From the IMG/VR virus record IMGVR_UViG_3300034018_003010: 64,000 nucleotides of DNA. One strand, given 5' to 3'. The stretch's first letter is position 1; each line of letters begins with the position of its first letter. Below are positions 1 through 64,000 of this stretch, piece after piece. This stretch comes from a virus. The translations under genes were made by a program, and so were the position numbers. The notes beneath the pieces were generated by a model. The model made no database searches, had not been told where the DNA came from, and was given only the letters and a program-made list of their open reading frames with translations.

Positions 1-1542
1 AATGTAGATATTGTTGCAAATTTTGAAGAAACACTTCCTATTGAAGACAATTCGTATGAAAACATATTTAGCAAATTTTGCATAGAACATATTTCTTGGA
101 GAAATGTTAAAAAATTTGTAAAGGAAGTTTACAGAATACTAAAAAACAACGGCAAGGTTGTTTTCATAACAGCAAATACAGAAAACCAAATGAAATGGGT
201 TTTAGAACACGATGAATGGGATGATGATTGTTCCTGCATAATATTTGGAGATCAAGATTATGCTGACAATACCCACAGAAATAGTTTAAACCCAAAACAT
301 GCGATTAAAATTTTGTCAGAAGTCGGATTTGAAAGCATAATTGTTTTACCTTTTGGAGAATTGAGAACAGACATGATCATAGAAGCAACAAAGCCTGAAA
401 ATGCACCTACACAATCACAAGAAAGAAAATCTCTTTTTGATAAGCACTACTTTAATGGCGGTGGCAAGGTAGGCGGATATGCATACGAAGGATATTGGGA
501 CTATCCAATACATTGGGTAACTTACGAAAAGATCATGGAATTAGAACCTAAGTCTGTTTTGGAAGTTGGATGTGCTAGGGGATACATTCTTAAAAAACTT
601 GAAGCTGAAGGAATTCCATGCAAAGGTCTTGAAATTTCAAGGCATTGCTATTTAACAAGAGTTACAGATGCCGTAATGGAATGGGATATTTGTCAATTTC
701 CTTGGCCATTTGAAGACAAGCAGTTTGATGTTTGCTATTCAATTGCTGTAATGGAGCATATTCCAGACGAATTTATTCCTAAAGTTTTAGCTGAAATTGA
801 CCGTGTAAGCCATCGTGGAATTCATGGTGTAGATTATGGCGAAAATGATGATGGCTTTGACAAAACCCATTGCTCTTTACATACCGAAGAATGGTGGCTT
901 GAAAAAACGCCTCCTACTCAAAAGCCTGTTGATAAAGAACTTATGGAACAAGGAAGTCTAGCTTTATCAATTCCATCTGGAGATGGCTCATTAAAGCTAA
1001 ATCTTGGAAGTTTTACAAATATGTACCACAATGGATGGATTAATATAGACATTGTTCCATTGCAACAATTTGCACAACAACATCAATATAAGTTTTTACA
1101 ACACGATTTTAAAAATCAATTACCATTTGGAGATGCTCAGGTTGACCTTATTTATAGCAGCCATATGCTTGAACATCTTACAAAAGAAGAGGGTATTTTG
1201 CTTTTGAGAGATTGTTATCGAGTTATGAAGAGCGGATCTGTAGCCAGATTCTTGGTTCCAGATGCTGAAAGACTTATAAATATGTACAAAAATAGCGAAC
1301 TTGGAATTTTTGATGAAATCAACGATGGTTGTGAGAAAACACCTTTCCAATCTGGCAAGCTTTGGGAACTTTTATTCTCTGGACATAAGATCGCTTATGA
1401 TTTTGAAGCATTGAAATTAATGGGCGAAGATGCTGGATTTAAAGTTGAAAAAAAGAACTTTAATGAAGGGCATGAGCAAATACTAAAAGAAACTATGGAT
1501 TGTCTACCAGAGATTAGTTTAATTGTCGAATTTAAAAAATAA
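1..1542 (+). CDS. Multi-domain class I SAM-dependent methyltransferase (5'-truncated by window; at least three MTase-like domains)
   Basis: The frame is open from base 1 (NVDIVANFEETLP...CIEHI...EVYRILKNNG). A second domain has VLEVGCARG...MEHI and a third has LNLGS...GWINID...SHMLEHL...YRVMKSG. Confidence 0.85.
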   Translation, partial: NVDIVANFEETLPIEDNSYENIFSKFCIEHISWRNVKKFVKEVYRILKNNGKVVFITANTENQMKWVLEHDEWDDDCSCIIFGDQDYADNTHRNSLNPKHAIKILSEVGFESIIVLPFGELRTDMIIEATKPENAPTQSQERKSLFDKHYFNGGGKVGGYAYEGYWDYPIHWVTYEKIMELEPKSVLEVGCARGYILKKLEAEGIPCKGLEISRHCYLTRVTDAVMEWDICQFPWPFEDKQFDVCYSIAVMEHIPDEFIPKVLAEIDRVSHRGIHGVDYGENDDGFDKTHCSLHTEEWWLEKTPPTQKPVDKELMEQGSLALSIPSGDGSLKLNLGSFTNMYHNGWINIDIVPLQQFAQQHQYKFLQHDFKNQLPFGDAQVDLIYSSHMLEHLTKEEGILLLRDCYRVMKSGSVARFLVPDAERLINMYKNSELGIFDEINDGCEKTPFQSGKLWELLFSGHKIAYDFEALKLMGEDAGFKVEKKNFNEGHEQILKETMDCLPEISLIVEFKK

Positions 1543-1567
1543 AATATATCAAAATTTGGTATTCGAT

Positions 1568-1575
1568 AATAAATA
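1568..1575 (+). promoter_or_regulatory. T4 late-promoter-like motif AATAAATA
   Basis: Lies 6 nt before ATG 1582 with no SD. The same motif and spacing recur before other structural genes, and a gp55-like sigma is encoded in the window. Confidence 0.6.
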
Positions 1576-1581
1576 TTAATT

Positions 1582-4500
1582 ATGCTAGGCGAATACCCAC
1601 AAATATCATTTAGAGTTCGACCCAAGTTTGATAATTTATATAATTATCCATTACCTGGAACTGATAGGGACCTTTTATGGTATCAACTATCAAAAGCCAC
1701 GGTTTGGGTAGATTATGTACCTTATGCAATGAAACAAGGAGATGAGTTTTCTCTTTATGGATGGCAAGCAATAGATGTTTACACAAGATATATTCTCGAA
1801 ACTCCTTACAAAGATAGAATATTAGAATGGACTTATTTTGGAAACCCTGTAGATTTACCAACAACAGCAAGAATAATATCAGATTTGCCAGCTCCATTTT
1901 GGCTTGTAAATACTAATTACGATTATCAAATACCGATTTCTGGGGGAGCAGCGCCTCTAACATGGTCTATTGCATCTGGATTTCTTCCATATGGAATGTA
2001 TTTAGACGAAATAACAGGAACTATTTATGGAACTCCAGCAATTGCAGACATATATGCATTTACAATAAAGGTAAAAGACAGTTCTCGTCCTCCAGCAATA
2101 GACAGCAGACCGTATTTAATTAGTATTGCTTCTGGCATAATAACGCCAACAGTTTATGAATTTCAAACATCAAACACCACTGCTTCAATATCTGGTGGAA
2201 TTTTAGCAAAATCTACCGCTGGAGATATTGTTTCTTTTTCTCCATTATATTCCACAACAACTCCGTCATCTACAACTATTAATGTTGGCGGAGTGCCTGT
2301 TTTTACAGCAACACATGATGCTTCTTACAATGGAACAACATTTACATTTATTCATAATGGCGTGTCTTATACTGCGACATGGGGATCGACAAATAATTTC
2401 GGAATTGTAACAATTTTAAATACTGGAGTTCCACAATCTATACCAGGTGGAATAACAGCAACAGGAATTGCTACAAATACATTGGCATACAGTCCGACAA
2501 GTGCTACAACAGGCGTTTCTTCGTCTACAGATATAACTATTAATGGAATTCCAGTATTAAACTTAGCTCACGATGCTATTTATAATGGTCAAACACTTAC
2601 ATTTGACTATTTTGGAGTGAAATATACTGCTACATTTGGAACAACAAATAATTTCGTAGGTCCAAATTTAACATACACAATAGGAGCAACAGGAGTTGCA
2701 GAATCTGCTCCTGGTGGAATAACAGCAACTGGCATCGCCACAAATTCAATAACATACACGCCGACAGCATTAACAACAGGAACTCCTTCCAGCACAATTG
2801 TTAATGTAGATGGCGTAAATGTTTTAACTTTAGCTCACGATGCTGTTTATAATGGCCAAACATTTACATTTGACTATTTTGGAGCCACCTACACAGCAAC
2901 TTACGGAATAACAAATAATCTACCAGCCGCTCCTGTAACATATGTAATTCCAACAACTGGAGTTGCAGGATCTGCTCCTGGAAATATTACAGCGACTGGA
3001 ATTGCTACAAATTCTATTTCTTATACTCCAACAAATACAACTACTGGAACTCCTTCTACAACAACAGTAACAATAGGCGGAGCAACTGTTTTAACTTTGG
3101 CTACCGATGCTATTTATAATGGACAAACATTTACATTTGATTATTTTGGAACAACTTATACTGGCACATTTGGAACAACAAATAGCTATCCAACACCTGC
3201 TACAACTACAACAACACCAGTTGCTGCAACTGCTACAATTTCTGCCACTGGCGTTCCGCAAACAATTCCAGGAAATATTACAGCAACTGGAATAATTGGC
3301 AATACCCTTACATATGCTCCAAACACTACAGTAACAGGCGTTACATCCAATACAACTGTTGTAATTGGAACAACAACAGTATTAAGTCTTGCACATGATG
3401 CTATTTATAATGGACAAACATTTACATTTGACTATTTTGGAACAACTTATACTCCAACATTTGGAACAATTAATACATATTCTGCAATACCGACAACTAC
3501 AACTACAACAAGCACAACGTATTCTCCGCCTACAACAACTACAGCAAGTCCTGCTACTACAACAAGTACAACGACAGTTTCTCCAATAACAACAACTACA
3601 ACTACTACAATAGTTCCAACAACAACTACAACTACTACGATAGTTCCAACAACAACTACAACTACTACGATAGTTCCAACAACAACTACAACTACTACAA
3701 TAGTTCCAACAACAACTACAACTACTACAATAGTTCCAACAACAACAACTACAACTACTACAATAATTCCAACAACTACAACTACATCTACTACATCTAC
3801 TACATCTGCTCCTACAACAAGTACTACTACTACAAGCACTACATCTACTACTACATCTACTACCACAAGCACAACTACAAGTACCACAACTACAACAACA
3901 ACTACTACAACTACCACACCAATTCCTTTGTGTTTATCAGATACAGAATCAGTAGTAGTTCTTAATTTGTTTGGACAAAAAGTATACACATTCGGAGGAT
4001 TGCTTGGATTCTTTGGTGTAAACACTGGTGTATATGTATTTACAGATGTTCCATCAACAGAACCACTTGCCTTCTTAAATGCTTCTGTAGCAAATGCTTC
4101 CTACACAGGAACAGTATTGGAATCTGTTGCTGCAGGCCCTGATGGAAACGTTTACAACTTCTACTCTGGCACAGTTACTTTGACTGTCACAGGAACATTC
4201 AATAGATTAAGCTATGCATCTCTTTATGATGGATACATGGGCGGACAAGACAATATTACATTCACAACATATTGTGTTTCTCCAACCACCACAACCACAA
4301 CTACAACTACAACAACCACCACAACAACTACCACCACAACCACAACTACAACAACTACACCGGCTCCAACTACAACAACTACAAGTACAACAACCACTAC
4401 TTCTGCTCCAACTACAAGTACAACAACTACTACTTCTGCTCCAACTACAAGCACAACAACCACTAGTACAACTAGCACTACAAGCACAACAACAACAACT

Positions 4501-7500
4501 GAACCTCCGTTCTATATGTTTGCAACTGGTTTCAATGGTTATGGAACGCTTGCTCAAAGCAATACAACAAATTCAAATGCTCTTCTTTATATTCCATCAA
4601 ATGGAACAGGATGGGCAGATATTTCTCGTTCTCCAGTAGCAAAACACGCTGCTGGAATAGCAGTAGACGGATCTTTGTTTGTGTGGGGCGCTAATGCTTA
4701 TGGAAACATAGGAGATGGTTCTAAAACAGATGCTAGTTCTCCAGTTCAAACATTGGCTGCTGGAACCAACTGGTCTTCTGTTTCAACTGGACTTTGGTTA
4801 ACAGCAGCTATTAATTCTTCTGGAAACCTATGGGTTTGGGGCGCAAATGCTTATGGTCAACTTGGAAATTCATCAACAACAGATCTAAGTTCTCCAATAC
4901 AGCTTGGAACAGATACTACATGGGCAAATATATCTTGTGGATATCAGTTTATGTCTGCTGTAAAAACAGACGGCACACTATGGTCATGGGGTAGAAATCA
5001 ATATGGTCAGCTTGCAACAAATAGCATAACAGATGCTACCTCGCCAGTACAATCAGTCTCTGCATCTACTGACTGGTATGAAACATATGCTTCTAAAGAA
5101 TTCATAATTGGACTAAAGAAAGACGGAACACTTTGGGGTTGGGGAAGAAACTCATATGGACAGCTAGGAACTGGAAACAAACTACCAGTATCTTCGCCAG
5201 TTCAAATAGCAGCAGGATCGACATGGAGTTCGGTATCTGTTGAGTCTGCATCTGTTATAGCAGTAAGAAGCGATAACACATTATGGTCATGGGGAGATAA
5301 CTCTAGTGGTCAATTTGGTAATGGAAATAGAGTAAATGTAAGCTCTCCAATACAAATTGGAGTAGATACAAATTGGTATAGAGTTGGAACTTCTCAAAGC
5401 GCAGTATTTGCTGTAAAGAAGGATGGAACACTATGGTCTTGGGGCGGCAATGCTTCTGGCGAATTGGGCGATAAGACAAATATAAATAGAAGCAGTCCTG
5501 TTCAAATATGTGTATACAATATAGCAACAGAACTAGATTGGGCAAAAATTGGTTCTGCTCAATCCACAATGTATTTGTTGAAGGAAACGATGCCTGTTCC
5601 AACAACAACTACTACTACAACAACTACAACCACAACAACTACTACAACAACTACAACAACTCCTGCTCCGACAACTACCACAACTACTACCACAACAACC
5701 ACTACAACAACCACAACAACGAGCACTACAACAACCACAACTACAAGCACAACCACAACTACATCAACTACAACTCCTGCGCCTATGAATGGCGGAGCAT
5801 TGTGGACATGGGGTTCTGCTCAAAACGGATCTATGGGAGATGGAACAACAGTTCACAGAAGCTCTCCTGTTCAAATTGATGCAAATAAAGTATGGACATC
5901 TGTAATTCCAAGTTCCTCCAACTATAACCTAGGTGTAATAAAGAACAACTACACTCTATGGGTGTGGGGTAGAAACAGCTACGGACAACTAGGATTAAAT
6001 TCAATTGCTGACGCAACAACACCAACAGAAGTTGGCGGATTGTGGTCACAAGCAATGTTTGGATTTAACTTCATGTTAGGAATTAAACTAGATAGCACAT
6101 TGTGGGCATGGGGAGATAATCAATATGGAACAACTTGCACAAATGTTCCAACAAGCACCCCAATTCAAATAGGAACAGAAGCTGCATGGTCTAGCGTATC
6201 TGCTGGAGGAAGCCATGCTTGCGGAATTAAGTCCGATGGAACACTTTGGTCATGGGGCTTGAATGCATGGGGTCAATTAGGACTTGGAGTATTGGGAAGC
6301 AAGCAAAGCCCTGTCCAAGTTGGATCGAATACAACATGGTCTACAATTGCATGTAATCTAAACAACACATTTGCAATTAAGACAGATGGAACATTGTGGG
6401 CTTGGGGATGGAACCTAAATGGTGAATTAGGCTTAGGAGATGTAAAAGGAAAATCTTCGCCAACCCAAGTTGGAACAAATACCACATGGTCAAGCGTAAG
6501 AGCAGGAATATCTAACTCATTGCTAGCAGTAAAGAGCGATGGCACACTATGGGGCGCTGGCAGACTTTATACTAACAATTCTGTTATAAACAGAAGCAGT
6601 CCAGTTCAATTTGGAACAGATACAAATTGGTCTAAGGCAGTTTCTCTTGGAGATAACACAATAGGTGCTATTAAGAGTGATGCCACAATGTGGACATGGG
6701 GCGTAAATGATGATGGAGCAGTACTAGGAACAAACAATGTATTTGATACATCTTCTCCAGTTCAAACAGCCGCAACAAATTACACATGGCTTGATATAGA
6801 TGGATATCTATCTGTTGCTGCTATTTCTGATCTAGAAATAACCACAACAACTACAACAAGTACTACTACTACAAGTACTACAAGCACAACCTCTACAACC
6901 TCTACAACTTCTACAACCTCTACAACTTCTACCACACCTGTTCCTGCATACTTGTATACTACTGGCAATTTTGGAGGATCAGCTTTCCAAAATGATATAG
7001 TTCTTAGAAGCAGTCTAACACAAGTAACATTAGGATCAAATACATGGATTGCAACAGGAACAGGATATATTCAGGGGTGCATGTTCGCAATAGACACACT
7101 TAATAATTTATGGGCTGCTGGCTATAACACTGGATTTGGCAATGCAGGAAAACTTGGAGATGGAACAACCATTAATAGAAGCAGCCCTGTTCAAATTGCT
7201 GGTTCTTGGAACCAAGTATCTGCTAGTCAGAATTCTGCAAGTGCAATTAAAACAGATGGAACACTTTGGGTTTGGGGACAAAACTCTTATGGAACAATAG
7301 GAGATGGAACAAATGTTAATAGAAGCAGTCCTGTTCAAGTATACGGTGGCGGAACATGGACATCTGTGGCAACTGGCTATACAACAACATGGGCTATTAA
7401 GAATGATGGAACACTATGGGGATGGGGAGACAACGATAGCGGAACTCTTTTAAATAAGCCCAGCACACTTAGCCCTGTTCAGCTTGATACAGGATCGTGG

Positions 7501-10500
7501 AAATATATTTACGCAGGAAGAAAATTCCACTTTGGAATAAAACAAGACGGAACATTGTGGGGTGCAGGCTCAAACAGCAACGGACAACTAGGTATTAATA
7601 ATTCGTTCAACACAAGCACTTTGACACAAATCTCAACTGGCGGAACATGGGTAAAAGTTTTTGGAAACTATGATAGTTCAATAGGCTTAAAAACAGATGG
7701 AACAATATGGGCTTGGGGATATAACCGAGTCGGAGTATTTGGAAATAATACGGAAGGACAAAGTGTAAGCAGTCCAGTTCAATCTATTGGAAGTGGCTAT
7801 GTTGATATGAATGGAAATTATGGTGGTGTTGCAGCAATCAAGAGTGATGGAACACTTTGGGCATGGGGATGGAACTCAGAAGGACCATTAGCAGATAAAA
7901 CAAAGGTTCATAGAAGCAGCCCTGTTCAAGTATACAAATTTGGAACAAGTGAAAACAGTTGGGTTAGACTTGGTTCTAGTATAAATGGAGTAACAGCATT
8001 TTCTTCTATAGTTCTTGCTCCTACAACTACAACTACAACTACAACTTCTACAACTACAAGTACAACCACTACAAGCACAACGAGTACAAGCACAACAAGC
8101 ACAACAAGTACAACACCTATTCCTGGCGAATTGTGGCTATGGGGTTCAAATGCAAATGGTGCAACATTACAGAACACAACAGCTGGCAATTCAACTTCGC
8201 CAAAACAAGAATTTACAGCTGATATTACATGGAAAACACCAACTGTAAATAGTGTTCTCACTCTTCCAATCGGAGCATGTATAAAGCAAGATGGAACACT
8301 TTGGACATGGGGTAGAAATGACTTCTATCAACTAGGTACAGGAAATACAATAAATAGAAGCAGTCCAGTTCAAACAGCAATAGGAGGAACAAATTGGGCA
8401 TCAATAGAATTCGGAAGCTCTGCAGCCTTTGCACTAAAAACTGATGGAACTCTATGGGGCTGGGGTAGTAATGGTTATTCTACTTTACTACAACCAAGCA
8501 CATTAACGAATCTATCAACCCCAGTTCAAATATTATCAGGAACAACATGGTCACAAATTGCATGCGGTTTAAATTTTGTTCTTGGTATAAAACCTGGAAA
8601 TACTTTATGGGGATGGGGTCAAAATTTCTATGGTCAGGTTGGAGATGGAACAGAAATAGACAGAAGTTCTCCAGTACAAATAGCAGGATCTTGGAGTTAT
8701 GTAAGCTGCGACTCTGACTCGTCTCTTGGTATCAGAACAGATGGAACACTATGGGGATGGGGTAAAAACAATCCTGGAAAACTCGGGAATATGTCAGAAG
8801 TAAATGCAAGTTCTCCAGTTCAAGTCATTACTGGTGGAACATGGAAAAAAGCTATAGTTATAAGTGAAGTAGCTGCGGGAATAAAAACTGATGGCACTTT
8901 ATGGCTATGGGGGCAAAATTTCGCTGGAGCACTTGGACAAAACGACAAAATTCACAGAAGTTCTCCAGTTCAAGTTATTACTGGAGGAACATGGAGTGAT
9001 ATTGGAATGGGTGTATCTGGTTCCATATGTGGCATAAAAACAGATGGAACATTGTGGGCTTGGGGATGGAACTCATACGGACAAATTGGCGATGGAACCA
9101 CAGTACATAGATCTTCACCAGTTCAAACATTGACAAAAGATAAACTTTGGATGAGACTGCTAAATCAAACATCCACATACGCTGGAGCTATTAGGCAATA
9201 CACTCCTTATGCTCTAAATTATGATGTAAGCACAGCAAGTGTCTCCAATACAACAATTGCAGATATTTCTGGATTAGAAAATAATGGCACAATGACATCT
9301 AGCGCAATGTTTAATCTCGGATGTCCAAATACACTTGGCTTCGATAGCACAAGAGAAATAACAACAACAATTTCTCAAAATAATCCGCAAGTTTACACAT
9401 TGTCTGCTTGGTTTAAAACAACCAGCGCAAGCGGCAAAAAGATTATTGGACACGAAAATGTTCAAACAGGTACTGGAGCCACAAGCTACAGTAGACATCT
9501 TTATATTGGAACAAATGGGCAGCTTTACTTTGCCACATCTGCAAATGGAGCAGGTTATACCATAACATCTTCAACCATAGTTTGTGATGGCGCTTGGCAC
9601 CATGCTGTAATATCTGCAAAATCAGGCGCACAAAGATTGTTTATTGATGGTGTGCTTGTTGGAAGCGATACAAAATCTACCGCAAACCCAGTAGGAGATA
9701 ACAATCCAACTGGCTGGTGGAGAATAGGTGGCTACAAAATAACTGGATGGGCAAACGCTTCGGATGGATACTTCACAGGCGATATAGGAAGAGCCGTAGT
9801 TTACAAGAATGCTTTGACAGATTTAGAAATAACAAGCCTATACGCTGCAGAATTGCCACTATTCAATGTAGCCAAATTTAGCTACACGGGAAGCTTGCAA
9901 ACATGGACAGTTCCAAGTGGAGTTTACAACATCGACGCAACCATAATAGGTGCTAAGGGTGGAGATAACACCACAGGAGGATCTGTTGGTGGTGGTGGCG
10001 CAATCATGTATACAAATATAGATGTAACGCCTGGTCAAACTCTATACTTGGTAGTCGGCGGATATCCTGGCACTAGCGAAACACCTGCTTATGGATTTGG
10101 TGGTGCTGGACAAGCCCCATCTTCAGGACTTCAAAGAACTGGCGCTGCTGGCGGTGGCTTATCTGGCATATTTACAAGTGATTCGTTCATTCCAAGCACA
10201 GTCATAGCTATAGCTGCTGGCGGTGGTGGTGCAAACGGCAGATCATCTGCTACTGGTGGTGGAAACGGTGGCAATCCAACCGGCAGCAACGGTGGAGAAT
10301 ACAATGGCAGCTTTGGAGCAAATGCTGGTTGGGGCGCAAATCAATCACAACCCGGAAACGCCGGTTCGCAATTTGACGGATATGTAACACTCCCACAACA
10401 AGGAGCATATTTGTATGGCGGTGCAGGATCGAAGTTTGAAGGCACCGGCGGAGGAAACCAAGGTGCAGGTGGCGGCGCAGGCTACTACGGTGGCGGTGGT

Positions 10501-10767
10501 GGTGCTTCCGGCGGCGATGCTACTGGCGGTGCTGGCGGTGGCTCAAGCTATTCTGTTGGAAGTGTCACATATGGTCCAGTAGCCAACACATTAGGAAACG
10601 GCAGCATAGTTATTACATACGGCTGCTCATACGCAGTCGGTCAAAATTTGTTGTGGGCATGGGGCGATAACTCTGGCGGAAATCTTGGAGCCGGAAGTGT
10701 ATCAAGCAAATCTTTGCCAATACCCGTTAAATACAACACAACTTGGTCAAATATAGGTGGTGCTTAA
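1582..10767 (+). CDS. Giant modular virion surface protein A, N-terminal part (shared N-domain, putative Ig, 5x ~85-aa repeat, cupredoxin-like domain, poly-Thr linkers, 4 RCC1 propellers, LamG, Gly-rich domain)
   Basis: RCC1 motifs KTDGTLWxWG/GQLG/RSSPVQ; Ig motif SGFLPYGMYLD..TGTIYGTP; LamG motifs SAWFK...WHH...LFIDG; Gly-rich domain FSYTGSLQTWTVPSG. The ORF ends in the middle of an RCC1 repeat. Confidence 0.85.
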   Translation: MLGEYPQISFRVRPKFDNLYNYPLPGTDRDLLWYQLSKATVWVDYVPYAMKQGDEFSLYGWQAIDVYTRYILETPYKDRILEWTYFGNPVDLPTTARIISDLPAPFWLVNTNYDYQIPISGGAAPLTWSIASGFLPYGMYLDEITGTIYGTPAIADIYAFTIKVKDSSRPPAIDSRPYLISIASGIITPTVYEFQTSNTTASISGGILAKSTAGDIVSFSPLYSTTTPSSTTINVGGVPVFTATHDASYNGTTFTFIHNGVSYTATWGSTNNFGIVTILNTGVPQSIPGGITATGIATNTLAYSPTSATTGVSSSTDITINGIPVLNLAHDAIYNGQTLTFDYFGVKYTATFGTTNNFVGPNLTYTIGATGVAESAPGGITATGIATNSITYTPTALTTGTPSSTIVNVDGVNVLTLAHDAVYNGQTFTFDYFGATYTATYGITNNLPAAPVTYVIPTTGVAGSAPGNITATGIATNSISYTPTNTTTGTPSTTTVTIGGATVLTLATDAIYNGQTFTFDYFGTTYTGTFGTTNSYPTPATTTTTPVAATATISATGVPQTIPGNITATGIIGNTLTYAPNTTVTGVTSNTTVVIGTTTVLSLAHDAIYNGQTFTFDYFGTTYTPTFGTINTYSAIPTTTTTTSTTYSPPTTTTASPATTTSTTTVSPITTTTTTTIVPTTTTTTTIVPTTTTTTTIVPTTTTTTTIVPTTTTTTTIVPTTTTTTTTIIPTTTTTSTTSTTSAPTTSTTTTSTTSTTTSTTTSTTTSTTTTTTTTTTTTPIPLCLSDTESVVVLNLFGQKVYTFGGLLGFFGVNTGVYVFTDVPSTEPLAFLNASVANASYTGTVLESVAAGPDGNVYNFYSGTVTLTVTGTFNRLSYASLYDGYMGGQDNITFTTYCVSPTTTTTTTTTTTTTTTTTTTTTTTTTPAPTTTTTSTTTTTSAPTTSTTTTTSAPTTSTTTTSTTSTTSTTTTTEPPFYMFATGFNGYGTLAQSNTTNSNALLYIPSNGTGWADISRSPVAKHAAGIAVDGSLFVWGANAYGNIGDGSKTDASSPVQTLAAGTNWSSVSTGLWLTAAINSSGNLWVWGANAYGQLGNSSTTDLSSPIQLGTDTTWANISCGYQFMSAVKTDGTLWSWGRNQYGQLATNSITDATSPVQSVSASTDWYETYASKEFIIGLKKDGTLWGWGRNSYGQLGTGNKLPVSSPVQIAAGSTWSSVSVESASVIAVRSDNTLWSWGDNSSGQFGNGNRVNVSSPIQIGVDTNWYRVGTSQSAVFAVKKDGTLWSWGGNASGELGDKTNINRSSPVQICVYNIATELDWAKIGSAQSTMYLLKETMPVPTTTTTTTTTTTTTTTTTTTTPAPTTTTTTTTTTTTTTTTTSTTTTTTTSTTTTTSTTTPAPMNGGALWTWGSAQNGSMGDGTTVHRSSPVQIDANKVWTSVIPSSSNYNLGVIKNNYTLWVWGRNSYGQLGLNSIADATTPTEVGGLWSQAMFGFNFMLGIKLDSTLWAWGDNQYGTTCTNVPTSTPIQIGTEAAWSSVSAGGSHACGIKSDGTLWSWGLNAWGQLGLGVLGSKQSPVQVGSNTTWSTIACNLNNTFAIKTDGTLWAWGWNLNGELGLGDVKGKSSPTQVGTNTTWSSVRAGISNSLLAVKSDGTLWGAGRLYTNNSVINRSSPVQFGTDTNWSKAVSLGDNTIGAIKSDATMWTWGVNDDGAVLGTNNVFDTSSPVQTAATNYTWLDIDGYLSVAAISDLEITTTTTTSTTTTSTTSTTSTTSTTSTTSTTSTTPVPAYLYTTGNFGGSAFQNDIVLRSSLTQVTLGSNTWIATGTGYIQGCMFAIDTLNNLWAAGYNTGFGNAGKLGDGTTINRSSPVQIAGSWNQVSASQNSASAIKTDGTLWVWGQNSYGTIGDGTNVNRSSPVQVYGGGTWTSVATGYTTTWAIKNDGTLWGWGDNDSGTLLNKPSTLSPVQLDTGSWKYIYAGRKFHFGIKQDGTLWGAGSNSNGQLGINNSFNTSTLTQISTGGTWVKVFGNYDSSIGLKTDGTIWAWGYNRVGVFGNNTEGQSVSSPVQSIGSGYVDMNGNYGGVAAIKSDGTLWAWGWNSEGPLADKTKVHRSSPVQVYKFGTSENSWVRLGSSINGVTAFSSIVLAPTTTTTTTTSTTTSTTTTSTTSTSTTSTTSTTPIPGELWLWGSNANGATLQNTTAGNSTSPKQEFTADITWKTPTVNSVLTLPIGACIKQDGTLWTWGRNDFYQLGTGNTINRSSPVQTAIGGTNWASIEFGSSAAFALKTDGTLWGWGSNGYSTLLQPSTLTNLSTPVQILSGTTWSQIACGLNFVLGIKPGNTLWGWGQNFYGQVGDGTEIDRSSPVQIAGSWSYVSCDSDSSLGIRTDGTLWGWGKNNPGKLGNMSEVNASSPVQVITGGTWKKAIVISEVAAGIKTDGTLWLWGQNFAGALGQNDKIHRSSPVQVITGGTWSDIGMGVSGSICGIKTDGTLWAWGWNSYGQIGDGTTVHRSSPVQTLTKDKLWMRLLNQTSTYAGAIRQYTPYALNYDVSTASVSNTTIADISGLENNGTMTSSAMFNLGCPNTLGFDSTREITTTISQNNPQVYTLSAWFKTTSASGKKIIGHENVQTGTGATSYSRHLYIGTNGQLYFATSANGAGYTITSSTIVCDGAWHHAVISAKSGAQRLFIDGVLVGSDTKSTANPVGDNNPTGWWRIGGYKITGWANASDGYFTGDIGRAVVYKNALTDLEITSLYAAELPLFNVAKFSYTGSLQTWTVPSGVYNIDATIIGAKGGDNTTGGSVGGGGAIMYTNIDVTPGQTLYLVVGGYPGTSETPAYGFGGAGQAPSSGLQRTGAAGGGLSGIFTSDSFIPSTVIAIAAGGGGANGRSSATGGGNGGNPTGSNGGEYNGSFGANAGWGANQSQPGNAGSQFDGYVTLPQQGAYLYGGAGSKFEGTGGGNQGAGGGAGYYGGGGGASGGDATGGAGGGSSYSVGSVTYGPVANTLGNGSIVITYGCSYAVGQNLLWAWGDNSGGNLGAGSVSSKSLPIPVKYNTTWSNIGGA
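3601..3750 (+). repeat. 30-bp tandem repeat x5 (actactacRatagttccaacaacaactaca) encoding TTTIVPTTTT
   Basis: Directly visible near-identical 30-nt units. Confidence 0.9.
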
Positions 10768-13700
10768 TATGTCAACACAGGCTTGTTCTTACGGAATAGA
10801 TTCTTCTGGTAATTTATTTTCATGGGGACCAAATGGCTACGGAACTATAGGCAATCAATCTGTTGTTACAAAAGCTATACCAACACCCACTTTAGGTACT
10901 GACTATTCATCTATTCTAACTTCATCTTTATCTGTATTTGCTCAAAAAACAGATGGAACAATTTGGTGTTGGGGCAAAAACACAAATGGACAGCTTGGAT
11001 TATCTAATGTTATACATAGGAGTAGCCCTGTATTTTTTTCTGCTTCTGGAGTATGGTCTAAAATAGAAAATGGATATAGTAATTCTCTTGGTATAAAAAC
11101 AGATGGAAGTCTTTGGGCATGGGGCAGAAATGATGCTGGGCAATTAGGAACAAATAATACAATCCACAGAAGCAGTCCTGTTCTAGTTTCAAATACAGGA
11201 ACATGGGTAGATGTGTCGTGTGACTATTACTCTTCATATGGAGTAAAAAGCGATGGAACACTTTGGGCATGGGGTACTGGATACAACTTTGCATGGGGAA
11301 ATGGGACAAATGTTGCCACAATAGTCCCCGGCAGAAGCTCAATGGTACAAATAGGAACCGCAACAGATTGGAGTAATGTTTCCACCGTATATGGGCTTGG
11401 TGGCATAGCTTTAAAGAAAGACGGAACTTTATGGAGTTGGGGTCAGGGTAGCGCAGGAAAAAATGGAAATAATTCTATGATGACAGCCAGCTCTCCAACC
11501 CAAGTTATTGGAAGTGGATATGCTTATGTAAAATCTTCTTGGTATACAGTATTAGCTAAAAAATCAGACAATACATATTGGATATGGGGACAAACATGGG
11601 ATGGCAGTTCTTCCACTTCAGTAAATAGAAGCAGCCCAGTACAAGTTGCAGGATCTAATTTCAGAAATTTAAGTTTTTCCAAACTTAATGTAGTTGGAAA
11701 TGGATGGCCAGCTTTTTATGGAATAGCTCCAGTTCCACCAATTGTAACAACAACATCTACAACAACAACATCTACAACAAGCACTACACCCGCAGCAGAA
11801 CAAGGCTTCTTAGTTTGGGGAAATAACACCGATGGTGTTTTGGGCATTGGAGATACAGTTCATAGAAGCAGAGGTGTTCAATTAGGAACAGATTCTCAAT
11901 GGAATTCTGGAAGAGTATTAAATTATTCAACATCTGGTAGCAACCATACATTAATTACTAAATGGGATGGAAGTCTTTGGGGTTGTGGAAATAATACATA
12001 TGGTCAAATTGGAGATGGAACTCTTGTTCATAGAAGCAGTCCTGTCCAAATTACTGGCGCATGGGCAAATGCTGTTTCAGGCGCTTTTTATACTGTTGGA
12101 GTCAAAACAGATGGAAGTATTTGGGCATGGGGAAGATCTATAGATGGATCTCTTGGAACTAATTTTGGGGCTGGAGATCAATACTATCCTTATAGAATTG
12201 GATTAGACTACACATGGTCAGGAAATCCTGCTCATTTAGATGCTTCAAGACATGTTGCAGCTATCAAAACTAATGGGACCCTATGGGCTTGGGGGTATAA
12301 CGGACTAGGACAATTAGGAAATGGAACAATAGCACACAGAAGTTCTCCAACGCAAATAGGAACAGAAACAACATGGGCTCAAGTTTCTGTTGGTGGGGCA
12401 GTAACTTCGCCATATCAATCTCATACTATTGCTGTTAAATCAGATGGAACTGCTTGGGCATGGGGTGCCAATTCAAGTGGTCAGCTAGGAAACAATTCTA
12501 TTATACATAGAAGTTCCCCTGTGCAAGTTTTAGGAACTGGCTACAAGTATGTAAAAGCAGGTTTTGGATTTTCTTTAGCTGTTAAAACAAATGGAAGTCT
12601 ATGGGGATGGGGGGACTACAACTATAGTGGAACCAATTATACGCCATTAAACTATGCAAATAGAAGTTCTCCGGTTCAATTGCTTGGAACTACTTCTTGG
12701 TCAACAAATCTCAGCGGATTTGATACTAAGTATATTTCAAGTGTTGGATTAAATAGCACCGGACCTCAAAACTTATGGAACTGGGGAAGTGGCACAGATG
12801 GTGCCCTTTATCAAATTTCTAATGTTGCCAACATATTTTCTCCTTTAGATTCTACATCATATCCATCTGGACTAAACCGGACTTGGAGTTCAGCCTATCA
12901 GGGCTATCAAAGAGGCGCAGCCGGGGCACTAGTATCTCTTAGTGCTTTTGGATTAATTGCTGATTGGGATCCAAGAAATTATGTTAGCGGAACCACTTGG
13001 ACAGATGCTTCTGGAACTGGAAATAATGCTACCATTTCTAATACAGACCTTCAAAATGGATTTGTTTTCAGGAATGAATATTCAGGATATTTTGCTGAAA
13101 CATCTACAGCCGGTTATTTATCAAACTCATTTCTTTATTACTATGGCACATATGGAGAGCCAATATACATAACCGGGACAAAGGCGTATTATTATAGCGA
13201 TGATGTAAGAGATCAATCTTTTGAAATTTGGGCAAGATTAAAGCCTTCAAATACTACCGAATCTATTGCTACCGTAGGACCATTTACGCTAAGACTAAAT
13301 TATGACCAACTAGTAGTTACATTAAATGGAACAACTATTATTACTCCAGCAAGTAAATATACCGACTGGATGTTCCATCAATTCACAGTCACAAATACTG
13401 GAACAACTACTAAACTTTATGTAGATGGATCTTTAGTTAGCACTGCTACAAATTCTGGCTTATATACTAGTGGAGGATATCTATCACTAGGAACAACTTC
13501 ATGCCATTTGGCGAAATTCAGAGCATGGTATGGAGTTGTAAGAACAGATGCCGAAATATTAGCTGATTATAATTCGTGGAAAGCAATAGCAAACTATCCT
13601 GTTTTAACCACAAGAAATACTTATAGCTATACTGGATCAGATCAAACATGGACATGCCCTGCTGGAGTAACAAGTATTTATGCTACTGCTATTGGAGCTA

Positions 13701-14524
13701 CGGGAGGAAGTCTAACTACTAGCCTTGGTACTAGTAGAGCTGGAAATGGAGGTTCAATAACAGGAAAACTAACAGTTACACCGGGTGTGACATATAGAAT
13801 TGTTGTTGGCAAATCAGGAGACTGGTCTTCTGGTTCGACTGCGCCATACGGATATGCCGGAAGTTTTTCTAATGCGGTAAATACAGGCATAACAGGATCT
13901 GTCGGAGCTTTTGGCGGAGGATTAGCAGGAATATTTGCAACTAGCGTTAGTCGAGCAAACGCTTTGTTAGTAGCTGGTGGTGGTGGTGGTGGACAAAGAC
14001 TGAATATTTATAACTGTTCAAGCCCTCTTGTTACTCAAAATTTCCAGGAAACAGGATGGGGGGCTGTAGGAAGTGGACCTGGAGGGTCTGGAAGAGCAGT
14101 AAATAATTATACTTCATGCGTAAACACAAGCACAAGAAATGGCGGAACTTTAACAGCTAACGGTGTAGGAACAGCTGGTATTATAGCTGGTGGTAGTGCT
14201 AGTGCTAGTGGATTGACAGGAGGAACAGGAATTGGATATTCCTCATATACTGATGGTTTGTCAGGAACTAATGTGCTATGGATGACGGGAGGAAGTGGTG
14301 GTGCTGGATATTATGGTGGAGCAGGTTCTACTTTAGTTTGTGCTAGTTATTATGATCCAGGTGGTTGTGGAGCCCCTCCTCCTTCCCGATGGGTTAGTGG
14401 CAGCGGCATCATTCCTTCTGGAGGAGGCTCAAGCTATTCCGCTGACGCTAATAGCGGACATGCATTCAGTAACAATGGCACCGCTCCTTGGGGATTTAAT
14501 GGATATGTTGTAATTTGTTACTAA
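10757..14524 (+). CDS. Continuation of giant protein A in the +1 frame (2 RCC1 propellers, LamG-like, Gly-rich domain); in-frame ATG at 10769
   Basis: It begins mid-RCC1 repeat (ACSYGIDSSGNLFSWG), completing the repeat that starts at the end of the upstream ORF, and it lacks the shared N-domain. Confidence 0.8.
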   Translation: MVLNMSTQACSYGIDSSGNLFSWGPNGYGTIGNQSVVTKAIPTPTLGTDYSSILTSSLSVFAQKTDGTIWCWGKNTNGQLGLSNVIHRSSPVFFSASGVWSKIENGYSNSLGIKTDGSLWAWGRNDAGQLGTNNTIHRSSPVLVSNTGTWVDVSCDYYSSYGVKSDGTLWAWGTGYNFAWGNGTNVATIVPGRSSMVQIGTATDWSNVSTVYGLGGIALKKDGTLWSWGQGSAGKNGNNSMMTASSPTQVIGSGYAYVKSSWYTVLAKKSDNTYWIWGQTWDGSSSTSVNRSSPVQVAGSNFRNLSFSKLNVVGNGWPAFYGIAPVPPIVTTTSTTTTSTTSTTPAAEQGFLVWGNNTDGVLGIGDTVHRSRGVQLGTDSQWNSGRVLNYSTSGSNHTLITKWDGSLWGCGNNTYGQIGDGTLVHRSSPVQITGAWANAVSGAFYTVGVKTDGSIWAWGRSIDGSLGTNFGAGDQYYPYRIGLDYTWSGNPAHLDASRHVAAIKTNGTLWAWGYNGLGQLGNGTIAHRSSPTQIGTETTWAQVSVGGAVTSPYQSHTIAVKSDGTAWAWGANSSGQLGNNSIIHRSSPVQVLGTGYKYVKAGFGFSLAVKTNGSLWGWGDYNYSGTNYTPLNYANRSSPVQLLGTTSWSTNLSGFDTKYISSVGLNSTGPQNLWNWGSGTDGALYQISNVANIFSPLDSTSYPSGLNRTWSSAYQGYQRGAAGALVSLSAFGLIADWDPRNYVSGTTWTDASGTGNNATISNTDLQNGFVFRNEYSGYFAETSTAGYLSNSFLYYYGTYGEPIYITGTKAYYYSDDVRDQSFEIWARLKPSNTTESIATVGPFTLRLNYDQLVVTLNGTTIITPASKYTDWMFHQFTVTNTGTTTKLYVDGSLVSTATNSGLYTSGGYLSLGTTSCHLAKFRAWYGVVRTDAEILADYNSWKAIANYPVLTTRNTYSYTGSDQTWTCPAGVTSIYATAIGATGGSLTTSLGTSRAGNGGSITGKLTVTPGVTYRIVVGKSGDWSSGSTAPYGYAGSFSNAVNTGITGSVGAFGGGLAGIFATSVSRANALLVAGGGGGGQRLNIYNCSSPLVTQNFQETGWGAVGSGPGGSGRAVNNYTSCVNTSTRNGGTLTANGVGTAGIIAGGSASASGLTGGTGIGYSSYTDGLSGTNVLWMTGGSGGAGYYGGAGSTLVCASYYDPGGCGAPPPSRWVSGSGIIPSGGGSSYSADANSGHAFSNNGTAPWGFNGYVVICY

Positions 14525-14550
14525 AAAATTAAAAATATTAATATTAATTT

Positions 14551-14580
14551 AATTCCCAGCCTAGGCTGGGAATTTTTTTT
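14551..14580 (+). terminator. Intrinsic terminator
   Basis: Perfect palindrome aattcccagcctaggctgggaatt followed by a T run, after stop 14524. Confidence 0.85.
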
Positions 14581-14588
14581 AAATGGCG

Positions 14589-14596
14589 AATAAATA
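14589..14596 (+). promoter_or_regulatory. Late-promoter-like motif AATAAATA
   Basis: Lies 6 nt before ATG 14603, just after a terminator; no SD. Confidence 0.6.
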
Positions 14597-14602
14597 CTTA
14601 TT

Positions 14603-17600
14603 ATGACAGGCGAATACCCACAAATCACATTCCGTGTAAAACCAGTTTTTACAAACCTTTATAACTATCCACTACCAGGGACTGATAGAGTTCAGACTTG
14701 GTATCAATTAGAAGATGGGGCAATTTGGGTTGATTATGTGCCTTATAGATTAAGAAGTGGAAATTCTTTTAATTTATATGGAGCACAAGCTTTAGATGTT
14801 TATACAAGATATATTTTAAAAACTATACCAGGCGATAGAATATTAGAATTTGATTATTTTGGAAAAGTAATAGATAATTCTTCAAATTTAGTAATTTTAA
14901 ATGATGTTTTGCCAACTGGAGCTGCATTTGTTCCATATAGTAAAATACTTCAAACACAAAATACAAGCCAACCTTTAGAATGGAAAATAACATCTGGAAA
15001 ACTTCCATTAGGAATGTATTTAGATTCTTCTACTGGAGAACTTTATGGAACCCCATTAGTATCTGGAATGTATCCATTTACAATAAGTCTGACAGATAGT
15101 TCTATTCCGCCAATTTATGATAGCAGGCCATATTTATTAAGAATTGCTTCAAGTTCAACAACAACAGTTCCTACACAAATACAGCAAAATGGAGTTCAAA
15201 CAGCACTTCCCGGCGGAGTTGTTGCTGTTGGATCTGCGGGAGATGTTTTAACCTATACAACAAATTATACTGTTGGAAACACGACTACAACAACAGTTAC
15301 TATTCTAGGAAATTTAGCATTAACTTTAACTCATTCTGATTCTTATAACGGACAAACATTTACATATGTTCACCAAGGAATAACATATATTGGTACATTT
15401 GGAGCCGCAAACGTATTTGGTGTTGTAACAACAACAACAACTCCTGCCCCAACAGTTTTTGTAATTACTTCTACTGGAACTCCTTTGAGTGCTCCAGGAA
15501 ATTTAACGGTTACAGGAATTGCAACAAATACTTTAACATATACAGCTATTAACACAACAACTGGATCTACATGCACAACAACAGCTTCAATTAGTGGAAT
15601 AAATGTTTTAACTATTTCTAATGATGTAATTTATAGCGGACAGCAGTTCTCATTTAACTATTTTGGAACAATTTATACTGGAACTTTTTGCATAAATAAT
15701 ACATTTTTACCAACTACAACAACTAGCACAACAACTCCAAATCCTTTATTTACAACAACCACCACAACAACTACTACAACTACTAGCACAACAACCACTA
15801 CTACTACAACCACAACTACTACTACTGCATCTCCAGCAACAACCACTAGCACAACCACTGCATCTCCAGTAACCACCACCACTACTACAACTATTGTTCC
15901 AGTAACTACAACTACAACTACTACAATAGTTCCAGTAACAACTACTACAACTACTACAACTATTGTTCCAGTAACTACAACAACAACCACCACAATAGTT
16001 CCAGTAACTACAACAACTAGCACAACTAGTGCTCCAACAACCAGTACAACTAGTGCTCCAACAACTACTACAACTATTGCCCCAACAACTACTACAACTA
16101 GTGCCCCAACAACCAGCACTACAACTAGCGCTCCAACAACCAGCACTACAACTAGCGCTCCAACAACAACCAGTAGCACAACTAGCACAACAACAACGCC
16201 AATTCCTTCATGCTTATCAAGTACTCAATCAGTAATAGTAATAAACTGGTCTGGACAAAACACATATGTATTTGGTGGCACAATTGGATTCTTTGGCGTA
16301 AATACTGGTGTTTATCAATTTACAAGCGTACCTTCTACACATCCAATAGCATTCTTAAACAACTCCATAGGAAATGTTTCTTACACAGGAACTGTTCTTG
16401 CAGGATCTGGAATAGCCCCAGATGGAAACACTTATAACTTCTACTCTGGAACTGTAACTTTAACTGTAACAGGTTCTTTTGGCAGATTAAGCTATGCTTG
16501 CTTGAATCACGGCTACATGGGTGGCCAAGACAATATAACATTCACAACATATTGTGTGTCTCCAACCACAACTACTACAACCACACCAGTTCCAACTACA
16601 ACCACTACTACAACTACGCCCTCACCTACTACCACAACAACCACCACAACAACCACAACAACCACCACAACAACACCCGCACCTACTACAACAACCACTA
16701 CAACCACAACTACTTCAACCACAACTACTTCAACCACCACCACGCCAGCACCTACCACAACAACCACTTCAACCACAACAACCACAACTACTACAACAAC
16801 ACCAGCTCCTACAACTACTAGTACAACCACTTCTACCACTACAACATCAGCACCTACTACCACAACCACAACTACAACCACTTCAACCACAACTACAACA
16901 ACCACTACAACAACACCAGCACCTACTACCACAACAACAACTACAACCACAACTACTACAACAACACCAGCACCTACTACCACAACAACTACTACAACAA
17001 CCACTACAACAACACCAGCACCTACTACCACAACTACTACTACAACTACCACGTCAACATCTACTACAACAACTACAACCGATGTACCTTCTGGATCTTT
17101 ATATTTAATGGGATTGAATGGAAGCGGTCAGATAGGAGATGGAACTGCTATAAGCAGAAGCATTCCGACTCAAGTGTTGGGTTCAGGAGCATGGAAAATA
17201 TTAGGAGATAATGGATATTCAACATCAGTATTTAATGCAGGCATTAAAAATGATAACACTTTGTGGTTATGGGGAAATGGCAATTACATAGCACAGAATT
17301 CAAATGTAGGCAATAAATCTTCTCCAGTTCAAATATATGGCGGAGGCACATGGACTGATGTCGCCCAAACATACCGTACCGGAGCGGCTGTAAAATCAGA
17401 TGGCACTTTATGGACATGGGGAGATAACTATTGGGGAGCTATAGGTCGCTATGGGCTAGCTTACAACAGCTTTATTTATTCGCCTGTACAAACAACTCTA
17501 GGCGGAAGCACATGGAGCAAAGTTGCTGGTGGATATGGTCAAGTATTTGCAATAAAAACTGATGGAACACTATGGGCTTGGGGCGCAAATGGAGGCGGAA

Positions 17601-20446
17601 CTCTTGGACTTGGATTTGTTGGCGGACAAGGATATGGAGGCATGTTTTCCCCAGTTCAAGTAGGAACAGATACAACATGGAAAATGGTTGGATCACTTTA
17701 TGCTGGTGGAATTGCAATCAAACAAGACAATACATTATGGATATGGGGAAATAATAACAATGGTCAGTTAGGACAAGGAAATATCATAAACAGAAGCTCG
17801 CCTGTTCAAGTTGGAACAGGAACAGATTGGGCTTTTGTCCCAAAAACAGCATCGGGAATAACTAGCTCTGCTTTTGCAATTAAAAATGATGGTTCTCTTT
17901 GGGGTTGGGGCGGAAACAACAGTGGGCAATTAGCTCAAAATAACACAGCAGATATAAGCTCTCCTGTTCAAATTACTGGTACATGGAGCAAAGTAACCTA
18001 CAACCGTTCTGTTATAGGACTAAAAACAGATGGAAGCTTATGGGCTTGGGGACATAACTCATATGGCACCATAGGAGATAACACAAAGATACATAGAAGC
18101 TCTCCAGTGCAAACAACTCTTGCAGATACAAACTGGATAAATGTTGTTGGATTTGGTGGAATTAGAGCTACAACCACATCTACTACAACTACATCTACTA
18201 CAAGTACATCTACAACATCCACTACATCAACAACACAGGCTCCTGGTGCGCTATATACATGGGGCTATAGACATCTTGGATCTTCAGGGGATAATAATAA
18301 CACTGTAATATATCAGTCTCCAACACAAATAATTGATGCAAGTCAATACCAAGATTTGCCACCTAACACGAGTGGATACGGATCATGTTTTGCCATAAAA
18401 CCAGATGGAACATTATGGGCTTGGGGATTGAACTCTTATTATGGAGCACTTGGAGATGGAACATTAGAAAATAGATCTTCACCTATTCAAATCACCTCAA
18501 ATACATGGAATATGGTATCTTCAAGTTCGCTTGCAACTCTTGCTATAAAATCTGATAATACATTGTGGGGATGGGGAGGCGGAGCATTCCTGCCCAACAA
18601 TTCTAATACTAGCTATAGCTCTCCCATACAAATTGGAACAGATACATGGAGATATGTTAATACTGGAGGACAAACCGGGGCAGGAATAAAAACAGATGGT
18701 ACTTTGTGGCTTTGGGGAGGCAATCAGAATGGACAACTTGGCAATAATCAGGTATCATATAATACGCAAAGTTCTCCAACACAAACAGTTGCTGGAGGAA
18801 ATAATTGGATTTTTGTTAATGTTAGTGGCGATGGGGTTGTTCATGCCATAAAATCTGATACAAATTTATGGGCTTGGGGGAATAATTCTTGGGGGCAAAT
18901 TGGAAACAATACTAGTTATGTAAGTTATTCAAGTCCTATACAAATAGGAGCATCTGGTTGGGCTTATGTAAGCTCAACCAAATATCATGTACTTGCTGTA
19001 AAAACCAATGGCACATTATGGGCATGGGGTTATAATGCCTATGGAATTTTAGGTTTAAATACAGATACTCCTTATTCAGGGGTTAGCTCTCCTATCCAAG
19101 TAGGAACAGACACAAATTGGAAAAAGTCTACTGCTCTAGACTATTCATCCGCAGCAACAAAAACGGATGGCACATTATGGGCATGGGGTTCAAATTATTA
19201 TAACCAAACTGGAAACCCATATGCAGGATACGCACTTTCATCTCCAATACAAACATTAGCAAATGATAATTTATGGATTGATATATCTGGTAATAGTTAT
19301 GGAGTTTATGCAACTAGAAGTGCTGGATATGTAGCTACTACACCTTCGCCTACGACTAGCACTACTACAACGACTCCACAACCAGGAAGTTTATTAGGAA
19401 TGGGAGTTAATTCTTATGGTCAAATTGGGAATAACACAACAAATTCACAATCTTTCCCAACACAAGAAATTACAAATTCATCATGGTCAAAATTACCAAG
19501 TGGCAGCTATCTTTATTCCGCTTATGTAGGCATGGGCGGAATAAAAACAGATGGCACTCTTTGGACATGGGGATATATTTGGGATTCTGGTTCTATTGTT
19601 CACAGGTCTTCTCCTGTACAAATAAGTACAGGTGGAACATGGACAGATTTTTCAATATCTGGTTATTCAGTTAATGCTGTTAAGTCTAATGGAACATTGT
19701 GGGCGTGGGGACAATTACCAGGAAACAGTAATAACTCTAGCCCAACACAAATTGGAACAGACACAGACTGGAAATATGTGTTTAGAAATTCATATGTTTC
19801 TGCTGCAATTAAAAATGATGATACTGCATATTTATGGGGATCCGATATATCTTATGGATTATTTGGTGACAATACAGCAACTAATTCATCTAAATTAATA
19901 CCGACACAAACAATAACTGGTTCTTGGAAGATGATTGTTGGTGGCAATGCTATGTTTGGAATAAAAACAGATGGAACATTATGGTCTTGGGGATACAATG
20001 CCTATGGACGACTTGGATTAAATGATACAATAAACAGAAGTTCTCCAACACAAATAAGCGGGTCTTATACATATGTTTCATCAGATGGATATAGTGTATA
20101 TATGGCTGTAAAATCTGATGGAACATTATGGGGATGGGGCAACGGACAATCTATAATAAATGCTATAGCTTTCAATGGTGGTTTCTATCAATATCAAGGT
20201 TATAGTTCTCCAATTCAACTATTTTCATCAACAGGATGGACCAAAGTACTTGGTTTTAATGATAGTTCAATTGCTTTGAAATCAGATGGAACAGCATGGA
20301 CATGGGGATATAATAGGTATGGACTGGCTGGAAATGGCAAGATAGTTCCATTCTACGCATCTACATATAGTCCTGTGCAGGTAAACTATACCGGCTGGTC
20401 AGATATTTACTCCAATAGAGATACAAACTTTGGATTGTTTAATTGA
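14603..20446 (+). CDS. Giant modular virion surface protein B (shared N-domain, Ig, 2x ~85-aa repeat, cupredoxin-like domain, poly-Thr linkers, 3 RCC1 propellers)
   Basis: Paralog of 1582: MTGEYPQITFRVKP vs MLGEYPQISFRVRP. It has RCC1 repeats and the STHP...YACLNHGYMGG motif. Confidence 0.85.
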   Translation: MTGEYPQITFRVKPVFTNLYNYPLPGTDRVQTWYQLEDGAIWVDYVPYRLRSGNSFNLYGAQALDVYTRYILKTIPGDRILEFDYFGKVIDNSSNLVILNDVLPTGAAFVPYSKILQTQNTSQPLEWKITSGKLPLGMYLDSSTGELYGTPLVSGMYPFTISLTDSSIPPIYDSRPYLLRIASSSTTTVPTQIQQNGVQTALPGGVVAVGSAGDVLTYTTNYTVGNTTTTTVTILGNLALTLTHSDSYNGQTFTYVHQGITYIGTFGAANVFGVVTTTTTPAPTVFVITSTGTPLSAPGNLTVTGIATNTLTYTAINTTTGSTCTTTASISGINVLTISNDVIYSGQQFSFNYFGTIYTGTFCINNTFLPTTTTSTTTPNPLFTTTTTTTTTTTSTTTTTTTTTTTTTASPATTTSTTTASPVTTTTTTTIVPVTTTTTTTIVPVTTTTTTTTIVPVTTTTTTTIVPVTTTTSTTSAPTTSTTSAPTTTTTIAPTTTTTSAPTTSTTTSAPTTSTTTSAPTTTSSTTSTTTTPIPSCLSSTQSVIVINWSGQNTYVFGGTIGFFGVNTGVYQFTSVPSTHPIAFLNNSIGNVSYTGTVLAGSGIAPDGNTYNFYSGTVTLTVTGSFGRLSYACLNHGYMGGQDNITFTTYCVSPTTTTTTTPVPTTTTTTTTPSPTTTTTTTTTTTTTTTTPAPTTTTTTTTTTSTTTTSTTTTPAPTTTTTSTTTTTTTTTTPAPTTTSTTTSTTTTSAPTTTTTTTTTSTTTTTTTTTTPAPTTTTTTTTTTTTTTPAPTTTTTTTTTTTTTPAPTTTTTTTTTTSTSTTTTTTDVPSGSLYLMGLNGSGQIGDGTAISRSIPTQVLGSGAWKILGDNGYSTSVFNAGIKNDNTLWLWGNGNYIAQNSNVGNKSSPVQIYGGGTWTDVAQTYRTGAAVKSDGTLWTWGDNYWGAIGRYGLAYNSFIYSPVQTTLGGSTWSKVAGGYGQVFAIKTDGTLWAWGANGGGTLGLGFVGGQGYGGMFSPVQVGTDTTWKMVGSLYAGGIAIKQDNTLWIWGNNNNGQLGQGNIINRSSPVQVGTGTDWAFVPKTASGITSSAFAIKNDGSLWGWGGNNSGQLAQNNTADISSPVQITGTWSKVTYNRSVIGLKTDGSLWAWGHNSYGTIGDNTKIHRSSPVQTTLADTNWINVVGFGGIRATTTSTTTTSTTSTSTTSTTSTTQAPGALYTWGYRHLGSSGDNNNTVIYQSPTQIIDASQYQDLPPNTSGYGSCFAIKPDGTLWAWGLNSYYGALGDGTLENRSSPIQITSNTWNMVSSSSLATLAIKSDNTLWGWGGGAFLPNNSNTSYSSPIQIGTDTWRYVNTGGQTGAGIKTDGTLWLWGGNQNGQLGNNQVSYNTQSSPTQTVAGGNNWIFVNVSGDGVVHAIKSDTNLWAWGNNSWGQIGNNTSYVSYSSPIQIGASGWAYVSSTKYHVLAVKTNGTLWAWGYNAYGILGLNTDTPYSGVSSPIQVGTDTNWKKSTALDYSSAATKTDGTLWAWGSNYYNQTGNPYAGYALSSPIQTLANDNLWIDISGNSYGVYATRSAGYVATTPSPTTSTTTTTPQPGSLLGMGVNSYGQIGNNTTNSQSFPTQEITNSSWSKLPSGSYLYSAYVGMGGIKTDGTLWTWGYIWDSGSIVHRSSPVQISTGGTWTDFSISGYSVNAVKSNGTLWAWGQLPGNSNNSSPTQIGTDTDWKYVFRNSYVSAAIKNDDTAYLWGSDISYGLFGDNTATNSSKLIPTQTITGSWKMIVGGNAMFGIKTDGTLWSWGYNAYGRLGLNDTINRSSPTQISGSYTYVSSDGYSVYMAVKSDGTLWGWGNGQSIINAIAFNGGFYQYQGYSSPIQLFSSTGWTKVLGFNDSSIALKSDGTAWTWGYNRYGLAGNGKIVPFYASTYSPVQVNYTGWSDIYSNRDTNFGLFN

Positions 20447-20491
20447 TATTAAACTAAAACTGAAGTCCGTTGTTTTCTTGGCTCAAGGATC
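20443..20491 (-). mobile_element. Degenerate copy of the ~50-bp IS200/IS605-end-like mini-element
   Basis: The reverse complement gatccttgagccaagaaaacaacggacttcagttttagtttaatatcaa keeps GATC, GAGCCAAGAA, GACTTCAG and the terminal TCAA of the copies at 46995 and 50457. Confidence 0.55.
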
Positions 20492-20498
20492 AAAATCT

Positions 20499-20533
20499 AA
20501 AAACCTCTAGAGATAGTTCTCTGGGGGTTTTTT
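20499..20533 (+). terminator. Intrinsic terminator
   Basis: Hairpin aaaaacctctagaga-tagt-tctctgggggttttt with a U-tract. Confidence 0.75.
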
Positions 20534-20553
20534 GCTTAAAGCATATATATTTT

Positions 20554-20826
20554 ATGTCAAATTCATATCCACAAATTACATTTTTAGTAGACCCAGATAT
20601 TTCTGAAATTGATTCTTATTCAATGCCAGATGTGAATAGAGAAAATCTTGTTTATCAATTAAATTCAAAGATATATTGGATTGAAAATTTTTCTTATAGT
20701 GTAAAAAAAGGAGATTCTTTTACATTGTATGGAGAAGAAGCACTAAGAGTTTATAAAAATTATATACAAAACAATACAAATGGAAATATTTTAAAAGTAA
20801 CATATTATGGTGTTCCAGAAATTTAA
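20554..20826 (+). CDS. Stand-alone 90-aa version of the shared N-terminal (putative virion-anchor/decoration) domain
   Basis: MSNSYPQITFLV...W...KGDSFTLYGEEALRVYKNYI...ILKVTYYG aligns with the N-termini of 1582, 14603 and 20894. The start is moved from the 20470 TTG to ATG 20554, which is preceded by CATATATA. Confidence 0.8.
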   Translation: MSNSYPQITFLVDPDISEIDSYSMPDVNRENLVYQLNSKIYWIENFSYSVKKGDSFTLYGEEALRVYKNYIQNNTNGNILKVTYYGVPEI

Positions 20827-20893
20827 AGTTCTAATCAGCTATTAATTAACTCAATCTTGTTAAAAATTTTACTTCTTGTCGATAAATAAAATT

Positions 20894-23800
20894 ATGGCAC
20901 AAGATTATCCACAAATAACATTCGTTGTAAACAATGTAAATATGCAGGAAATTTTAAAATATCCTCCTGTAGATCAAAATTATGACAATGTCATAAATCT
21001 ATTAAAACAAACTACATTTTGGATTTTATATGTTCCATATGAATTAAGACATGAAGATTGCTTTACACTTTATGGAAAAGAAGCTTTAGAAGTTCAAAAA
21101 ATTTATATAACAGACGTACAAGAAAACCTAAGAAAACTTGAAATAGGTTACTATGGCATACCAACAACTGATTGCACATGCAAATGCTTAATACAAACAG
21201 ATCCAGCAAGCATAAATATTCAGCAGGTTGGCACCTCTTTATCGGTAGCAATGTCAGCTACTGGTGGCAAATCTCCTTATACATATTCTCTTGATTCTGG
21301 AGTTTTTCCTCCTGGTGTAACCATTTCTTCAACTGGAGTTATAAGTGGAACACCGACTGCTTCAGGGTCTTACGAATTTTCTATTTTAGTAAGTGATGGA
21401 ATTAACAGCGCAATAAAAACTTATAGAATAAAAGTAAAACCTCTAATCGCATTTGCACCCGCATCATTGCCAGCAACAACTCAATCTATTGCTTATAATC
21501 AAACAGTTACAGCATCTGGCGGACTTGCTCCATATGCATACAGTATTATTTCAGGATCATTGCCAACTGGATTGAGTCTAAATTCAGCAACTGGAGCCAT
21601 TACTGGAACTCCTACAACTCCAGGAACTTATAATTTCACTATAGAAGCAACCGATGGAAACAGTGATATAGGTAGCAAAGCATATACAGTAACAATAAAT
21701 AATCCTGTATTAATATCTACAGCAACACTGCCAGACACAACGGAAGGGGAAGTATATAGCCAAACTGTTTCTTCAACAGGAGGAACAGGAGCTGTAACAT
21801 TCTCCGTTTCTTCTGGTTCTTTGCCAACAGGACTAAGCCTAAATGCTGCAACAGGAGTAATAAGCGGAACTGTTACTGTAGCCGGAACTTATAATTTCAC
21901 AATAACAGGAACTGATACAGTAGGAGCAACAGGAAACAAAGCCTACTCTGTTGTTATAAATCCACCAGTAGCGGTTACTCCCTCAACTTTACCAGACACA
22001 ACAATAACAATACCATATTCACAAACAGTAACTGCGACTGGCGGCACAGGCACAAAGACATATGCAGTAACATTTGGATCTTTACCAACAGGACTAAGCT
22101 TAAATACCGCTACCGGACTAGTAAGCGGAACTCCAATTACTGCAGGTCTTTACAATTTTGCCATAACAGCAACCGACACAGTAGGAGCAACGGGAAATAC
22201 TATTTATAATGTAAATATTAATCCTGCCATAACATTAGCTCCAGCAACTCTACCAGCAACAACAGAAAATGTAGCTTATAGCCAAACTGTCACAGCATCT
22301 AACGGAACTGGAACAAAGACATATACATTATCTTCTGGTTCTTTGCCAACAGGACTAAGCTTAAACGCCGCAACAGGTGTTATAAGTGGCACACCTACTG
22401 CTGCTGGAAGCTATACTTTTGATATAACAGCAACAGATACTGTGGGGGCAACAGGAACAATAACTTACACAACAACAATAAATGCAGCCATGACTATGGC
22501 TCCAGCTTCTTTGCCAACAACAACACAAGGAGTTGCTTATAACCAAACTGTTACAGCATCTAATGGCACAGGAGCAAAGACATATACTGTAACCTCTGGA
22601 AGCTTACCAACAGGACTAAGCCTAAATGCTTCAAGCGGTGCAATAACAGGAACTGCAACTGCTGCTGCTACTTACAACTTTACAATTACAGCCACAGATA
22701 CTGTAGGCGCAACTGTAAGTCAGCCATACACAGTATTAGTAAATGTTCCACTTTCAATATCTCCTGCAACTCTACCAGATACAACAATAAATGTTGCTTA
22801 CAGCCAAACAATAACAGGAACAGGTGGAACTGCTCCTCTTGCTTATTCAGTATCTGCTGGTTCTTTGCCAGCAGGATTAAGTATAAATGCCACAACGGGG
22901 GCAATAACTGGAACTCCAACTGCAACAGGCGCTTCGAGTTTCACAATTACTGTAACAGACGCAAATGGTGCGACAGCAAGCCAAGCATATACAGTAACAA
23001 TTAATGCTGCAGTTACAGTATCTCCAGCAACTCTACCAGATACAACAATAAATGTTGCATACAGTCAAACAGTATCCGCTTCTAATGGAACAGGAGCTAA
23101 GACATTCTCAGTAACTTCTGGTTCTCTACCAACAGGATTAAGCTTAAACGGTGCATCTGGTGTTATAAGTGGAACACCAACGGCTACAGGAACATCTAAT
23201 TTCACAATTACAGCTACAGATACAGTAGGAGCAACAGGAAGTCAAGCTTATACCGTTGTTATAAACCCAGCAGTTTCAATTACAACTGCAACTCTACCAG
23301 ATACAACAATAAATGTTGCTTACAACCAAACCGTTGCTGCAACAGGTGGTACAGGAGCAAAGACATTCTCAGTAACTTCTGGAAGCTTACCAACAGGATT
23401 AACCTTAACAGGCGCCTCTGGTGTTATAAGCGGAACTTCTACTGCTGCAGCAACATACAACTTCACAGTCACAGCTACCGATACAGTAGGAGCAACAGGA
23501 AGCCAAGCCTATAGCGTTGTTGTAAGCGGAGCTCTTTCAATATCTCCTGCAACATTACCAGACACAACAATAAATACTGCTTACAGTCAGACAATAACAG
23601 CATCAGGTGGAACAGCTCCTATTACTTATTCTGTTTCTGCTGGTTCATTGCCAACTGGCTTAAGCCTAGATGCCAATACTGGTGTAATAAGCGGAACTCC
23701 AACAAGTGCTGCGACATCAAACTTTACAATTACAGCTACAGATGCTTCTTTGGCAACAGCAAGCCAAGCTTACTCAGTCACAATAAACCCAGCTATTTCT

Positions 23801-25468
23801 GTATCGCCAGCAACACTACCAGACACAACAATAAATGTTGCCTACTCACAGACAGTAACAGCCTCCAATGGTACTGGAGCCAAGACATACTCTGTAACAT
23901 CTGGTTCTCTACCAACAGGATTAAGCCTAACAGGAGCTTCTGGTGTTATAAGCGGAACTCCAACTGCTACAGGAACATCAAACTTCACAATCACAGCTAC
24001 CGATACCGTTGGAGCAACAGGAAGCCAAGCTTACTCAGTCACTATTAATAGTGCTGTTTCAATTACAACAGCTACTTTGCCAGACACAACAATAAACACG
24101 GCTTATTCTCAAACTGTTTCTGCAACAGGAGGAACTGGAGCCAAGACATTCTCCGTAACTTCTGGTTCTCTACCAACAGGATTAAGCCTAACAGGAGCTT
24201 CTGGCGTTATAAGTGGCACACCAACAAGTGCTGCAACATACAACTTCACAATAACAGCTACCGATACCGTTGGAGCAACAGCAAACCAAGCTTACACAGT
24301 TGTTATAAATTCAGCAGTTTCAATTACAACAGCAACACTTCCAAATCCCGTTGTTGGAACTGCCTATAACGAAACTGTTGCTGCAACAGGAGGAACTGGG
24401 GCTAAGACATTCTCTGTTACTGTTGGATCTTTGCCAGCAGGATTAAGCCTAGCAGGAGCATCTGGTGTTATAAGTGGAACTCCTACAACTACAGGAGCCG
24501 TTTCTTTCACAATTACAGCTACCGATACCGTTGGAGCTACAGGCAGCCAAGCTTACACAGTAACAGTACAAGCAGCAGCAACAACAACTACCACACCCGC
24601 ACCTACTACCACAACTACTACCACAACTACTACTACAACCACGCCTACACCCACAACAACTACTACCACAACCACACCTGTTCCAACCACAACAACTACC
24701 ACACCCGCACCTACAACCACAACAACTACCACACCCGCACCTACAACCACAACAACTACCACACCCGCACCTACAACCACAACAACTACCACACCCGCAC
24801 CTACAACAACTACAACCACACCAGTTCCAACTACCACAACAACAACTCCCGCACCTACAACAACTACAACCACACCAGTTCCAACTACCACAACAACTAC
24901 AACAACCACGACAACTACACCTGCTCCTAGCTGCATAGTTGTAGACACAGGTAACACAAGCGATATGACTCACGCACAGCTTGCAAGCCCTGCAGATGGT
25001 ATCTCTTACAGCAATAACTCTGTTGCAGGAACAACCACTACAACAACACCCGTTCCAACAACTACAACAACAACTACACCGGCTGGTGGGGCAACACCAA
25101 TAAGTGGTGGAGCAGGTTGCTTGACAGCGACAGATATGAATTCAATTGGTATAGCAAATAAATATTTAATATCTATAGATGATACAAATCAATACTGGTA
25201 TAATATTAATGTATCCAAAGCTGTTTGGTCTGTTAAAAAAATATACATAAATACAACAGATACAATAAATCTAGGATGGATCGGCAACGACAGTTGTACA
25301 GATCAAAATGACTATTATGGTACAAATACTTGGTCTAGCGGAGTAGAAATTGCAACTATGCCTTGGACAATTGATGATCCATTGTCTAACAATGGAACAT
25401 TTAAAATTTGGATAATGTTACCATCAGGTGCTAGCGCAGCTTCTTATGAACTTTGGATAGACGATTAA
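20894..25468 (+). CDS. Large virion surface protein C: shared N-domain, 13 putative-Ig (He_PIG-like) repeats, Pro/Thr linker, C-terminal domain
   Basis: Repeated ~87-aa unit SGSLPTGLSL..ASGVISGTPT..GTYNFTITATD; MAQDYPQITFVV start preceded by GATAAATA. Confidence 0.85.
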   Translation: MAQDYPQITFVVNNVNMQEILKYPPVDQNYDNVINLLKQTTFWILYVPYELRHEDCFTLYGKEALEVQKIYITDVQENLRKLEIGYYGIPTTDCTCKCLIQTDPASINIQQVGTSLSVAMSATGGKSPYTYSLDSGVFPPGVTISSTGVISGTPTASGSYEFSILVSDGINSAIKTYRIKVKPLIAFAPASLPATTQSIAYNQTVTASGGLAPYAYSIISGSLPTGLSLNSATGAITGTPTTPGTYNFTIEATDGNSDIGSKAYTVTINNPVLISTATLPDTTEGEVYSQTVSSTGGTGAVTFSVSSGSLPTGLSLNAATGVISGTVTVAGTYNFTITGTDTVGATGNKAYSVVINPPVAVTPSTLPDTTITIPYSQTVTATGGTGTKTYAVTFGSLPTGLSLNTATGLVSGTPITAGLYNFAITATDTVGATGNTIYNVNINPAITLAPATLPATTENVAYSQTVTASNGTGTKTYTLSSGSLPTGLSLNAATGVISGTPTAAGSYTFDITATDTVGATGTITYTTTINAAMTMAPASLPTTTQGVAYNQTVTASNGTGAKTYTVTSGSLPTGLSLNASSGAITGTATAAATYNFTITATDTVGATVSQPYTVLVNVPLSISPATLPDTTINVAYSQTITGTGGTAPLAYSVSAGSLPAGLSINATTGAITGTPTATGASSFTITVTDANGATASQAYTVTINAAVTVSPATLPDTTINVAYSQTVSASNGTGAKTFSVTSGSLPTGLSLNGASGVISGTPTATGTSNFTITATDTVGATGSQAYTVVINPAVSITTATLPDTTINVAYNQTVAATGGTGAKTFSVTSGSLPTGLTLTGASGVISGTSTAAATYNFTVTATDTVGATGSQAYSVVVSGALSISPATLPDTTINTAYSQTITASGGTAPITYSVSAGSLPTGLSLDANTGVISGTPTSAATSNFTITATDASLATASQAYSVTINPAISVSPATLPDTTINVAYSQTVTASNGTGAKTYSVTSGSLPTGLSLTGASGVISGTPTATGTSNFTITATDTVGATGSQAYSVTINSAVSITTATLPDTTINTAYSQTVSATGGTGAKTFSVTSGSLPTGLSLTGASGVISGTPTSAATYNFTITATDTVGATANQAYTVVINSAVSITTATLPNPVVGTAYNETVAATGGTGAKTFSVTVGSLPAGLSLAGASGVISGTPTTTGAVSFTITATDTVGATGSQAYTVTVQAAATTTTTPAPTTTTTTTTTTTTTPTPTTTTTTTTPVPTTTTTTPAPTTTTTTTPAPTTTTTTTPAPTTTTTTTPAPTTTTTTPVPTTTTTTPAPTTTTTTPVPTTTTTTTTTTTTPAPSCIVVDTGNTSDMTHAQLASPADGISYSNNSVAGTTTTTTPVPTTTTTTTPAGGATPISGGAGCLTATDMNSIGIANKYLISIDDTNQYWYNINVSKAVWSVKKIYINTTDTINLGWIGNDSCTDQNDYYGTNTWSSGVEIATMPWTIDDPLSNNGTFKIWIMLPSGASAASYELWIDD
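24691..24810 (+). repeat. 30-bp tandem repeat x4 encoding TTTTPAPTTT
   Basis: Units of aacaactaccacacccgcacctacaaccac are directly visible. Confidence 0.9.
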
Positions 25469-25479
25469 AGGAAAAAATT

Positions 25480-26163
25480 ATGGCACAACCAACAATTTAT
25501 GCTAATATAGACTGTGATGGACAAGTAGAAGTCAAAGTAAATAATGACACCGGCTATCCTTGCACCATTATAACAAATACAGGCGTAAATGAATCTATTC
25601 CAAGCACCGGAACTGATGTTTATAGAAATTATAATTTAACAAGCTCAGATTGGGTAAAAGTTGTTGCTGCTCAAGACGCAACTATTGCTGCTAATAAATT
25701 AACTGGAACAATTAAATATATTACTTCTGTAACTACCACTCCTGCTCCGACTACAACCACAACAACTACAACACCGCCTGCAGGAAATGCATTGCCAGCA
25801 GGCGGAGCAGATTGCGACAATAATACAAATTGGCCATCCTCAGATAATACAAAATACCAAGTAACATTCCCAGATACGACTACCGAGTGGACTTATTACT
25901 ATGCTGGTGTAGATACTAAAAAACTATATATGTCGGTTGTAGGAGATCCAACTACTCCAATTTCCACTGGCACAGACAGTGTAAAAGTATGTAGATGTTC
26001 CGATGGAACCTTCCCATGCTTTTTTGATGCTTGCAGTTCGCCAAATGGACCTAGTCTTTTGAGCGGATTCGATATGAGTGCAGCAACTTCAGGAAAATTC
26101 TCAATTCAAGCTAATAATGCCGCACTTACTGGAATAGCATTTGATATTTGGATTGACAATTAA
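25480..26163 (+). CDS. Small Thr-linker protein whose C-terminal domain resembles that of 20894
   Basis: SD AAGGA precedes ATG 25480. AGGADC...KYQV...KKLY...FDIWIDN compares with SGGAGC...KYLI...KKIY...YELWIDD. Confidence 0.7.
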   Translation: MAQPTIYANIDCDGQVEVKVNNDTGYPCTIITNTGVNESIPSTGTDVYRNYNLTSSDWVKVVAAQDATIAANKLTGTIKYITSVTTTPAPTTTTTTTTPPAGNALPAGGADCDNNTNWPSSDNTKYQVTFPDTTTEWTYYYAGVDTKKLYMSVVGDPTTPISTGTDSVKVCRCSDGTFPCFFDACSSPNGPSLLSGFDMSAATSGKFSIQANNAALTGIAFDIWIDN

Positions 26164-26165
26164 AC

Positions 26166-26199
26166 AAAAAAAGCCCCGTTTAATAACGGGGCTTTTTTT
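26166..26199. terminator. Bidirectional intrinsic terminator
   Basis: aaaaaaagccccgtt-taat-aacggggcttttttt lies between convergent genes. Confidence 0.9.
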
Positions 26200-26216
26200 G
26201 TTTAAACTTTTAAACT

Positions 26217-27095
26217 CTATTTGGCTTCATCTGGAACATCGGTCAAATCCTTATACTTTTCAAAAGCATCTGGATGGACTTCCAACACTCTTACCTTAGC
26301 TCTTTCAACAAAATCCTTTGGTTGGTTCTTCAAGAACCAATTAGCTACAGTCTCTGGATTCTTTCCAGTCTCAAAGTAAGCAATCATATAATTGTAAATC
26401 TTATCAATGATATCCAAACGATATGTGATAGGCTTGCTTCTCAAGAATCTGTGAATCCAACCCAAAGCCGTATGAAGCTTTACCTTGCCACCATTCTTGC
26501 GAACAAGTTCGTGGACATAACCTTCTTCTCCAGCAAAGCCAGAGAAGTTAGGACTAAATCCTGGCCAATGCTCCTTCTTCATCAAAAACATTGCAGTTCC
26601 ATGCATTGGAATCTCAGAAACAGGAGGCAATGGATTCTTTGTGTTCCAAATTCCAAAGAAATCACCACGCCACTTTGGGTCCATATGGGTGGCAATAACA
26701 TCCTTGTTTTCATTCAACAAAGGACCACACCACATGTCCTTGCCAATAAAATCACCATTGATTCCATTCATAATGTAATCAATTGCACCAGCCTGCAAAA
26801 TAACATGGCTGTCTAGCAATAATACATATTCGCCATCAGCATGTTCAAAAACGCTGTTCTTGGCATGTGCTGGTCCCTTTTCCTTTGGAGCATGGACATA
26901 CTTGGCTCCACTCAAAGCACAAAGATTTTCCAAAGACTCTGTCTTCTTTGGAAGATCATCAATCATCAAAAGCTGAATATCTGGACAAGTTCTCGAATTA
27001 CCAGTATGATACATTCTCAAGCAAGATGCTGTCCAAAAAGCACCCTCAATATCATCATGGCAAGCCCAACCAATAGTTAATTTATATTGCGACAT
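26217..27095 (-). CDS. GT2 (GT-A fold) glycosyltransferase
   Basis: Motifs LMIDD, GPAHAKN, ADGEYVLLLDSH and FAGEEG; SD AAGGAG precedes ATG 27095. Confidence 0.8.
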   Translation of the reverse strand: MSQYKLTIGWACHDDIEGAFWTASCLRMYHTGNSRTCPDIQLLMIDDLPKKTESLENLCALSGAKYVHAPKEKGPAHAKNSVFEHADGEYVLLLDSHVILQAGAIDYIMNGINGDFIGKDMWCGPLLNENKDVIATHMDPKWRGDFFGIWNTKNPLPPVSEIPMHGTAMFLMKKEHWPGFSPNFSGFAGEEGYVHELVRKNGGKVKLHTALGWIHRFLRSKPITYRLDIIDKIYNYMIAYFETGKNPETVANWFLKNQPKDFVERAKVRVLEVHPDAFEKYKDLTDVPDEAK

Positions 27096-27153
27096 TTTTT
27101 GCTCCTTTACTATAATCATTATAGCAACAAAAATATATTTTAAGGAAATAATT

Positions 27154-27885
27154 ATGTCAAAGCCTGGTATTTCTTGTTATTGCAGCACTTTTGGAAGACC
27201 AGTAGGTTTAGTAGAAAACTCAATTCAATGCTTTTTAGATCAAGATTATGACGGACCAAAAGAATTAGTTATATTAAATGACCTAAATGTTCAAGAACTT
27301 GTTTTTGATCATCCAGAAGTAAGAATAATAAATCATCCAGAAAGAATAAAACCACTAGGCAAAAAATTTAATGATAATATATTACTTTGCAAGTATGATA
27401 TATTAGCTTGCTGGGAAGATGATGATGTTTTTCTCAAAAATAGGCTTTCTTACAGCTTCGAACATATGAAAAATGGCATTTTTCATACCCCACAAGCTTT
27501 TTTTGAACGTGGCATAAAAGACATCATATTATCTCAAAACATTTTTCATTCCACCCACATGTTCACAAGAGAGTTGTTTGATAAAGTTGGTCGATATACA
27601 GAAGCCGATCAATGTAGCATCGATGTTTCTATTATGGAAAAATTCAGAAAAGAACTTGGACACTATCAACAAGACATGGATGTAAAAGATAGATGGTATA
27701 TTTATGTTTGGGGAGGAGCTGGATCATACCACGGCTCAGGATGGGGACCTTCAAATGAAAACATTTCAGATTCAGCAGCACAAATAGTAGAAATGCAAAT
27801 TGAACAAGGCCATGTAAAAACTGGAAAAATTGTACTTGAGCCAAAATTAAGATACAATTTTTATGAGTATCTTCCAAAAGAATAA
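27154..27885 (+). CDS. GT2-like glycosyltransferase
   Basis: Motifs STFGRP, FLDQDY..PKELVILND, LGKKFN and ACWEDDD (DxD motif). Confidence 0.8.
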   Translation: MSKPGISCYCSTFGRPVGLVENSIQCFLDQDYDGPKELVILNDLNVQELVFDHPEVRIINHPERIKPLGKKFNDNILLCKYDILACWEDDDVFLKNRLSYSFEHMKNGIFHTPQAFFERGIKDIILSQNIFHSTHMFTRELFDKVGRYTEADQCSIDVSIMEKFRKELGHYQQDMDVKDRWYIYVWGGAGSYHGSGWGPSNENISDSAAQIVEMQIEQGHVKTGKIVLEPKLRYNFYEYLPKE

Positions 27886-27918
27886 CTATATTATTTTCAT
27901 CCAAAGAAAGGTAAAAAA

Positions 27919-28770
27919 ATGTTACTATCAGAAAAATATTTGGCAGAATCAGTTAACGCTAAAGGAGATCTATCAGAACACCTTTATACAATTAAGAAGT
28001 ATGCGGAAAAATGCGAACACATTACAGAACTAGGTGTTCGCTGGGTCATAAGTACTTGGGCACTGCTTGCCGGAAAGCCAAAAACACTAAATTCTTTTGA
28101 CGTAATTCATTATATTTATCACGGAGTTCCACCCAATAAAATTATTGATGCCGCAAAAGAACAAGGAACTGATTTTAATTTCTTTGAAGAAAATGTACTT
28201 TGTACTGATAAGATTGTTCCAACAGATTTGTTATTTATAGACACTTTACATAGCTACAAGCAATTAAAACTAGAACTTTACCTACATGGAAATAAAGCAA
28301 GAAAATATATAATTATTACAAATACTGTTACTTATGGAAATAGAAATGAAGGACCAGTTTTGTCAGAAAAGTTAGATGGAGAAGCCCTGCATGTATTTAA
28401 TAATCTACAAGACAAGCAAGGTGTAATGACTGCCATTAAAGAATTCGTTGAAGAAAACTCAGAATGGCGAGTCAAGGAATTCTTCAAGAACTGCAATGGT
28501 TTGTGCGTCCTAGAAAGAATCCCCGTCTCTCCAAGCGGATTGGCAGTAACAGGAACATCAATGAGCACCACTTTTACAGGAGTTGCTAACAATGCCCCCG
28601 TTGTTAATAATACCCATGTTGAACAACCCGCTCCTGTACCAGTATTTGTTACGCAACAACCAAACAATCAAAATTCTACAAACAAGCTAATAATAGCAGG
28701 ACTTGTGGGGTTTTGCTTCACCGTAACAGCAGCAGCGGTAGTAACAGCAGTTTACTTCGCAACTCGTTAA
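27919..28770 (+). CDS. Class I SAM methyltransferase (Methyltransf_24-like) with a C-terminal linker and hydrophobic helix
   Basis: Motifs ITELGVR, DLLFIDTLHSYKQL and NCNGLCVL; C-terminal LIIAGLVGFCFTVTAAAVVTAVYF. Confidence 0.75.
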   Translation: MLLSEKYLAESVNAKGDLSEHLYTIKKYAEKCEHITELGVRWVISTWALLAGKPKTLNSFDVIHYIYHGVPPNKIIDAAKEQGTDFNFFEENVLCTDKIVPTDLLFIDTLHSYKQLKLELYLHGNKARKYIIITNTVTYGNRNEGPVLSEKLDGEALHVFNNLQDKQGVMTAIKEFVEENSEWRVKEFFKNCNGLCVLERIPVSPSGLAVTGTSMSTTFTGVANNAPVVNNTHVEQPAPVPVFVTQQPNNQNSTNKLIIAGLVGFCFTVTAAAVVTAVYFATR

Positions 28771-28789
28771 TTTTAAATTAAATGCTATT

Positions 28790-28822
28790 TTAGGGGCGAG
28801 AAAATCTCGTCCCTATTTTTTT
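28790..28822. terminator. Intrinsic terminator between convergent genes
   Basis: taggggcgag-aaaat-ctcgtcccta followed by a T run. Confidence 0.7.
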
Positions 28823-29498
28823 AAAATATTTTTAAAGCAGGATTTTGCTGCCTCATAACCCAAAAATTAGATTGAGTAGAATTGTAAGTCTTATTATATC
28901 TACGACAAAAATCATTCACAGCGTCTCTAACACCCGTCCAATCAATATCATGCCCAAAGAATACTCCATTCTCATTTAAAAGAGGATAATAAGATTCTAA
29001 ATCAGACATTACACTTTTGTAAGTGTGATCTCCATCAATATAAATCATATCAAATTTAACATTATGAAAAGAAAGAACGTCCGCCGCTAATGTAGAAGGC
29101 AAAGGAATAGGCGTTATATAATTTTCTAATTTTGAATGACAAACATTTGCCAAAAAATTATAATAAAATGAAGGATACCCGTTTACCGTGTTAAACTGCC
29201 TGTCCGGACTGGGATAAGTATAAAACTCAACCGAACCAAGCCATGTGTCTATACAAAAAATATGACCGTCTATATTGTATTTTTTTAAAGCATTAGCCAT
29301 ATTAATTGCAGATTGTCCCTTATATGTTCCAACTTCCGCAATTAAACTTGGCCTATTTGTTTTTATTAAATTTTCAAATACAATATCGTTTCCACCCCAC
29401 CCAAAAACTTCATATGGATAAGATGAAAAATTAAAGCCGCTGTATGTGTCTTCACGCAGCAGCTTTTTTCTTATACTTTGAATAAATTCACTTGCCAA
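28821..29498 (-). CDS. Class I SAM methyltransferase (Methyltransf_24-like)
   Basis: Motifs IAEVGTYKGQS, CIDTW, FDMIYIDGDHTY and GHDIDW.GV..AV. Confidence 0.85.
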   Translation of the reverse strand: MASEFIQSIRKKLLREDTYSGFNFSSYPYEVFGWGGNDIVFENLIKTNRPSLIAEVGTYKGQSAINMANALKKYNIDGHIFCIDTWLGSVEFYTYPSPDRQFNTVNGYPSFYYNFLANVCHSKLENYITPIPLPSTLAADVLSFHNVKFDMIYIDGDHTYKSVMSDLESYYPLLNENGVFFGHDIDWTGVRDAVNDFCRRYNKTYNSTQSNFWVMRQQNPALKIF

Positions 29499-29537
29499 GA
29501 ATTAGTCTTCTTTCTTTTTATGTGGCTACTCAGGTAT

Positions 29538-31295
29538 TTACAAATTAAATATCCATTTCTTTTTGCCACAATCCCATATTCTTGCAAATCCTTTTTCCAA
29601 ACAGATTTCTCTTTCTGTATTGGCATCAGGTTCTTGTTTTTTTTGCGATTGCTTACTTAGTCTAATATTTTTTTTATTTAAATCTACATAGGAATAATCT
29701 GGTCCGCTTTCTCTTAATAATCTAAACCCGAGTTTTTCATACACGCCACCGCTGCTCCATCTATTATCACTCCATGAGCTTACTTGAGCAAAGCCTTGAG
29801 ATTTTGCCCATATACAACATCGTTTGAAAAGTCTAGATGATCCTCCTATTATTGAAATATTATCTTTAAAACATAAACGATCTAAAATTAACTCATCTAC
29901 ATTTCTGTGATGATTTCCAAAAGACATTCCTCCTATAAGTTTATTATCATAAAATAAACCATAAGAAATTATGGACAAATTATTAGATCCTTGTATGTGA
30001 TATTCATCACAAAAATATTTAAAATCAACTTTAGTAATTTCTTTAATTTCGCAATTTCTAGCAAATATCTTTAAGTCATTTTTATTCAAAATTGACTTAA
30101 TAAAATTTCTGCATTGTGTGTTTCTGTTTATCCACTCATCTTCAAAAATTGTAATAAGTCTAATCCCTTTATTTTTGCAAATTTTATATTTATCATGATG
30201 ATATCTTCTTAATCTTGGTTCTGGGGATATTTCATTATGCCAATATAAACCGCAGTATTCAAAAGCAATTTTTTTATTTTCATCATATAAATCAAGTTCT
30301 TTTCCATTGAGAATTTCATGATCAACATGAAAATTAAATCCAAATGAATTAACCCAATTTTCTATTTCGGCTTGAGTTTTGCCATAATTTTTATTTTCTT
30401 CAAGCATGCAAGCTGCTGGAACGCCATACTTTTGAATATTAGTTTTAATCATTTTGCTAATTGTTTGTTGGTTTTGGCTTGCTCTAGGATATCCATATCT
30501 TTCAATATTTGTTTTTTCTATTTTTTCAATAACATTTTGATTTGCAAATGGACACTCGTACCCATATCTTTCTAAATTTGTTTGTTTTCTTTTATTATTA
30601 ATTTCTTCATTTTGCAACGGATTAGTAACGCCATATTTTTCAATATTTGTTTGTACAATTTTTTGTTTCACATCTTCTCTCATACCAGAATATGGAACAC
30701 CATGATTTTCTAAATTTGATTCAATTATTTTTTGCTTAACTTCTTCTGATTGAGAAGCATGTTCACAACCAAATCTTTCCAGATTTGTTTGTTTCCTTTT
30801 TTCTTGTACTAATTCTGATTGCATGGCAAATTCAACGCCATGTTTCTCTAAATTGGTTTTTTTAGTTTTTTCTTTGACTTCTTCATTTTGCAATGAGCAT
30901 TCTGTTCCATATTTTTCAATACATGTTTCTTTCATTTTTTGTTGAACAGAATCTGCTTGAGATGCAAATTCGCTTCCATATCTTTCCAGATTTGTTTTTT
31001 TCATTTTTTCCAAAGTTTGTGGCATCTTTTCTTTTATTTTTACTATTTTTTTAGCAATGACATCTGGTATTTGTGAAACATGGCTAACACCATATTTTGA
31101 CATGCAACCATCTTCTTTTTTCTTTGCTTTACATTCTTTAGAACCACAACTATGTGTTGGGCTGTTTTTGCAGGCACGATTAATTACTTTTATTTCTCTT
31201 TCAAATTCTTTTCCACAATAATCACATTTCCACCAGACTTTGTGGGAAATGGGAATTTTCTCAAAAGGAATTGAAAGTCTTTCACTAATTAACAT
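29538..31295 (-). CDS. Hef-like homing endonuclease (Zn finger, KxTNLExYG repeats, PD-(D/E)xK/Vsr-like domain, GNAT-like C-terminal domain)
   Basis: WWKCDYCG; about nine KKTNLERYG-type repeats; ELDLY...AFEYCGLYWH...ITIFEDEW; IFARNC...GGSSRL...SDNRWS.G.VYEKLGF...IWDCG. Confidence 0.7.
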   Translation of the reverse strand: MLISERLSIPFEKIPISHKVWWKCDYCGKEFEREIKVINRACKNSPTHSCGSKECKAKKKEDGCMSKYGVSHVSQIPDVIAKKIVKIKEKMPQTLEKMKKTNLERYGSEFASQADSVQQKMKETCIEKYGTECSLQNEEVKEKTKKTNLEKHGVEFAMQSELVQEKRKQTNLERFGCEHASQSEEVKQKIIESNLENHGVPYSGMREDVKQKIVQTNIEKYGVTNPLQNEEINNKRKQTNLERYGYECPFANQNVIEKIEKTNIERYGYPRASQNQQTISKMIKTNIQKYGVPAACMLEENKNYGKTQAEIENWVNSFGFNFHVDHEILNGKELDLYDENKKIAFEYCGLYWHNEISPEPRLRRYHHDKYKICKNKGIRLITIFEDEWINRNTQCRNFIKSILNKNDLKIFARNCEIKEITKVDFKYFCDEYHIQGSNNLSIISYGLFYDNKLIGGMSFGNHHRNVDELILDRLCFKDNISIIGGSSRLFKRCCIWAKSQGFAQVSSWSDNRWSSGGVYEKLGFRLLRESGPDYSYVDLNKKNIRLSKQSQKKQEPDANTEREICLEKGFARIWDCGKKKWIFNL

Positions 31296-31379
31296 TTGTT
31301 ATGGCCTCACAAAATAAATAAAAATTATTTTAACATTTTGTTTATTTTTTTCAAGGATAAATGGAAAAATTAAAAATTT

Positions 31380-32264
31380 TTAATCGAGACTTGGACCGAA
31401 AACATCACCAAATCTGTTAACTAAATCTTCTAGCCATTTGGCTCTATCTTCTCTTCCTTCTTGTAAAAGAGTATCTCCGTCAAGCTGAACCCCTCCATTA
31501 GGACCCGGAGGATTTTTAATTTTACTTCTAATTCTACCAAGCATTATTTTGGCATGCGCCAATGCTCCATCTTGCATAACTTGTTGAACTCTTCCCCAAT
31601 CATAATTCTTTTGCAAATAGTGTACAACTACTCTATGTGCTCTATAAGGTATAGGATAAATTTTTACATTTTGGTATCCTCCATAAAACTCCCACCCGCC
31701 TATATTACTAGCCATGCGTGAATAAGTTTGTTCATATCCTTTATATAATTGCCACTCACCAGCTCTTCCCCATATTGGTTGCACAGGATCAATTAAACCG
31801 CCTTGAATAGATGCATATGCCCCGCCGGGATAAAAGTATTCTGTTGGTATTGCACCACCTAAATCACTAGATTGAAATGAGAATGTTCCTGTTTCTTTAT
31901 AATAAACATTTCTAATATATCCAATATCAGGAGGCATTGTATAAATTGATTGTCCTGGTATTGTATTAAACACATAGTATTGAAAATATTCTCTTGGAGC
32001 CCATTCTTCTATAATCTGAAGTGATATATCTACTGCTGCATCTAATTGTTGTTCGTCAAGTTCTATATTAATAACAGGGGCACCAAGCATCAAAAGGATG
32101 TAGTCCTTGAGTTGCCCTCTAATCTTCCCTCTATTTGGTCTGGCTCCCAGCTTGGAAATATCCAAGGGATCTGAGACTCCAAGGTTACTGCCTCCCGCCA
32201 AATTGCAACATTGGTTTGCAGAAGGTTTTTGAAGATAAATAAAATTTGAAGAATTGGTACTCAT
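31380..32264 (-). CDS. Neck protein, T4 gp13-like
   Basis: LKDYILLMLGAPVINIELDEQQLD...AKIMLG...PG..GVQLDG..L.QEG matches the gp13 pattern. Confidence 0.85.
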   Translation of the reverse strand: MSTNSSNFIYLQKPSANQCCNLAGGSNLGVSDPLDISKLGARPNRGKIRGQLKDYILLMLGAPVINIELDEQQLDAAVDISLQIIEEWAPREYFQYYVFNTIPGQSIYTMPPDIGYIRNVYYKETGTFSFQSSDLGGAIPTEYFYPGGAYASIQGGLIDPVQPIWGRAGEWQLYKGYEQTYSRMASNIGGWEFYGGYQNVKIYPIPYRAHRVVVHYLQKNYDWGRVQQVMQDGALAHAKIMLGRIRSKIKNPPGPNGGVQLDGDTLLQEGREDRAKWLEDLVNRFGDVFGPSLD

Positions 32265-32308
32265 AATACATATATGTATAGAACTTTTTATTTATAATTG
32301 GTGAAAAA

Positions 32309-35203
32309 ATGTCAGCGGACAATAAACTTCTTAGTATTTACAACAAGTTCAACAGAACAAAAGACAGACCTTTGAATGAAGTCCTGTTAGAAAGCTTAGA
32401 TTTATTAACAGAAGCCCAGATTAACAACATTTACAAGGGCTTAATATATTTGGATAGAAATGATGCAAATTTTCTTAATCAGTTTCCTCCAAGATATTGG
32501 GCTCAGGCTTTATATCAAAGGTATCACAATTATTTGTGGGACTATTTAAGCAAACTTCAAGACGAGCGTGACAAGGTATATTTGCCAAAATATAAGGAAG
32601 AGCTTGAAGATGAGATGAAAAGTGTTGAAACTGATTCTGTGTATGCTTCTTTGGACAAAAAAACAAAGAAGAGAATTGCTATGGATAATGCAAGGCATAT
32701 AGCAAAGCAATATTCTGACAGGATTGAAATGCCTTTTAATGATAATCCAAGTTCTCCTTTTGATTTTGTTGGAACTGGAAGAGATAATTTTATAAGGGTT
32801 TATGCCAATCCGCACGTTGAAGATTTGTATAAAAAATTAGAAGGAGCAAAAGGCAAGCACGATGGATTTGATTTGCATAATCCTGTTGAAATAGAAAAGA
32901 AGGCATCGTCAGCAGAGGGAGAGCCGGAAACAAGAAGGCAGACTGACGGGTTTCTTTTGCCGGAAGAAAAGAACATTCAGACAATGATTCGTGACTACAT
33001 TAAATTGCTTGGTCACAAAATACTTCCTTACAACGACGAAGATTTAATTTATCAAGATAATAATCCTGATGAATCAAAGAGAATGATAAGGAATGCAGAA
33101 TACAAGTCGAGCAATTTATTTAAAGATACAATGACTTATGAGCTTTTGGAAGACGATTTGTTTAAAAGAGCAAAAGCCGAATTAAAAAGCAATCATGAAA
33201 AATCGGATCAAAAGAGAGTTGAAGATTTAAAAGCACAAATCAAAGCAAAAGGTGGATTGCTTAAAGACTACAAAGACATGTTAGATTCAGAGGGTTATCC
33301 TGGCGGCAGATCACAATTAGATGCAGATGCCAAGAAGCTTGCAAAGCAAAGATTGGAAAGTTTAATAAAGCTTGGCAAAATCAAATCTCCAGAAAGCTTT
33401 GAAGATCCGAGCAGAGAAAGGGCGGCAATAAAGGGCGAGTTTGATACTGCTGGCAATCTAAAAAAAGTAATACATCCTGATTTAGTTTTACCGCACAAAA
33501 AAATATTTGTAAAAATGCAGAAACTAAAAAAGAATGCAGATGGAAATCTTGTTCCTGTTGGAGAGCCAGAAATAGAAGAACATGATGCTCCAATAATTGT
33601 TCCCGGCACAACATTTCGTAGATTAAAACAAAAAGAACTTGATTTAATTAAAAAGGTTGAGTCTGGAGAAGGTTTGAGTGAAAACGAAGAAGCAGAATAT
33701 AAAGCCATGTTCGGAGAGCTTGGCAACCACATAAACTATCTTAGAGGCAGTCACTATGACTATGATAGCGATACAAATCGTCCAATATTCATAGATTCTT
33801 GGCATGAGCCATCATCGCAAAAACAGGGAGCGGAGCATTACAAGGCTGGTGGATTATTCCCGGCAGCGGAAAGTCCTGAAAGAGTTGCTCTTGGAAAATA
33901 CAATGTAGACATTGATTCAAAAGGAGTTGTTAACAAATATCAAAATGAAGCATATGCTAAAAAAGTTGCAAAAATGTTTGGCAAGGAGTTTGTTAATGGA
34001 ATGAGTTTAAAACAGTTTATCAGGAATATAATCTACAAGAGGCTCGCAAGTAAAAAATTTAAGGAACAAAAGCAAGACACTATGAGCTTGGCATTAGAAA
34101 GATCTGTTTTGTTATTTTTCCTTGATCAGCTTGTTGAAATGGGAATGCAAAGAGTAATTGAAAATTTTGGACTTGATGGAATAGAAGAAAGTCCAAGCAT
34201 AATTACTGATTTAGTTAGCAAAATGATGCAAAGTATTGAGCAGCAAGATTTGGTAAGGGGAAGCAGAAGAAGAAGAAAGAATTTAGGACAAATGGGATCG
34301 GTTGGTTCTCCCAGCTTGCAAGCTTACGCAAATAGTTATAGCTGCAATATTGATCCAGAAATGAGAAGACTTGGAGCGGCCAAATGTGGATTCAAATATA
34401 GAATAGGCAATTTGATAAAGAGTGTTGATTCCAACACGGCATCTATTCTTTCTTTGGACAGGGAATTAGATGACACAGAAAACAGCAATACACAAGAGCT
34501 TTTAATTAAAGATTTAAGAAGAGAATTTTCTTCTTTGTTGATGACTTTAGCTATTGTATTTTATAGATCTGAATTTGAGTCCTCTGCAAACAAGGACTCT
34601 TATGACGATCATTCTTTTAGAATAAACAAAATTCTTGATGCGGAATATAAAGTAAGAGAATTTGTTGAGAGTTTGGTTATGCGATCAGAGTCTTCTGGCG
34701 GAACTATTGATGCAAACATGTTTGCAAATGAAGTTAAAAACAAAATAAAACAAATTGAATCCACAATAGAAGATGAATATGTAGATAATGACCGCCAGAT
34801 TATGGCTCCTGAAGATGAAATAATAGATAAATATCGACCTGCTAAATATCCGTTAAAAACATCTGCTGAGTATATTGAAGATTTTAAAACCGAATTAAAA
34901 GCAAATCCACACAACTATATTGCCATAAAGAAAAAATATGATGAAATGGTAAAAAATGGTTTTATTGATAATTCGGGTGGAATTCTTGAACAAATAATTA
35001 ACAAGCTGCTAGCTCTAATTGCTTCTCATACAAGCGCAGCCAAAAATATGAACAGCATAAATAATGTTAATCCAAAGCTATTAGCAAAAACAGATTTAAT
35101 TGCAGCAATAGGAAGGATAAAGGGAGCTATTGCTGGGGCTTCTGAAGAAGAAGCCAAAAAACTAAATGATACTCTCAATAGATTTGAATTACAAAACAAA
35201 TAG
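32309..35203 (+). CDS. Hypothetical 964-aa charged protein, possibly an internal head protein
   Basis: Long ORF in the morphogenesis cluster with N-terminal LLE/LTE motifs; no recognised domain. Confidence 0.6.
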   Translation: MSADNKLLSIYNKFNRTKDRPLNEVLLESLDLLTEAQINNIYKGLIYLDRNDANFLNQFPPRYWAQALYQRYHNYLWDYLSKLQDERDKVYLPKYKEELEDEMKSVETDSVYASLDKKTKKRIAMDNARHIAKQYSDRIEMPFNDNPSSPFDFVGTGRDNFIRVYANPHVEDLYKKLEGAKGKHDGFDLHNPVEIEKKASSAEGEPETRRQTDGFLLPEEKNIQTMIRDYIKLLGHKILPYNDEDLIYQDNNPDESKRMIRNAEYKSSNLFKDTMTYELLEDDLFKRAKAELKSNHEKSDQKRVEDLKAQIKAKGGLLKDYKDMLDSEGYPGGRSQLDADAKKLAKQRLESLIKLGKIKSPESFEDPSRERAAIKGEFDTAGNLKKVIHPDLVLPHKKIFVKMQKLKKNADGNLVPVGEPEIEEHDAPIIVPGTTFRRLKQKELDLIKKVESGEGLSENEEAEYKAMFGELGNHINYLRGSHYDYDSDTNRPIFIDSWHEPSSQKQGAEHYKAGGLFPAAESPERVALGKYNVDIDSKGVVNKYQNEAYAKKVAKMFGKEFVNGMSLKQFIRNIIYKRLASKKFKEQKQDTMSLALERSVLLFFLDQLVEMGMQRVIENFGLDGIEESPSIITDLVSKMMQSIEQQDLVRGSRRRRKNLGQMGSVGSPSLQAYANSYSCNIDPEMRRLGAAKCGFKYRIGNLIKSVDSNTASILSLDRELDDTENSNTQELLIKDLRREFSSLLMTLAIVFYRSEFESSANKDSYDDHSFRINKILDAEYKVREFVESLVMRSESSGGTIDANMFANEVKNKIKQIESTIEDEYVDNDRQIMAPEDEIIDKYRPAKYPLKTSAEYIEDFKTELKANPHNYIAIKKKYDEMVKNGFIDNSGGILEQIINKLLALIASHTSAAKNMNSINNVNPKLLAKTDLIAAIGRIKGAIAGASEEEAKKLNDTLNRFELQNK

Positions 35204-35211
35204 GTGCTATA

Positions 35212-35463
35212 ATGGAATATAATTATATAAATTTTGTTAACTCACAGCAAGTTCTTAGTTATCTCGAAAAAATATTAGGAGACGATTTAAAAGTCTATTA
35301 TCCTATACTTTACAAGGTTGTCGGGAACATGAGTAATGAAAATGAAATACAAGGATTTGTAAGTTTGGTGGCAAAAATTTATGAAGTTGGATTTAATAAA
35401 TCTGTTGAAGCCCATAAAGAATCGCTTGAAAGGCTTGGATTAATTGCAAAAGTTAAAAATTAG
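35212..35463 (+). CDS. Hypothetical protein
   Basis: 83-aa ORF with SD-like AGGTG. Confidence 0.6.
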   Translation: MEYNYINFVNSQQVLSYLEKILGDDLKVYYPILYKVVGNMSNENEIQGFVSLVAKIYEVGFNKSVEAHKESLERLGLIAKVKN

Positions 35464-36127
35464 GATGTTGCATACTTGGTATGCATTTTACTACAAAGCC
35501 TTCTGGTGCTGATTTTATTGCATCTGCTTGCCACCATCTTTTTTCTTGGTTTTTTGGATAAAATATTGCAAATCTTTTTATTTTTTCTAAATGTGTCCAA
35601 AACAACAGATGCATATCGGTTTCTTCTATTAAAATTGCTTCAAAGGTAAATTTCTTTCCATATGTTATTTTTGTAGTAACTTCTCCATATAATAAATCTT
35701 TTTTTTCTTGAACATCAGTTGGAAGGCAGCAAAGTACAGTTTTCGGGTAATTTAAAAGCTTGCTATTTACAGATTTTGGTTTTTCTACTATTTCTTCTTC
35801 ATCTATTTTTGGCTGTGGCGGCTTGATTTCTTGAGTTATTTGAGCTTCTTGAAAAGAAAACTCTTGTTTTTTTTGTGGTGGTTTTTCTTCGACAAAAGCA
35901 GGTGTTTTTACGCTAACTTCAGACCTAATTTCATCTTGTTTTGCAACAACTGTTTGGCCTAGGTTAATCTTATTTCTTGTAGGTTTTTTGGCAATATTTT
36001 GATTGACAACATCGTCAGGAAATTCCATATTGTGCAATTCAAAATCATTCCAAAGGTCTTGTTCTAACATAATAGGATTTGGACCTTTAACTTTGTATAC
36101 AGTTCCATCTTTATTTTTTATCACCAT
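35453..36127 (-). CDS. Hypothetical protein
   Basis: 224-aa ORF with AATATATA 6 nt upstream of the start. Confidence 0.65.
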   Translation of the reverse strand: MVIKNKDGTVYKVKGPNPIMLEQDLWNDFELHNMEFPDDVVNQNIAKKPTRNKINLGQTVVAKQDEIRSEVSVKTPAFVEEKPPQKKQEFSFQEAQITQEIKPPQPKIDEEEIVEKPKSVNSKLLNYPKTVLCCLPTDVQEKKDLLYGEVTTKITYGKKFTFEAILIEETDMHLLFWTHLEKIKRFAIFYPKNQEKRWWQADAIKSAPEGFVVKCIPSMQHPNF

Positions 36128-36168
36128 TTTGATTATATATTAATAGATAAATTATATTTGGAGGCTTT

Positions 36169-36570
36169 ATGGCTTTTATAGTGCCTGATGTTGGCGAAGT
36201 ACAACTTTTAAAGAGACTTCTTGGAATTGGCGGAACAGCAAATGGCAGTCTAACTCTTCGTCTTTACGAAAATGATCCTACTATTGATGAAAACACAACT
36301 GTTGGAATGCTAACTGAATGTACTGCTGCTGGTTATGCATCGATAACTCTTGCTGGAGCAAGCTGGGCGGTACCAATTACCGTATCTGGGCAAACTTCTA
36401 CATCATATGCACAACAAACTTTTAGTTTTACTGGTGCCGCAACTGTTTATGGCTATTATATAACAGATGGTTCAAATCTTGTGTTGGTTGAAAGATTTGC
36501 TTCCGCTCCATTCGTTGTTCCTGCAGCAGGTGGCCAAATAGCTATAACACCAACTATGAATCTAGAGTAA
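36169..36570 (+). CDS. Putative small virion structural (tail/fibre-associated) protein
   Basis: LTLRLY.ND...GYASITL...W...YAQQTF.F....VYGYYI is a pattern typical of phage structural proteins; SD GGAGG. Confidence 0.6.
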   Translation: MAFIVPDVGEVQLLKRLLGIGGTANGSLTLRLYENDPTIDENTTVGMLTECTAAGYASITLAGASWAVPITVSGQTSTSYAQQTFSFTGAATVYGYYITDGSNLVLVERFASAPFVVPAAGGQIAITPTMNLE

Positions 36571-36578
36571 GAGGAACC

Positions 36579-38870
36579 ATGAATTCTAATTTTATTAAGT
36601 GGCTTTTAGTAAGTGAAGCAAGTCAATTGGGTTCTGACAGTTATGAAAAGTACAGAACTATAGTTGATACATCTATTAAAAAGTTTGCAAAAATGTTATT
36701 GGAAAAATCCAATAGCATTGATGGATTTATTACTGATGAACAAAAAGCAGCTTTGAATAGTATCGAGGCTTCTGGATTAGATGACAATTTTATTATTAAA
36801 TTTCTCATACCTTACATGAATCTAGAAAAAGTTAGTTTTGAAGCTTTTACCGATGCAACAAGTTCTTGCATTTATGGAATAAAAGGTGGTCTAGACAAAG
36901 GCGAAGAATACAAGCCTGAGATTGCACAAAAGGCAAAAAGGGCCAATGTAAAAATGAGTGCTGCTCGTTTGGCCAAATCTAGAGAAGAGCGAAGTTTTAG
37001 TGCCTCAAAGTTATCCCATACTGCATTACACGAATTTATAACAAGAATAAAATCTGGAACTTATGAAGAATTTATTGACAAATTGATTAATTATGGAGGC
37101 ACGGGATTTAAATCTTACTTGTCTCTTGGTCATAGAAACATTGCTTTGCGTGACAAGCAATCAAGAGAAAAATATGCTATGAAATTTGGCGAGCTGAATA
37201 AAGAAGCAGAAAATCTTGCCAACAAGATGAAAAATGACGAAATAAGTCAATCTGATTATGAAGCAGGACTTCAAAGAATAAAAGACGATCAAAAAAATGC
37301 TTTGGGAATAGCTAGTTCATTTGAACCTCAAGATGCTGGATCACAAGAAAACAGAGTTGAATATATTGCTTCAGAATTTGTTAGGCATTATGCTGGCAAA
37401 TCAGATTTAATTTATACTTTGTTTAATTTTTTAGTAAATTGCATCAGGCAGTCTACACTTGGCAACATGAGAAATAAGAATTATTATGTTGGTGCAAAAT
37501 CGACACCAAATACTGCAACTGGTGACGAAGGAGAAGACCTTGATGTGAGCGGTGACGGAGAATCCGTTGTCAAAGGGGGAGAAAAGATTGGCGGGCCGCA
37601 CAGAATTCATGCCAGCGAACCAGATAGGCCCGATGCTCCAGAATCAGGTATGTCGATAAGTGGTCAAATTGAAGCGGCCATAACCAACAAATCTAATTCT
37701 CTAATATTGACATTAAAGCGTTGTATTCTTGTCTATCTTGAAAACGCTAAAAACATTTTAAGTTCAAAAGTTTCTTTAAGTGCGAAGCTTGCAATTTTGA
37801 AAGCAGCATTTTGTTTTAGATATTTGTTGGAAAGAATTGAAAAAGATACAAATAATTTTGTAAGTGATTTAACAAACTTTGTTGAAAAAGAAATGCCTGA
37901 TATTATAGCAGGAAAAAGACCTAGTGTTAAATCAATATTAAATGTAAATGATTTGTATGATTCATTTGTAAAAAATCCAGAAATAGAATTATTAAGAGTT
38001 TCAGCATCTATTTGTTATAACGCATATGATAAAGTAAACTCAGCAGATGCTTTATCAATGCTTCCATCTAATATTACAAAAGACATGCTTGTTGAATCTT
38101 TTGGATTTGATGATTTTATATTATTAAAAGAAGCATGTGATTCTGGTAGTAAGTTTTGTATTAATGGTGATACAGATCATGAAAAGATTATAAATTTATC
38201 AGACAAAATTTGGATTACAAGTATGTGGCCAGATTCTACATCTATCGCTTTTTACATGGACAATTTAAAGAATGTAATTTTTCATGCATTCCATGTATGG
38301 GATGCTAAAAGACAAGGTAAAGAAGCGCCTCCAATTGAACAATGCGGAAAGTTAGCTATTAAGAGAAAAGATACTGGATTTACACATCAACATGATCCAG
38401 AGCATCATAAAGCTGTAGCTTTTAAGCTCTCTGGGGGACTATCTGCTGACGATCAAGAGTCTTTAAACAAGATAATTGACAGACTAGAAAAACTTATTGT
38501 TGACAGGTACTACAAAAGAGTTTTAAAAGAAAAAGATCCAATCAAACAAAAGCAAGAAGTACAAAAGTTTATTAACCCAAGTACTTTAAGCATTTTCCTT
38601 AGAGAGCTTCTGATAGATCAAAATATTTCAACTAAAGTATCATCAGAATATGGAATTAATGCAAAACCTGCTATTCAATATATTATTAAAGAATTAATGT
38701 CATTTATTATAGACCATGATAAAAATAATAATCCTGAATATCAACAGATAGACCAAGATGAGGATGAAAATCCATATCAAGTCGATGCAGAAGTTAAAGA
38801 TATAATGGGAGGACGCATAATTGATCGAACTGGAGAGGATGAGGACGAATATCCAAGGAGAAAAATTTGA
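36579..38870 (+). CDS. Hypothetical 763-aa protein with a CTS-like N-terminus
   Basis: Starts MNSNFIKWLLVSEA; SD GAGGA. Confidence 0.65.
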   Translation: MNSNFIKWLLVSEASQLGSDSYEKYRTIVDTSIKKFAKMLLEKSNSIDGFITDEQKAALNSIEASGLDDNFIIKFLIPYMNLEKVSFEAFTDATSSCIYGIKGGLDKGEEYKPEIAQKAKRANVKMSAARLAKSREERSFSASKLSHTALHEFITRIKSGTYEEFIDKLINYGGTGFKSYLSLGHRNIALRDKQSREKYAMKFGELNKEAENLANKMKNDEISQSDYEAGLQRIKDDQKNALGIASSFEPQDAGSQENRVEYIASEFVRHYAGKSDLIYTLFNFLVNCIRQSTLGNMRNKNYYVGAKSTPNTATGDEGEDLDVSGDGESVVKGGEKIGGPHRIHASEPDRPDAPESGMSISGQIEAAITNKSNSLILTLKRCILVYLENAKNILSSKVSLSAKLAILKAAFCFRYLLERIEKDTNNFVSDLTNFVEKEMPDIIAGKRPSVKSILNVNDLYDSFVKNPEIELLRVSASICYNAYDKVNSADALSMLPSNITKDMLVESFGFDDFILLKEACDSGSKFCINGDTDHEKIINLSDKIWITSMWPDSTSIAFYMDNLKNVIFHAFHVWDAKRQGKEAPPIEQCGKLAIKRKDTGFTHQHDPEHHKAVAFKLSGGLSADDQESLNKIIDRLEKLIVDRYYKRVLKEKDPIKQKQEVQKFINPSTLSIFLRELLIDQNISTKVSSEYGINAKPAIQYIIKELMSFIIDHDKNNNPEYQQIDQDEDENPYQVDAEVKDIMGGRIIDRTGEDEDEYPRRKI

Positions 38871-39400
38871 TTTACAGAAATGATGGCAAGCCATATTGCC
38901 CAACTGGATCAATGCAACAATTCGATGATGGGTTGCCAGAGCATAGTTTATTTAATGACTGGGACCAAGAGTCTATCAAACAAGGTGGCTCTCCAATTTT
39001 TTATTATGAATTATTTATAGACACAAATAATGTAGATCCGATATACTTGGAAACTAGAACTAAAATGTTTAGTCCTGTTCCTGTGCAGTTGTGGGCTGTT
39101 TACGAGCCTGTTCCTTCCCAGAACATGCAAACTGCATTTGGTATTGATTCTCCAGACGAAATGATATTTGAATTGAATTATAAAAGTGTTTTGAATACTG
39201 TTGGCCATGCTCCAAAAATTGGCTCAAGGATATTTACTCCATTTTTAAAAGAGAATTGGGTTATAATAGAGAGAAAGACAGGAGAATTCAAGATGTATGG
39301 AGTTGTTAGATTGCAACTCATATGTCAGAGGTTCCAAGAAGATGATGTTAGTGGAACCTCGGTTGGTAAAAACCAAAATGTTGATTTTAAAATTGTTTAA
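38867..39400 (+). CDS. Neck/head-closure protein, T4 gp14-like
   Basis: QESIKQGGSPIFYY...DPIYLE...FGI...DEMIF...PKIGSRI; the TTG start overlaps the upstream stop; SD AAGGAG. Confidence 0.75.
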   Translation: MIYRNDGKPYCPTGSMQQFDDGLPEHSLFNDWDQESIKQGGSPIFYYELFIDTNNVDPIYLETRTKMFSPVPVQLWAVYEPVPSQNMQTAFGIDSPDEMIFELNYKSVLNTVGHAPKIGSRIFTPFLKENWVIIERKTGEFKMYGVVRLQLICQRFQEDDVSGTSVGKNQNVDFKIV

Positions 39401-39411
39401 AAGGTGAAAAA

Positions 39412-40107
39412 ATGAAAAATTTTTATGAATTTTATAGAAGGATACAGGCTAACAAACTATTTGAACAAGGTGGCATGCCTGTAAATCCAAGCATGTCTAT
39501 GCCTCCTATGGCTGGACAAACAGGAGGCGGAATGCCTTCTGCTCCTTCCTTGGGTGGAATGGGAAGCATGCCTGCTGGTGGTGGAATGCCTACTGGTGGT
39601 GGAATGTCACCACAAGGATTTATGGATGAAGGTCCAAAAACAGCAGACCAAGAAGAAGGGGGCATGGGTCCTCCAGAAGCTGAAGGCGAAGAAAATGTTG
39701 ATGCCAGCGTTGGCGAAGATGCCGAAGGGCCAGAAGCTGTAATGCAAAAAGCTGTTAGCGATATCGAAGCACAATTAGATTTCTTGAGAAGTAAGGGAGA
39801 AGATGCTTCTGCAAGAGCTGACACTATCAATGATCTTCTTAAAATGATTAAGAAGAATATTGAAAAAGCGGAAGGCGAAGTTGGAGAAGAAGGTGTGGAA
39901 GGAGAAGAGGGAGCTGCCCCATCTTTAGGTGCTATGGGAGAAGAAGGACCTCCTATGGGTGACCAAGCTGTGCCATCGTTTGGAGGAGGTGGCGCTGGCG
40001 GTAATGATATGGGTGCAGCAGGAGGTATGCCACAAATGCCTATGCCAGGTGGAATGGCAACAGAATCATATTTTCTCAAAGCTCGAAAAAACCGCAAAAA
40101 AAAATAA
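39412..40107 (+). CDS. Gly/Met/Pro/Glu-rich low-complexity protein with a CTS-like N-terminus
   Basis: Starts MKNFYEFYRRIQANKLFEQ; a central helical segment is flanked by disordered regions. Confidence 0.7.
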   Translation: MKNFYEFYRRIQANKLFEQGGMPVNPSMSMPPMAGQTGGGMPSAPSLGGMGSMPAGGGMPTGGGMSPQGFMDEGPKTADQEEGGMGPPEAEGEENVDASVGEDAEGPEAVMQKAVSDIEAQLDFLRSKGEDASARADTINDLLKMIKKNIEKAEGEVGEEGVEGEEGAAPSLGAMGEEGPPMGDQAVPSFGGGGAGGNDMGAAGGMPQMPMPGGMATESYFLKARKNRKKK

Positions 40108-40126
40108 TTTAATTTTTATTTAAAAT

Positions 40127-40162
40127 AAACATGCAGAGACAATTAATCTCTGCATGTTTTTT
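40127..40162 (+). terminator. Intrinsic terminator
   Basis: aaacatgcagaga-caattaa-tctctgcatgtttttt. Confidence 0.8.
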
Positions 40163-40174
40163 CATATATATTTT

Positions 40175-40297
40175 ATGGAACAAAAGCTTAGTATATTAAC
40201 GTATATTACTTTCAAAGAATTTTTAATAAGAAGAAGTTTTCCTGAATTGATTACAATTAATAAGAAGTCAGTTAAAAAAATCGAAGGCAAAAAATGA
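40175..40297 (+). CDS. Unannotated 40-aa ORF (MEQKLSILTYITFKEFLIRRSFPELITINKKSVKKIEGKK)
   Basis: Preceded by CATATATA at 4 nt; its stop overlaps the gp15-like start (ATGA). Confidence 0.55.
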   Translation: MEQKLSILTYITFKEFLIRRSFPELITINKKSVKKIEGKK

Positions 40298-41292
40298 AGC
40301 CTATTGGCCCAAATGTTAATAGTTATGGTGGTTCTTTAAACGACATAAAAGACTTGGATTTCCAAAGTCGTTCTGAAAATATTGATCCGCCACCAGGGTT
40401 TTGTGATCAGCCACCCGATAATCAAAACAACGTTGGTTTAAACAATCCAGATGACTGGATGCAAGATTTATTTATAAATAAAACTGGAAATGGGCAAGAA
40501 AATAATGCGGACCCATTTCAACGGGGACAAATTGTAAATGATTTAAATGTTCCAAATAGAAATACAATTTATCGTTATGCAAAATCTATTCGTGGAACAG
40601 ATGAAGCTGTAATGGATTTATTTAGAAACATAGTTGTAATTGATGACGATGGAAAGGCACACCCAGTTCCTGTTATTTGGGCCACACAAGAAAGAGCCGT
40701 TGCCGCTGTGGTTCAAGAAAATGTAAGAAAAGACGATACACTAGTTGTAGATAGAATAAAATTACCAATGCTTGCAATAAGCAGCACAGACTTTACTTTT
40801 AATCAAGAAAGATATACTTATCACAAAGCTCTAAACTGGGCACCAGATACTCAAGGAAAACCAACTTTTACAGTATCAGAAAAATATAATAAAGATACTG
40901 TTTTTGGAGTTGCTAGAGGTATACCAATTGATATTAGTTATAATTTAATTGCATGGACAATGCAATTAGAAGATATGAATCAAATTATTGAACAAATAGT
41001 AACTAAATTTAGTCCTATGGCGTATATAAAAGTAAGGGGAGTAACTTGGGAAACTGGCGTAAAGATGAATTCTATAGCTAATAACTTAGAAACAGAGCCT
41101 GGAGATCAAGCTTTGCGAGTTATCAAATTTCAATTTGGTTTAACTGCTGAAACTTACGTTGCACAACCCATTAGACGTGAGAAGGCAATATTGGAAACTA
41201 GAGTTGAGATTGGCAATTCAGCAATAGATAATGAAATAAGCGAAATAATAAGTAGAATAGAAGAAAGCACAAGGGAATTTAAAAATGATTGA
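40294..41292 (+). CDS. Tail terminator / sheath stabiliser, T4 gp15-like
   Basis: DLFRNIVV...VPVIWA..ER...LPMLAI...PIDISYNL....QLEDMNQIIEQIV.KF.P. Confidence 0.8.
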   Translation: MKPIGPNVNSYGGSLNDIKDLDFQSRSENIDPPPGFCDQPPDNQNNVGLNNPDDWMQDLFINKTGNGQENNADPFQRGQIVNDLNVPNRNTIYRYAKSIRGTDEAVMDLFRNIVVIDDDGKAHPVPVIWATQERAVAAVVQENVRKDDTLVVDRIKLPMLAISSTDFTFNQERYTYHKALNWAPDTQGKPTFTVSEKYNKDTVFGVARGIPIDISYNLIAWTMQLEDMNQIIEQIVTKFSPMAYIKVRGVTWETGVKMNSIANNLETEPGDQALRVIKFQFGLTAETYVAQPIRREKAILETRVEIGNSAIDNEISEIISRIEESTREFKND

Positions 41293-41524
41293 AATTACAA
41301 ACTTGCAACAGACACCAATTTCTTTGTTTATCAGATCAAAAAGAGCCCCCGGACACGGAACATCACTAACAATACCTGGAATTGGTGCAGAAAAAAATAT
41401 TTTTTATTTAGAAGAAGAGAGAGCAACTGAATATATAAATAGAGCAGAGCAATCTGGTTATATTAAAACTAGATTTGTAGATAGTAATATATTGAGAACA
41501 GGAGAAAAACATGGCAACACTTAA
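41285..41524 (+). CDS. Small hypothetical protein before the tail sheath
   Basis: 79-aa ORF overlapping both neighbours. Confidence 0.6.
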   Translation: MIEITNLQQTPISLFIRSKRAPGHGTSLTIPGIGAEKNIFYLEEERATEYINRAEQSGYIKTRFVDSNILRTGEKHGNT

Positions 41525-43988
41525 GGGGTTCCCACCTTCTAATACAATAAGCCCTTCAGTAAAGTATACTGAAAGGGACTTAACTTTTCTTACAGCAGAA
41601 CCATCTCCGAACGATATTGGATTGGTAGGCTTTGCTTCTAAAGGTCCAGTTAATACACCAACAAAAGTTACAGACTTGGGAGGATTGGCAAGAACATTCG
41701 GCAATCCTCGTTTAAATCAGTCTTATAACCCTTACATGATTTACGCTGCACAGACAGCTCTGCAAACTGCTAACTCTGTGTATATAGTTCGTGTTGCCGA
41801 TACAGATCCACTTAGCACAACTTGCTCTGCAACTGCAAGCTATGATGTCTATGCTGCTGGCAATGTTATTACACTTTTGGGCAGCGAAGACTTGAGCGCC
41901 AATGTAAAAAATACTAATGATTTGTATTTTACATGGAGTTTAAACGGAGTAAAGTCAACAAGGCTTTTAACACTTCTAAAATATACTGACATGTCATCTC
42001 CTACAAGTACTGCGGGATGGACTATTGCAGAGATAGTAGCAGAACTTAATTCTCAGCTTGATTCTAGTTTAGATGGCATACAGTTTTATAGCTCTACAAA
42101 CTATATTGGAATAAAAACAACTTGGGCATATGGACCATCAGCAAAGCTTGAAATACTAAGCACCGAAAATCCTTTAATTGGTGGACCAGTTTTATTTACT
42201 GGTGGCTCTGCTATGGTATGTTCCAACGTTTTAGGACTTGGCACTGGAATGTTGCCTGCATCACAAGAAGGAAGCGCTGTTAAGTATGGAGCTGGGCTTG
42301 CAGGAACATGGGACTTCACAGGCTTAACAAACTTATCTCTTTCTCTTGTTGCTAGCGGATATAACAACACATTAATCGATGATGTTGTACAAACTGTTCC
42401 TCTAACAACAACTATGGCTGGTACCACTTATGCCACAACAGCACTTTTAGTAGCAGCATTACAAACAGACTTTACTGCTGCTGGCGTAAAAGGTTTAGCC
42501 GTTTCTGTTGGGTCTACTAGCGCAAATGCTATCAAAATCACAGGAACAGTTGCCGGAGCTTCTTGCAAGTTTTCTATTAGAACTGCAAGTACAGTAATTT
42601 CTATATTTGGATTTAATAATACTGCAACACTAGGCACAGTAAAAACTGACAACTGGGATCCAAACACACTTATAAATAGTGGAACCAGCACTTCGGGAGC
42701 TTCAGATGATGTTGGACCTCCTGCACCATCTACATATGGAATAATTACCGGCCCTTCAACTGGTACTACTACAAAAACATTTACAATTAATGCAGATAGC
42801 GCTGGAATCGAAGGAAACTACACTCAAGTTGTCATAACAAGTGGAGATGCCGGGGCTTTCAACATGTCTGTTTATTCTAACGGAGAGCAAGTAGAGGCTT
42901 TCGGAAATTTAACAAAAGACGCTACATCTTATTTTTATGTTTCAACATATGTAAATTCTTTAAGTAATTACATTAGAATAACAGATGTTACAGGTGTATC
43001 GACACCTCCTGCGAATGGCACATATACACTAACTGGTGGAAAAGATGGCGTTCCAACAGACCCTGATGATCAAGATACTTTGATTGTAGGAAGCTATACA
43101 GCAGGATCTGGTCTTTTTGCTTATTCTGATCCAGAGCAAGTTGATATTGATTTATTAGCAGTTCCTGGCAACTCTTCAACAAATGTTATTGTTGGCATGT
43201 TTAATTTAGCGCAAAACTACAGACAAGACTGTTTGGCAATTGTTGATCCTCCATCTGGATTAACTCCAACAGAAGTTGTGGCTTGGTCAAATGGCCAAAT
43301 GTCATATCAAACAGAAAGACTAAACAGTGATTATGGTGCTCTTTATTGGCCTTGGGTTGTAATCAGAGACTATTACAACAAAGTTGACGTAACTGTTCCT
43401 CCAAGCGGTGCAGTATTGGCAACAATAGCCTATTCTGATAGCATTAGCTTCCCTTGGTATGCTCCTGCTGGTCTAACAAGAGGTATTGTTCCTGGCATAA
43501 AGGATGTCGTTGCAATACCAACAGGTCCAGAAAGAGACGCTATGTATGGAAATAGAAATGCAATCAACCCGATTGTAATCTATCCAGATCCTAATGTTAC
43601 TGGCTTCGTTATTTGGGGACAAAAAACATTGCAAAGAGCACAATCTGCTCTTGATCGCATCAATGTTCGCAGAATGTTATTCTATGTTGAAAAAGAAATT
43701 AGACTTCTTGCTAAGAACATTCTTTTCGAACCAAACACAGAAGCAGTTAGAACAAACTTCGTATCTCTCTGTGCTGGTGTACTAAATAACGTAAAAATTA
43801 ACAACGGCATTTATGACTACTTCATTAAGTGTGACACTGAATTAAACCCTCCAGATGTCATTGATAGAAACGAATTGAGAGCAAGAATCGGTGTTCAGCC
43901 TACCCGTGCAATTGAATTTATATTTATTGAATTCTCCCTACACAGAACTGGCAGCTTCACCGAAAGCACCACATTGAGCACCACATGA
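41511..43988 (+). CDS. Tail sheath protein (gp18-like)
   Basis: SPSVKYTERD, GFASKGPVN.P, YGALYWPW, PWYAPAGLTRG, IWGQKTL...LDRINVRR, LFEPN and IQ/VQPTRAIEFI-type C-terminus. Confidence 0.95.
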   Translation: MATLKGFPPSNTISPSVKYTERDLTFLTAEPSPNDIGLVGFASKGPVNTPTKVTDLGGLARTFGNPRLNQSYNPYMIYAAQTALQTANSVYIVRVADTDPLSTTCSATASYDVYAAGNVITLLGSEDLSANVKNTNDLYFTWSLNGVKSTRLLTLLKYTDMSSPTSTAGWTIAEIVAELNSQLDSSLDGIQFYSSTNYIGIKTTWAYGPSAKLEILSTENPLIGGPVLFTGGSAMVCSNVLGLGTGMLPASQEGSAVKYGAGLAGTWDFTGLTNLSLSLVASGYNNTLIDDVVQTVPLTTTMAGTTYATTALLVAALQTDFTAAGVKGLAVSVGSTSANAIKITGTVAGASCKFSIRTASTVISIFGFNNTATLGTVKTDNWDPNTLINSGTSTSGASDDVGPPAPSTYGIITGPSTGTTTKTFTINADSAGIEGNYTQVVITSGDAGAFNMSVYSNGEQVEAFGNLTKDATSYFYVSTYVNSLSNYIRITDVTGVSTPPANGTYTLTGGKDGVPTDPDDQDTLIVGSYTAGSGLFAYSDPEQVDIDLLAVPGNSSTNVIVGMFNLAQNYRQDCLAIVDPPSGLTPTEVVAWSNGQMSYQTERLNSDYGALYWPWVVIRDYYNKVDVTVPPSGAVLATIAYSDSISFPWYAPAGLTRGIVPGIKDVVAIPTGPERDAMYGNRNAINPIVIYPDPNVTGFVIWGQKTLQRAQSALDRINVRRMLFYVEKEIRLLAKNILFEPNTEAVRTNFVSLCAGVLNNVKINNGIYDYFIKCDTELNPPDVIDRNELRARIGVQPTRAIEFIFIEFSLHRTGSFTESTTLSTT

Positions 43989-44007
43989 TTTTAGATAGGA
44001 GATAAAC

Positions 44008-44673
44008 ATGTCTTATAATATGGGTATCGGAGCCTTGGGTAACTCCACAGGCATCATGTTTAAGAGAAAATTTAGATGGCTTTTCAGCGTAGAAGATATT
44101 TGTTCTGCTGGAGGAATTAGTAGAGTTCCAGAATCATTCGTGAAATCTGCTGCTCGTCCTAATATTTCTTTCGAAGAAACAGAAATCAACTTCCTACATG
44201 GCAAAATGTATATTCCTGGCAAGGCAACATTTGAATCCATTACAGTAACATACTATGATGTTACAAATGATCAAACATCTCCCTTGGTGCCATTATATAG
44301 CTGGATTGCAAACGTCTATGACTTTTTAAGTCCAACTGGCGGCATTACCAATCCTCGTATGAACGCAAGAGCATATGATGTTGGTGCTAGAGCCCATTAC
44401 GGCGGCAGAGGCGTTCTAACCATGCTTGATGGTGGTGGACTTGCCCTAGAAGCTTGGACATTGTACGACTGCTGGCCACAATCAGTTAACTTTGGTGACC
44501 TAGATTATGCAACACAAGATGAAGCAACAATTGAGTTGACTGTTCGTTATCAGTTCGCCAAATGGCAGAACTTCTGCGGAGCGCAGCCAGCCCCTTGCTT
44601 TGGTTCTACTTGCGGCGCAGATCTTCCTGCTGGTCTCAATGCTCCAGCCGGTCTAAATGGCGGAAGAATCTAA
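44008..44673 (+). CDS. Tail tube protein (gp19-like)
   Basis: KRKFRW...SAARP.I....I......PGK...ITVTYYD...WTLYDCWP.SVNFGDLDY...IELTVRY. Confidence 0.85.
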   Translation: MSYNMGIGALGNSTGIMFKRKFRWLFSVEDICSAGGISRVPESFVKSAARPNISFEETEINFLHGKMYIPGKATFESITVTYYDVTNDQTSPLVPLYSWIANVYDFLSPTGGITNPRMNARAYDVGARAHYGGRGVLTMLDGGGLALEAWTLYDCWPQSVNFGDLDYATQDEATIELTVRYQFAKWQNFCGAQPAPCFGSTCGADLPAGLNAPAGLNGGRI

Positions 44674-44696
44674 TAATTAATTTATTTTTAAAATTT

Positions 44697-44730
44697 GTAC
44701 TCCTGCACATTAAATAATGTGCAGGAGTAC
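44697..44730. other. Perfect 15-bp inverted repeat between the two tube genes (terminator/processing hairpin)
   Basis: gtactcctgcacatt-aaat-aatgtgcaggagtac. Confidence 0.8.
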
Positions 44731-44751
44731 TTTCATTATAAAGGTATTCAA

Positions 44752-45378
44752 ATGTCTTTAATAACTGGTTTTAATATGGGCATAGGCTGGGCGGCCTCTG
44801 CGGTTTTCAAGAGAAAATTTAGATTTTTTGTATCAATACAAAACTTTGCTTCGCCAACAAGTTTGCTGCCAATAATTCCAGAAAGAGCAGCCAGACCTTC
44901 TATTTCAATTAACGAAATGAAAGCCGAACATACAACAGAAACAATTTATTATCCCGGCAGACCTGAGTGGAAACCAATACAGTTTACATTTTTTGATTAT
45001 GTTCCATATCCTACTGGAGGTAATGCCAATACTCCGCATCCTATGTGGATATGGTTAAATTATTATTATAATACTTTTAGTGGTAACTTAAAAACATCTT
45101 ATAATGACCCAGTTTACAATAGTCCTGCACCTTATTTACAGTCGGTAAACGGTCAATCCATTAGCAGAATAAAAAGAAACATTCTAATACACGTTTTTGA
45201 TGGGTCTGGAAATGAAATAGAAAGATGGGCGTATGCTAATTGCTACCCAACAGAAATAGACTTTGGAGACTTGGACATGGGCGACCAAGATATTTGTCGT
45301 GTAACATGCACAATGAGATATGATAGAGCTTACACAGTAAGTTGTAATATGCCTTTGCCAGACTTAAAACTAGTCTAA
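44752..45378 (+). CDS. Second tail tube-like protein (gp19/gp54-like)
   Basis: FNMGIG...FKRKFRF...RAARPSI...PGRPEW.PI.FTF.D...ERW.YANCYP..IDFGDLD...MRYD. Confidence 0.8.
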   Translation: MSLITGFNMGIGWAASAVFKRKFRFFVSIQNFASPTSLLPIIPERAARPSISINEMKAEHTTETIYYPGRPEWKPIQFTFFDYVPYPTGGNANTPHPMWIWLNYYYNTFSGNLKTSYNDPVYNSPAPYLQSVNGQSISRIKRNILIHVFDGSGNEIERWAYANCYPTEIDFGDLDMGDQDICRVTCTMRYDRAYTVSCNMPLPDLKLV

Positions 45379-45606
45379 GAATTGCTCAGCTTTTATAATA
45401 TCTCTGCACTTTTTTAAGAAATCTTCCAATTCTTTTGGCTTGCATTCTAGTATTCTGCAGGCTCCACTTTTATTTAATCGACCCTTTTTGGTGTAAGCTT
45501 TTGTCTCGTTAAGCAACAAAGCTTCTATTTCTTTTCCAAGTCCATTTCTCTCAAGAATATCAAGCAATTCTTGTTTTTCTAAAATTTCTAAAAAGCTTTT
45601 TCTCAT
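45370..45606 (-). CDS. Small hypothetical protein, possibly HTH-like
   Basis: 78-aa ORF containing YTKKGRLNKSGACRIL. Confidence 0.6.
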   Translation of the reverse strand: MRKSFLEILEKQELLDILERNGLGKEIEALLLNETKAYTKKGRLNKSGACRILECKPKELEDFLKKCRDIIKAEQFLD

Positions 45607-45637
45607 AATATATTATATACAAATAAATTAATTATTA

Positions 45638-46183
45638 CTATCTTTTTTGATAAAAACTGTCAAAGTTATTATCATATTCTGAATTAGGGGATTCTTTATT
45701 TCTAGTTATAACATCAAAGCCAAGTTTTATTTTAATAATATCACCATAACGACGTTTTAAATCATTGTAATTTCTAGCAGATCTCCACAATTGTCTAAAA
45801 TGATTTAATATACAGGTTGTCAAATAATTAAATGCTTTGCCTTTTTGAGGATCAAATTTTTCAGCTCTTTCGAAACAAATTAACACACCTTCTTGTATTG
45901 CGTCATCATCATCTATGTGGCTAAATTTTGCATATCTAACAATATTATTACTAAGAGTATAAAATGCTGTTGCCAATATCATCTGTGCATCTTTATATTC
46001 TTGTTCTGCTTCGTTTGAAATAGAATCGCATATACTCAAAGGATTTTTAAGTTTTTTACTATTATTTTTTTGCCATTCTATTTCGTTCTTAAGTATTTGT
46101 ATTTTTTTCTTTTTTCTTTGGGCATTTTGATATTTCATAATAATTTTTTCAAATGCTTTATTATTAAGATATTCGCTAGACAT
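45638..46183 (-). CDS. Late transcription sigma factor, T4 gp55-like
   Basis: YLNNK.F...KF...DDAIQEGV..CF....KFDP.KGKAFNYLTTCILNHF.Q. Confidence 0.8.
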   Translation of the reverse strand: MSSEYLNNKAFEKIIMKYQNAQRKKKKIQILKNEIEWQKNNSKKLKNPLSICDSISNEAEQEYKDAQMILATAFYTLSNNIVRYAKFSHIDDDDAIQEGVLICFERAEKFDPQKGKAFNYLTTCILNHFRQLWRSARNYNDLKRRYGDIIKIKLGFDVITRNKESPNSEYDNNFDSFYQKR

Positions 46184-46245
46184 TTATCTCCTAAAATAAA
46201 ATAAAATATACTTTAAATTAGTTAGATAATTATTATTTTAATTTT

Positions 46246-47022
46246 ATGATAGGAATAATTTTTGAAAACGAACAAGATATTACCTCAGACATTTTAAATA
46301 ATAAAAGTGTTAGAGTGCTAACCGAATCTGAAGTGCGATCAAATAGTTATAAGCAATTAATGAGTGAAATCAATTTAAATGCAATAATTAAAATAAAATA
46401 TGGAGAAGTAATTAGACCGCCTTTTAGTTTTAATCCTTTAAAAAATTCTTACATTATGATAAGCTCTGGGTCTTGGATAGATAAACAAAATAGATTATTA
46501 GGTCACGAATCTTCAAGCGAAGAATGTCAATCAATTCAAATAACATCTAAAAATAACAACCATCCTTTTTTATCAGAAGATCAATTTGATCTTAAATTAT
46601 CTTTTATAGAAAAAAATTATAATTATTTTTTAAATGAAAGTAAAAAAATTATTTTAAAACATGGAGTTACAAAACAAACAATAATGCTTCTTTTTTATAG
46701 TGCAACAATTCTTGGAATAATAGAAAACAAAAGTAATGAAGCACTCAAATTTATAAGACAGGCTTTAGAAATAAAACCCGACTTTAGCGAATTTTATTCT
46801 ATTGCTGGTGATATTTATTTAAAAAATGAAAACTATTCATTAGCAATAAATGCTTATGAGCAAAGTATTTTAAAATATGAAATAAGAAACAAAAGAGACA
46901 TTTTGCCTTTTTCATCAATTAGAAGTACAAATTATTGCAAAAATCAAATTGATGCAATAAAATCAAAATATGGAAAATCAAAAAAAATTGTTACGATCTT
47001 TGAGCCAAGAAAGCCCCCCTGA
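46246..47022 (+). CDS. TPR-containing hypothetical protein
   Basis: EALKFIRQALEIKPDFSEFY...GDIYL....YSLAINAYEQSI. The last codons run into the mini-element. Confidence 0.65.
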   Translation: MIGIIFENEQDITSDILNNKSVRVLTESEVRSNSYKQLMSEINLNAIIKIKYGEVIRPPFSFNPLKNSYIMISSGSWIDKQNRLLGHESSSEECQSIQITSKNNNHPFLSEDQFDLKLSFIEKNYNYFLNESKKIILKHGVTKQTIMLLFYSATILGIIENKSNEALKFIRQALEIKPDFSEFYSIAGDIYLKNENYSLAINAYEQSILKYEIRNKRDILPFSSIRSTNYCKNQIDAIKSKYGKSKKIVTIFEPRKPP

Positions 47023-47045
47023 CTTCAGCCGGGGGAGGATGTCAA
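46995..47045 (+). mobile_element. 51-bp IS200/IS605-end-like hairpin mini-element
   Basis: gatctttgagccaagaaagcccccctgacttcagccgggggaggatgtcaa: a GC hairpin ending in TCAA, 46/51 identical to the reverse complement of 50457-50507. Confidence 0.7.
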
Positions 47046-47473
47046 ATTAAGTCAAGACTATTTATAACTACAGTTACTTGATCTTCATATCTTGATAATG
47101 TTACTTGTTTTCTTCCTTCTCTAAATTCTTGCAATCTTGCCTCTAGCTCCATTATATTGCAGCTAATCACACGCCAATTATTAACAATTCTTGGTGGCTC
47201 AGATTGTTGCTGAACCACATTTTCTGGTTGCGGTTGTGGCGGCACTTGCTGCTCAATCTTTACAATATTTTTGTCGGGAAAATATTGTTGCAAAACATCT
47301 GAAGCTTCTGCAATTAATCTTTCAAAGAACTTCATATTGCAGCCGCAATTAATATTCGATCTTACTCTTGCAACGTCTACAGATAGGCTTTCTGGAAGCT
47401 TAGAAACGAAGGCATCATCCTTCATTGCGTTTTTAATATCTAAAAGACTAAGAGGATTGCTTGCTTTCATCAT
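47042..47473 (-). CDS. Hypothetical protein
   Basis: 143-aa ORF whose TGA stop overlaps the mini-element end. Confidence 0.65.
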   Translation of the reverse strand: MMKASNPLSLLDIKNAMKDDAFVSKLPESLSVDVARVRSNINCGCNMKFFERLIAEASDVLQQYFPDKNIVKIEQQVPPQPQPENVVQQQSEPPRIVNNWRVISCNIMELEARLQEFREGRKQVTLSRYEDQVTVVINSLDLI

Positions 47474-47687
47474 TTTTTATCTCCTTCATTAACATGCCAC
47501 AAACTTTGCATTTATAGATTAGCTTTTCTGGTAGAAAAGACGCTTTTTTGGTTTTTTTATTTTCATTGTCAAAATATGGAAGGTTTCTAATTATTTTTGT
47601 TCTTTTTATATATGCAACATCTTCTAAACTTTCCACTATGTGCTTTTTATTGCACTTCTCACACCAAAAAAATATATTAGAACTCAT
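47448..47687 (-). CDS. Small zinc-ribbon protein
   Basis: CEKC...CKVCG; the likely start ATG 47687 is coupled to the upstream stop. Confidence 0.6.
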   Translation of the reverse strand: MSSNIFFWCEKCNKKHIVESLEDVAYIKRTKIIRNLPYFDNENKKTKKASFLPEKLIYKCKVCGMLMKEIKNDESKQSS

Positions 47688-48019
47688 TATTTTAATACAG
47701 TATTTGCTTCCAAAAATGTTAAAAAGTATGCCCAAAAATATGAAAGGCATGATCCGGCACAACCACACACAAAAACAAATCTCAAAGATGTCCAATCATT
47801 CAAAAAAATATTGTAATCAATACAACATAGCCCACAAATTATTCCAGACCAAAAACCACAACATTGATAACAATCAATAAGCTTCATAAAAAAATTAGGC
47901 ATAAACTTGCCTAAAAATCCTTTTACAGGTTTCATTATTTCGCTATCTACAACTATTTGTGTAAAACCAATGCTTCCAAAAATAAACACAACAACTTGAA
48001 GCAAATTATTTAATTCCAT
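47687..48019 (-). CDS. Small membrane protein, DUF1360-like
   Basis: Hydrophobic helices with LIDCYQCCGFW. Confidence 0.6.
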   Translation of the reverse strand: MELNNLLQVVVFIFGSIGFTQIVVDSEIMKPVKGFLGKFMPNFFMKLIDCYQCCGFWSGIICGLCCIDYNIFLNDWTSLRFVFVCGCAGSCLSYFWAYFLTFLEANTVLK

Positions 48020-48378
48020 ATTGTAACCTCAATTTTTTCATTATGTCTGTATATTGACATATCAATAAAATTATATGCTTGTGGCAAATCATTCTCCAAA
48101 TTTTTCACACAAGATGAAAGATGTGTAAACATTTTTTTAAATTCCATAGAAAATTTAACTTTTTTTCCGATAACTTTTTCAATAATTTGCAAATCTTTTT
48201 CATTTAAAACCATACATAATCTTGAAATTGCACTTTTCATTAGAGGCTTAAAGTTTGGATTCACAATTCCAAGTTTATAATCTATAAATATTTCTTTATA
48301 ATGATCTAGCTCTTTATACAACTGTTTATTTTGAAAGATTATTTCCTCTATATTATCAAAACTTAAAGTTATTTCCAT
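48010..48378 (-). CDS. Hypothetical protein
   Basis: 122-aa ORF. Confidence 0.6.
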   Translation of the reverse strand: MEITLSFDNIEEIIFQNKQLYKELDHYKEIFIDYKLGIVNPNFKPLMKSAISRLCMVLNEKDLQIIEKVIGKKVKFSMEFKKMFTHLSSCVKNLENDLPQAYNFIDMSIYRHNEKIEVTIWN

Positions 48379-48417
48379 AGCACTATATTAGTAGTATATT
48401 CAAAGGAGATTTAATCA

Positions 48418-49536
48418 ATGAACGATGATACTTTTAGACCGCAAGGTCATGGGCAGAATGTTCCAAATAACATACCTGTTAATTCGCCAGCAAATAACAC
48501 TGCGGCAGAGGGTGTGCGAATTTCTGGAAAGATACCAGCGGCCTTGCAAGCCGTTTTAAATTCTCAGCAAAATAGCGCAGAAGGACAGCCCTATTCTGTT
48601 CCTCCTGTCCAACCTCCTGTTCCTCCAATGCAGCAGCCTCCAGTGCAACCGCAGCCCAACAATTTTCAACAGCCGCAATATCAAGCTGCTCCTCAAACTT
48701 CTAATGCTACACCACAAAATGTTGCATATAGCAATTCCAATTTGAACGCTCTTCTTGAAAAATTAAAGGGCCAAAATTATGTCTATGAAGAAATTGTTTT
48801 GCCTTCTTTAGGTAAATTTTACGATGGCACCGATTGTCCAACCAATGGTGTTCTACACATTAGGCCAATGACTGGGGAAGATGAACAAATTTTGGCAACG
48901 CCTCGATTTGTCAAAAAAGGCCAAGCAATTAACATGATTTTTTCAAGATGTATTCAAGAACAAATTAAAGTTGCAGATTTACTTTCAGTAGATAGAACAT
49001 TTTTGTTAATTTACTTACGAGGTATTTCTTATGGAACAGAATATGAAGTGGAAATTAAAGACCCAGATTCCGACCGTAAGTTCACAACAGTAATAGATCT
49101 TGACACCTTGCCAGTTGAAAAATGCCCTGAAGATTTTGGATCAGATTTATCAGGGGTATTGCCAAAAAGCGGATTTAGATTTTCTTACAGATTTTCAAAA
49201 GGAAAAGACGAAACAGATTTGCAAGATCACAGAGACAGAAGACTCAAAATATCTGGTGACTCTGGATCAGATGATAGCCTTCTTTATAGAACAGCACAAT
49301 TAGTTGAACAAATTGAAGGAATTACCAACAAAACAGAAATTGTTACCTTGCTTAGAAATCTTCCTATTCAAGACTTGACTTATTTAAGAAACTTGGTTAC
49401 AGAGCCTCCATTTGGAGTTGATACCAAAGTAACTATCATTTCTCCAGTTACATCAGACGAATTTACTATAGAATTGCCACTTGAAGCAAATTTTTTCTTC
49501 CCCCGCAATCGGAAAAAGGAGAAGACCCAAGCTTAG
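48418..49536 (+). CDS. Baseplate hub assembly / tail chaperone, T4 gp26-like, with a Pro/Gln-rich N-terminal extension
   Basis: EIVLPSLG.FY...IRPMT.EDE.IL...DR.FLLIYLR.ISYG..Y...ELPLEANFFFP; SD AAGGAG. Confidence 0.75.
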   Translation: MNDDTFRPQGHGQNVPNNIPVNSPANNTAAEGVRISGKIPAALQAVLNSQQNSAEGQPYSVPPVQPPVPPMQQPPVQPQPNNFQQPQYQAAPQTSNATPQNVAYSNSNLNALLEKLKGQNYVYEEIVLPSLGKFYDGTDCPTNGVLHIRPMTGEDEQILATPRFVKKGQAINMIFSRCIQEQIKVADLLSVDRTFLLIYLRGISYGTEYEVEIKDPDSDRKFTTVIDLDTLPVEKCPEDFGSDLSGVLPKSGFRFSYRFSKGKDETDLQDHRDRRLKISGDSGSDDSLLYRTAQLVEQIEGITNKTEIVTLLRNLPIQDLTYLRNLVTEPPFGVDTKVTIISPVTSDEFTIELPLEANFFFPRNRKKEKTQA

Positions 49537-49553
49537 TATTATGGAGAAATCTC

Positions 49554-49712
49554 ATGGATGAGATTTTCTTTTTTCAGTATCATTTAAGGATTGACAAGTT
49601 CACATGGCAAAAATACGCTATAGTAGAAAGAAAATACCTAATAGATAAGTATATTCAACAAAAAGATATGGAACAGAAGCATTTAGAAAAGGAATCTAAG
49701 AGAAAAAGGTGA
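49554..49712 (+). CDS. Unannotated gp51-like small ORF in the -1 frame (MDEIFFFQYHLRID...AIVERKYLID...)
   Basis: The frame is open 49485-49712. The helix-rich E.F....H......ER.Y.I pattern is typical of the ORF that follows gp26-like genes. GGAG precedes ATG 49554. Confidence 0.65.
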   Translation: MDEIFFFQYHLRIDKFTWQKYAIVERKYLIDKYIQQKDMEQKHLEKESKRKR

Positions 49713-49716
49713 TTAG

Positions 49717-50460
49717 ATGGGTGCCATAAAAGAACGATATCAAAATCCTGTGCAAGGTGATACTGTAATCCTTCGTTTGTTTTTTTACAACAGCAATAAT
49801 TTTTCAAATGTTAGTAGCATTGATCAAGTAGAGTTGTTTTTAGTAGCGAAGGGAAGTTCTGCTAGTGATACATCAGCAAGAACTTTAAAGAAAACGATTA
49901 CGGGGGCAAGTGTAATTCAAGATGGCACAGGGCAATATTATATTGAAGTTGCTTTAGATTCTATTGATTTCGAAATAGGAAATTACGTTGACGTTTGGAC
50001 AGTTAATTTTACTGGTGACTTTAATGATACCGAACAAATAACAAATGTATTTACAATTTATCCAAATTTGTGGTACACCGCTCCAATTCCAGTTGTTTAT
50101 GATTTTAACTTTCAATTTAGGCCAGCAAAAATAAGAAAGGGTTCTAAGAGATATATTATCATTCAAGTTACTCCGAATGTTCCTAAAGGCACAGACTTAC
50201 AAAGATATTATGAAAACTTGGCAGTAGTTGGGAACCTTTTTGTTAGTATTGAGCAAAGAACAGGTGCTTGCTTGCCAGAAGAAACAGATCTTAGAATGAT
50301 AGCAGAAAAAGTTCCAGTAACTTTTAGAGAAATGATGTATGGATATTATCAAATTGATACAACAGATATGGAAATAGGAATTTATGATATATGGTTTGAA
50401 TTAGACCTTGGAGATAATGTTTACATATCTGACAGAAATCAAATCCAAATTTTTAATTGA
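49717..50460 (+). CDS. Putative virion structural protein (two beta-sandwich-like halves)
   Basis: QGDTVILRLFF...GTGQYY...IGNYVDVW...YYQIDT....GIYDIWF; located in the tail cluster. Confidence 0.6.
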   Translation: MGAIKERYQNPVQGDTVILRLFFYNSNNFSNVSSIDQVELFLVAKGSSASDTSARTLKKTITGASVIQDGTGQYYIEVALDSIDFEIGNYVDVWTVNFTGDFNDTEQITNVFTIYPNLWYTAPIPVVYDFNFQFRPAKIRKGSKRYIIIQVTPNVPKGTDLQRYYENLAVVGNLFVSIEQRTGACLPEETDLRMIAEKVPVTFREMMYGYYQIDTTDMEIGIYDIWFELDLGDNVYISDRNQIQIFN

Positions 50461-50507
50461 CATACTCCCCCGACTAAAGTCAGGGGGGATTTCTTGGCTC
50501 GAAGATC
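50457..50507 (-). mobile_element. 51-bp IS200/IS605-end-like hairpin mini-element
   Basis: Reverse complement gatcttcgagccaagaaatcccccctgactttagtcgggggagtatgtcaa; it fills the whole gap between two convergent stop codons. Confidence 0.7.
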
Positions 50508-51053
50508 TTAAGGATTTTCGAAAAAATAATTATCTTCCAGCTTTAGTAATTCAGCAAGCTTAATCGCAGTCCACTCTCTGTAAATTATTTTATACTTATA
50601 TTCGCCTTGCATGTTGTTTGTTTTTACAAAAGCAATCCAAGGCTTTCTATCTTTTTTCCAAAGTAGCATTGGCATCTTTCCGGTTCTTTTACTTTCATCT
50701 TGCACTTGTTCTAAAAAAGAATCTAAATCTGAAATGCCATCTTCAAATACAGAATTTAAATCAATTTTGTTATAACCACCTTTTGATTCTAAAACAAACT
50801 TAAATCCTTTTGGGCAGCATATGTCGCCACTAAATGTTTCCTTTGCATGGGTTGGCAAGTTTTTAACCTGTCCCCATCTATTTCCAGAGCCAACGCTACG
50901 ACTAAAAGATTCTGCGTATCCTTTGAATCTATCATTTAAAACGGCAACAAGCTCTCTTTCAACACGCTTGCCCTTACGGTTGCCATTTACACCTTTCTTT
51001 TTGTTTTTAAATTTTTCAACATGATAAGCATCATCTAAATCATCAAAATTCAT
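50508..51053 (-). CDS. Holliday junction resolvase (PD-(D/E)xK type)
   Basis: NGNRKGKRVEREL...GDI...F.LESK...PMLLWKKDRKPW. Confidence 0.75.
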   Translation of the reverse strand: MNFDDLDDAYHVEKFKNKKKGVNGNRKGKRVERELVAVLNDRFKGYAESFSRSVGSGNRWGQVKNLPTHAKETFSGDICCPKGFKFVLESKGGYNKIDLNSVFEDGISDLDSFLEQVQDESKRTGKMPMLLWKKDRKPWIAFVKTNNMQGEYKYKIIYREWTAIKLAELLKLEDNYFFENP

Positions 51054-51072
51054 AATTATCCTAGATTCTAGA

Positions 51073-52071
51073 TTATTGTGATAAAAACTCAAGCTTAATA
51101 GAGTCTGATATTATATTTATTTGATCTAGATAAGTAATAATATCATCAACTTCTTTATCTGAAATCGAATTGTTTTCAATGCATATTTTAATTCCAGACT
51201 CTATTTCTAGAAGCTTCTCTTTTGCTGCACACAGGTGATCTAAAACACTTTGGTGTTGTAAATTTTTAACTTGTTTTTTAGAAGAATCTGGGCTTATTAT
51301 TTCTGTCTCCTTTGCAAAATAACTTTTAATGTTTATAACACTATTATTTAGTTCAAAACAAAATATTTCATATGGTTTTATATTATAAAAGTTTTTATAA
51401 AAATCAAATTCAAAACCTTTAGATTTCAATGTATTAATAGATGATAAAAATATTTCAAAAGTACTAAAAAATATAATTTGACCACATTCTTTTCTAACAT
51501 CTAAAAAGAATAATGGTCTATGTTTGTTTCTTGTTAATATTAATTTTTTAATTTTATAATTAGATTCAGCATAAGCTATAGAAAAATAACTATTTTTTGT
51601 ATTATCAAACAAATACTTAATATTATTAAATATATTATTATCTTTTTCTAATACTCTTAATATTATTTCAGAATCGCATTCTGTTTTTACAGAATTTAAT
51701 ATTTTAAGATTTTGATATTCTTTAAAATTAATTAAACCATTATGTATAATTGCTTTTTTATAATCATCACTAACAAAAGGATGGTTGTTTTCATTTTCTG
51801 ATGGTAATCCAACTCCTGTAGATGCTGCTCGACAATGAAATATTCCTAAATCTAAATTTTCTTCCCAAATATCTTGATAATGTTTTGTTTTTATAATATC
51901 TTTGCTTGGACCTGGTTGCTTGTAATAATAAACATTTCCATTTGTTGAACAGCAATAAAAACCAGCAGCATCTATGCCACGAACTTGCATGGTTTCGTAA
52001 AGTTCTGTAATCAGAATACGACTTTTGTTTTGGTCTGTGCTTTCGCCTATAAATCCTAATATTCCACACAT
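51073..52071 (-). CDS. Class II (Ntn) glutamine amidotransferase domain protein
   Basis: MCGILG, RGIDAAG, HCRAAS, NNHPF, HNG and CDSE motifs. Confidence 0.85.
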   Translation of the reverse strand: MCGILGFIGESTDQNKSRILITELYETMQVRGIDAAGFYCCSTNGNVYYYKQPGPSKDIIKTKHYQDIWEENLDLGIFHCRAASTGVGLPSENENNHPFVSDDYKKAIIHNGLINFKEYQNLKILNSVKTECDSEIILRVLEKDNNIFNNIKYLFDNTKNSYFSIAYAESNYKIKKLILTRNKHRPLFFLDVRKECGQIIFFSTFEIFLSSINTLKSKGFEFDFYKNFYNIKPYEIFCFELNNSVINIKSYFAKETEIISPDSSKKQVKNLQHQSVLDHLCAAKEKLLEIESGIKICIENNSISDKEVDDIITYLDQINIISDSIKLEFLSQ

Positions 52072-52076
52072 TAATA

Positions 52077-52598
52077 TTAAATAGCGTTGGGATTTTGAAT
52101 TTCAGATGGCTCTCCAAGAGGAGGAGCACCAGATGTATCAAATCCAGATATAGGTTGAGCCTGTGGATTTATATCAACAGGTTGTTTTTCGGTATTTCCA
52201 GAATCAGGAGTTTGACTTGTTTGAGATTCTTTTCCAGAAGTTCCCAAATCATTCAAAGGAACATTCAATTTCATCGCTATACTTTTGATTTCTTCAACAG
52301 AATCGGAAAGAACTTTTTCAAAATCATCTTTTTCTTCTAGCAGCTTAGATAATGCAATTCCTACTTTTTGAAGATTTTTAAAATATTTTTTATTACTAGA
52401 GTCCCAATGACCTCTAAGTATAGATTGTATATTGGAAATAATTGTTTCAATTGTATTGCAAGTTGTTGTCATTCCAATATCTTTATAATTTTCTTGCAAT
52501 TCTTGTAAATCTTTTAACAAATTACCAATTTTATCTCCTAATAGTTGGAGATTTTCTAATATTATAAATTTTTTGAAATTTAACATTTCATTGTACAT
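52077..52598 (-). CDS. Hypothetical protein with a CTS-like N-terminus (possible start 52586)
   Basis: MLNFKKFIILE followed by a helical body and a disordered tail. Confidence 0.65.
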   Translation of the reverse strand: MYNEMLNFKKFIILENLQLLGDKIGNLLKDLQELQENYKDIGMTTTCNTIETIISNIQSILRGHWDSSNKKYFKNLQKVGIALSKLLEEKDDFEKVLSDSVEEIKSIAMKLNVPLNDLGTSGKESQTSQTPDSGNTEKQPVDINPQAQPISGFDTSGAPPLGEPSEIQNPNAI

Positions 52599-52608
52599 AA
52601 AAAACTCT

Positions 52609-54255
52609 TTAATATGATATATTGGTATTTAGTGCTTCACCTTTCTTCTTTGCAGCATTTTCTACCAATCCAACAAATAAAGGACTAGCTGCGGTCAATC
52701 TAGATTTGAATTCTGGGTGAGCTTGAGTAGCAACAAAATATGGATGAACAGATTTGTCCATCTCCATAATTTCAATAAGATTCGATTCTGGATTCCTTCC
52801 TGATACCACAAAACCTTTTGAAGCAAATTCCAACCTACTAACCAATTCGCTATTAACCTCATAACGATGACGATGTCTTTCGGATATGTTCTTCTTCTTG
52901 TAATATTCACTTGCCAAGGAATCTTTTGCAACCTCACAAGAATAAGATCCAAGTCGCATTGTACCAGACTTTTTCTTAATAGATTCTTGACCGGGAATAA
53001 AATGCACAACAGGATGCGTTGTGCTCTTGTCAAATTCTTCAGAGTTTGCGTCTTCCCAGCCTATGCTTCTGGCAAATTCAATTACAGCACATTGCAATCC
53101 AAGACAGATTCCCAAGAATGGTATCTTCTTTTCTCGAACATATTTGATTGCTCTTATTTTACCTTCTACACCACGACTATCAAATCCTCCAGGAACGATA
53201 AGGCCATCAATGTCGTTAAAAAATTCCTTAAGACACTTGGAATCCTTGCAATCTTCTACCTGCGCAGCGTTAATCCATGATATATCAACTTTTACATTTT
53301 TATTTACAGCAGCATGAAATACAGCCTCTTTAAGACTCAAATAAGCTTCATCAAAGTTGTCATACTTGTTTAATATTCCAATCCTAATTGTCTTCAAATC
53401 TTTATTTCCAATATATTTTTCTACCAAGTCACGATACTTGTGAATCCTGACACCATTTCTAGTCAAATGAAACTTATCAATAATCAAATCGTCAACATGC
53501 CTGTTGTAAAATTCAATTGGAACTTGATAAACGGTAGGAACATCTGGTGCTTCAAATACCGCAGAACGAGGAACATTAGTTATATTTGAAATCTTTTCCA
53601 TAATCTGATTTGGTATCTGCCTATCTGTTCGACAGAATAATATCTCAGGTTGCAAACCGCTGCTTTGCATACTTTGAACGGCTTGTTGTAAAGGCTTGGT
53701 TTTGAATTCCTTTATTGTTGGAATCCAAAGAACAGGAGCCACCAAAGAAACAATTACATCATTGGCATTCTTTTGTTTAAACTGCCGTATTGCTTCTAAA
53801 AATGGATAAGCCTCTGAATCCCCTACTGTACCTCCAATTTCAACTAAAACTATATCTGCGTCTTTTCCTAAGTCTTTAAGCCTGTCAATTATCTTGTTAG
53901 TAACATGAGGAACAACTTGAACAGTCTGTCCCAAATACTTGCCTTCTTCTTGCTCTTGTATTATCTCTTTATATACAGTGCCAGAAGTTAATATATTCTT
54001 AGAGCTAACTTGACAACCAATGATTCTTTCATAGGTTCCCAAATCAAGATCTGTTTCACTGCCATCGTCGCACAAAAACACCTCTCCATGCTCTCTAGGA
54101 GCAAGGATGCCAGCATTTGTATTCAAGTAAGGATCAAACTTAATAGGGACTATTTTTAAGCCTCTAAGACTCAAAAGAAGACCCAAGCTGGCTATAGACA
54201 CGCCTTTACCTGTGCCGCTTATTACCCCACCACAGACTACAATGTATTTAGCCAT
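52609..54255 (-). CDS. pyrG: CTP synthase
   Basis: GGVISGTGKG, KFDPYLN, ETDLDLG, EIGGTVGD, KTKP.Q, PGGF..RG.EGKI, GICLG.Q, ERHRHRYE and QAHPEF. Confidence 0.97.
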   Translation of the reverse strand: MAKYIVVCGGVISGTGKGVSIASLGLLLSLRGLKIVPIKFDPYLNTNAGILAPREHGEVFLCDDGSETDLDLGTYERIIGCQVSSKNILTSGTVYKEIIQEQEEGKYLGQTVQVVPHVTNKIIDRLKDLGKDADIVLVEIGGTVGDSEAYPFLEAIRQFKQKNANDVIVSLVAPVLWIPTIKEFKTKPLQQAVQSMQSSGLQPEILFCRTDRQIPNQIMEKISNITNVPRSAVFEAPDVPTVYQVPIEFYNRHVDDLIIDKFHLTRNGVRIHKYRDLVEKYIGNKDLKTIRIGILNKYDNFDEAYLSLKEAVFHAAVNKNVKVDISWINAAQVEDCKDSKCLKEFFNDIDGLIVPGGFDSRGVEGKIRAIKYVREKKIPFLGICLGLQCAVIEFARSIGWEDANSEEFDKSTTHPVVHFIPGQESIKKKSGTMRLGSYSCEVAKDSLASEYYKKKNISERHRHRYEVNSELVSRLEFASKGFVVSGRNPESNLIEIMEMDKSVHPYFVATQAHPEFKSRLTAASPLFVGLVENAAKKKGEALNTNISY

Positions 54256-54286
54256 TTATTAATCCTTGAGTGATACCATAAAATAC

Positions 54287-54320
54287 AAAAAAAGCGGAAG
54301 CCATTCAATAGCTTCCGCTT
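54287..54320 (-). terminator. Intrinsic terminator after the nrd operon
   Basis: aagcggaagc-cattcaata-gcttccgctt with an A-run on the left, giving a U-tract on the minus strand. Confidence 0.75.
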
Positions 54321-54353
54321 AATTTAAATTAGTTTGTTTTATTTTAAAAAAAA

Positions 54354-54608
54354 TCAAACGCTAAAATCGTCTGTTTCTTCAAAAAACTTACAACCTTGAT
54401 CCTCGAATGTCAAAAGACCTCTTCTTGGACTATGTCTGTTTTTGCAAACGCCCCAATCTTTACCCAAATCACCTTGCAATTTCAAAAAGTGTTTGCAATT
54501 ACAAGAGCAATCAGGACCATAGTCTTCTTCTCTAGACCTTTTGCCCCAAGGCTGAAAATCTGAATCCAACTTTATTAAAACCATATCTAATTGTTTCCGC
54601 TTTTCCAT
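54354..54608 (-). CDS. DUF3027-like small Cys-rich protein
   Basis: DCSCNCKHF..L.G.LG.DWGVC.N..SPR.GLLTFE.QGC. Confidence 0.65.
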   Translation of the reverse strand: MEKRKQLDMVLIKLDSDFQPWGKRSREEDYGPDCSCNCKHFLKLQGDLGKDWGVCKNRHSPRRGLLTFEDQGCKFFEETDDFSV

Positions 54609-54609
54609 A

Positions 54610-57201
54610 TTAGCTCTCGCAACTTGTACAAGTCAGAATTGATCTTGAAAAAGCCTGGGCGGCATTAACGGATATCTGGTAATAAAGACCCTTGATGCCC
54701 ATTTTCCAGCCTTCAATAATCAAAGCATTAACATCTTTAGTAGGAACAGAAGGATGAATCATAAGGTTAAGACTTTGACCTTGATCAATATACTTCTGTC
54801 TTTGTGCTGCCTGAATCATAATCTCTTTAGGACTAATTTCGGCAAAAGTTTTGAATACATTCTTCTCTTCTTCGGTAAGACATTCCAAATGCTGGACGCT
54901 TCCGCCATTCATAAGAATGCTCTTCCATACTTCTTCAGTATCATGTCCCTTCGCTTTCAAAAGCTTCTCAAGCTCTGCATTCTTGATTGTAAATTTACCC
55001 TTTTGCAGATCCTTAATGTAATAGTTGGTTCTATGAGGTTCAATACCTTCGGAAACCTGTCCTAAAATAAACGCCGAAGATTTTGTAGGGGCTATAGCAA
55101 GAAGAGTAGTGTTTCTTCTGCCATATCCTTTGCATACTTCTGGCTCACCATATTCTTCTGCTAGCTTTGCACTGGCTTTATATGCAGCTTCCTTGATGTT
55201 TTTTGCAATTTGAGTATTATGGAACTTGGCTTCCATACTCTCCCAAGGAATCATCTTGCTTTGTAAGTAGCTATGCCAGCCAAGCCAGCCAACACCAAGA
55301 GCACGATGCCTTTCGGCAAATTTAACAGCCCTTTCCATAAACTTAATCTTCTTGGCTTTTTCAATGAATTCTGTCATCACAGCATCAAGAAGATAGACAA
55401 GAAGCTCTACGGCATCTGTGTCTTTCCATTCATCATAATAAAGAATATTCATACTACTTAAATCACAGACAAATGATTCGTATTCATTGTCTGGCAAAAA
55501 AATTTCCTGACATAGATTGCTATGTGTAATTTTTAATTCTTTATCTTTATAGCAATCTGCTGTATTATTATTTGCATTGTCAATAAATGAAATATATGGA
55601 TAGCCAAAGTTGGCTCTCATTTCGAGAACTTTAGCCCACACCTTTCTTTTGTCTGCATCTCCATTAATCATTTCTTCCATCCAATAGTCTGGAACACAGA
55701 CTCCGAATGAAAGATCTTGAATTGGGAATCCTTCAGTTCTTATCTGAAGGAATTCCATAATGTCGGCATGGTCAATAGGAAGATAAGCAGCGAAGTTACC
55801 ACGACGAGTGTTTCCACACACCATCACTCTGTCTTGATATCTAACTAAAAGCCTACCCTCTGGTACTATAGCACAATAAACTTTTCCTTTGTAATATTCT
55901 TCAGTTTTATTAATTGACTCGCCCCCTCTGTAGGAGTTTTCGCTTATATTTATACAATGCAAATCACGCCTGTTGCCGTAGGCAGGGCGAATTCTAACTC
56001 TGGTTTTTAAATCAGCCAATGCAGCAATTGCTTGAACAATATCTATATTTGTTTTATCTATGCTTGAATATGTAATGCATCCTCCATGAGATACACTTCC
56101 ATCCCAACAAGATAGTTCCTCAATAAATTCTTGAGCCCAAATTCCATTTATTTCTTCAATTCTTACCCATTCAGAAAATGTTTTCTTTTTGACAGATTCT
56201 TCATATTCAAAATTAATACTAATTGTTTTATCTGGATTGGTTTTCTTTTCGTATTTAATTCCAATATCGTTTAGGATTTTTTCTAAGCGTTGAACCTTTC
56301 TTTCTTTAGCAAAATGAAAACGAATTTTTCTATTTGCGTCATCTTTTCTTCCATCCGCTTGATATGCAATCCTAAGTCTATCAAAATTGCTTAGACCATC
56401 TCCTTTGCCAGCCCAACCAGCTAATGGAATTCTATTGTCTCTATGGAGATTTAAATCCTGTGCTTCTACAATTTCAGTATTGGATGGCCAATAACGCTCC
56501 CTGTCTTGCATTTTTCTGCGGCAAATAACCATGCGATGGTTAGGAGTCACCTTGATGGAAACAGAATTTTCAGTCTTTTTGCCAGAAAGACAAATTAAAT
56601 TTCCTTCAAAATCATTTACAACCATTTCATATTTTTCAGTAAATGAAACATTATTAAATTCGTCAAGCTGCGCCAATTTATCAGTTGGCAAAACTTCTCT
56701 AAAATCTTTAAATCCATTATTTGTTAATACTTCAGTTCCTTCTATATAACAACTGCCTTGGCTAACAATTTGAATTAGGTTTTCAAACGCTTGCATAAAG
56801 TGAACAGCACCAGAGCTTTCTCCGTTGTTTCTGATAGATGCTCCTCTAGGTCTTAAGTTTCCAAATGTAGCAGAGGTTCCTCCACCATATTTGGTCATCA
56901 TTGCTACTTCTGCCCAAGTATATGCAATAGATTCCATAGAATCACCTATAGTGCTGCCAAAGCAACTAATGGGCAATCCTCTTTCATTGCCAAAGTTTGT
57001 CCAAATAGGAGTTGATAGGCTGTACCAACCCTTTTGAAAGTTTTCTTTAAACTTGGCAGCAAATCCCGGTTTGTTAAGCAGCTTTTCGGCAGTATTACAA
57101 ATCTCATCAACTCTTTGATCGACAGTTTGACCATCGACCAAATAGTCTCTCTCAAGGAACACTTGAGACATTTCAGTAAGCCATCTGTAGTTGCTGTTCA
57201 T
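54610..57201 (-). CDS. nrdA: Class I ribonucleotide reductase alpha subunit, intein-containing
   Basis: STP, GLPISC, GGG, SNLCQEI, VCDLSS, AIAPT.SS, DQGQSLN, LYY and the C-terminal CTSCES. Confidence 0.92.
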   Translation of the reverse strand: MNSNYRWLTEMSQVFLERDYLVDGQTVDQRVDEICNTAEKLLNKPGFAAKFKENFQKGWYSLSTPIWTNFGNERGLPISCFGSTIGDSMESIAYTWAEVAMMTKYGGGTSATFGNLRPRGASIRNNGESSGAVHFMQAFENLIQIVSQGSCYIEGTEVLTNNGFKDFREVLPTDKLAQLDEFNNVSFTEKYEMVVNDFEGNLICLSGKKTENSVSIKVTPNHRMVICRRKMQDRERYWPSNTEIVEAQDLNLHRDNRIPLAGWAGKGDGLSNFDRLRIAYQADGRKDDANRKIRFHFAKERKVQRLEKILNDIGIKYEKKTNPDKTISINFEYEESVKKKTFSEWVRIEEINGIWAQEFIEELSCWDGSVSHGGCITYSSIDKTNIDIVQAIAALADLKTRVRIRPAYGNRRDLHCINISENSYRGGESINKTEEYYKGKVYCAIVPEGRLLVRYQDRVMVCGNTRRGNFAAYLPIDHADIMEFLQIRTEGFPIQDLSFGVCVPDYWMEEMINGDADKRKVWAKVLEMRANFGYPYISFIDNANNNTADCYKDKELKITHSNLCQEIFLPDNEYESFVCDLSSMNILYYDEWKDTDAVELLVYLLDAVMTEFIEKAKKIKFMERAVKFAERHRALGVGWLGWHSYLQSKMIPWESMEAKFHNTQIAKNIKEAAYKASAKLAEEYGEPEVCKGYGRRNTTLLAIAPTKSSAFILGQVSEGIEPHRTNYYIKDLQKGKFTIKNAELEKLLKAKGHDTEEVWKSILMNGGSVQHLECLTEEEKNVFKTFAEISPKEIMIQAAQRQKYIDQGQSLNLMIHPSVPTKDVNALIIEGWKMGIKGLYYQISVNAAQAFSRSILTCTSCES
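55810..56751 (-). mobile_element. Intein (314 aa) with a LAGLIDADG-like endonuclease region in nrdA
   Basis: SQGS|CYIEGTEVLT...VTPNHRM...YQADG...CWDG...KGKVYC..VP...VMVCGN|TRRG. Confidence 0.9.
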
Positions 57202-58187
57202 TAGAATAAGTCCTCTGCTGTTGTTGGCTTTACATTTTTGGAATATGTCACAGGCTTCTTATGGAAGAAGTCTGTGTTCACTTCGGCATGTATTTCATCT
57301 TCAAACCATTTTAACTCAGATACCTTATCTGGATCAACATCAAAAACCTTTTTGCCTCCTACCATTTCAAGGCTTTCATTAAACCTTTGCTTGATATATT
57401 CTTTTACATTTTCTTTTGACAAGAAAGAAAGTTCTCCAGCTTCGAAAATCCAATCAATAATTTTCGCTTCGGCTTCATATGCCTTTTTGCAAGCTCTATA
57501 CAGTTTGTTATAAAAGTCTTCATTGAACCAATCGGGAAATTCTTTTTGAATAGTCTTTATTAAATAAACACCAAGAAGAGCATGTATCTGCTCTTCTTTT
57601 TGAGTCGCTTGAACAACATTATCAATATCTTTTAAACAATTCATATACTTGTTAAAAGATTTTATAACTAAAAACTGAGAGAATAGACTAACATTTTCTA
57701 TGAATATGCTAAACAAAGTTAAAGTTAAAGTATAATTTTCATCGCTATTATCAGAAGCGCCTTTCAAATATTTTGTCAAGTAATCAACTCTACCTTGAAT
57801 AACAGGATTTTGTAATAGTTGATCAAATTCATTATTCATTCCTAGAACTTCTAGGAGATGAGAATATGCATCTGAATGCCTTACTTCTGATTCACCAAAT
57901 GTTACACCAACTTGATCGAATTCAGCTTTTGGAAACCTTTCGCCAAGTTTAGTCCAGAATTTCTTAACGCTTATTTCAATTTGGGAAATTGCAAGCATTG
58001 CATTCTTGAGAATGCTTTTTTCTACATCGTTTAATTTTACATTGAAATCTTGAATATCACCTATAAAGTTCCATTCGCTAACAAGCCAATAGCTATGAGA
58101 TATTGCGTTTTTGTATTCTGTAACTTCTGGGTATTCAAAAGGTTTGAAAGCTACTCTTTTTTCAAATATATTTCTTTTAGAAGACAT
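57201..58187 (-). CDS. nrdB: Class I ribonucleotide reductase beta subunit
   Basis: KPFEYP, SQIE, ESEVRHSDAY, IENVSLFSQF, KEEQIH and TDFF; SD GGAGG precedes ATG 58187. Confidence 0.92.
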   Translation of the reverse strand: MSSKRNIFEKRVAFKPFEYPEVTEYKNAISHSYWLVSEWNFIGDIQDFNVKLNDVEKSILKNAMLAISQIEISVKKFWTKLGERFPKAEFDQVGVTFGESEVRHSDAYSHLLEVLGMNNEFDQLLQNPVIQGRVDYLTKYLKGASDNSDENYTLTLTLFSIFIENVSLFSQFLVIKSFNKYMNCLKDIDNVVQATQKEEQIHALLGVYLIKTIQKEFPDWFNEDFYNKLYRACKKAYEAEAKIIDWIFEAGELSFLSKENVKEYIKQRFNESLEMVGGKKVFDVDPDKVSELKWFEDEIHAEVNTDFFHKKPVTYSKNVKPTTAEDLF

Positions 58188-58277
58188 TATTCCTCCGAAT
58201 GGCAAAATTTTCTGGGATAGATATCTAGTCTTGGGACTAAAATTATACTCCAAAAAATTTTTCCATTCAAACGAAAT

Positions 58278-60290
58278 TTAGTTTTCCATTTTTGTTGTTC
58301 CATCTTTTAAAACTAAATTAACTGTATCACATCCTGCCAAAGCATCAAGAAGGTCATCGTGGTGAGTAACAAGCCATACTTGTTTGTCTTTTGCAAGTTC
58401 TTGAATCATATTAATGATTCCATTTACACCTTGAACATCTATGTTTGATGTAACTTCATCTAAAAATACTAAGCTAGGGATTCTTCCAGAATTGAGAGAC
58501 ATAATGTGGGCAAAAGCTTGAGAAAGCGCCAAGTTGATTCTGCCTTTTTGGCCGCTACTCAACGCATAATATTTTATATCTTTCTCAAATTTTGGAGACT
58601 TTGTTATTGTCTCTTCAAACTCATTGTTAAAATGTATTTTCATATTTCCTTCAATAAGGAAATGCATCCAGTAATTTATATTTTCATTCAAAGCAGGAAC
58701 TATTTCATCAATAACATATTTTCTTATTCCAGAATCTCCAAAAGCTTCAATCCAAAAATCAAAATAACCATTCATACTTACAAGATTGCTGTAATCTTTT
58801 TTCTTTTGTCCAAGATCTTCACAGGTATTTTTATACTTTTCAATAGATGACTGAAGCAAATCCTCGTAAGGATTGCTCCCTGCCATTTCTAATTCTTTTT
58901 CCTTAATTTGCTCGACTATAGTTTCCTTGCGACTATTAAGTGCGGCCAGCTTTGTTTCAGACTCTGGCCTTTTCATTTTACGAATGGCATCAATCTGATT
59001 GGAATTCACTGCTTTTTCTTGCTGTGTTTTTGCCAAACCTGCTTTCAATTTTTTATGATTATCTGACAAGACCGTCATTGCATCGTTTTTTACTTTAATT
59101 TCAACAACTTTATCTTTTACAAAAATATCAACTTCTTCAATTGATGCCAAAATCTCTTGTTGCTCTTTTTTGTGTGAATCTATAGTTTGCTGATAATTGC
59201 TAGTATCAATTGTCGAGTGACAATGACCGCACTTAACTCCGGGTTCTAAAGAGTTGAGCTTTTTTATAGAAAGAGCTATCTCTGATTGTTTGTTTTTCAA
59301 ATATGTTTGCTTTTGATTAAAAGTCAGCAATTCAGAATCCAAACTTGATTTTATTTTTTTTTCATCTTCAAACTTGGAATATATTTCTTCCATTTTCTTT
59401 TCTATTTTTTCTAAAAGAACTATTTGTTCCTGAATCTTGTTTTCCAAGTCAGGAATTTTTGCTTGTTCTGACTCATATTGAGCCAGACCATTGTCTGATT
59501 CAATAAGTTTCTTTATTTCTGTTTCTAGCACACAAACAGAATCATTTAATTTTTTGATATCATCTTCTTTTTGTTTCACCCAATTCTTTTTAGAAATCTC
59601 CAAACTTTGAACATTTTTATTTTCTTCTTCTACTTTTCTTTCTGAGAAAGAACATTCTTTTTCTTGGAACTTTATTTTTTCTTTATGTTCTTTGTACATC
59701 TTTTTTGCATTTTCATTGTAGTTTCTGTACTTCTCAAGAGATAGCAAATTCTCAACAATCTGCCTCTTGTTGGCAGCATCACATTCGAGAAATGAAGATG
59801 TGGAATCATCTGTAAAAACAACGATATTTATAAATGTTTCATAATTAAGACCAAGTATATTTTCTATTTCTTTCTGCGTTGCTGGCATTCCTCCGAGTGT
59901 TATTTCTGTGGTATCATCCCACACTCCGTTTGAACTTTTCCAAAGACGCAAAGAATCTGGTTTTCTTGTTCTTAAAACTCTGTAATCATCCCATGCAACT
60001 TCTACTTCCAAGTTTTTGCCAACTTGATTGTTAATTACATCAGATTGTTTAATCTTAGATGGATTTTTTACGGTTTTTCCAAACAATCCATAAACAATAG
60101 CATCTATAATACTTGATTTTCCAACACCGTTACTGCTGTGTTTTTCATCATTTTCATCTGGAGATACATCTAGATTTTTTCCTTTGATTACAACTACATT
60201 TCCATAGTTGGAAAAATTTACACAAATGCCATCCTTGCCATAGCAAAAAAAATTCTTTGCAGTAAGCTTCTTAAAATTAATCTTTTTCAT
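58278..60290 (-). CDS. Recombination endonuclease ATPase subunit (T4 gp46 / SbcC / Rad50-like)
   Basis: KNFFCYG, SNGVGKSS Walker A, CGHC hook, LSSGQK signature and FLDE. Confidence 0.92.
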   Translation of the reverse strand: MKKINFKKLTAKNFFCYGKDGICVNFSNYGNVVVIKGKNLDVSPDENDEKHSSNGVGKSSIIDAIVYGLFGKTVKNPSKIKQSDVINNQVGKNLEVEVAWDDYRVLRTRKPDSLRLWKSSNGVWDDTTEITLGGMPATQKEIENILGLNYETFINIVVFTDDSTSSFLECDAANKRQIVENLLSLEKYRNYNENAKKMYKEHKEKIKFQEKECSFSERKVEEENKNVQSLEISKKNWVKQKEDDIKKLNDSVCVLETEIKKLIESDNGLAQYESEQAKIPDLENKIQEQIVLLEKIEKKMEEIYSKFEDEKKIKSSLDSELLTFNQKQTYLKNKQSEIALSIKKLNSLEPGVKCGHCHSTIDTSNYQQTIDSHKKEQQEILASIEEVDIFVKDKVVEIKVKNDAMTVLSDNHKKLKAGLAKTQQEKAVNSNQIDAIRKMKRPESETKLAALNSRKETIVEQIKEKELEMAGSNPYEDLLQSSIEKYKNTCEDLGQKKKDYSNLVSMNGYFDFWIEAFGDSGIRKYVIDEIVPALNENINYWMHFLIEGNMKIHFNNEFEETITKSPKFEKDIKYYALSSGQKGRINLALSQAFAHIMSLNSGRIPSLVFLDEVTSNIDVQGVNGIINMIQELAKDKQVWLVTHHDDLLDALAGCDTVNLVLKDGTTKMEN

Positions 60291-61365
60291 TGTTCGATCC
60301 TTCGTATTGAGTTATTGATTGGCCTAGACTAACAAGAATATTCCTATCAAGGCCTTCTGGATTGACTTGTTGAACATACCTTTCTATAAGTTTATCTTCA
60401 TCAGATAATATTGCTTTTGCATCATCAAGAACATGTTCGTTTATTTCTCTTGGTTTTTGTCGTACTTTAACAGTATCAATTCCAAGTTCTTCAATCTTGC
60501 TTTCTATTTCTTTTTTGTCCAAACTGCCAACATCTACGTCTGCTATTAAAGTAACAAAAGACCTTTCAAGCTCTTGCTTGGTAAACTTGTGTAATTCACT
60601 TTGATTGATATAATGATGCTTTGGGCTAAAGTCATTTTTTATATAAACTTTAGTATTGTTGGAAGTATCCAAGATTATTACATGTTTTTCTTCTCCAGCT
60701 TCTCCAAAAGAAAGCTGAAGAGGGCTGCCAATATATTCCATATTGGAAGATAATTTTTGTGCACCATGATAGTGTCCAAAGAAGGCGTGTTTATATTCTT
60801 TAAATGCCTTCCTATCCATTTTTATCATGTCGCCATCATGTTCTACACTTACGTCTGCGATAGAACCTGCGCTATTTAATTTGGCCCCATCAATTGATAG
60901 GTGCCCAAGCAAATATATATTTGCAACATTGTTTCTTGGAAGTTTTTCAAGCTCTTCCAAAGGATTGTGTGTATATGGAATGAAGTGCCACACAGAATCA
61001 CATATTTTTAATTCTTTTGTTTCTGTAACTGTTTCAAAATTATTAAGTGCTCCAAATGGATAGATGCTGTTAACATTCCAATTGTTGGAAAACCACATAT
61101 CATGATTACCAAGCAAAAGCCAAGTTTTAAACTTGTGATTGCTATGGGATTCAAGAATCTTGAATACTTCTGTGTAGGTAAGAGAATCAATCTTTTGCCG
61201 TTCATGCAAAAGATCTCCACCGAAGAGTACGGCATCGACTTGCTCCTTGACTGCAACTGAAAACACCCAATCAAGTGCTTTCAAACAATCATGCAAGCGT
61301 TCAGCCTTCCTCTTGTGAGGATGGACATGGATATCAGAAAATAATAGTATTCGTGCCATGCCCAT
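60277..61365 (-). CDS. Recombination endonuclease nuclease subunit (T4 gp47 / SbcD / Mre11-like)
   Basis: SDIH, GGDLLH, GNHD, GHYH and YIGSPLQLSFGE. Confidence 0.92.
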   Translation of the reverse strand: MGMARILLFSDIHVHPHKRKAERLHDCLKALDWVFSVAVKEQVDAVLFGGDLLHERQKIDSLTYTEVFKILESHSNHKFKTWLLLGNHDMWFSNNWNVNSIYPFGALNNFETVTETKELKICDSVWHFIPYTHNPLEELEKLPRNNVANIYLLGHLSIDGAKLNSAGSIADVSVEHDGDMIKMDRKAFKEYKHAFFGHYHGAQKLSSNMEYIGSPLQLSFGEAGEEKHVIILDTSNNTKVYIKNDFSPKHHYINQSELHKFTKQELERSFVTLIADVDVGSLDKKEIESKIEELGIDTVKVRQKPREINEHVLDDAKAILSDEDKLIERYVQQVNPEGLDRNILVSLGQSITQYEGSNNEKD

Positions 61366-61430
61366 GATTATAGGGTTTCGGCAAAAAGAAACAACTAGAT
61401 ATTCAGGATGGCTTAGACTTCTTTTTCAGG

Positions 61431-61754
61431 TTATTTTTTTCCTTCAGCTTCGTCTTTTTCATCTTTTAACATTTGCCACACATTAAAAACTTTTATTTTG
61501 GGTGCTGGAACAGATGCTGTAGCTCCTCCCAATCCGCCTCCAAGGCCTCCGCCTAAATCGGCACCGCCGCCTGCGCCTCCAATATCGCCTCCTGCCGGGG
61601 CAGCACCAGCACCACCTAAACCACCTAAGTCACCACCAACTGGTGCTGCGCCACCGGCAGAAGGAGAAGACCCTGCGGCTCCGCCCGCTGGTGCAGCACC
61701 AGCGGCATCCGCTTCTAATATCGCATGTTGAATAAATTCTCTAAATGTAATCAC
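61431..61754 (-). CDS. Gly/Ala-rich low-complexity protein with a CTS-like N-terminus
   Basis: MITFREFIQHAILEADA; CATAAATA lies 4 nt upstream of the GTG start. Confidence 0.65.
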   Translation of the reverse strand: MITFREFIQHAILEADAAGAAPAGGAAGSSPSAGGAAPVGGDLGGLGGAGAAPAGGDIGGAGGGADLGGGLGGGLGGATASVPAPKIKVFNVWQMLKDEKDEAEGKK

Positions 61755-61758
61755 ATTT

Positions 61759-61780
61759 TATTTATGTTTAACAATAAATA
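61759..61780. promoter_or_regulatory. Back-to-back late-promoter-like motifs
   Basis: CATAAATA on the minus strand (61766-61759) and AATAAATA on the plus strand (61773-61780), 4 and 6 nt from the divergent starts. Confidence 0.65.
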
Positions 61781-61786
61781 ATTTAT

Positions 61787-62230
61787 ATGATAAACTACAA
61801 TGAATGGCTAAAAATATCAGAAGAAGTTTTGCCAACACAACAAACTGTTCCACAAAATGTTGAACCTGTAAGTCCAGAAGCAGATACTAAAAAAGCCTTG
61901 CCTTTAATGCCAAAAATAAAACCTTGGAAGGCTGGAAAGGATGAAATTGTAAGATTTTGGAAAAGTATTGCTGGTAATTTGCCACTCTCATTAAAACCAA
62001 TACCTTCCGATCACAAAGGAACAACAATTCAGGAAGATGGCATAAGAATTACTGGTAGTAAAGAATTTATAACGAGCGTTTTATCAAGACTAAAAGACTT
62101 TTTAACTTTTGAAAACCCAAATGAAAAGTTAGTTGTTTCATATAGACAGTCACCAAAGAGTTTTGCCAAAGGAAATAGAAACAGCTATAGTTTTTATCTT
62201 CAAGTAAAAGACCGTGGAAAAACAGATTAA
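61787..62230 (+). CDS. Hypothetical protein with a CTS-like N-terminus
   Basis: Starts MINYNEWLKISEE. Confidence 0.7.
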   Translation: MINYNEWLKISEEVLPTQQTVPQNVEPVSPEADTKKALPLMPKIKPWKAGKDEIVRFWKSIAGNLPLSLKPIPSDHKGTTIQEDGIRITGSKEFITSVLSRLKDFLTFENPNEKLVVSYRQSPKSFAKGNRNSYSFYLQVKDRGKTD

Positions 62231-62406
62231 CAAATAATTAAATTTTCATTTTCTTCATTTTCTTTATAACTTATTATTTCTATAGTTTTTTCAATTGTTT
62301 TATTAATTTTTTCATGTAATAAATTTTGGCTGTCCTCAATGCGCTGGAATTTTTTTTCTAGTATCCCTAGAATCTTAACCGCTTCGGCAATTTTTTCGTT
62401 CGACAT
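62227..62406 (-). CDS. Small coiled-coil hypothetical protein
   Basis: MSNEKIAEAVKILG...; SD GAGGA precedes ATG 62406. Confidence 0.5.
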   Translation of the reverse strand: MSNEKIAEAVKILGILEKKFQRIEDSQNLLHEKINKTIEKTIEIISYKENEENENLIIC

Positions 62407-62490
62407 AAAATCCTCTTCGGTAAAGCGACAAAGGTATTTATGGCAAACGGAAATGGAATTTCGTACTTTTGGTAGCAAAAGGAACCCTAC

Positions 62491-63546
62491 ATGTCTTCTA
62501 TAGAATTAACGGAAGAACAAAAAAACGCTATACTTTTCATCCGTGAAAATTATAAGAAATCAAAATTTATCAGCATGGGAGGATATGCTGGCACTGGAAA
62601 AAGTACATGTTTAAAAGAAATAGCTAAATTTTTCCCTAGCTTTGCAATATGTGCATACACAGGCAAGGCTTGCAATGTGTTGAAAAGAAAAGGAGTTTAC
62701 ACAGCAGAAACAATACATTCTACTATTTACGATGTAAAAACTGATGAAAATAATGATCCAGTTTTTACATTAAAAAGAAAAAATAACATCGGTTGTGGCG
62801 GTTTCATAGTTGATGAATCAAGTATGGTTTCTGAAGAAATATTCGATAACTTATTATGGTATAGTCTTCCAATTATATTTATTGGAGATCATGGACAGCT
62901 AGAGCCAATAGGAACTGATTTTAATTTGATGAAAAATCCAGATATAAAACTGGAGACAATTCATCGAAATGCCAACAATATTGCAAAGTTTGCAGATTAC
63001 CTTAGAAAAGGTGGAGAAGCCGTTAAATACGAATCTCCAGACAATACTGTTATTATTAAGAAAAAAGGAAGTATTGCAGTTGATGAAATGAAGAATTCTG
63101 ATCAAATAATTTGTGCTTACAATAAGACCAGACTTTCTATTAACAATTTTATGAGAAAACAATATAAATTTGAAGACAAAATAAATCCAGGTGAGAAAAT
63201 TATCTGCTTGAAAAACAACAGGAATCTTGGTATATTCAACGGTATGCAAGTAGTTGTTGAATCCATTCGTGGCAGAAGACTCATATTTAGAAATGATCTT
63301 GGCAAGAAGTTTGATATTTTAGTGGACTCCAACCAATTTGGAGTCGAAAAACTTCTTGAATCGGCTAATAGAGATAGCGAACAAGGATATTTTGATTATG
63401 CTTTTTGTATAACTTGCCACAAAAGCCAAGGCGATGAATGGAATAAAATTCTTGTTTTAGAAGAAAAAAGCAGCATATGGGACCACAAAAGATGGGCTTA
63501 TACTGCTGCATCTAGAGCAAGAGAGGGTATAATATGGGCTGTATGA
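62491..63546 (+). CDS. SF1 helicase, RecD/Dda-like
   Basis: GYAGTGKS, YTGKA, TIHS, VDESSM, IGDHGQL.P, TCHKSQG.EW and YTAASRA. Confidence 0.9.
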   Translation: MSSIELTEEQKNAILFIRENYKKSKFISMGGYAGTGKSTCLKEIAKFFPSFAICAYTGKACNVLKRKGVYTAETIHSTIYDVKTDENNDPVFTLKRKNNIGCGGFIVDESSMVSEEIFDNLLWYSLPIIFIGDHGQLEPIGTDFNLMKNPDIKLETIHRNANNIAKFADYLRKGGEAVKYESPDNTVIIKKKGSIAVDEMKNSDQIICAYNKTRLSINNFMRKQYKFEDKINPGEKIICLKNNRNLGIFNGMQVVVESIRGRRLIFRNDLGKKFDILVDSNQFGVEKLLESANRDSEQGYFDYAFCITCHKSQGDEWNKILVLEEKSSIWDHKRWAYTAASRAREGIIWAV

Positions 63547-63555
63547 GGAGAAAAA

Positions 63556-64000
63556 ATGGCGCACATTACTGTAAACAATGATATAAGTATTTTGCAAACA
63601 GAAAATCAAGATTTATTGAAGTTCTTGTTTGAGCAACTTCGTTTCCGTGACATATCTTATTTTCATAACCCAAGATACAAAGCAAAACTTTGGGATGGCT
63701 TTACAAACTTTTTTAATAAAAACAATGGCAAGTTTTTAAGCGGTTTACTTCCAGAAGTAATTGGCGCTTGCAAGCATTTTGGAGAGCACCCAACTTACAA
63801 AGACAATAGAACAAAAATTGATTTCGCTATAAAGGAAATAGACAAAGACTTTTTAAAACCTTTTACTCCTAAAGAAGAAAAAGTTATAACACTTGAAAAT
63901 TATCAAGTCGAATTAGTTAATCAATCAATTAAAAACAAAAGAGGTATTATATTTGCTCCCACAAGTTCTGGGAAGTCACTAACAATGCTTTCGATACTAA
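63556..64000 (+). CDS. SF2 helicase, UvsW-like (3'-truncated by window)
   Basis: Translated by hand: ...YFHNPRYKAKLWDG...F.SGLL...YQ.....RGIIFAPTSSGKS; SD GAGGAG. Confidence 0.85.
   Translation, partial: MAHITVNNDISILQTENQDLLKFLFEQLRFRDISYFHNPRYKAKLWDGFTNFFNKNNGKFLSGLLPEVIGACKHFGEHPTYKDNRTKIDFAIKEIDKDFLKPFTPKEEKVITLENYQVELVNQSIKNKRGIIFAPTSSGKSLTMLSIL

Follow-up and report, generated by a model that had tools for sequence, protein, structure and literature searches.

Why giant, threonine-rich phage proteins should be encoded beside a set of glycosyltransferases and methyltransferases, and whether those enzymes act on them, is the question raised by this locus. The window, that is, the whole 64,000-nucleotide stretch analysed here (IMG/VR record IMGVR_UViG_3300034018_003010), had been interpreted in a sequence-only reading as carrying a glyco-coat cassette. 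The model that we favour, and regard as somewhat probable, is that a module made up of two glycosyltransferases (GT2a and GT2b) and their companion methyltransferases glycosylates the poly-Thr linkers of giant fibre-type proteins in a huge T4-like myophage. The first 26 kb is an operon of giant modular fibre-type proteins, in which RCC1 propellers, He_PIG Ig arrays and LamG-like and Gly-rich domains, all of binding type, are spaced by mucin-like poly-Thr and Pro-Thr linkers, and the putative glycosylation module lies past a bidirectional terminator. GT2a would place the first sugar on linker Thr residues in the host cytoplasm, GT2b would lengthen the glycan, and the final methyl caps would come from two O-methyltransferase-type enzymes. 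In this scheme we infer the relation between enzyme and substrate, the order of the steps, the identity of the sugar and a virion location for the proteins; the linker glycans may serve in adhesion and shielding.

The fibre-type genes are modular throughout. The first of them, g1 (1582..10767, plus strand, 3061 aa; Pfam, tract scan, repeats and translation), begins with an N-terminal module shared with g3 and g4. A He_PIG domain, five repeats of ~90 aa, poly-Thr linkers and a Cys-bounded module come next, after which four RCC1 propellers precede a LamG-like and a Gly-rich domain, and the protein closes with a blade that is the first of a fifth propeller. The remainder of this split propeller is encoded by g2 (10769..14524, within an ORF spanning 10757-14524, plus strand, ~1250 aa), together with one poly-Thr linker, a sixth propeller and further LamG-like and Gly-rich domains. 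The shared N-terminal module, a He_PIG domain, poly-Thr linkers, a Cys-bounded module and three RCC1 propellers make up g3 (14603..20446, plus strand, 1947 aa; Pfam, tract scan and translation). Next comes an ORF of 118 aa (20470..20826, plus strand) devoid of poly-Thr tracts, for which no match was found in Pfam or PHROG and nothing useful came from the ESM Atlas. It is followed by g4 (20876..25468, plus strand, 1530 aa), where the N-terminal module precedes 13 He_PIG Ig domains (E 8.5e-168), Pro-Thr linkers and a C-terminal domain, and whose homologue in another locus (L215) contains poly-Thr too, and by g5 (25453..26163, plus strand, 236 aa; translation and tract scan), with one Pro-Thr linker and a C-terminal domain.

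With a threshold of 60% Thr or more per 15 residues, poly-Thr tracts are confined within the 64-kb window to g1-g5, with five tracts in g1 (372 aa), one in g2, five in g3 (342 aa), two in g4 (143 aa) and one in g5. The tandem-repeat linkers encoded at 1582-26163 total ~900 residues and are specified by tandem DNA repeats of 9-120 bp; as long Thr/Pro/Ser-rich tandem repeats of variable length, they are mucin-like. Across three loci (L050, L055 and L057), lengths range from 1090 to 1612 aa. RCC1/WD40_RLD domains are matched in Pfam with E values of 1e-194, 4e-78 and 1e-115, and the number of propellers, nine, is a count of the stretches between linkers. He_PIG is matched by Pfam in 13 stretches, all in 20876-25468, and one more in each of g1 and g3, read from the translations and absent from the Pfam output, brings the total to 15. 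The ORFs, linkers and domain counts given in the sequence-only reading were therefore confirmed, and the LamG domain that it named corresponds to a Laminin_G match that is present yet weak (E 6e-4, under the Pfam cutoff). The shared N-terminal module had no match in Pfam, PHROGs or 50,697 phage records, and no near DNA match to the window was found among cultured phages.

At the junction between g1 and g2, a TAA-n-ATG arrangement is accompanied by an AGGTGG ribosome-binding site, and this junction is conserved in a relative (L294; 73% identical over a 901-base query around it). Such conservation rules out a frameshift error or a pseudogene as the cause of the split, and g1 and g2 are therefore considered separate, coupled cistrons. 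Downstream of g5, a bidirectional intrinsic terminator (26167..26199), read from the sequence as an A-run, a GCCCCG...CGGGGC hairpin and a T-run, separates the fibre operon from the convergent GT2a gene.

GT2a (26217..27119, minus strand) is a GT-A glycosyltransferase, as indicated by its match to PF00535 (Glycos_transf_2; 34.7 bits, above the gathering threshold of 23.3) and by its fold model. Neither the D103-x-H105 motif nor H223 varies among 28 homologues, and the model is confident (pLDDT 93). In a Foldseek search of the PDB, all 30 matches listed to rank 47 were ppGalNAc-T catalytic domains (best E 7e-14). An independent all-against-representatives (VIA) search placed mGalNAc-T1 and TgGalNAc-T3 at the top (Z 20.6 and 19.6; rmsd 3.4 over 258 residues); the family ranked after them reached Z 18.0, and ppGalNAc-T thus leads other GT-A enzymes by only ~2 Z units.

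Eukaryotic polypeptide GalNAc-transferases (CAZy GT27) start mucin-type O-glycosylation. Besides being the best structural match to GT2a by two aligners, they resemble it in its DxH motif and conserved distal His, a likeness that does not imply a residue-for-residue match to the GT27 Mn2+ ligands, and in the Thr/Pro-rich tandem repeats found in acceptor-like neighbours of GT2a. On the other hand, identity between GT2a and the GalNAc-transferases is 12-16%, and GT2a is a single-domain chain of 300 aa that lacks both the ricin-type lectin domain and a membrane anchor, no membrane-spanning-looking stretch being visible in its sequence. It would also work in the bacterial cytoplasm, whereas GT27 enzymes act in the Golgi. 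Its C-terminal half is without sequence match: a profile search of the PDB up to E 10 found no GalNAc-transferase, and an expected motif link between this half and the GalNAc-transferases (WGGENxE versus GF[AG]GEE) did not emerge from it. Glyco_transf_7C had no Pfam match in GT2a either.

The gene linkage between the GT2a family and poly-Thr proteins is conserved. A poly-Thr ORF is present in 31 of 80 viral loci holding GT2a relatives, and 42 of the 44 poly-Thr ORFs in these loci end within 3 kb of the glycosyltransferase gene, 43 of 44 sharing its strand (p 1.7e-17). The linkage persists in a set dereplicated at 80% identity, in which it holds for 19 of 21 ORFs (p 7e-8) and 14 of 32 lineages are positive. 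Within the same loci, S/T-rich proteins account for 14.5% of the ORFs of at least 300 aa near the glycosyltransferase versus 1.0% farther away (~15x), and no poly-Thr was detected in control sequences comprising 13 sheath loci and five related records (0/507 kb). The pairing extends to bacteria, with positives in 23 of 78 loci and a distance of no more than 3 kb for 30 of 31 ORFs (p 4e-7); in fifteen bacterial loci the partner is a protein, often small, that combines a twin-arginine signal with a poly-Thr tail. The neighbours are otherwise unrelated, including the RCC1 fibres of the window, a LamG protein (L027), a Cys-rich STIG1-like protein (L050) and the small exported proteins of bacteria. 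The poly-Thr tract is the sole feature common to them, which points to an enzyme-substrate pair; since the GT2a family adjoins poly-Thr proteins in many phages and bacteria, it probably sugar-coats those tracts. The co-occurrence in relatives that the sequence-only reading had proposed to look for was thus observed for the GT2a family.

The linkage is not universal in either direction. The sequence-only reading had counted glycosyltransferase genes in relatives lacking Thr-rich proteins as evidence against it, and some such cases were encountered: the closest GT2a relatives (53-72% identity; L014-16 and L021-26) lack a poly-Thr ORF within 10 kb, and in L048 the glycosyltransferase is kept and the mucin-like part of its neighbour is missing. 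About half of the GT2a lineages are without a poly-Thr neighbour. In the converse test, the GT2a family was found in 4 of 118 randomly hit viral poly-Thr loci, directly beside the tract in three and ~2 kb away in one, and is therefore absent from most of them. A general rule by which any poly-Thr ORF would have a glycosyltransferase next door was rejected, as 5 of 135 neighbours versus 2 of 129 controls showed no enrichment. In a close relative, poly-Thr genes occupy several further places in the genome, indicating that the cassette is not self-contained.

Beyond this phage, we tentatively advance a broader proposal, to which we give a little less than even chances. GT2a would belong to a widespread and so far undescribed family of prokaryotic and phage polypeptide Thr-O-glycosyltransferases, structurally akin to the eukaryotic mucin-type GalNAc-transferases. 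Its members would modify, in the cytoplasm, poly-Thr tracts of phage fibres as well as those of bacterial proteins that afterwards leave by the twin-arginine route. This would represent a prokaryotic counterpart of mucin-type O-glycosylation.

The remaining enzymes of the putative module partly follow GT2a. GT2b (27154..27885, plus strand) is a second GT-A glycosyltransferase; on its own it scores 18.0 bits against Glycos_transf_2, under the cutoff, and its family profile, in which a DDD motif at 89-91 is invariant, matches heparosan synthase and SpsA (E 3e-12 to 3e-10). Both glycosyltransferases occur together in 19 viral and 19 bacterial loci. The next gene (27919..28770, plus strand) had neither a Pfam match nor a PDB sequence match. 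Its model (pLDDT >90 over residues 1-205), in agreement with the family alignment, has the fold of a cation-dependent O-methyltransferase across those residues, with Foldseek matches (E 4e-8) to CCoAOMT-type enzymes, norbelladine O-methyltransferase and the MeT1 entry of M. hassiacum, and beyond them the chain is disordered up to a hydrophobic helix at the C-terminus, a feature that may hint at a target linked to the membrane. The trio formed by GT2a, GT2b and this methyltransferase recurs in 13 loci. The last enzyme (28821..29498, minus strand) is a Methyltransf_24 protein of CmcI/TylF-like type (PF13578, E 1e-19, 71.8 bits) and a candidate sugar O-methyltransferase; in L027 and L028 its domain is fused with GT1 and GT2 domains, the latter GT2b-like. 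Its PHROG match is labelled DNA methyltransferase, and a Mom-like DNA-modification gene lies directly upstream on the same strand. Profile comparison between the two methyltransferases gave a weak result (probability 15%).

The claim that two GT2 and two Methyltransf_24-like enzymes lie downstream of the fibre genes thus holds for both glycosyltransferases, as GT-A enzymes, and for the protein at 28821, and for the protein at 27919 it reduces to an O-methyltransferase fold. GT2b and the 27919 methyltransferase travel with GT2a, as the cassette idea had anticipated, and the Methyltransf_24 domain is joined to a GT2b-like domain through the fusion. The same cannot be said of the multi-domain methyltransferase upstream of g1 (1..1542, plus strand, open at its 5′ end), an ORF with three SAM-dependent domains (Methyltransf_11, E 5.5e-30, 3 stretches) that had been counted as a cassette member: no homologue of it was found in the 80 loci holding GT2a relatives. 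The glyco-coat interpretation is therefore supported in part, by the fold of GT2a and its poly-Thr linkage, and not with respect to this upstream gene.

Among other explanations, the one that survives best, even if we consider it unlikely, is that the poly-Thr stretches are plain extended spacers, that the module makes or modifies a different glycoconjugate, which might be a polysaccharide of the host envelope, a lipid-linked glycan or DNA, and that it lies beside fibres since accessory genes collect there. The close GT2a relatives without a nearby poly-Thr ORF and the locus that keeps the glycosyltransferase without the mucin part would be expected under this explanation, to which the hydrophobic tail of the 27919 protein, the DNA-methyltransferase label and Mom-like neighbour of the Methyltransf_24 gene, and the likeness of GT2b to polysaccharide synthases, its nearest, also lend weight. 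It accounts less well for a linkage that is specific to poly-Thr, with the enrichment of S/T-rich ORFs measured inside the same loci, and that is seen again in bacteria, where the partners are small exported proteins and not fibres. GT2a itself lacks any stretch resembling a membrane span, and polypeptides are the substrates of its best fold matches.

A less probable alternative is that the module does glycosylate phage structural proteins, at sites off the poly-Thr tracts, either Ser/Thr residues in folded domains or other fibres of this genome. This possibility is suggested by two loci (L015 and L016) in which GT2a adjoins a protein of 459 aa that combines the N-terminal module with an RCC1 propeller and lacks poly-Thr; against it, only poly-Thr is common to the neighbours across phages and bacteria.

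Glycosylation of the linkers as a virion coat also presupposes that the giant proteins are part of the particle, which is suggested by gene position only, the fibre block adjoining neck, sheath, tube and baseplate genes. That they are instead secreted or intracellular products made during infection is very improbable, since, despite an N-terminal module without a match in Pfam, PHROGs or the phage records, their genes lie among those for tail and neck, their sequences show no signal-like stretch at the N-terminus, their domains are of types commonly met in phage fibres and decorations, and elsewhere poly-Thr ORFs follow a tail fibre gene (L078, in the order tail fibre, poly-Thr ORF, glycosyltransferase) or a weakly tape-measure-like gene (L031, E 1.3e-4). 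Farther along the window, 51073-52071 was considered as GlmS-like and rejected, as it holds a class-II amidotransferase domain only and no SIS domain.

Virus-encoded glycosylation machinery is known from several systems. Mimivirus and chloroviruses decorate surface fibrils or capsid proteins by means of their own machinery. The machinery proposed here would likewise serve surface proteins, whereas those are eukaryotic viruses with other enzyme sets, and giant-virus glycosyltransferases in BFVD match GT2a weakly (E 2e-9 or worse). SunS, the GT2 enzyme of a glycocin system, acts on a single Cys or Ser within a folded hairpin peptide and has an extra peptide-binding domain. Like GT2a, it is a soluble GT-A enzyme encoded beside its peptide substrate gene; it is among the GT2a fold matches (Z 12.6), and bacterial loci similarly pair GT2a-like genes with small precursor-like proteins. 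The presumed sites differ, being long Thr runs in the present case.

To our knowledge, glycosylation by a phage of its own virion has so far been documented mainly in mycobacteriophages. As far as the work of Freeman et al. (2023) is related in PMC12363180 and PMC13445384, the glycosyltransferases of Che8 (gp110), Corndog (gp38) and Myrna O-glycosylate the phages' own virion proteins inside the host. Phage-encoded glycosyltransferases and own-protein acceptors are common to both cases, the latter being proposed here from genes alone. Judged by the same accounts, the present case differs in that the candidate acceptors are giant fibre proteins with internal poly-Thr linkers and not capsid proteins, and in that methyltransferases accompany the glycosyltransferases. 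GT2a gave no tblastn match (E 1e-5) in 50,697 GenBank-derived phage records, in which Che8, Corndog and Myrna are presumed to be included.

The present case points to another enzyme family, one whose acceptor, the poly-Thr tract, can be recognised. If the enzyme-substrate link is true, mucin-like sugar coats on phage fibres would become predictable from sequence, bacterial production of mucin-type glycoproteins would gain candidate enzymes, it could be studied how GT27-type enzymes arose, and a class of exported bacterial poly-Thr glycopeptides would be opened. The gene pair is found in at least 412 viral and at least 321 bacterial genome stretches, and cultured carriers such as Oricola indica JL-62 and Desulfofustis glycolicus DSM 9705 would allow the link to be tested directly.

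The glycosyltransferase encoded on the minus strand at 26217-27119 (GT2a) belongs to a family whose members repeatedly lie beside genes for poly-Thr tracts, defined here as at least 60% Thr in 15-residue windows. A GT2a profile gave 412 confirmed stretches in IMG/VR, and the best 80 of these were examined with 10-kb flanks. The co-occurrence of glycosyltransferases and poly-Thr proteins on which the sequence-only reading turned is borne out in part: a poly-Thr ORF is present in 31 of the 80 viral loci, whereas the GT2a relatives at 53-72% identity have no such ORF within 10 kb, with poly-Thr elsewhere in two of their records. Within these loci 42 of the 44 poly-Thr ORFs end no more than 3 kb from the glycosyltransferase gene, nearly all directly upstream (binomial p 1.7e-17 against the available flank), and 43 of the 44 share its strand. 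After dereplication at 80% glycosyltransferase identity, 19 of 21 ORFs are near the gene (p 7e-8), and poly-Thr ORFs are present in 14 of the 32 lineages. When the ORFs of 300 aa or more in the same viral loci are compared, 14.5% of those near the glycosyltransferase have a stretch in which Ser and Thr make up 80% or more, versus 1.0% of those further off. Poly-Thr is lacking in 13 loci around homologues of the tail sheath gene, and runs of ten Thr codons are lacking in five related records (507 kb in total). In the converse test, viral stretches were chosen solely because they contain a run of 12 Thr codons, and 4 of these 118 carry the GT2a family, directly beside the tract in three and about 2 kb away in one. 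The family is absent from most viral poly-Thr loci, and the neighbours of poly-Thr ORFs show no general enrichment in glycosyltransferases.

The poly-Thr tract is the sole feature common to the proteins that adjoin the GT2a family. The neighbours are RCC1/Ig fibres in the window, a LamG protein in locus L027, a Cys-rich STIG1-like protein of variable length (1090 to 1612 aa) in L050, L055 and L057, uncharacterised proteins encoded after a tail-fibre gene in L078 and, in L031, after a gene with weak similarity to a tape-measure gene (E 1.3e-4), and small, predicted exported proteins in bacteria. Neighbours alike in this tract alone form the pattern expected, judging from gene neighbourhoods, for an enzyme and its acceptor sequence, which is the main reason why the enzyme-acceptor reading is preferred. 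The phage STIG1-like proteins (L050 4940-8212, L055 4489-8211 and L057 3378-8216) are mucin-like, with Cys-rich modules between poly-Thr runs. Locus L048 keeps the glycosyltransferase and lacks the mucin-like part of this neighbour, of which only the 117-aa C-terminal domain is left (7916-8269).

The same pairing is found in bacteria, making it a family-level lead that reaches well past the window phage. Scanning prokaryotes at one genome per species gave 321 GT2a relatives. Poly-Thr ORFs are present in 23 of 78 bacterial loci (31-39% identity), and 30 of the 31 ORFs are no more than 3 kb from the glycosyltransferase (p 4e-7); the loci belong to Alpha- and Gammaproteobacteria, Acidobacteriota, Desulfobulbaceae and Chloroflexota. 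In 15 loci the small neighbouring protein combines a poly-Thr tail with an RR signal and a conserved cleavage-like site, KPVV..V.PAHA. Such twin-arginine-signal proteins stand directly upstream of the GT2a-like gene, sometimes in three tandem copies (L222 6525-6905; L270 6713-6937; L274 6162-6977; L293 6579-6995). A second type, in two to three loci, has a PqqD-like N-terminal part followed by an RR signal-like stretch and poly-Thr (L217 6816-7721; L243 4345-5969, in three tandem copies; L286 5677-6519). At a looser threshold, the pairing is also present in the cultured strains Oricola indica JL-62, Desulfofustis glycolicus DSM 9705 and a strain of Bradyrhizobium diazoefficiens.

GT2a scores above the Pfam GT2 threshold, and D103-x-H105 and H223 are invariant across its family. 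Its confident AlphaFold model (pLDDT 93) retrieved a polypeptide GalNAc-transferase in every row listed down to rank 47 of a Foldseek PDB search. In a second, independent search of 48,161 representative chains, the two GalNAc-transferase representatives came top (Z 20.6 and 19.6; rmsd 3.4 over 258 residues), followed by WrtF, B4GALNT1, K4CP, RmlT and TarS (Z at most 18.0), a modest lead over other GT-A enzymes. Given this modest margin, the lack of any sequence match between the C-terminal half and GalNAc-transferases in a profile search, and the absence of a lectin domain, GT2a stands outside GT27 on present evidence, although it may work in a GT27-like manner. Among 50,697 deposited phage genomes no GT2a homologue was detectable, and a BFVD search placed one uncultured-phage protein of the same family far above every other viral match.

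The adjacent GT2b (27154-27885, plus strand) is weak in Pfam by itself; a profile of 17 homologues matches heparosan synthase, SpsA and AvpGT (E 3e-12 to 9e-10), with an invariant DDD. The following enzyme (27919-28770, plus) has neither a Pfam match nor a PDB sequence match, and the confident model of its residues 1-205 matches cation-dependent O-methyltransferases, among them the M. hassiacum MeT1 entry. GT2a, GT2b and the 27919-type enzyme are found as a set in 13-19 of the 80 viral loci, and GT2b-like genes accompany GT2a-like ones in 19 bacterial loci. The enzyme at 28821-29498 (minus) clearly belongs to Methyltransf_24. In L027 (11293-13758) and L028 (11895-14399), a single protein of 821-834 aa consists of a GT1, a GT2b-like GT2 and a Methyltransf_24 domain in that order, a fusion which speaks for action of the Methyltransf_24 enzyme on the same glycan. 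Next to the fusion protein are a GT2a homologue and a LamG protein with poly-Thr.

The likeliest mechanism, at slightly better than even odds, is that the poly-Thr linkers are O-glycosylated in the cytoplasm, where GT2a would start the glycan, GT2b would lengthen it and both O-methyltransferase-type enzymes, at 27919 and of Methyltransf_24, would methylate it. The idea of Thr-rich giant proteins modified by their own flanking enzymes is partly supported: it gains from the poly-Thr linkage of the GT2a family, its GalNAc-transferase-like fold and the fusion of Methyltransf_24 to a GT2b-like domain, and loses the triple methyltransferase (1-1542), which shows no link to the module across the 80 viral loci. 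Phage-encoded O-glycosylation of virion proteins has been established in mycobacteriophages Che8, Corndog and Myrna, according to passages of PMC12363180 and PMC13445384 that cite Freeman et al. 2023. The system proposed here from genes and models resembles this known kind, in which a virus glycosylates its own surface proteins. A full-text literature search found no phage or bacterial case in which poly-Thr proteins are described together with a GalNAc-transferase-like enzyme, a result that does not prove absence.

The putative acceptors are giant fibre-type ORFs, all on the plus strand (1582-10767, 10769-14524, 14603-20446, 20876-25468 and 25453-26163), and they and their domains are as first described. 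They hold all the poly-Thr tracts of the window, about 900 residues in sum, encoded by tandem repeats. The nine RCC1 propellers were reached by counting stretches between linkers; the 15 putative-Ig domains comprise 13 He_PIG matches in 20876-25468 and one copy each read in the first and third ORFs, and the LamG call is weak. At 10757-10771 the first ORF stops at TAA and an ATG, preceded by an AGGTGG site, follows one base further. This junction is kept in locus L294 (1955-1970), the relative being 73% identical across a 901-base query around it, and on this sequence evidence the supposed split gene is a genuine pair of cistrons. One RCC1 propeller is therefore divided over two polypeptides, its first blade at the end of the first and the remainder at the start of the second, and the two giant proteins may dock via this common propeller. 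Gene position and domain type suggest that the giant proteins are on the virion. Their common N-terminal module has no known match in Pfam, PHROGs, 50,697 phage records or the ESM Atlas. Between the fibre operon and the GT2a gene, which converges on it, stands a bidirectional terminator. Since a close relative also carries poly-Thr genes at several distant sites in its genome, the cassette is not a self-contained unit.

The right half of the window encodes phage structural proteins (T4 gp15-type sheath stabiliser, tail sheath, two tail-tube paralogues, baseplate hub, head-tail adaptor) and nucleotide-metabolism enzymes (ribonucleotide reductase, CTP synthase). No cultured phage has a sheath protein more than 37% identical to that of the window, and none is a near DNA match; a relative at about 80% DNA identity lies on a 271-kb contig in a genome bin whose second contig extends beyond 131 kb; the element is thus a very large, uncultured myophage. 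This relative forms contigs C1 and C5 (loci L215 and L294) of the 3.8-Mb bin G013, labelled Acidimicrobiaceae (a putative host assignment), in which all runs of 15 Thr codons are confined to these two contigs. The tail-tube paralogues lie side by side (44008-44673 and 44695-45378; phrog_4542, E 4e-25 and 2e-21), and the tail gene region also encodes a small sigma-70 region 2 protein (45638-46183, minus). The T4 late-promoter-like word TATAAATA has 19 copies in the whole window versus 7.3 expected, a count reached in 0 of 100 shuffles. In the large subunit of ribonucleotide reductase (54610-57201, minus), the barrel domain falls into four stretches and a LAGLIDADG-like segment spans residues 276-324, suggestive of an intein. 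The gene at 29538-31295, on the same strand as the Methyltransf_24 gene and directly upstream of it, encodes 585 aa with a Mom-family domain and DUF7487 repeats; its product is likely to be a DNA-modification enzyme.

Follow-up and report, generated by a model that had tools for sequence, protein, structure and literature searches.

An apparently new ~90-aa head domain on exchangeable fibre-type proteins of very large freshwater phages, a candidate virion-attachment module

Our analysis of a 64,000-nt stretch of viral DNA (the window, taken at its full length) identified a domain of about 90 aa that heads four genes, that to judge from its sequence belongs to a new, previously undescribed family, and that we interpret, with a probability slightly better than even (about 0.55), as a virion-attachment (adaptor) module, which would fix exchangeable fibres to the particle. 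The carrier is a very large T4-like freshwater myovirus, and the domain genes form a cluster of late genes beside those for the neck, sheath, tube and baseplate (Table 1). Structural genes of the window include those for a gp13-like neck protein (31380–32264), a gp15-like protein (40294–41292), the sheath (41511–43988) and the tube (44008–44673), and two proteins of 964 and 763 aa (32309–35203 and 36579–38870) were left unassigned. The shared domain, as reported by the initial annotation for the genes at 1582, 14603, 20554 and 20894, was seen again in the translations and in an alignment with 22 invariant columns, in which the copies display 33–59% identity to the 1582 copy. Indeed, a six-frame profile scan of the window recovered exactly these four copies, all members of the ‘YPQITF’ N-domain family by profile (E 1e-31 to 1e-40), and no fifth one (next best match in all six frames, E 0.3). 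Near-invariant positions of the profile are P6, F10, V12, G53-D54, F56, L58, G60 and A63, and the 90-aa protein is 39% identical to the 3061-aa protein over residues 1–89 (BLASTP, E 2e-18). The N-terminal position holds for the four window genes but not everywhere, since other lineages place the domain after a ~190-aa or ~250-aa domain; its internal location in some lineages speaks against attachment.

Table 1. Features of the domain cluster and its surroundings (window positions)
Feature	Position	Strand	Description
ATAAATA late-promoter-like box, gene A	1569..1575	+	6 nt upstream of ATG
Gene A	1582..10767	+	3061 aa: N-domain, He_PIG Ig, beta-rich repeats, RCC1/RLD propellers, LamG-like region
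N-domain copy A	1582..1851	+	Residues 1–90 of gene A; HMM E 1.2e-34; G001 ortholog 88% identical
Gene A2	10769..14524	+	RCC1 protein (Pfam), without N-domain
Terminator-like hairpin	14551..14574	+	Between A2 and B; 10-pair stem, 5 GC pairs, T-run
ATAAATA late-promoter-like box, gene B	14590..14596		Same motif as that of gene A
Gene B	14603..20446	+	1947 aa: N-domain, He_PIG Ig, repeats, RCC1/RLD propellers (Pfam)
N-domain copy B	14603..14872	+	Residues 1–90 of gene B; HMM E 1.9e-31; G001 ortholog 78% identical
Gene S	20554..20826	+	Stand-alone N-domain, 90 aa; HMM E 2.4e-40
ATAAATA late-promoter-like box, gene C	20882..20888		Same motif as that of gene A
Gene C	20894..25468	+	1524 aa: N-domain and 13 He_PIG Ig-like repeats
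N-domain copy C	20894..21166	+	Residues 1–91 of gene C; HMM E 4.9e-39; G001 ortholog 80% identical
GT2 glycosyltransferase	26217..27119	-	Pfam Glycos_transf_2, 34.7 bits, above cut-off; neighbour, outside the domain family

The cargo behind the domain differs from gene to gene as first described, since Pfam detected RCC1/RLD propellers in the 1582 and 14603 genes (in gene A, 7 stretches of WD40_RLD, 19 of RCC1 and a weak Laminin_G_2 match), 13 stretches of He_PIG in the 20894 gene (E 1.1e-167, together with phrog_8763 ‘tail protein’, E 3.9e-11) and none in 20554. The three cargo genes share a common head composed of the N-domain and one He_PIG Ig domain, with similarity extending up to ~residue 168, and long poly-Thr tracts occur in the cargo (seen in the gS sequence). 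No signal peptide is evident in the translated N-termini of the four proteins. The genes are not strictly adjacent, as had been stated, because gene A2 (10769–14524; RCC1, without N-domain) intervenes; it is translationally coupled to gene A (AGGTGG ... TAA-N-ATG), and both the A/A2 junction and gene A2 itself (73% identity) are kept in a close relative, G001 (phage contigs inside a MAG, with a sheath 81% identical), the same layout being found in L009 and L013. A late-promoter-like motif had been claimed for every gene, and this is true for 1582, 14603 and 20894, whose ATAAATA boxes lie 5–6 nt upstream of the ATG and account for three of the six ATAAATA-N3-9-ATG matches in the window, but not for 20554, which has only CATATATA.

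At the family scale, the domain is present in no more than 80 representatives out of 1.84 billion proteins, and the family is confined to uncultured, very large freshwater phages, lakes having yielded the contigs Ga0214919_10000211, Ga0209086_10000041 and Ga0222713_10000352. In relatives, the domain heads or sits within proteins that also contain He_PIG, RCC1, LamG, cadherin, PKD and propeller domains, to which other family members add DUF5122 propeller and BNR payloads, and this variety supports the view of an autonomous module with interchangeable adhesin-type payloads. Among the matches of the LamG payloads are PHROGs with the names baseplate wedge or virion structural protein and, in cyanophage Syn1, a gene whose annotation is virion structural protein. 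Note that P0133 matched ‘virion structural proteins’ of cyanophages as well as a 735-kb phage, a lead that was set aside, as it covered the LamG cargo only and not the domain. Searches against 50,697 phage records gave no domain match (tblastn with the 90-aa protein and P0020), blastn of the locus gave none either, and IMG/VR scans with the alignment and with a single protein returned no relative; cluster look-ups provided no informative names. The huge phage LR756511.1 was discarded as a carrier: it has CTP synthase in common (69% identity) but no credible N-domain.

The domain had not been recognised at first reading, and our comparisons bear this out, since no match was found in Pfam, PHROGs, PDB or BFVD. 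When the five genes were scanned with Pfam and PHROGs, the N-domain was covered by no family, the 90-aa protein had no PHROG or Pfam match at E <= 0.01, and a sequence profile search of PDB with the domain gave a best E of 0.19, at chance level. AF2 models of two different paralogs (pLDDT 75 and 78) display the same compact topology, a predicted alpha+beta arrangement with four to six strands besides helices, running from beta1 through a pair of short helices to a beta-hairpin that bears the K-x-G-D-x-F-T-L-Y-G-x-x-A motif, and then on to a long helix and a last strand. With both models, Foldseek against PDB and BFVD gave nothing at E <= 0.001 and nothing below E 0.08, and VIA-align against 48,161 chains gave nothing above Z 4.5, the best values (4.5 and 4.4) belonging to the major vault protein repeat; an ESM Atlas search yielded scores of 0.83–0.84, below the useful range. 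YqbF, lambda gpFI-C and a jumbo-phage capsid chain were rejected as fold relatives, their weak rows being within noise.

Conservation was found to be unequally distributed along the proteins, the domain being the best-conserved part in two of three ortholog sets. N-domain identities among the L009/L008/L013/L007 orthologs are 100/95/88%, compared with 78/71/68% over the next 235 aa, and between the window and G001 the N-domain reaches 88% in gene A (75–71% downstream) and 78% in gene B (46–60% downstream). A conserved N-terminus with exchanged distal parts thus characterises genes A, B and the L009 group, and the gradient is that of fibre anchors. Gene C does not follow it: its N-domain (80%) is no better kept than its cargo (84–89%), an observation that goes against attachment.

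Concerning the stand-alone copy, the 90-aa orthologs of gene S are 82–96% identical, with a dN/dS of 0.20 against L001 indicating purifying selection, and bare N-domain genes of 85–99 aa were found in the window and in L001, L005, L016, L017/18 and L020 (five lineages). Such recurrence under purifying selection supports the viability of the domain without payload. The initial annotation saw in the 90-aa protein a filler that sets fibre density, a role weakened by the positional ortholog in G001, which has 329 aa and its own cargo; the bare copy is therefore a slot whose cargo has shrunk to zero, and gene S is not a universal filler. The stand-alone copies do not form a single clade in the domain tree, and we therefore dropped the notion of a dedicated filler gene of ancient origin.

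According to the attachment reading, the domain would fix one end of flexible beads-on-a-string fibres to a conserved part of the particle. These fibres would probably be monomeric, with poly-Thr linkers between domains such as Ig, RCC1 propeller and LamG, and their payload may be swapped, lengthened, shortened or lost through recombination behind the domain. Our data do not favour four interchangeable heads on one socket: the copies fall into four separately conserved classes (A, B, S and C, all kept in G001) with 36–39% identity between classes, the A/B pair being the exception (68%). Since four distinct paralog classes are kept, they probably do not compete for one identical socket, and would rather address different or quasi-equivalent positions, or sit in one complex. 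As for the binding site, we would assign about 40% to the neck, tail or baseplate and about 35% to the capsid surface, the rest going to readings without an anchor. Tail fibre and tailspike anchors resemble the present system in that several receptor-binding proteins per genome have a common conserved N-terminus and exchanged distal parts; examples are the T7 gp17 N-terminus, the Ackermannviridae TSP anchors and the T4 gp10-like branching domains. However, these belong to trimeric fibres with known folds, whereas nothing here suggests a trimer, and solved trimeric anchors (T7 gp17-N, T4 gp10-like, TSP XD) were absent from the best 50 of the 48,161 chains compared with our models (pLDDT 75–78). 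We know of no tail fibre or tailspike anchor system in which stand-alone anchor-only genes are a feature. Neither the fold nor the sequence searches connected the domain with an anchor already described, which also counts against attachment.

Nested in the attachment reading is a narrower and rather doubtful proposal, namely that the domain docks on capsomers of the major capsid protein in the manner of Hoc or pb10, with the 90-aa protein filling the remaining sites and setting fibre density. The N-terminal capsid binder of T5 pb10 comprises residues 1–77, which form five helices and precede an Ig domain, so that its layout of a small binder followed by an Ig-like domain on a flexible link is that of the window genes, and it tolerates large fused payloads (PMC5292684). 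This binder is, however, an all-helical bundle, whereas the window domain is modelled with strands and helices, and pb10 is a single 164-aa gene, whereas the window has a four-paralog family with kilodalton-to-megadalton cargo. The layout also mirrors T4 Hoc, likewise a monomeric Ig-like string of a T4-like phage with one conserved virion-binding domain and variable exposed domains (PMC10385173), but the Hoc binding domain is C-terminal and unrelated (hhalign of the domain alignment against T4 Hoc, probability 0.7%). T4 Soc (~80 aa), also from a T4-like phage, is close in size to gene S (90 aa) and accepts fusions; yet the 90-aa protein does not match Pfam Soc (PF16855), and no Soc structure was among the fold matches of either domain model. 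More generally, sequence, profile and fold searches revealed no similarity of the domain to Hoc, Soc or pb10. In favour of capsid docking, the fibres look monomeric, as propellers and Ig domains linked by poly-Thr follow the domain and neither a coiled coil nor a triple helix does; a binding domain on its own could conceivably serve as a decoration; and the G001 contigs yielded no Hoc relative with T4 Hoc as query and no PF16855 match in a search run without positive control. Against it, fold searches gave no capsid protein above noise (best Z 4.5), the S-class gene of G001 has cargo, which means that a dedicated filler is not conserved, and the low identity between classes other than A/B argues against one common socket. 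In addition, hundreds of 3061-aa copies would add up to roughly the mass of the shell, and the cluster adjoins neck and tail genes, lying in G001 about 87 kb from the major capsid gene (gp23-like, C5:31781–32992).

It is decidedly unlikely, in our opinion, that the N-domains bind each other and thereby bundle fibres A, B, S and C around a hetero-oligomeric hub, the appendage being attached by another protein. Such a hub would fit with the four separately conserved classes being clustered in the window as well as in G001, with clusters of 2–4 N-domain genes being the rule in relatives, and with a bare member that could complete a ring; it is at odds with a copy number that varies from 1 to 4 per cluster (within 20 kb) among lineages and with a stand-alone class that is not monophyletic.

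Still less credit is given to the domain as a recognition handle, leader-peptide-like, by which neighbouring glycosyl- or methyltransferases or a chaperone select Thr-rich fibres. The GT2 neighbour is conserved (94% identity in G001; 70–72% in L016, L018 and L020) and always adjoins N-domain genes, further GT, methyltransferase, 2OG-oxygenase and carbamoyltransferase genes lie alongside in three lineages, and the cargo contains long poly-Thr tracts. But the lineages keeping GT2 belong to phages related to one another, so that synteny may be all there is to the linkage, and a 90-aa copy that lacks cargo yet is under purifying selection offers nothing to modify. Note that the consistent glycosyl-, methyl- and carbamoyltransferase neighbourhood fits an enzyme-recognition role as well, and to that extent counts against attachment.

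Finally, it is scarcely credible that the proteins are off the virion surface, either targeted by the domain into the prohead (internal or ejected) or non-structural and released at lysis, given that the Ig, LamG, cadherin, PKD and lectin-type payloads with mucin-like linkers are typical of exposed adhesins and that the targeting signals known from T4 are short peptides that are cleaved off, rather than folded 90-aa domains. What speaks for it is the lack of an evident N-terminal signal peptide and the speculation that RCC1-like proteins of the jumbo phage phAPEC6 organise DNA within the head (PMC7247149).

Returning to attachment, the boldest form of this reading, which we hold to be unlikely, makes the domain a monomeric docking tag of new fold and high affinity, whose four classes address quasi-equivalent capsid (or sheath) sites on a T4-like phage of at least 400 kb and which, with the adjacent glycosyltransferases, would build a programmable glycosylated fibre coat, each site class having its own exchangeable payload or none. 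If so, it would be a natural multi-address display system. Exchangeable distal parts on common attachment heads are how phages diversify what they bind, and the novelty here lies in an undescribed head domain that is joined to unusually long propeller and Ig fibres and is also viable alone. If its partner on the particle were found, the domain would explain how giant phages carry many different fibres, provide a handle for annotating such genes in metagenomes, and possibly serve as a small natural tag to which proteins could be fused for display on the particles of phages.

The N-terminal ~90 residues are common to ORFs 1582 (3061 aa), 14603 (1947 aa), 20554 (90 aa) and 20894 (1524 aa), hereafter genes A, B, S and C, and a profile of 34 family members, scanned against all six frames of the window, placed this N-domain in exactly these four ORFs (E 1e-31 to 1e-40; next match E 0.3). 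The cargo, i.e., the protein part beyond the N-domain, was as the initial annotation had described it, with RCC1/RLD propellers in A and B and 13 He_PIG repeats in C (Pfam), and none at all in S. In the three long genes, similarity extends past the N-domain to cover one He_PIG Ig domain as well, ending near residue 168. The four genes do form one run, but they are not strictly adjacent as had been stated, since a fifth gene with RCC1 and without the N-domain (A2, 10769-14524) is interposed, and a terminator-like hairpin lies downstream of it. A late-promoter-like motif of its own had also been attributed to each gene; this holds for three of them, with an ATAAATA box 5-6 nt upstream of the ATG (within 1569-1584, 14590-14605 and 20882-20896), but not for the 90-aa gene, which has CATATATA instead. 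No Shine-Dalgarno sequence was visible at the three ATAAATA-box gene starts, and if transcription started as at T4 late promoters, the mRNAs of these genes would be leaderless or nearly so.

The N-domain matched no Pfam family, PHROG family or PDB sequence, nor did it match T4 Hoc (hhalign probability 0.7%), in agreement with its having been reported as unrecognised. When modelled with AlphaFold2, the 90-aa protein and the gene A head displayed a common alpha+beta topology (pLDDT 75 and 78); fold searches with both models against solved and predicted viral folds gave nothing above noise (best match Z 4.5, to a major vault protein repeat over 51 aligned residues), and Foldseek gave no match at E <= 0.001. 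Given the model quality, only an absence of found relatives, and not a new fold, can be claimed. When 1.84 billion representatives were searched exhaustively with HMMER, only 80 matches at E <= 1e-3 emerged, all metagenome-derived. Across the family, payloads comprise He_PIG, RCC1, LamG, DUF5122 propeller, cadherin, PKD and BNR/GH43-like domains. In two sub-lineages the N-domain is internal, ahead of LamG and behind a domain of ~190 aa (unassigned; residues 1-~190 of P0037, P0038, P0056, P0063 and P0089) or ~250 aa (unassigned; residues 1-~250 of P0042, P0088, P0080, P0061, P0045 and P0043). The latter also occurs in cellular proteins bearing dockerin, TSP3 or DUF1573 domains, and therefore looks like cargo too.

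The window comes from a T4-like myovirus, whose other genes include ribonucleotide reductase, an SbcCD-like nuclease, a Dda-like helicase and CTP synthase. None of 50,697 phage records was a close relative, and the sheath shares <60% identity with all of them. Note that the nearest phage-record match of the CTP synthase (69% identity) is in LR756511.1, a 595-kb uncultured phage without the N-domain, and that the HNH homing-endonuclease gene separates the transferase genes from the gp13-like neck gene.

Features of the window and transferase-type regions at related metagenome loci (L016, L023)
Feature	Position	Strand	Basis
Transferase-type gene regions, window	1-1542; 26217-29498
Transferase-type gene regions, L016	5320-7665; 16301-16975
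Transferase-type gene region, L023	14645-18911
GT2 glycosyltransferase	26217-27119	minus	Pfam score above cut-off
Large HNH homing endonuclease	29538-31295	minus	phrog_3339, E 1e-112
gp13-like neck adaptor	31380-32264	minus
gp15-like sheath stabiliser	40294-41292
Tail sheath	41511-43988
Tube	44008-44673
Baseplate hub protein	48418-49536
CTP synthase, phage-encoded	52609-54255	minus	Pfam CTP_synth_N + GATase

The closest relative lies in G001 (GTDB genome CAYVOK01, labelled 'uncultured Acidimicrobiaceae bacterium'), which includes two phage contigs collinear with the window: C1 (271 kb; locus L036), with a sheath 81% identical to the window's, and C5 (136 kb; loci L034 and L035), carrying a gp23-like capsid gene. 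The N-domain cluster, with gene order as in the window, is divided between the ends of C5 and C1, and since these ends fit inside it, the contigs are probably a T4-like phage of ~400 kb binned as a bacterium. C57, in the same bin, comes from a second, different T4-like phage. All four paralog classes, named after the window genes, are present in G001, with N-domains 88% (A), 78% (B), 61% (S) and 80% (C) identical to their window orthologs; identity between classes is 36-39%, except for A/B (68%). The heads, kept as four mostly divergent classes, are thus not interchangeable copies of one plug. The G001 S-class gene (329 aa) combines its N-domain with a He_PIG Ig, a stretch of poly-Thr and, at the end, a domain of ~95 aa; the window 90-aa gene is therefore a cargo slot gone to zero, and the cargo-free protein proposed as a filler of spare capsid sites is not universally conserved as such. 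The junction between the 3061-aa and 1255-aa RCC1 genes (10720-10800) is preserved in G001 (L035 4110-4190), reading AGGTGGTG, TAA, one base and ATG (+1 frame) in both, with 73% identity for the downstream gene; L009 and L013 share this two-gene layout, in other frames. This break looks like a real translationally coupled pair rather than a sequencing frameshift.

The N-domain was found at 23 metagenome loci, where clusters of two to four such genes are common. Bare genes of 85-99 aa occur at L001, L005, L016, L017/L018 and L020, and bare copies do not form a single clade in the domain tree. The window 90-aa gene has orthologs of the same length (82-96% identity), with a dN/dS of 0.20 against the L001 copy. 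Within the ortholog group L009/L008/L013/L007, protein lengths vary, and the N-domain is 100/95/88% identical versus 78/71/68% over the next 235 residues. At L012, L014 and L022, ORFs of 104-122 aa carry N-domains near-identical to the ones in RCC1 genes of 459-464 aa at L015, L016 and L020; rather than genuine stand-alone genes, these ORFs may represent truncated alleles or breaks in the assembly.

N-domain genes consistently lie amid glycosyltransferase, methyltransferase, 2OG-oxygenase-like and NodU-type carbamoyltransferase genes. The GT2 gene, 94% identical to the window copy in G001 and 70-72% in L016, L018 and L020, adjoins N-domain genes in every case, and three lineages have more glycosyl-, methyl- and carbamoyl-transferase genes around them; this linkage may be plain synteny, as the lineages in question are related. 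Together with long poly-Thr tracts in the cargo, such neighbours would be compatible with glycosylation of the fibres.

Judged from sequence, we consider the N-domain a putative virion-attachment module bearing an exchangeable payload (probability roughly 0.55), because the cargo consists of adhesin-type domains, the sequence is conserved in the head but variable distally, the N-domain is viable without cargo, late-promoter-like boxes precede three of the genes, and the neighbourhood is structural. That it docks specifically on the capsid, a version nested within this reading and the one initially proposed, appears doubtful. In layout, with a binder adjoining a string of Ig domains, the genes do resemble T5 pb10 and T4 Hoc (PMC5292684, PMC10385173). 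The fibres are apparently monomeric, and the queries used detected no Hoc or Soc relative in G001, which also speaks for a capsid site. In T4, genes 9-12 and wac lie beside gene 13. Relative to gene 13, the N-domain cluster occupies their place, and in G001 a distance of ~87 kb separates it from the capsid gene; this position, and the great protein size, which argues for a low copy number, count instead towards the neck, tail or baseplate. A hetero-oligomeric hub formed by the N-domains is improbable, a recognition handle for an enzyme or chaperone somewhat more so, and an internal or non-virion location of these proteins very hard to credit.

The principle that we propose for the N-domain, one attachment head common to several proteins whose distal parts are exchanged, has precedents in tail fibres, tailspikes, Hoc and pb10. 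What is new is the N-domain family as such, for which no known relative was found, its confinement to uncultured large phages, its organisation in four classes, and the recurrence of cargo-free genes.

Follow-up and report, generated by a model that had tools for sequence, protein, structure and literature searches.

Probable Terminal-Only Remnants of a TnpB-Encoding IS200/IS605-Type Element at Gene Ends in a Large Phage Genome

Repeat Copies and Their Neighbouring Genes

The window (the whole stretch of phage DNA analysed, 64,000 nucleotides in length) contains three dispersed copies of a short repeat, designated c1, c2, and c3, which lie exactly where the original prediction had placed them (Table 1). 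Copies c1 and c2 form a near-identical pair, each consisting of a 22-nt hairpin that is preceded by 19 nt and followed by a 10-nt tail that ends in TCAA; a repeat search also recovers the pair as inverted arms (46984-47050 and 50452-50518, 67 nt, 85% complementary). Copy c3 is a decayed version of the same repeat. Beside it lies a hairpin of the usual terminator-like kind, flanked on both sides by runs of A and T. When the 64-kb window was scanned with a covariance model derived from six copies, c2 (E 1e-21), c1 (E 2e-21), and c3 (35.3 bits, E 2e-8) were recognised, and nothing beyond these three scored above 13 bits. The possibility that c1 and c2, which are inverted and 3.4 kb apart, bound an invertible segment was rejected, because a related phage contig that lacks c1 (L003) is nevertheless colinear with the window. 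A promoter reading of the TTGACA formed at the element end was also discarded, as no -10 box lies at the proper distance from it.

All three copies are intimately associated with the ends of genes. In the 143-aa, 247-aa, and RCC1-repeat genes, the stop codon TGA is the reverse complement of the terminal TCA of c1, c2, and c3, respectively, and the ends of the open reading frames thus bear out the predicted overlap. Two further genes had been overlooked: the TPR-repeat gene, whose reading frame extends over the first 28 nt of c1 to the TGA in CCCCCCTGA, and the nuclease gene, whose TAA directly precedes the GATC of c2. As proposed, c1 and c2 are located between convergent genes; c3 is located between co-directional ones. 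Neither tnpA nor tnpB is found in the window by tblastn with the related TnpB or by Pfam scans of small open reading frames, in agreement with the original prediction.

Table 1. Coordinates of the repeat copies, their parts, and the adjoining genes in the window.
Feature	Position	Strand	Remarks
RCC1-repeat protein gene (1947 aa)	14603..20446	+	TGA stop from c3
c3	20443..20491	-	49 bp; left end, guide AAAA, and TCAA end intact; hairpin eroded
c3 flank	20492-20495		TTTT at present, not TTAN
TPR-repeat gene	46246..47022	+	final 8 codons and TGA stop inside c1
c1 target tetranucleotide TTAC	46991..46994	+	flank, outside the element; present in the L003 empty site
c1	46995..47045	+	51 bp, probable terminal-only element; exactly absent from L003; covariance model 78.8 bits
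c1 left end	46995-47013	+	19 nt; final four nt are the guide AAAG
c1 hairpin	47014-47035	+	loop and 3' arm (TTCAGCC) of right-end type, matching the L032 right end
c1 right tail AGGATGTCAA	47036-47045	+	10 nt
143-aa gene	47042..47473	-	TGA stop from c1; ...DLI-TGA here, ...DLM-TAA in the empty-site strain
247-aa gene	49717..50460	+	TGA stop from c2; reconstructed pre-insertion end AAT TAA
c2	50457..50507	-	51 bp; covariance model 79.9 bits; found in L003/L039 too
c2 tail AGTATGTCAA	50466-50457	-	10-nt right tail
c2 hairpin	50488-50467	-	left-end type
c2 left end	50507-50489	-	guide AAAT at 50492-50489
c2 target tetranucleotide TTAA	50508..50511	-	palindromic; A pairs with guide T; read from sequence
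PDDEXK/RusA-like nuclease gene	50508..51092	-	TAA stop within the c2 target TTAA

Empty Site and Parent Elements

The borders of the repeat are defined by L003, which carries c2 but lacks c1. The two genomes are 99.2% identical over window positions 42475-46994 and 47040-55068, with an offset of 51 nt. The indel comprises exactly 51 bp and has a single best gap placement: relative to the empty site TTGTTAC/ATTAAG, c1 is a clean insertion 3' of TTAC that ends in TCAA and, as in PATEs, exhibits neither a target-site duplication nor terminal inverted repeats. The TTGA/TCAA sequence is the right-end cleavage motif of the element and does not belong to the target, a question that the original prediction had proposed to settle by means of empty sites. 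Moreover, the analogy drawn there with TTGAT-type targets concerned the wrong side, since the target is a TTAN at the other (GATC) end. The empty-site evidence comes from one site, c1 in L003. For c2, comparison of 12 loci that contain the neighbouring nuclease gene yielded no empty site, since these loci do not conserve the convergent 247-aa gene; for c3, the RCC1-repeat matches were all distant (at most 41% identity), and no ortholog was among them. A megablast search with the 44-54 kb region revealed no near relative in the phage record collection.

Full-length elements of 1399-1408 bp (approx. 1.4 kb) that share the left end and the right tail with the copies are present in the related freshwater phage contigs L002, L029, L032, and L037. 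Their open reading frame encodes TnpB (PF01385, 2e-29; PF07282, 1e-18). In these parent elements, a TTAN flank is followed by GATCCTTGAGCCAAGAAAN, a left hairpin, tnpB, the tetranucleotide GAAT, a right hairpin, and the terminal AGGATGTCAA; the right end as a whole reads GGGAAT-CTCCCGGCTTTAGCCGGGGG-AGGATGTCAA, that is, GAAT, hairpin, and tail. The window copies correspond to the parent left end fused to the parent right tail. The hairpin at the fusion is chimeric in c1, whereas c2 and the related copies in L001 and L004 have an arm of the left-end type. In all collections scanned, such mini copies number five; a longer, 391-bp relative in L033 retains 138 nt of right-end sequence. Together with the empty site, the TnpB-bearing elements uphold the view that the copies are non-autonomous derivatives of the IS200/IS605 family.

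The search for relatives was less rewarding with respect to the transposase: it supplied tnpB elements with the same ends, but no TnpA was detected in the window or in the nine related phage contigs, all of which are fragments with an estimated completeness of 3-52%. An unrelated, complete 46-kb phage contig (L130) contains an IS605-type element that encodes TnpA (PF01797, 4e-43) as well as TnpB; at its right end, this element shares the guide, the type of hairpin, and the tail with the full-length tnpB elements, and its left end is TTAC/AAAG-like. However, its TnpB is only 29% identical to that of L002, and the L130 element is therefore not a direct partner. No match to the left-end pattern or to the TnpB protein was found in bacterial or archaeal genomes. 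The closest named relatives of TnpB (55-59% identity) are cyanobacterial, which gives a weak indication that the host may be a cyanobacterium. TnpB homologues at 77-92% identity also exist.

Target Recognition and Stop Codons

At 18 independent insertion sites, the fourth base of the flank was compared with the nucleotide that immediately precedes the hairpin on its 5' side. The two are T-A at 14 sites, C-G at two, and A-T at one, and they are unpaired at a single site, in L002; the three pairs other than T-A differ on both sides, a degree of covariation that none of 500 shuffles matched. The flank is TTAN at 17 of the 18 sites, c3 being the exception. In c1, the C of TTAC, which is equivalent to the left cleavage and target site of IS608, pairs with the guide G at 47013. 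As judged from these sequences, the target tetranucleotide is matched by a guide 5' of the hairpin foot.

The window contains 3122 TTAN sites, only 28 of which are TAA stop codons read from the opposite strand (0.9% per random insertion); the placement of the copies is thus not due to chance. Four of the five mini copies occupy an antisense stop codon site, compared with none of the five longer elements. Since TTAN is the reverse complement of N'TAA and the reverse strand of the element starts with TTGA, insertion at an antisense stop restores an in-frame TGA. Reconstruction gives AAT TAA to AAT TGA at c2 and AAA TAA to AAT TGA in L004. Before insertion, the convergent genes overlapped by 26 nt at c1 and by 2 nt at c2, where the target TTAA held the overlapping TAA stops of both. 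The TPR-repeat protein ends in IFEPRKPP with c1 and in LSQDYL in the empty-site strain. Insertion of the element accounts for four of the nine TGA stops among the 43 gene-like open reading frames in the window. The stop-codon history of c3 requires one assumed mutation, given its TTTT flank. The association with stop codons is both real and explainable. A TnpB element with the same end, an empty site, and a stop-codon bias, the lack of which had been named as telling against the original prediction, were all found.

Origin of the Copies

Taken together, these results suggest, with a probability of roughly 90%, that the three copies are terminal-only PATEs, i.e., fused-end remnants of an IS608-like, tnpB-only IS200/IS605 element. 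By analogy with IS608, a Y1 HUH transposase (TnpA) supplied in trans would insert the element as single-stranded DNA 3' of TTAN. This tetranucleotide would be recognised through its pairing with the four bases that adjoin the left hairpin on the 5' side, and no target duplication would arise. The favoured route to the present form is the loss of the core from a longer element by deletion between its two hairpins, which are nearly identical; this may have taken place at the site itself or before the element reached it. What would remain is the 19-nt left arm that bears the guide, a single hairpin, and the 10-nt right tail with its terminal TCAA. As c1 and c2 differ in their left/right junctions, at least two separate deletions must be assumed. 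At an antisense TAA stop, insertion alters nothing in the final codon but its wobble base and sets TGA in frame, and this tightly packed genome may tolerate insertions at few sites, antisense stops among them. No full-length copy that would attest to deletion in situ is found at the c1, c2, or c3 site, which counts against this explanation, as do the TTTT flank of c3, the unpaired site in L002, the single empty site, the failure to find TnpA in the window and in the nine fragmentary relatives, and the low identity between the TnpB of L130 and that of L002.

It is also possible, though doubtful, that the 51-bp single-hairpin unit is itself mobile, being excised and inserted by TnpA with one hairpin and one guide serving both ends. 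In that case, each copy would mark a separate transposition of a mini-element and not the scar of a deletion. The presence or absence of c1 between genomes that have diverged by 0.8% requires one step under such a scheme and two under insertion followed by deletion, and the mini copies and longer elements differ in their site spectrum, as described above. Moreover, in c2 (guide AAAT, TTAA/TCAA) and L001 (guide AAAA, TTAT/TCAT), the fourth base at both ends pairs with the single guide, and in Haloquadratum six strain-specific insertions are all of the 52-bp form, for which mobilisation has been suggested (PMC3119063). However, the TnpA dimer of IS608 engages the left and the right hairpin simultaneously, and a separate guide pairs with each cleavage site (PMC3201880); a single hairpin and guide cannot serve both ends at once. 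The right-end fourth base does not pair with the guide in c1, c3, or L004, the differing junctions of c1 and c2 show that they are not copies of one amplified mini-element, and the mini copies are few in all collections scanned. That the unit is a self-sufficient TnpA substrate which spreads in a large phage genome specifically via antisense TAA stops is unlikely; if true, it would be the smallest natural HUH-mobilised element, with a TTGA end that repairs the frame it breaks.

Retention of the copies for a function is improbable; under such a reading, they would act between convergent genes as a portable cassette that supplies a stop and a terminator or stabilises RNA, much like the mobile regulatory cassettes (PeSLs) of T4-type phages. 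On the gene-sense strand, each copy does present a stop codon and, 6 nt further on, a GC hairpin followed by CTTTCTTGG or ATTTCTTGG, with a weak tract (CTTTCTT or ATTTCTT) after the stem; c1 and c2 part genes that formerly overlapped, and a terminator-like hairpin adjoins the eroded c3. On the other hand, a terminator consensus scan calls neither c1 nor c2, and the folding energies of the copies are like those of shuffled sequences (z -1.6 to +0.1). The element's own strand forms the better stem, its G-U pair becoming a C-A mismatch on the gene-sense strand; the hairpin of c3 is lost, the empty-site strain does without c1, and the cassette sequence is simply the tip of the insertion sequence. 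The co-opted terminator of the original prediction is thus not supported. Its other proposal, orphan TnpB guide-RNA (omega RNA) genes whose 3' flank would act as an antisense guide against the end of a phage gene, is very improbable and close to refuted. It is true that TnpB guide RNAs terminate at the right end of the insertion sequence, with the flank providing their guide, and the 391-bp relative in L033 has kept right-end sequence upstream of that end. Such an RNA would need a structured scaffold that extends at least about 100 nt upstream of the right end; the window copies, however, keep only the final 10 nt and lack the conserved right-end sequence of approx. 140 nt. The 5' arm of their hairpin and the preceding 19 nt are left-end sequence, only the loop and 3' arm of c1 being of right-end type, and the right-end guide GAAT is absent, as is tnpB from the window. 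No Rfam family matches the window at gathering thresholds or the full-length element of L022 at E values up to 1.

Comparison with Known Systems

REP elements are short, single-hairpin repeats that lie just after genes and are tied to a Y1 HUH enzyme (RAYT), as proposed here for the phage copies. REPs carry a GTAG-type head, are mostly arranged as doublets, reach high copy numbers, and are served by a dedicated RAYT gene. The window copies exhibit no GTAG-type head, doublets, high copy number, or RAYT, and derive from the ends of an insertion sequence.

A close mechanistic model is IS608 of Helicobacter pylori, which is transposed as single-stranded DNA by a Y1 HUH TnpA and, like the phage elements, has neither inverted terminal repeats nor target duplications, with TTAC outside and TCAA inside the element. 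In IS608, TTAC lies 19 nt 5' of the foot of the left hairpin and TCAA 10 nt 3' of the right foot, the guides are AAAG (left) and GAAT (right), and altering the left guide alters the target (PMC3201880, PMC5934647). The same distances are counted on c1 and c2. In contrast to IS608, the phage elements carry tnpB only and no tnpA, their commonest guide and target are AAAA/TTAT rather than AAAG/TTAC, and the window copies are gene-less and retain a single hairpin. The guide rule, which until now rested mainly on engineered elements, appears here as natural covariation: the compensating changes at three of 18 sites, together with the exact empty site, provide a natural example of a guide that chooses the target.

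PATEs of Geobacillus stearothermophilus are gene-less, have the ends of TnpB elements, and depend on TnpA in trans (Meers et al., bioRxiv 10.1101/2023.03.14.532601). They are resembled by the 391-bp relative in L033; they keep both hairpins and often a guide-RNA scaffold, whereas the window copies keep neither. A close parallel is provided by the 52-bp terminal-only PATEs of Haloquadratum walsbyi, which are core-deleted forms of ISHwa23 and HqIRS46; ISHwa23, a TnpB-only IS605-type element of approx. 1.5 kb, was reduced by deletion between two near-identical subterminal palindromes (PMC3119063). Like the window copies, these PATEs differ between strains, lack target duplications, and are of uncertain mobility of their own. 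They reside in an archaeal chromosome, whereas the window copies belong to the genome of a large bacteriophage; an association with stop codons was not reported for them, and their sequences are unrelated to those of the window copies. A target that mirrors the TAA stop, combined with a spare TGA in the end, would explain the persistence of such remnants at gene ends in compact genomes, and annotators should expect short changes in C-terminal tails from elements of this kind. Insertion sequences that encode only TnpB are in circulation among large freshwater phages, as are the remnants of such elements; the mechanism is not new, and the copies represent a known type of remnant, here in a phage.

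Mini Copies and Their Empty Site

The mini copies c1, c2 and c3 were all recovered where the original prediction had placed them by a covariance model of the element built from six copies, with scores of 78.8, 79.9 and 35.3 bits, respectively; the scan detected no further copies above 13 bits in the 64 kb. No inverted repeat in the window is longer than the one formed by c1 and c2, whose 67-nt arms are 85% complementary and lie 3401 nt from each other. The terminal TCAA/TTGA does coincide with the TGA stop of a neighbouring gene, as had been claimed, in all three cases.

Positions of the mini copies, their neighbouring genes and sister-subfamily copies in other contigs
Feature	Location	Strand	Remark
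Copy c1	46995-47045	+	position confirmed
Copy c2	50457-50507	-	position confirmed
Copy c3	20443-20491	-	position confirmed
Gene with element-derived TGA	47042-47473	-	TGA is the reverse complement of the c1 terminal TCA
Gene with element-derived TGA	49717-50460	+	TGA is the reverse complement of the c2 terminal TCA
Gene with element-derived TGA	14603-20446	+	TGA is the reverse complement of the c3 terminal TCA
TPR gene	46246-47022	+	extends 28 nt into c1
Nuclease gene	50508-51092	-	TAA stop immediately before c2
Sister-subfamily copy	L031:11573-11623	-	
Sister-subfamily copy	L032:4486-4536	-	
Sister-subfamily copy	L036:70-122	-	

The predicted borders proved exact, as demonstrated by the empty site of c1 in the 12.5-kb phage contig L003, which aligns to window positions 42475-55068 with 99.2% identity, contains c2 and lacks c1. 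With a 51-nt gap set at 46995-47045, a single mismatch remains between the two sequences, fewer than with any other placement of the gap. The empty site consists of AAATTGTTAC followed directly by ATTAAGTCAAG; in the filled site, GATC...GTCAA is inserted between these halves, with neither a duplication nor an inverted terminal repeat. The central idea of a non-autonomous mobilised element is supported by this empty site and by tnpB-bearing relatives, but its division into target and element has to be revised: TTAC is part of the target and TCAA is part of the element.

Parent Element and Longer Relatives

A scan of the left-end core against viral and metagenome contigs revealed 18 distinct insertion sites. 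Four contigs (L002, L029, L032, and L037) carry an ORF of the 413-aa class after the left end; this ORF encodes TnpB (PF01385, 2e-29; PF07282, 1e-18), and these full-length elements measure 1399-1408 bp. The right end after the ORF, GGGAAT-CTCCCGGCTT(T/C)AGCCGGGGG-AGGATGTCAA, carries the right guide GAAT, as in IS608, and its tail is identical to that of the window copies. The window copies are composed of the left end and the right tail of this parent element. In L002, the tnpB frame ends at a TAG within the right-end hairpin loop (L002:12880-12910), and the element ends 6 nt upstream of the ATG of a DEAD-box helicase. The nearest named relatives of its TnpB (L002:12906-14147) are cyanobacterial (Pseudanabaena, Oscillatoria, Moorea, Gloeothece; 55-59% identity), a weak hint of the host group; relatives at 77-92% identity come from metagenomes only.

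A 391-bp gene-less form (L033:909-1299) retains 55 nt of the left end and 138 nt of the right end, with approx. 200 nt of unrelated DNA in between; it is possibly a guide-RNA-bearing PATE, i.e., a gene-less derivative moved by TnpA in trans. Its left-end variant recurs in L025, L026, L031, L034, and L036, which brings the number of different sites to six, many of them at the ends of contigs. Sister-subfamily copies are marked by GAGCCAAGGAAG, a CTCCCGGC hairpin, and the flank TCAC, and carry either the tail TAGTTGAC or a complete left end; one of them is separated by 22 nt from a left end of the main family. A mini-element kind distinct from the window copies is represented by perfect 40-nt palindromes, TTGACATCCTCCCCCG..CGGGGGAGGATGTCAA (L083:12297-12337, L089, L098(-), L107(+), L115(+), and L119(-)), in which the right-end tail terminates both strands, as if one hairpin served two right ends.

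As predicted, neither tnpA nor tnpB was found within the 64-kb window; tnpA was also not found in nine related contigs, all of which are fragments. Among viral contigs, the right tail TTNAGNCGGGGGAGGATGTCA was located in 52 stretches, whose G+C content differs widely. One of these, L130, belongs to a contig rated as complete and bearing terminal repeats; it is an IS605-type element with TnpA (PF01797, 4e-43) and TnpB, bounded by TTAC...AAAG-hairpin on the left and GAAT-hairpin-AGGATGTCAA on the right. Because these ends match, yet the L130 TnpB is just 29% identical to that of L002, the end architecture is common to a wide clade with autonomous members. A direct TnpA partner of the window's element was found neither in the window and the nine related contigs nor in L130.

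Guide-Target Pairing

The 18 sites were compared by an alignment without gaps. Flank and guide bases 1 and 2 are T-A at every site. At flank position 4, the pair with the base immediately 5' of the hairpin is T-A in 14 cases, C-G in two (c1 and L038), and A-T in one (c2); in the remaining case, L002, the two bases do not pair. In three cells of this comparison, both sides are altered; this was matched by none of 500 shuffles and by none of the slid controls.

Origin of the Mini Copies

In c1, the loop and 3' arm are of the right-end type (TTCAGCC, like L032), which explains its A-C mismatch, whereas in c2 and in L001 and L004, contigs with further mini copies, the 3' arm is of the left-end type (TTTAGTC). 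The existence of two junction types implies that fusion took place on at least two occasions. TT(T/C)AG and CGGGGGA are present in both hairpins, left and right, and deletion at these homologies would yield exactly the c1-type and c2-type junctions. The favoured reading is that the mini copies are deletion products of a longer element, given that two hairpins and two guides are required by the IS608 transpososome. Movement of the 51-bp unit itself in one step, with no prior longer insertion, is less likely; in its favour, strains that differ in the presence of c1 are very closely related, mini copies and longer elements differ in their site spectrum, and in c2 and L001 a single guide pairs with both ends.

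Two functions that the original prediction had offered were not borne out. An orphan guide-RNA scaffold is rejected since the right end is reduced to 10 nt in the window copies. A co-opted terminator is not supported either: the copies were not called by a terminator scan, their fold energies resemble those of shuffles, and the stem is weaker on the gene-sense strand; a mild terminator side-effect is possible. Inversion of the segment between c1 and c2 is contradicted by L003, which lacks c1 and is colinear with the window.

Stop Codons

A TTAN on the element strand reads N'TAA on the opposite strand, and the reverse strand of the element starts with TTGA; insertion at an antisense gene end would therefore convert xxN' TAA into xxT TGA. 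Direct evidence of this conversion comes from c1, where the antisense gene ends in ...DLM-TAA in the empty-site strain and ...DLI-TGA in the window, while the tail of the convergent TPR gene changes from LSQDYL* to IFEPRKPP* with the insertion. Reconstructed ends are AAT TAA to AAT TGA for c2 and AAA TAA to AAT TGA for L004; for c3, a TTAT to TTTT flank mutation has to be assumed. Without c1, the 3' ends of the two convergent genes (46246-47473) overlap by 26 nt, and at the c2 site both convergent stops lay in one palindrome, TTAA. Gene packing in this phage genome is very tight.

The window contains 3122 TTAN sites and 28 genes with TAA stops, and random insertion would reach such a stop in only 0.9% of cases; we therefore infer that this pattern arose because harmless insertions survived. 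Element-made stops account for four of nine TGA stops among the 43 gene-like ORFs of the window. Antisense stops are overlapped by 4/5 mini copies vs. 0/5 longer elements, though these numbers are small.

The Phage

The window, with a G+C content of 36%, comes from a large tailed phage and has genes for a T4-type baseplate hub, gp19-like tube proteins, a late sigma factor, and giant RCC1-repeat fibre proteins. Since IMG/VR relatives of 80-260 kb are rated only 17-52% complete, the full genome is likely to span several hundred kb. Three giant ORFs (3061, 1255, and 1947 aa; window:1582-20446) contain RCC1-type repeats with a period of approx. 150 nt and long Thr-rich linkers, and give rise to hundreds of direct repeats of low identity. 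Eleven tandem 261-nt (87-aa) repeats (window:21554-24544) lie within a 1530-aa ORF (20876-25468).

Comparison with Known Systems

IS608 of Helicobacter pylori is cleaved 3' of an external TTAC, 19 nt 5' of the left hairpin foot, and has an internal TCAA 10 nt 3' of the right hairpin foot; its guides, AAAG (left) and GAAT (right), are the four bases directly 5' of each hairpin and recognise the cleavage sites through base pairing (PMC3201880, PMC5934647). c1 has 19 nt (GATCTTTGAGCCAAGAAAG) ahead of its 22-nt hairpin and a further 10 nt (AGGATGTCAA) after it; TTAC, a left spacing of 19 nt, the guide AAAG, a tail length of 10 nt, and TCAA are thus all found in c1 too. Moreover, the covariation of flank and guide is a natural counterpart to engineered IS608 retargeting. 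In Haloquadratum, a 1.5-kb TnpB-only element was shortened to 52 bp by deletion between two similar palindromes, and the mobility of the 52-bp form was not settled by the authors (PMC3119063). The same kind of event is envisaged for the mini copies of the window, which belong to an already known kind of remnant.
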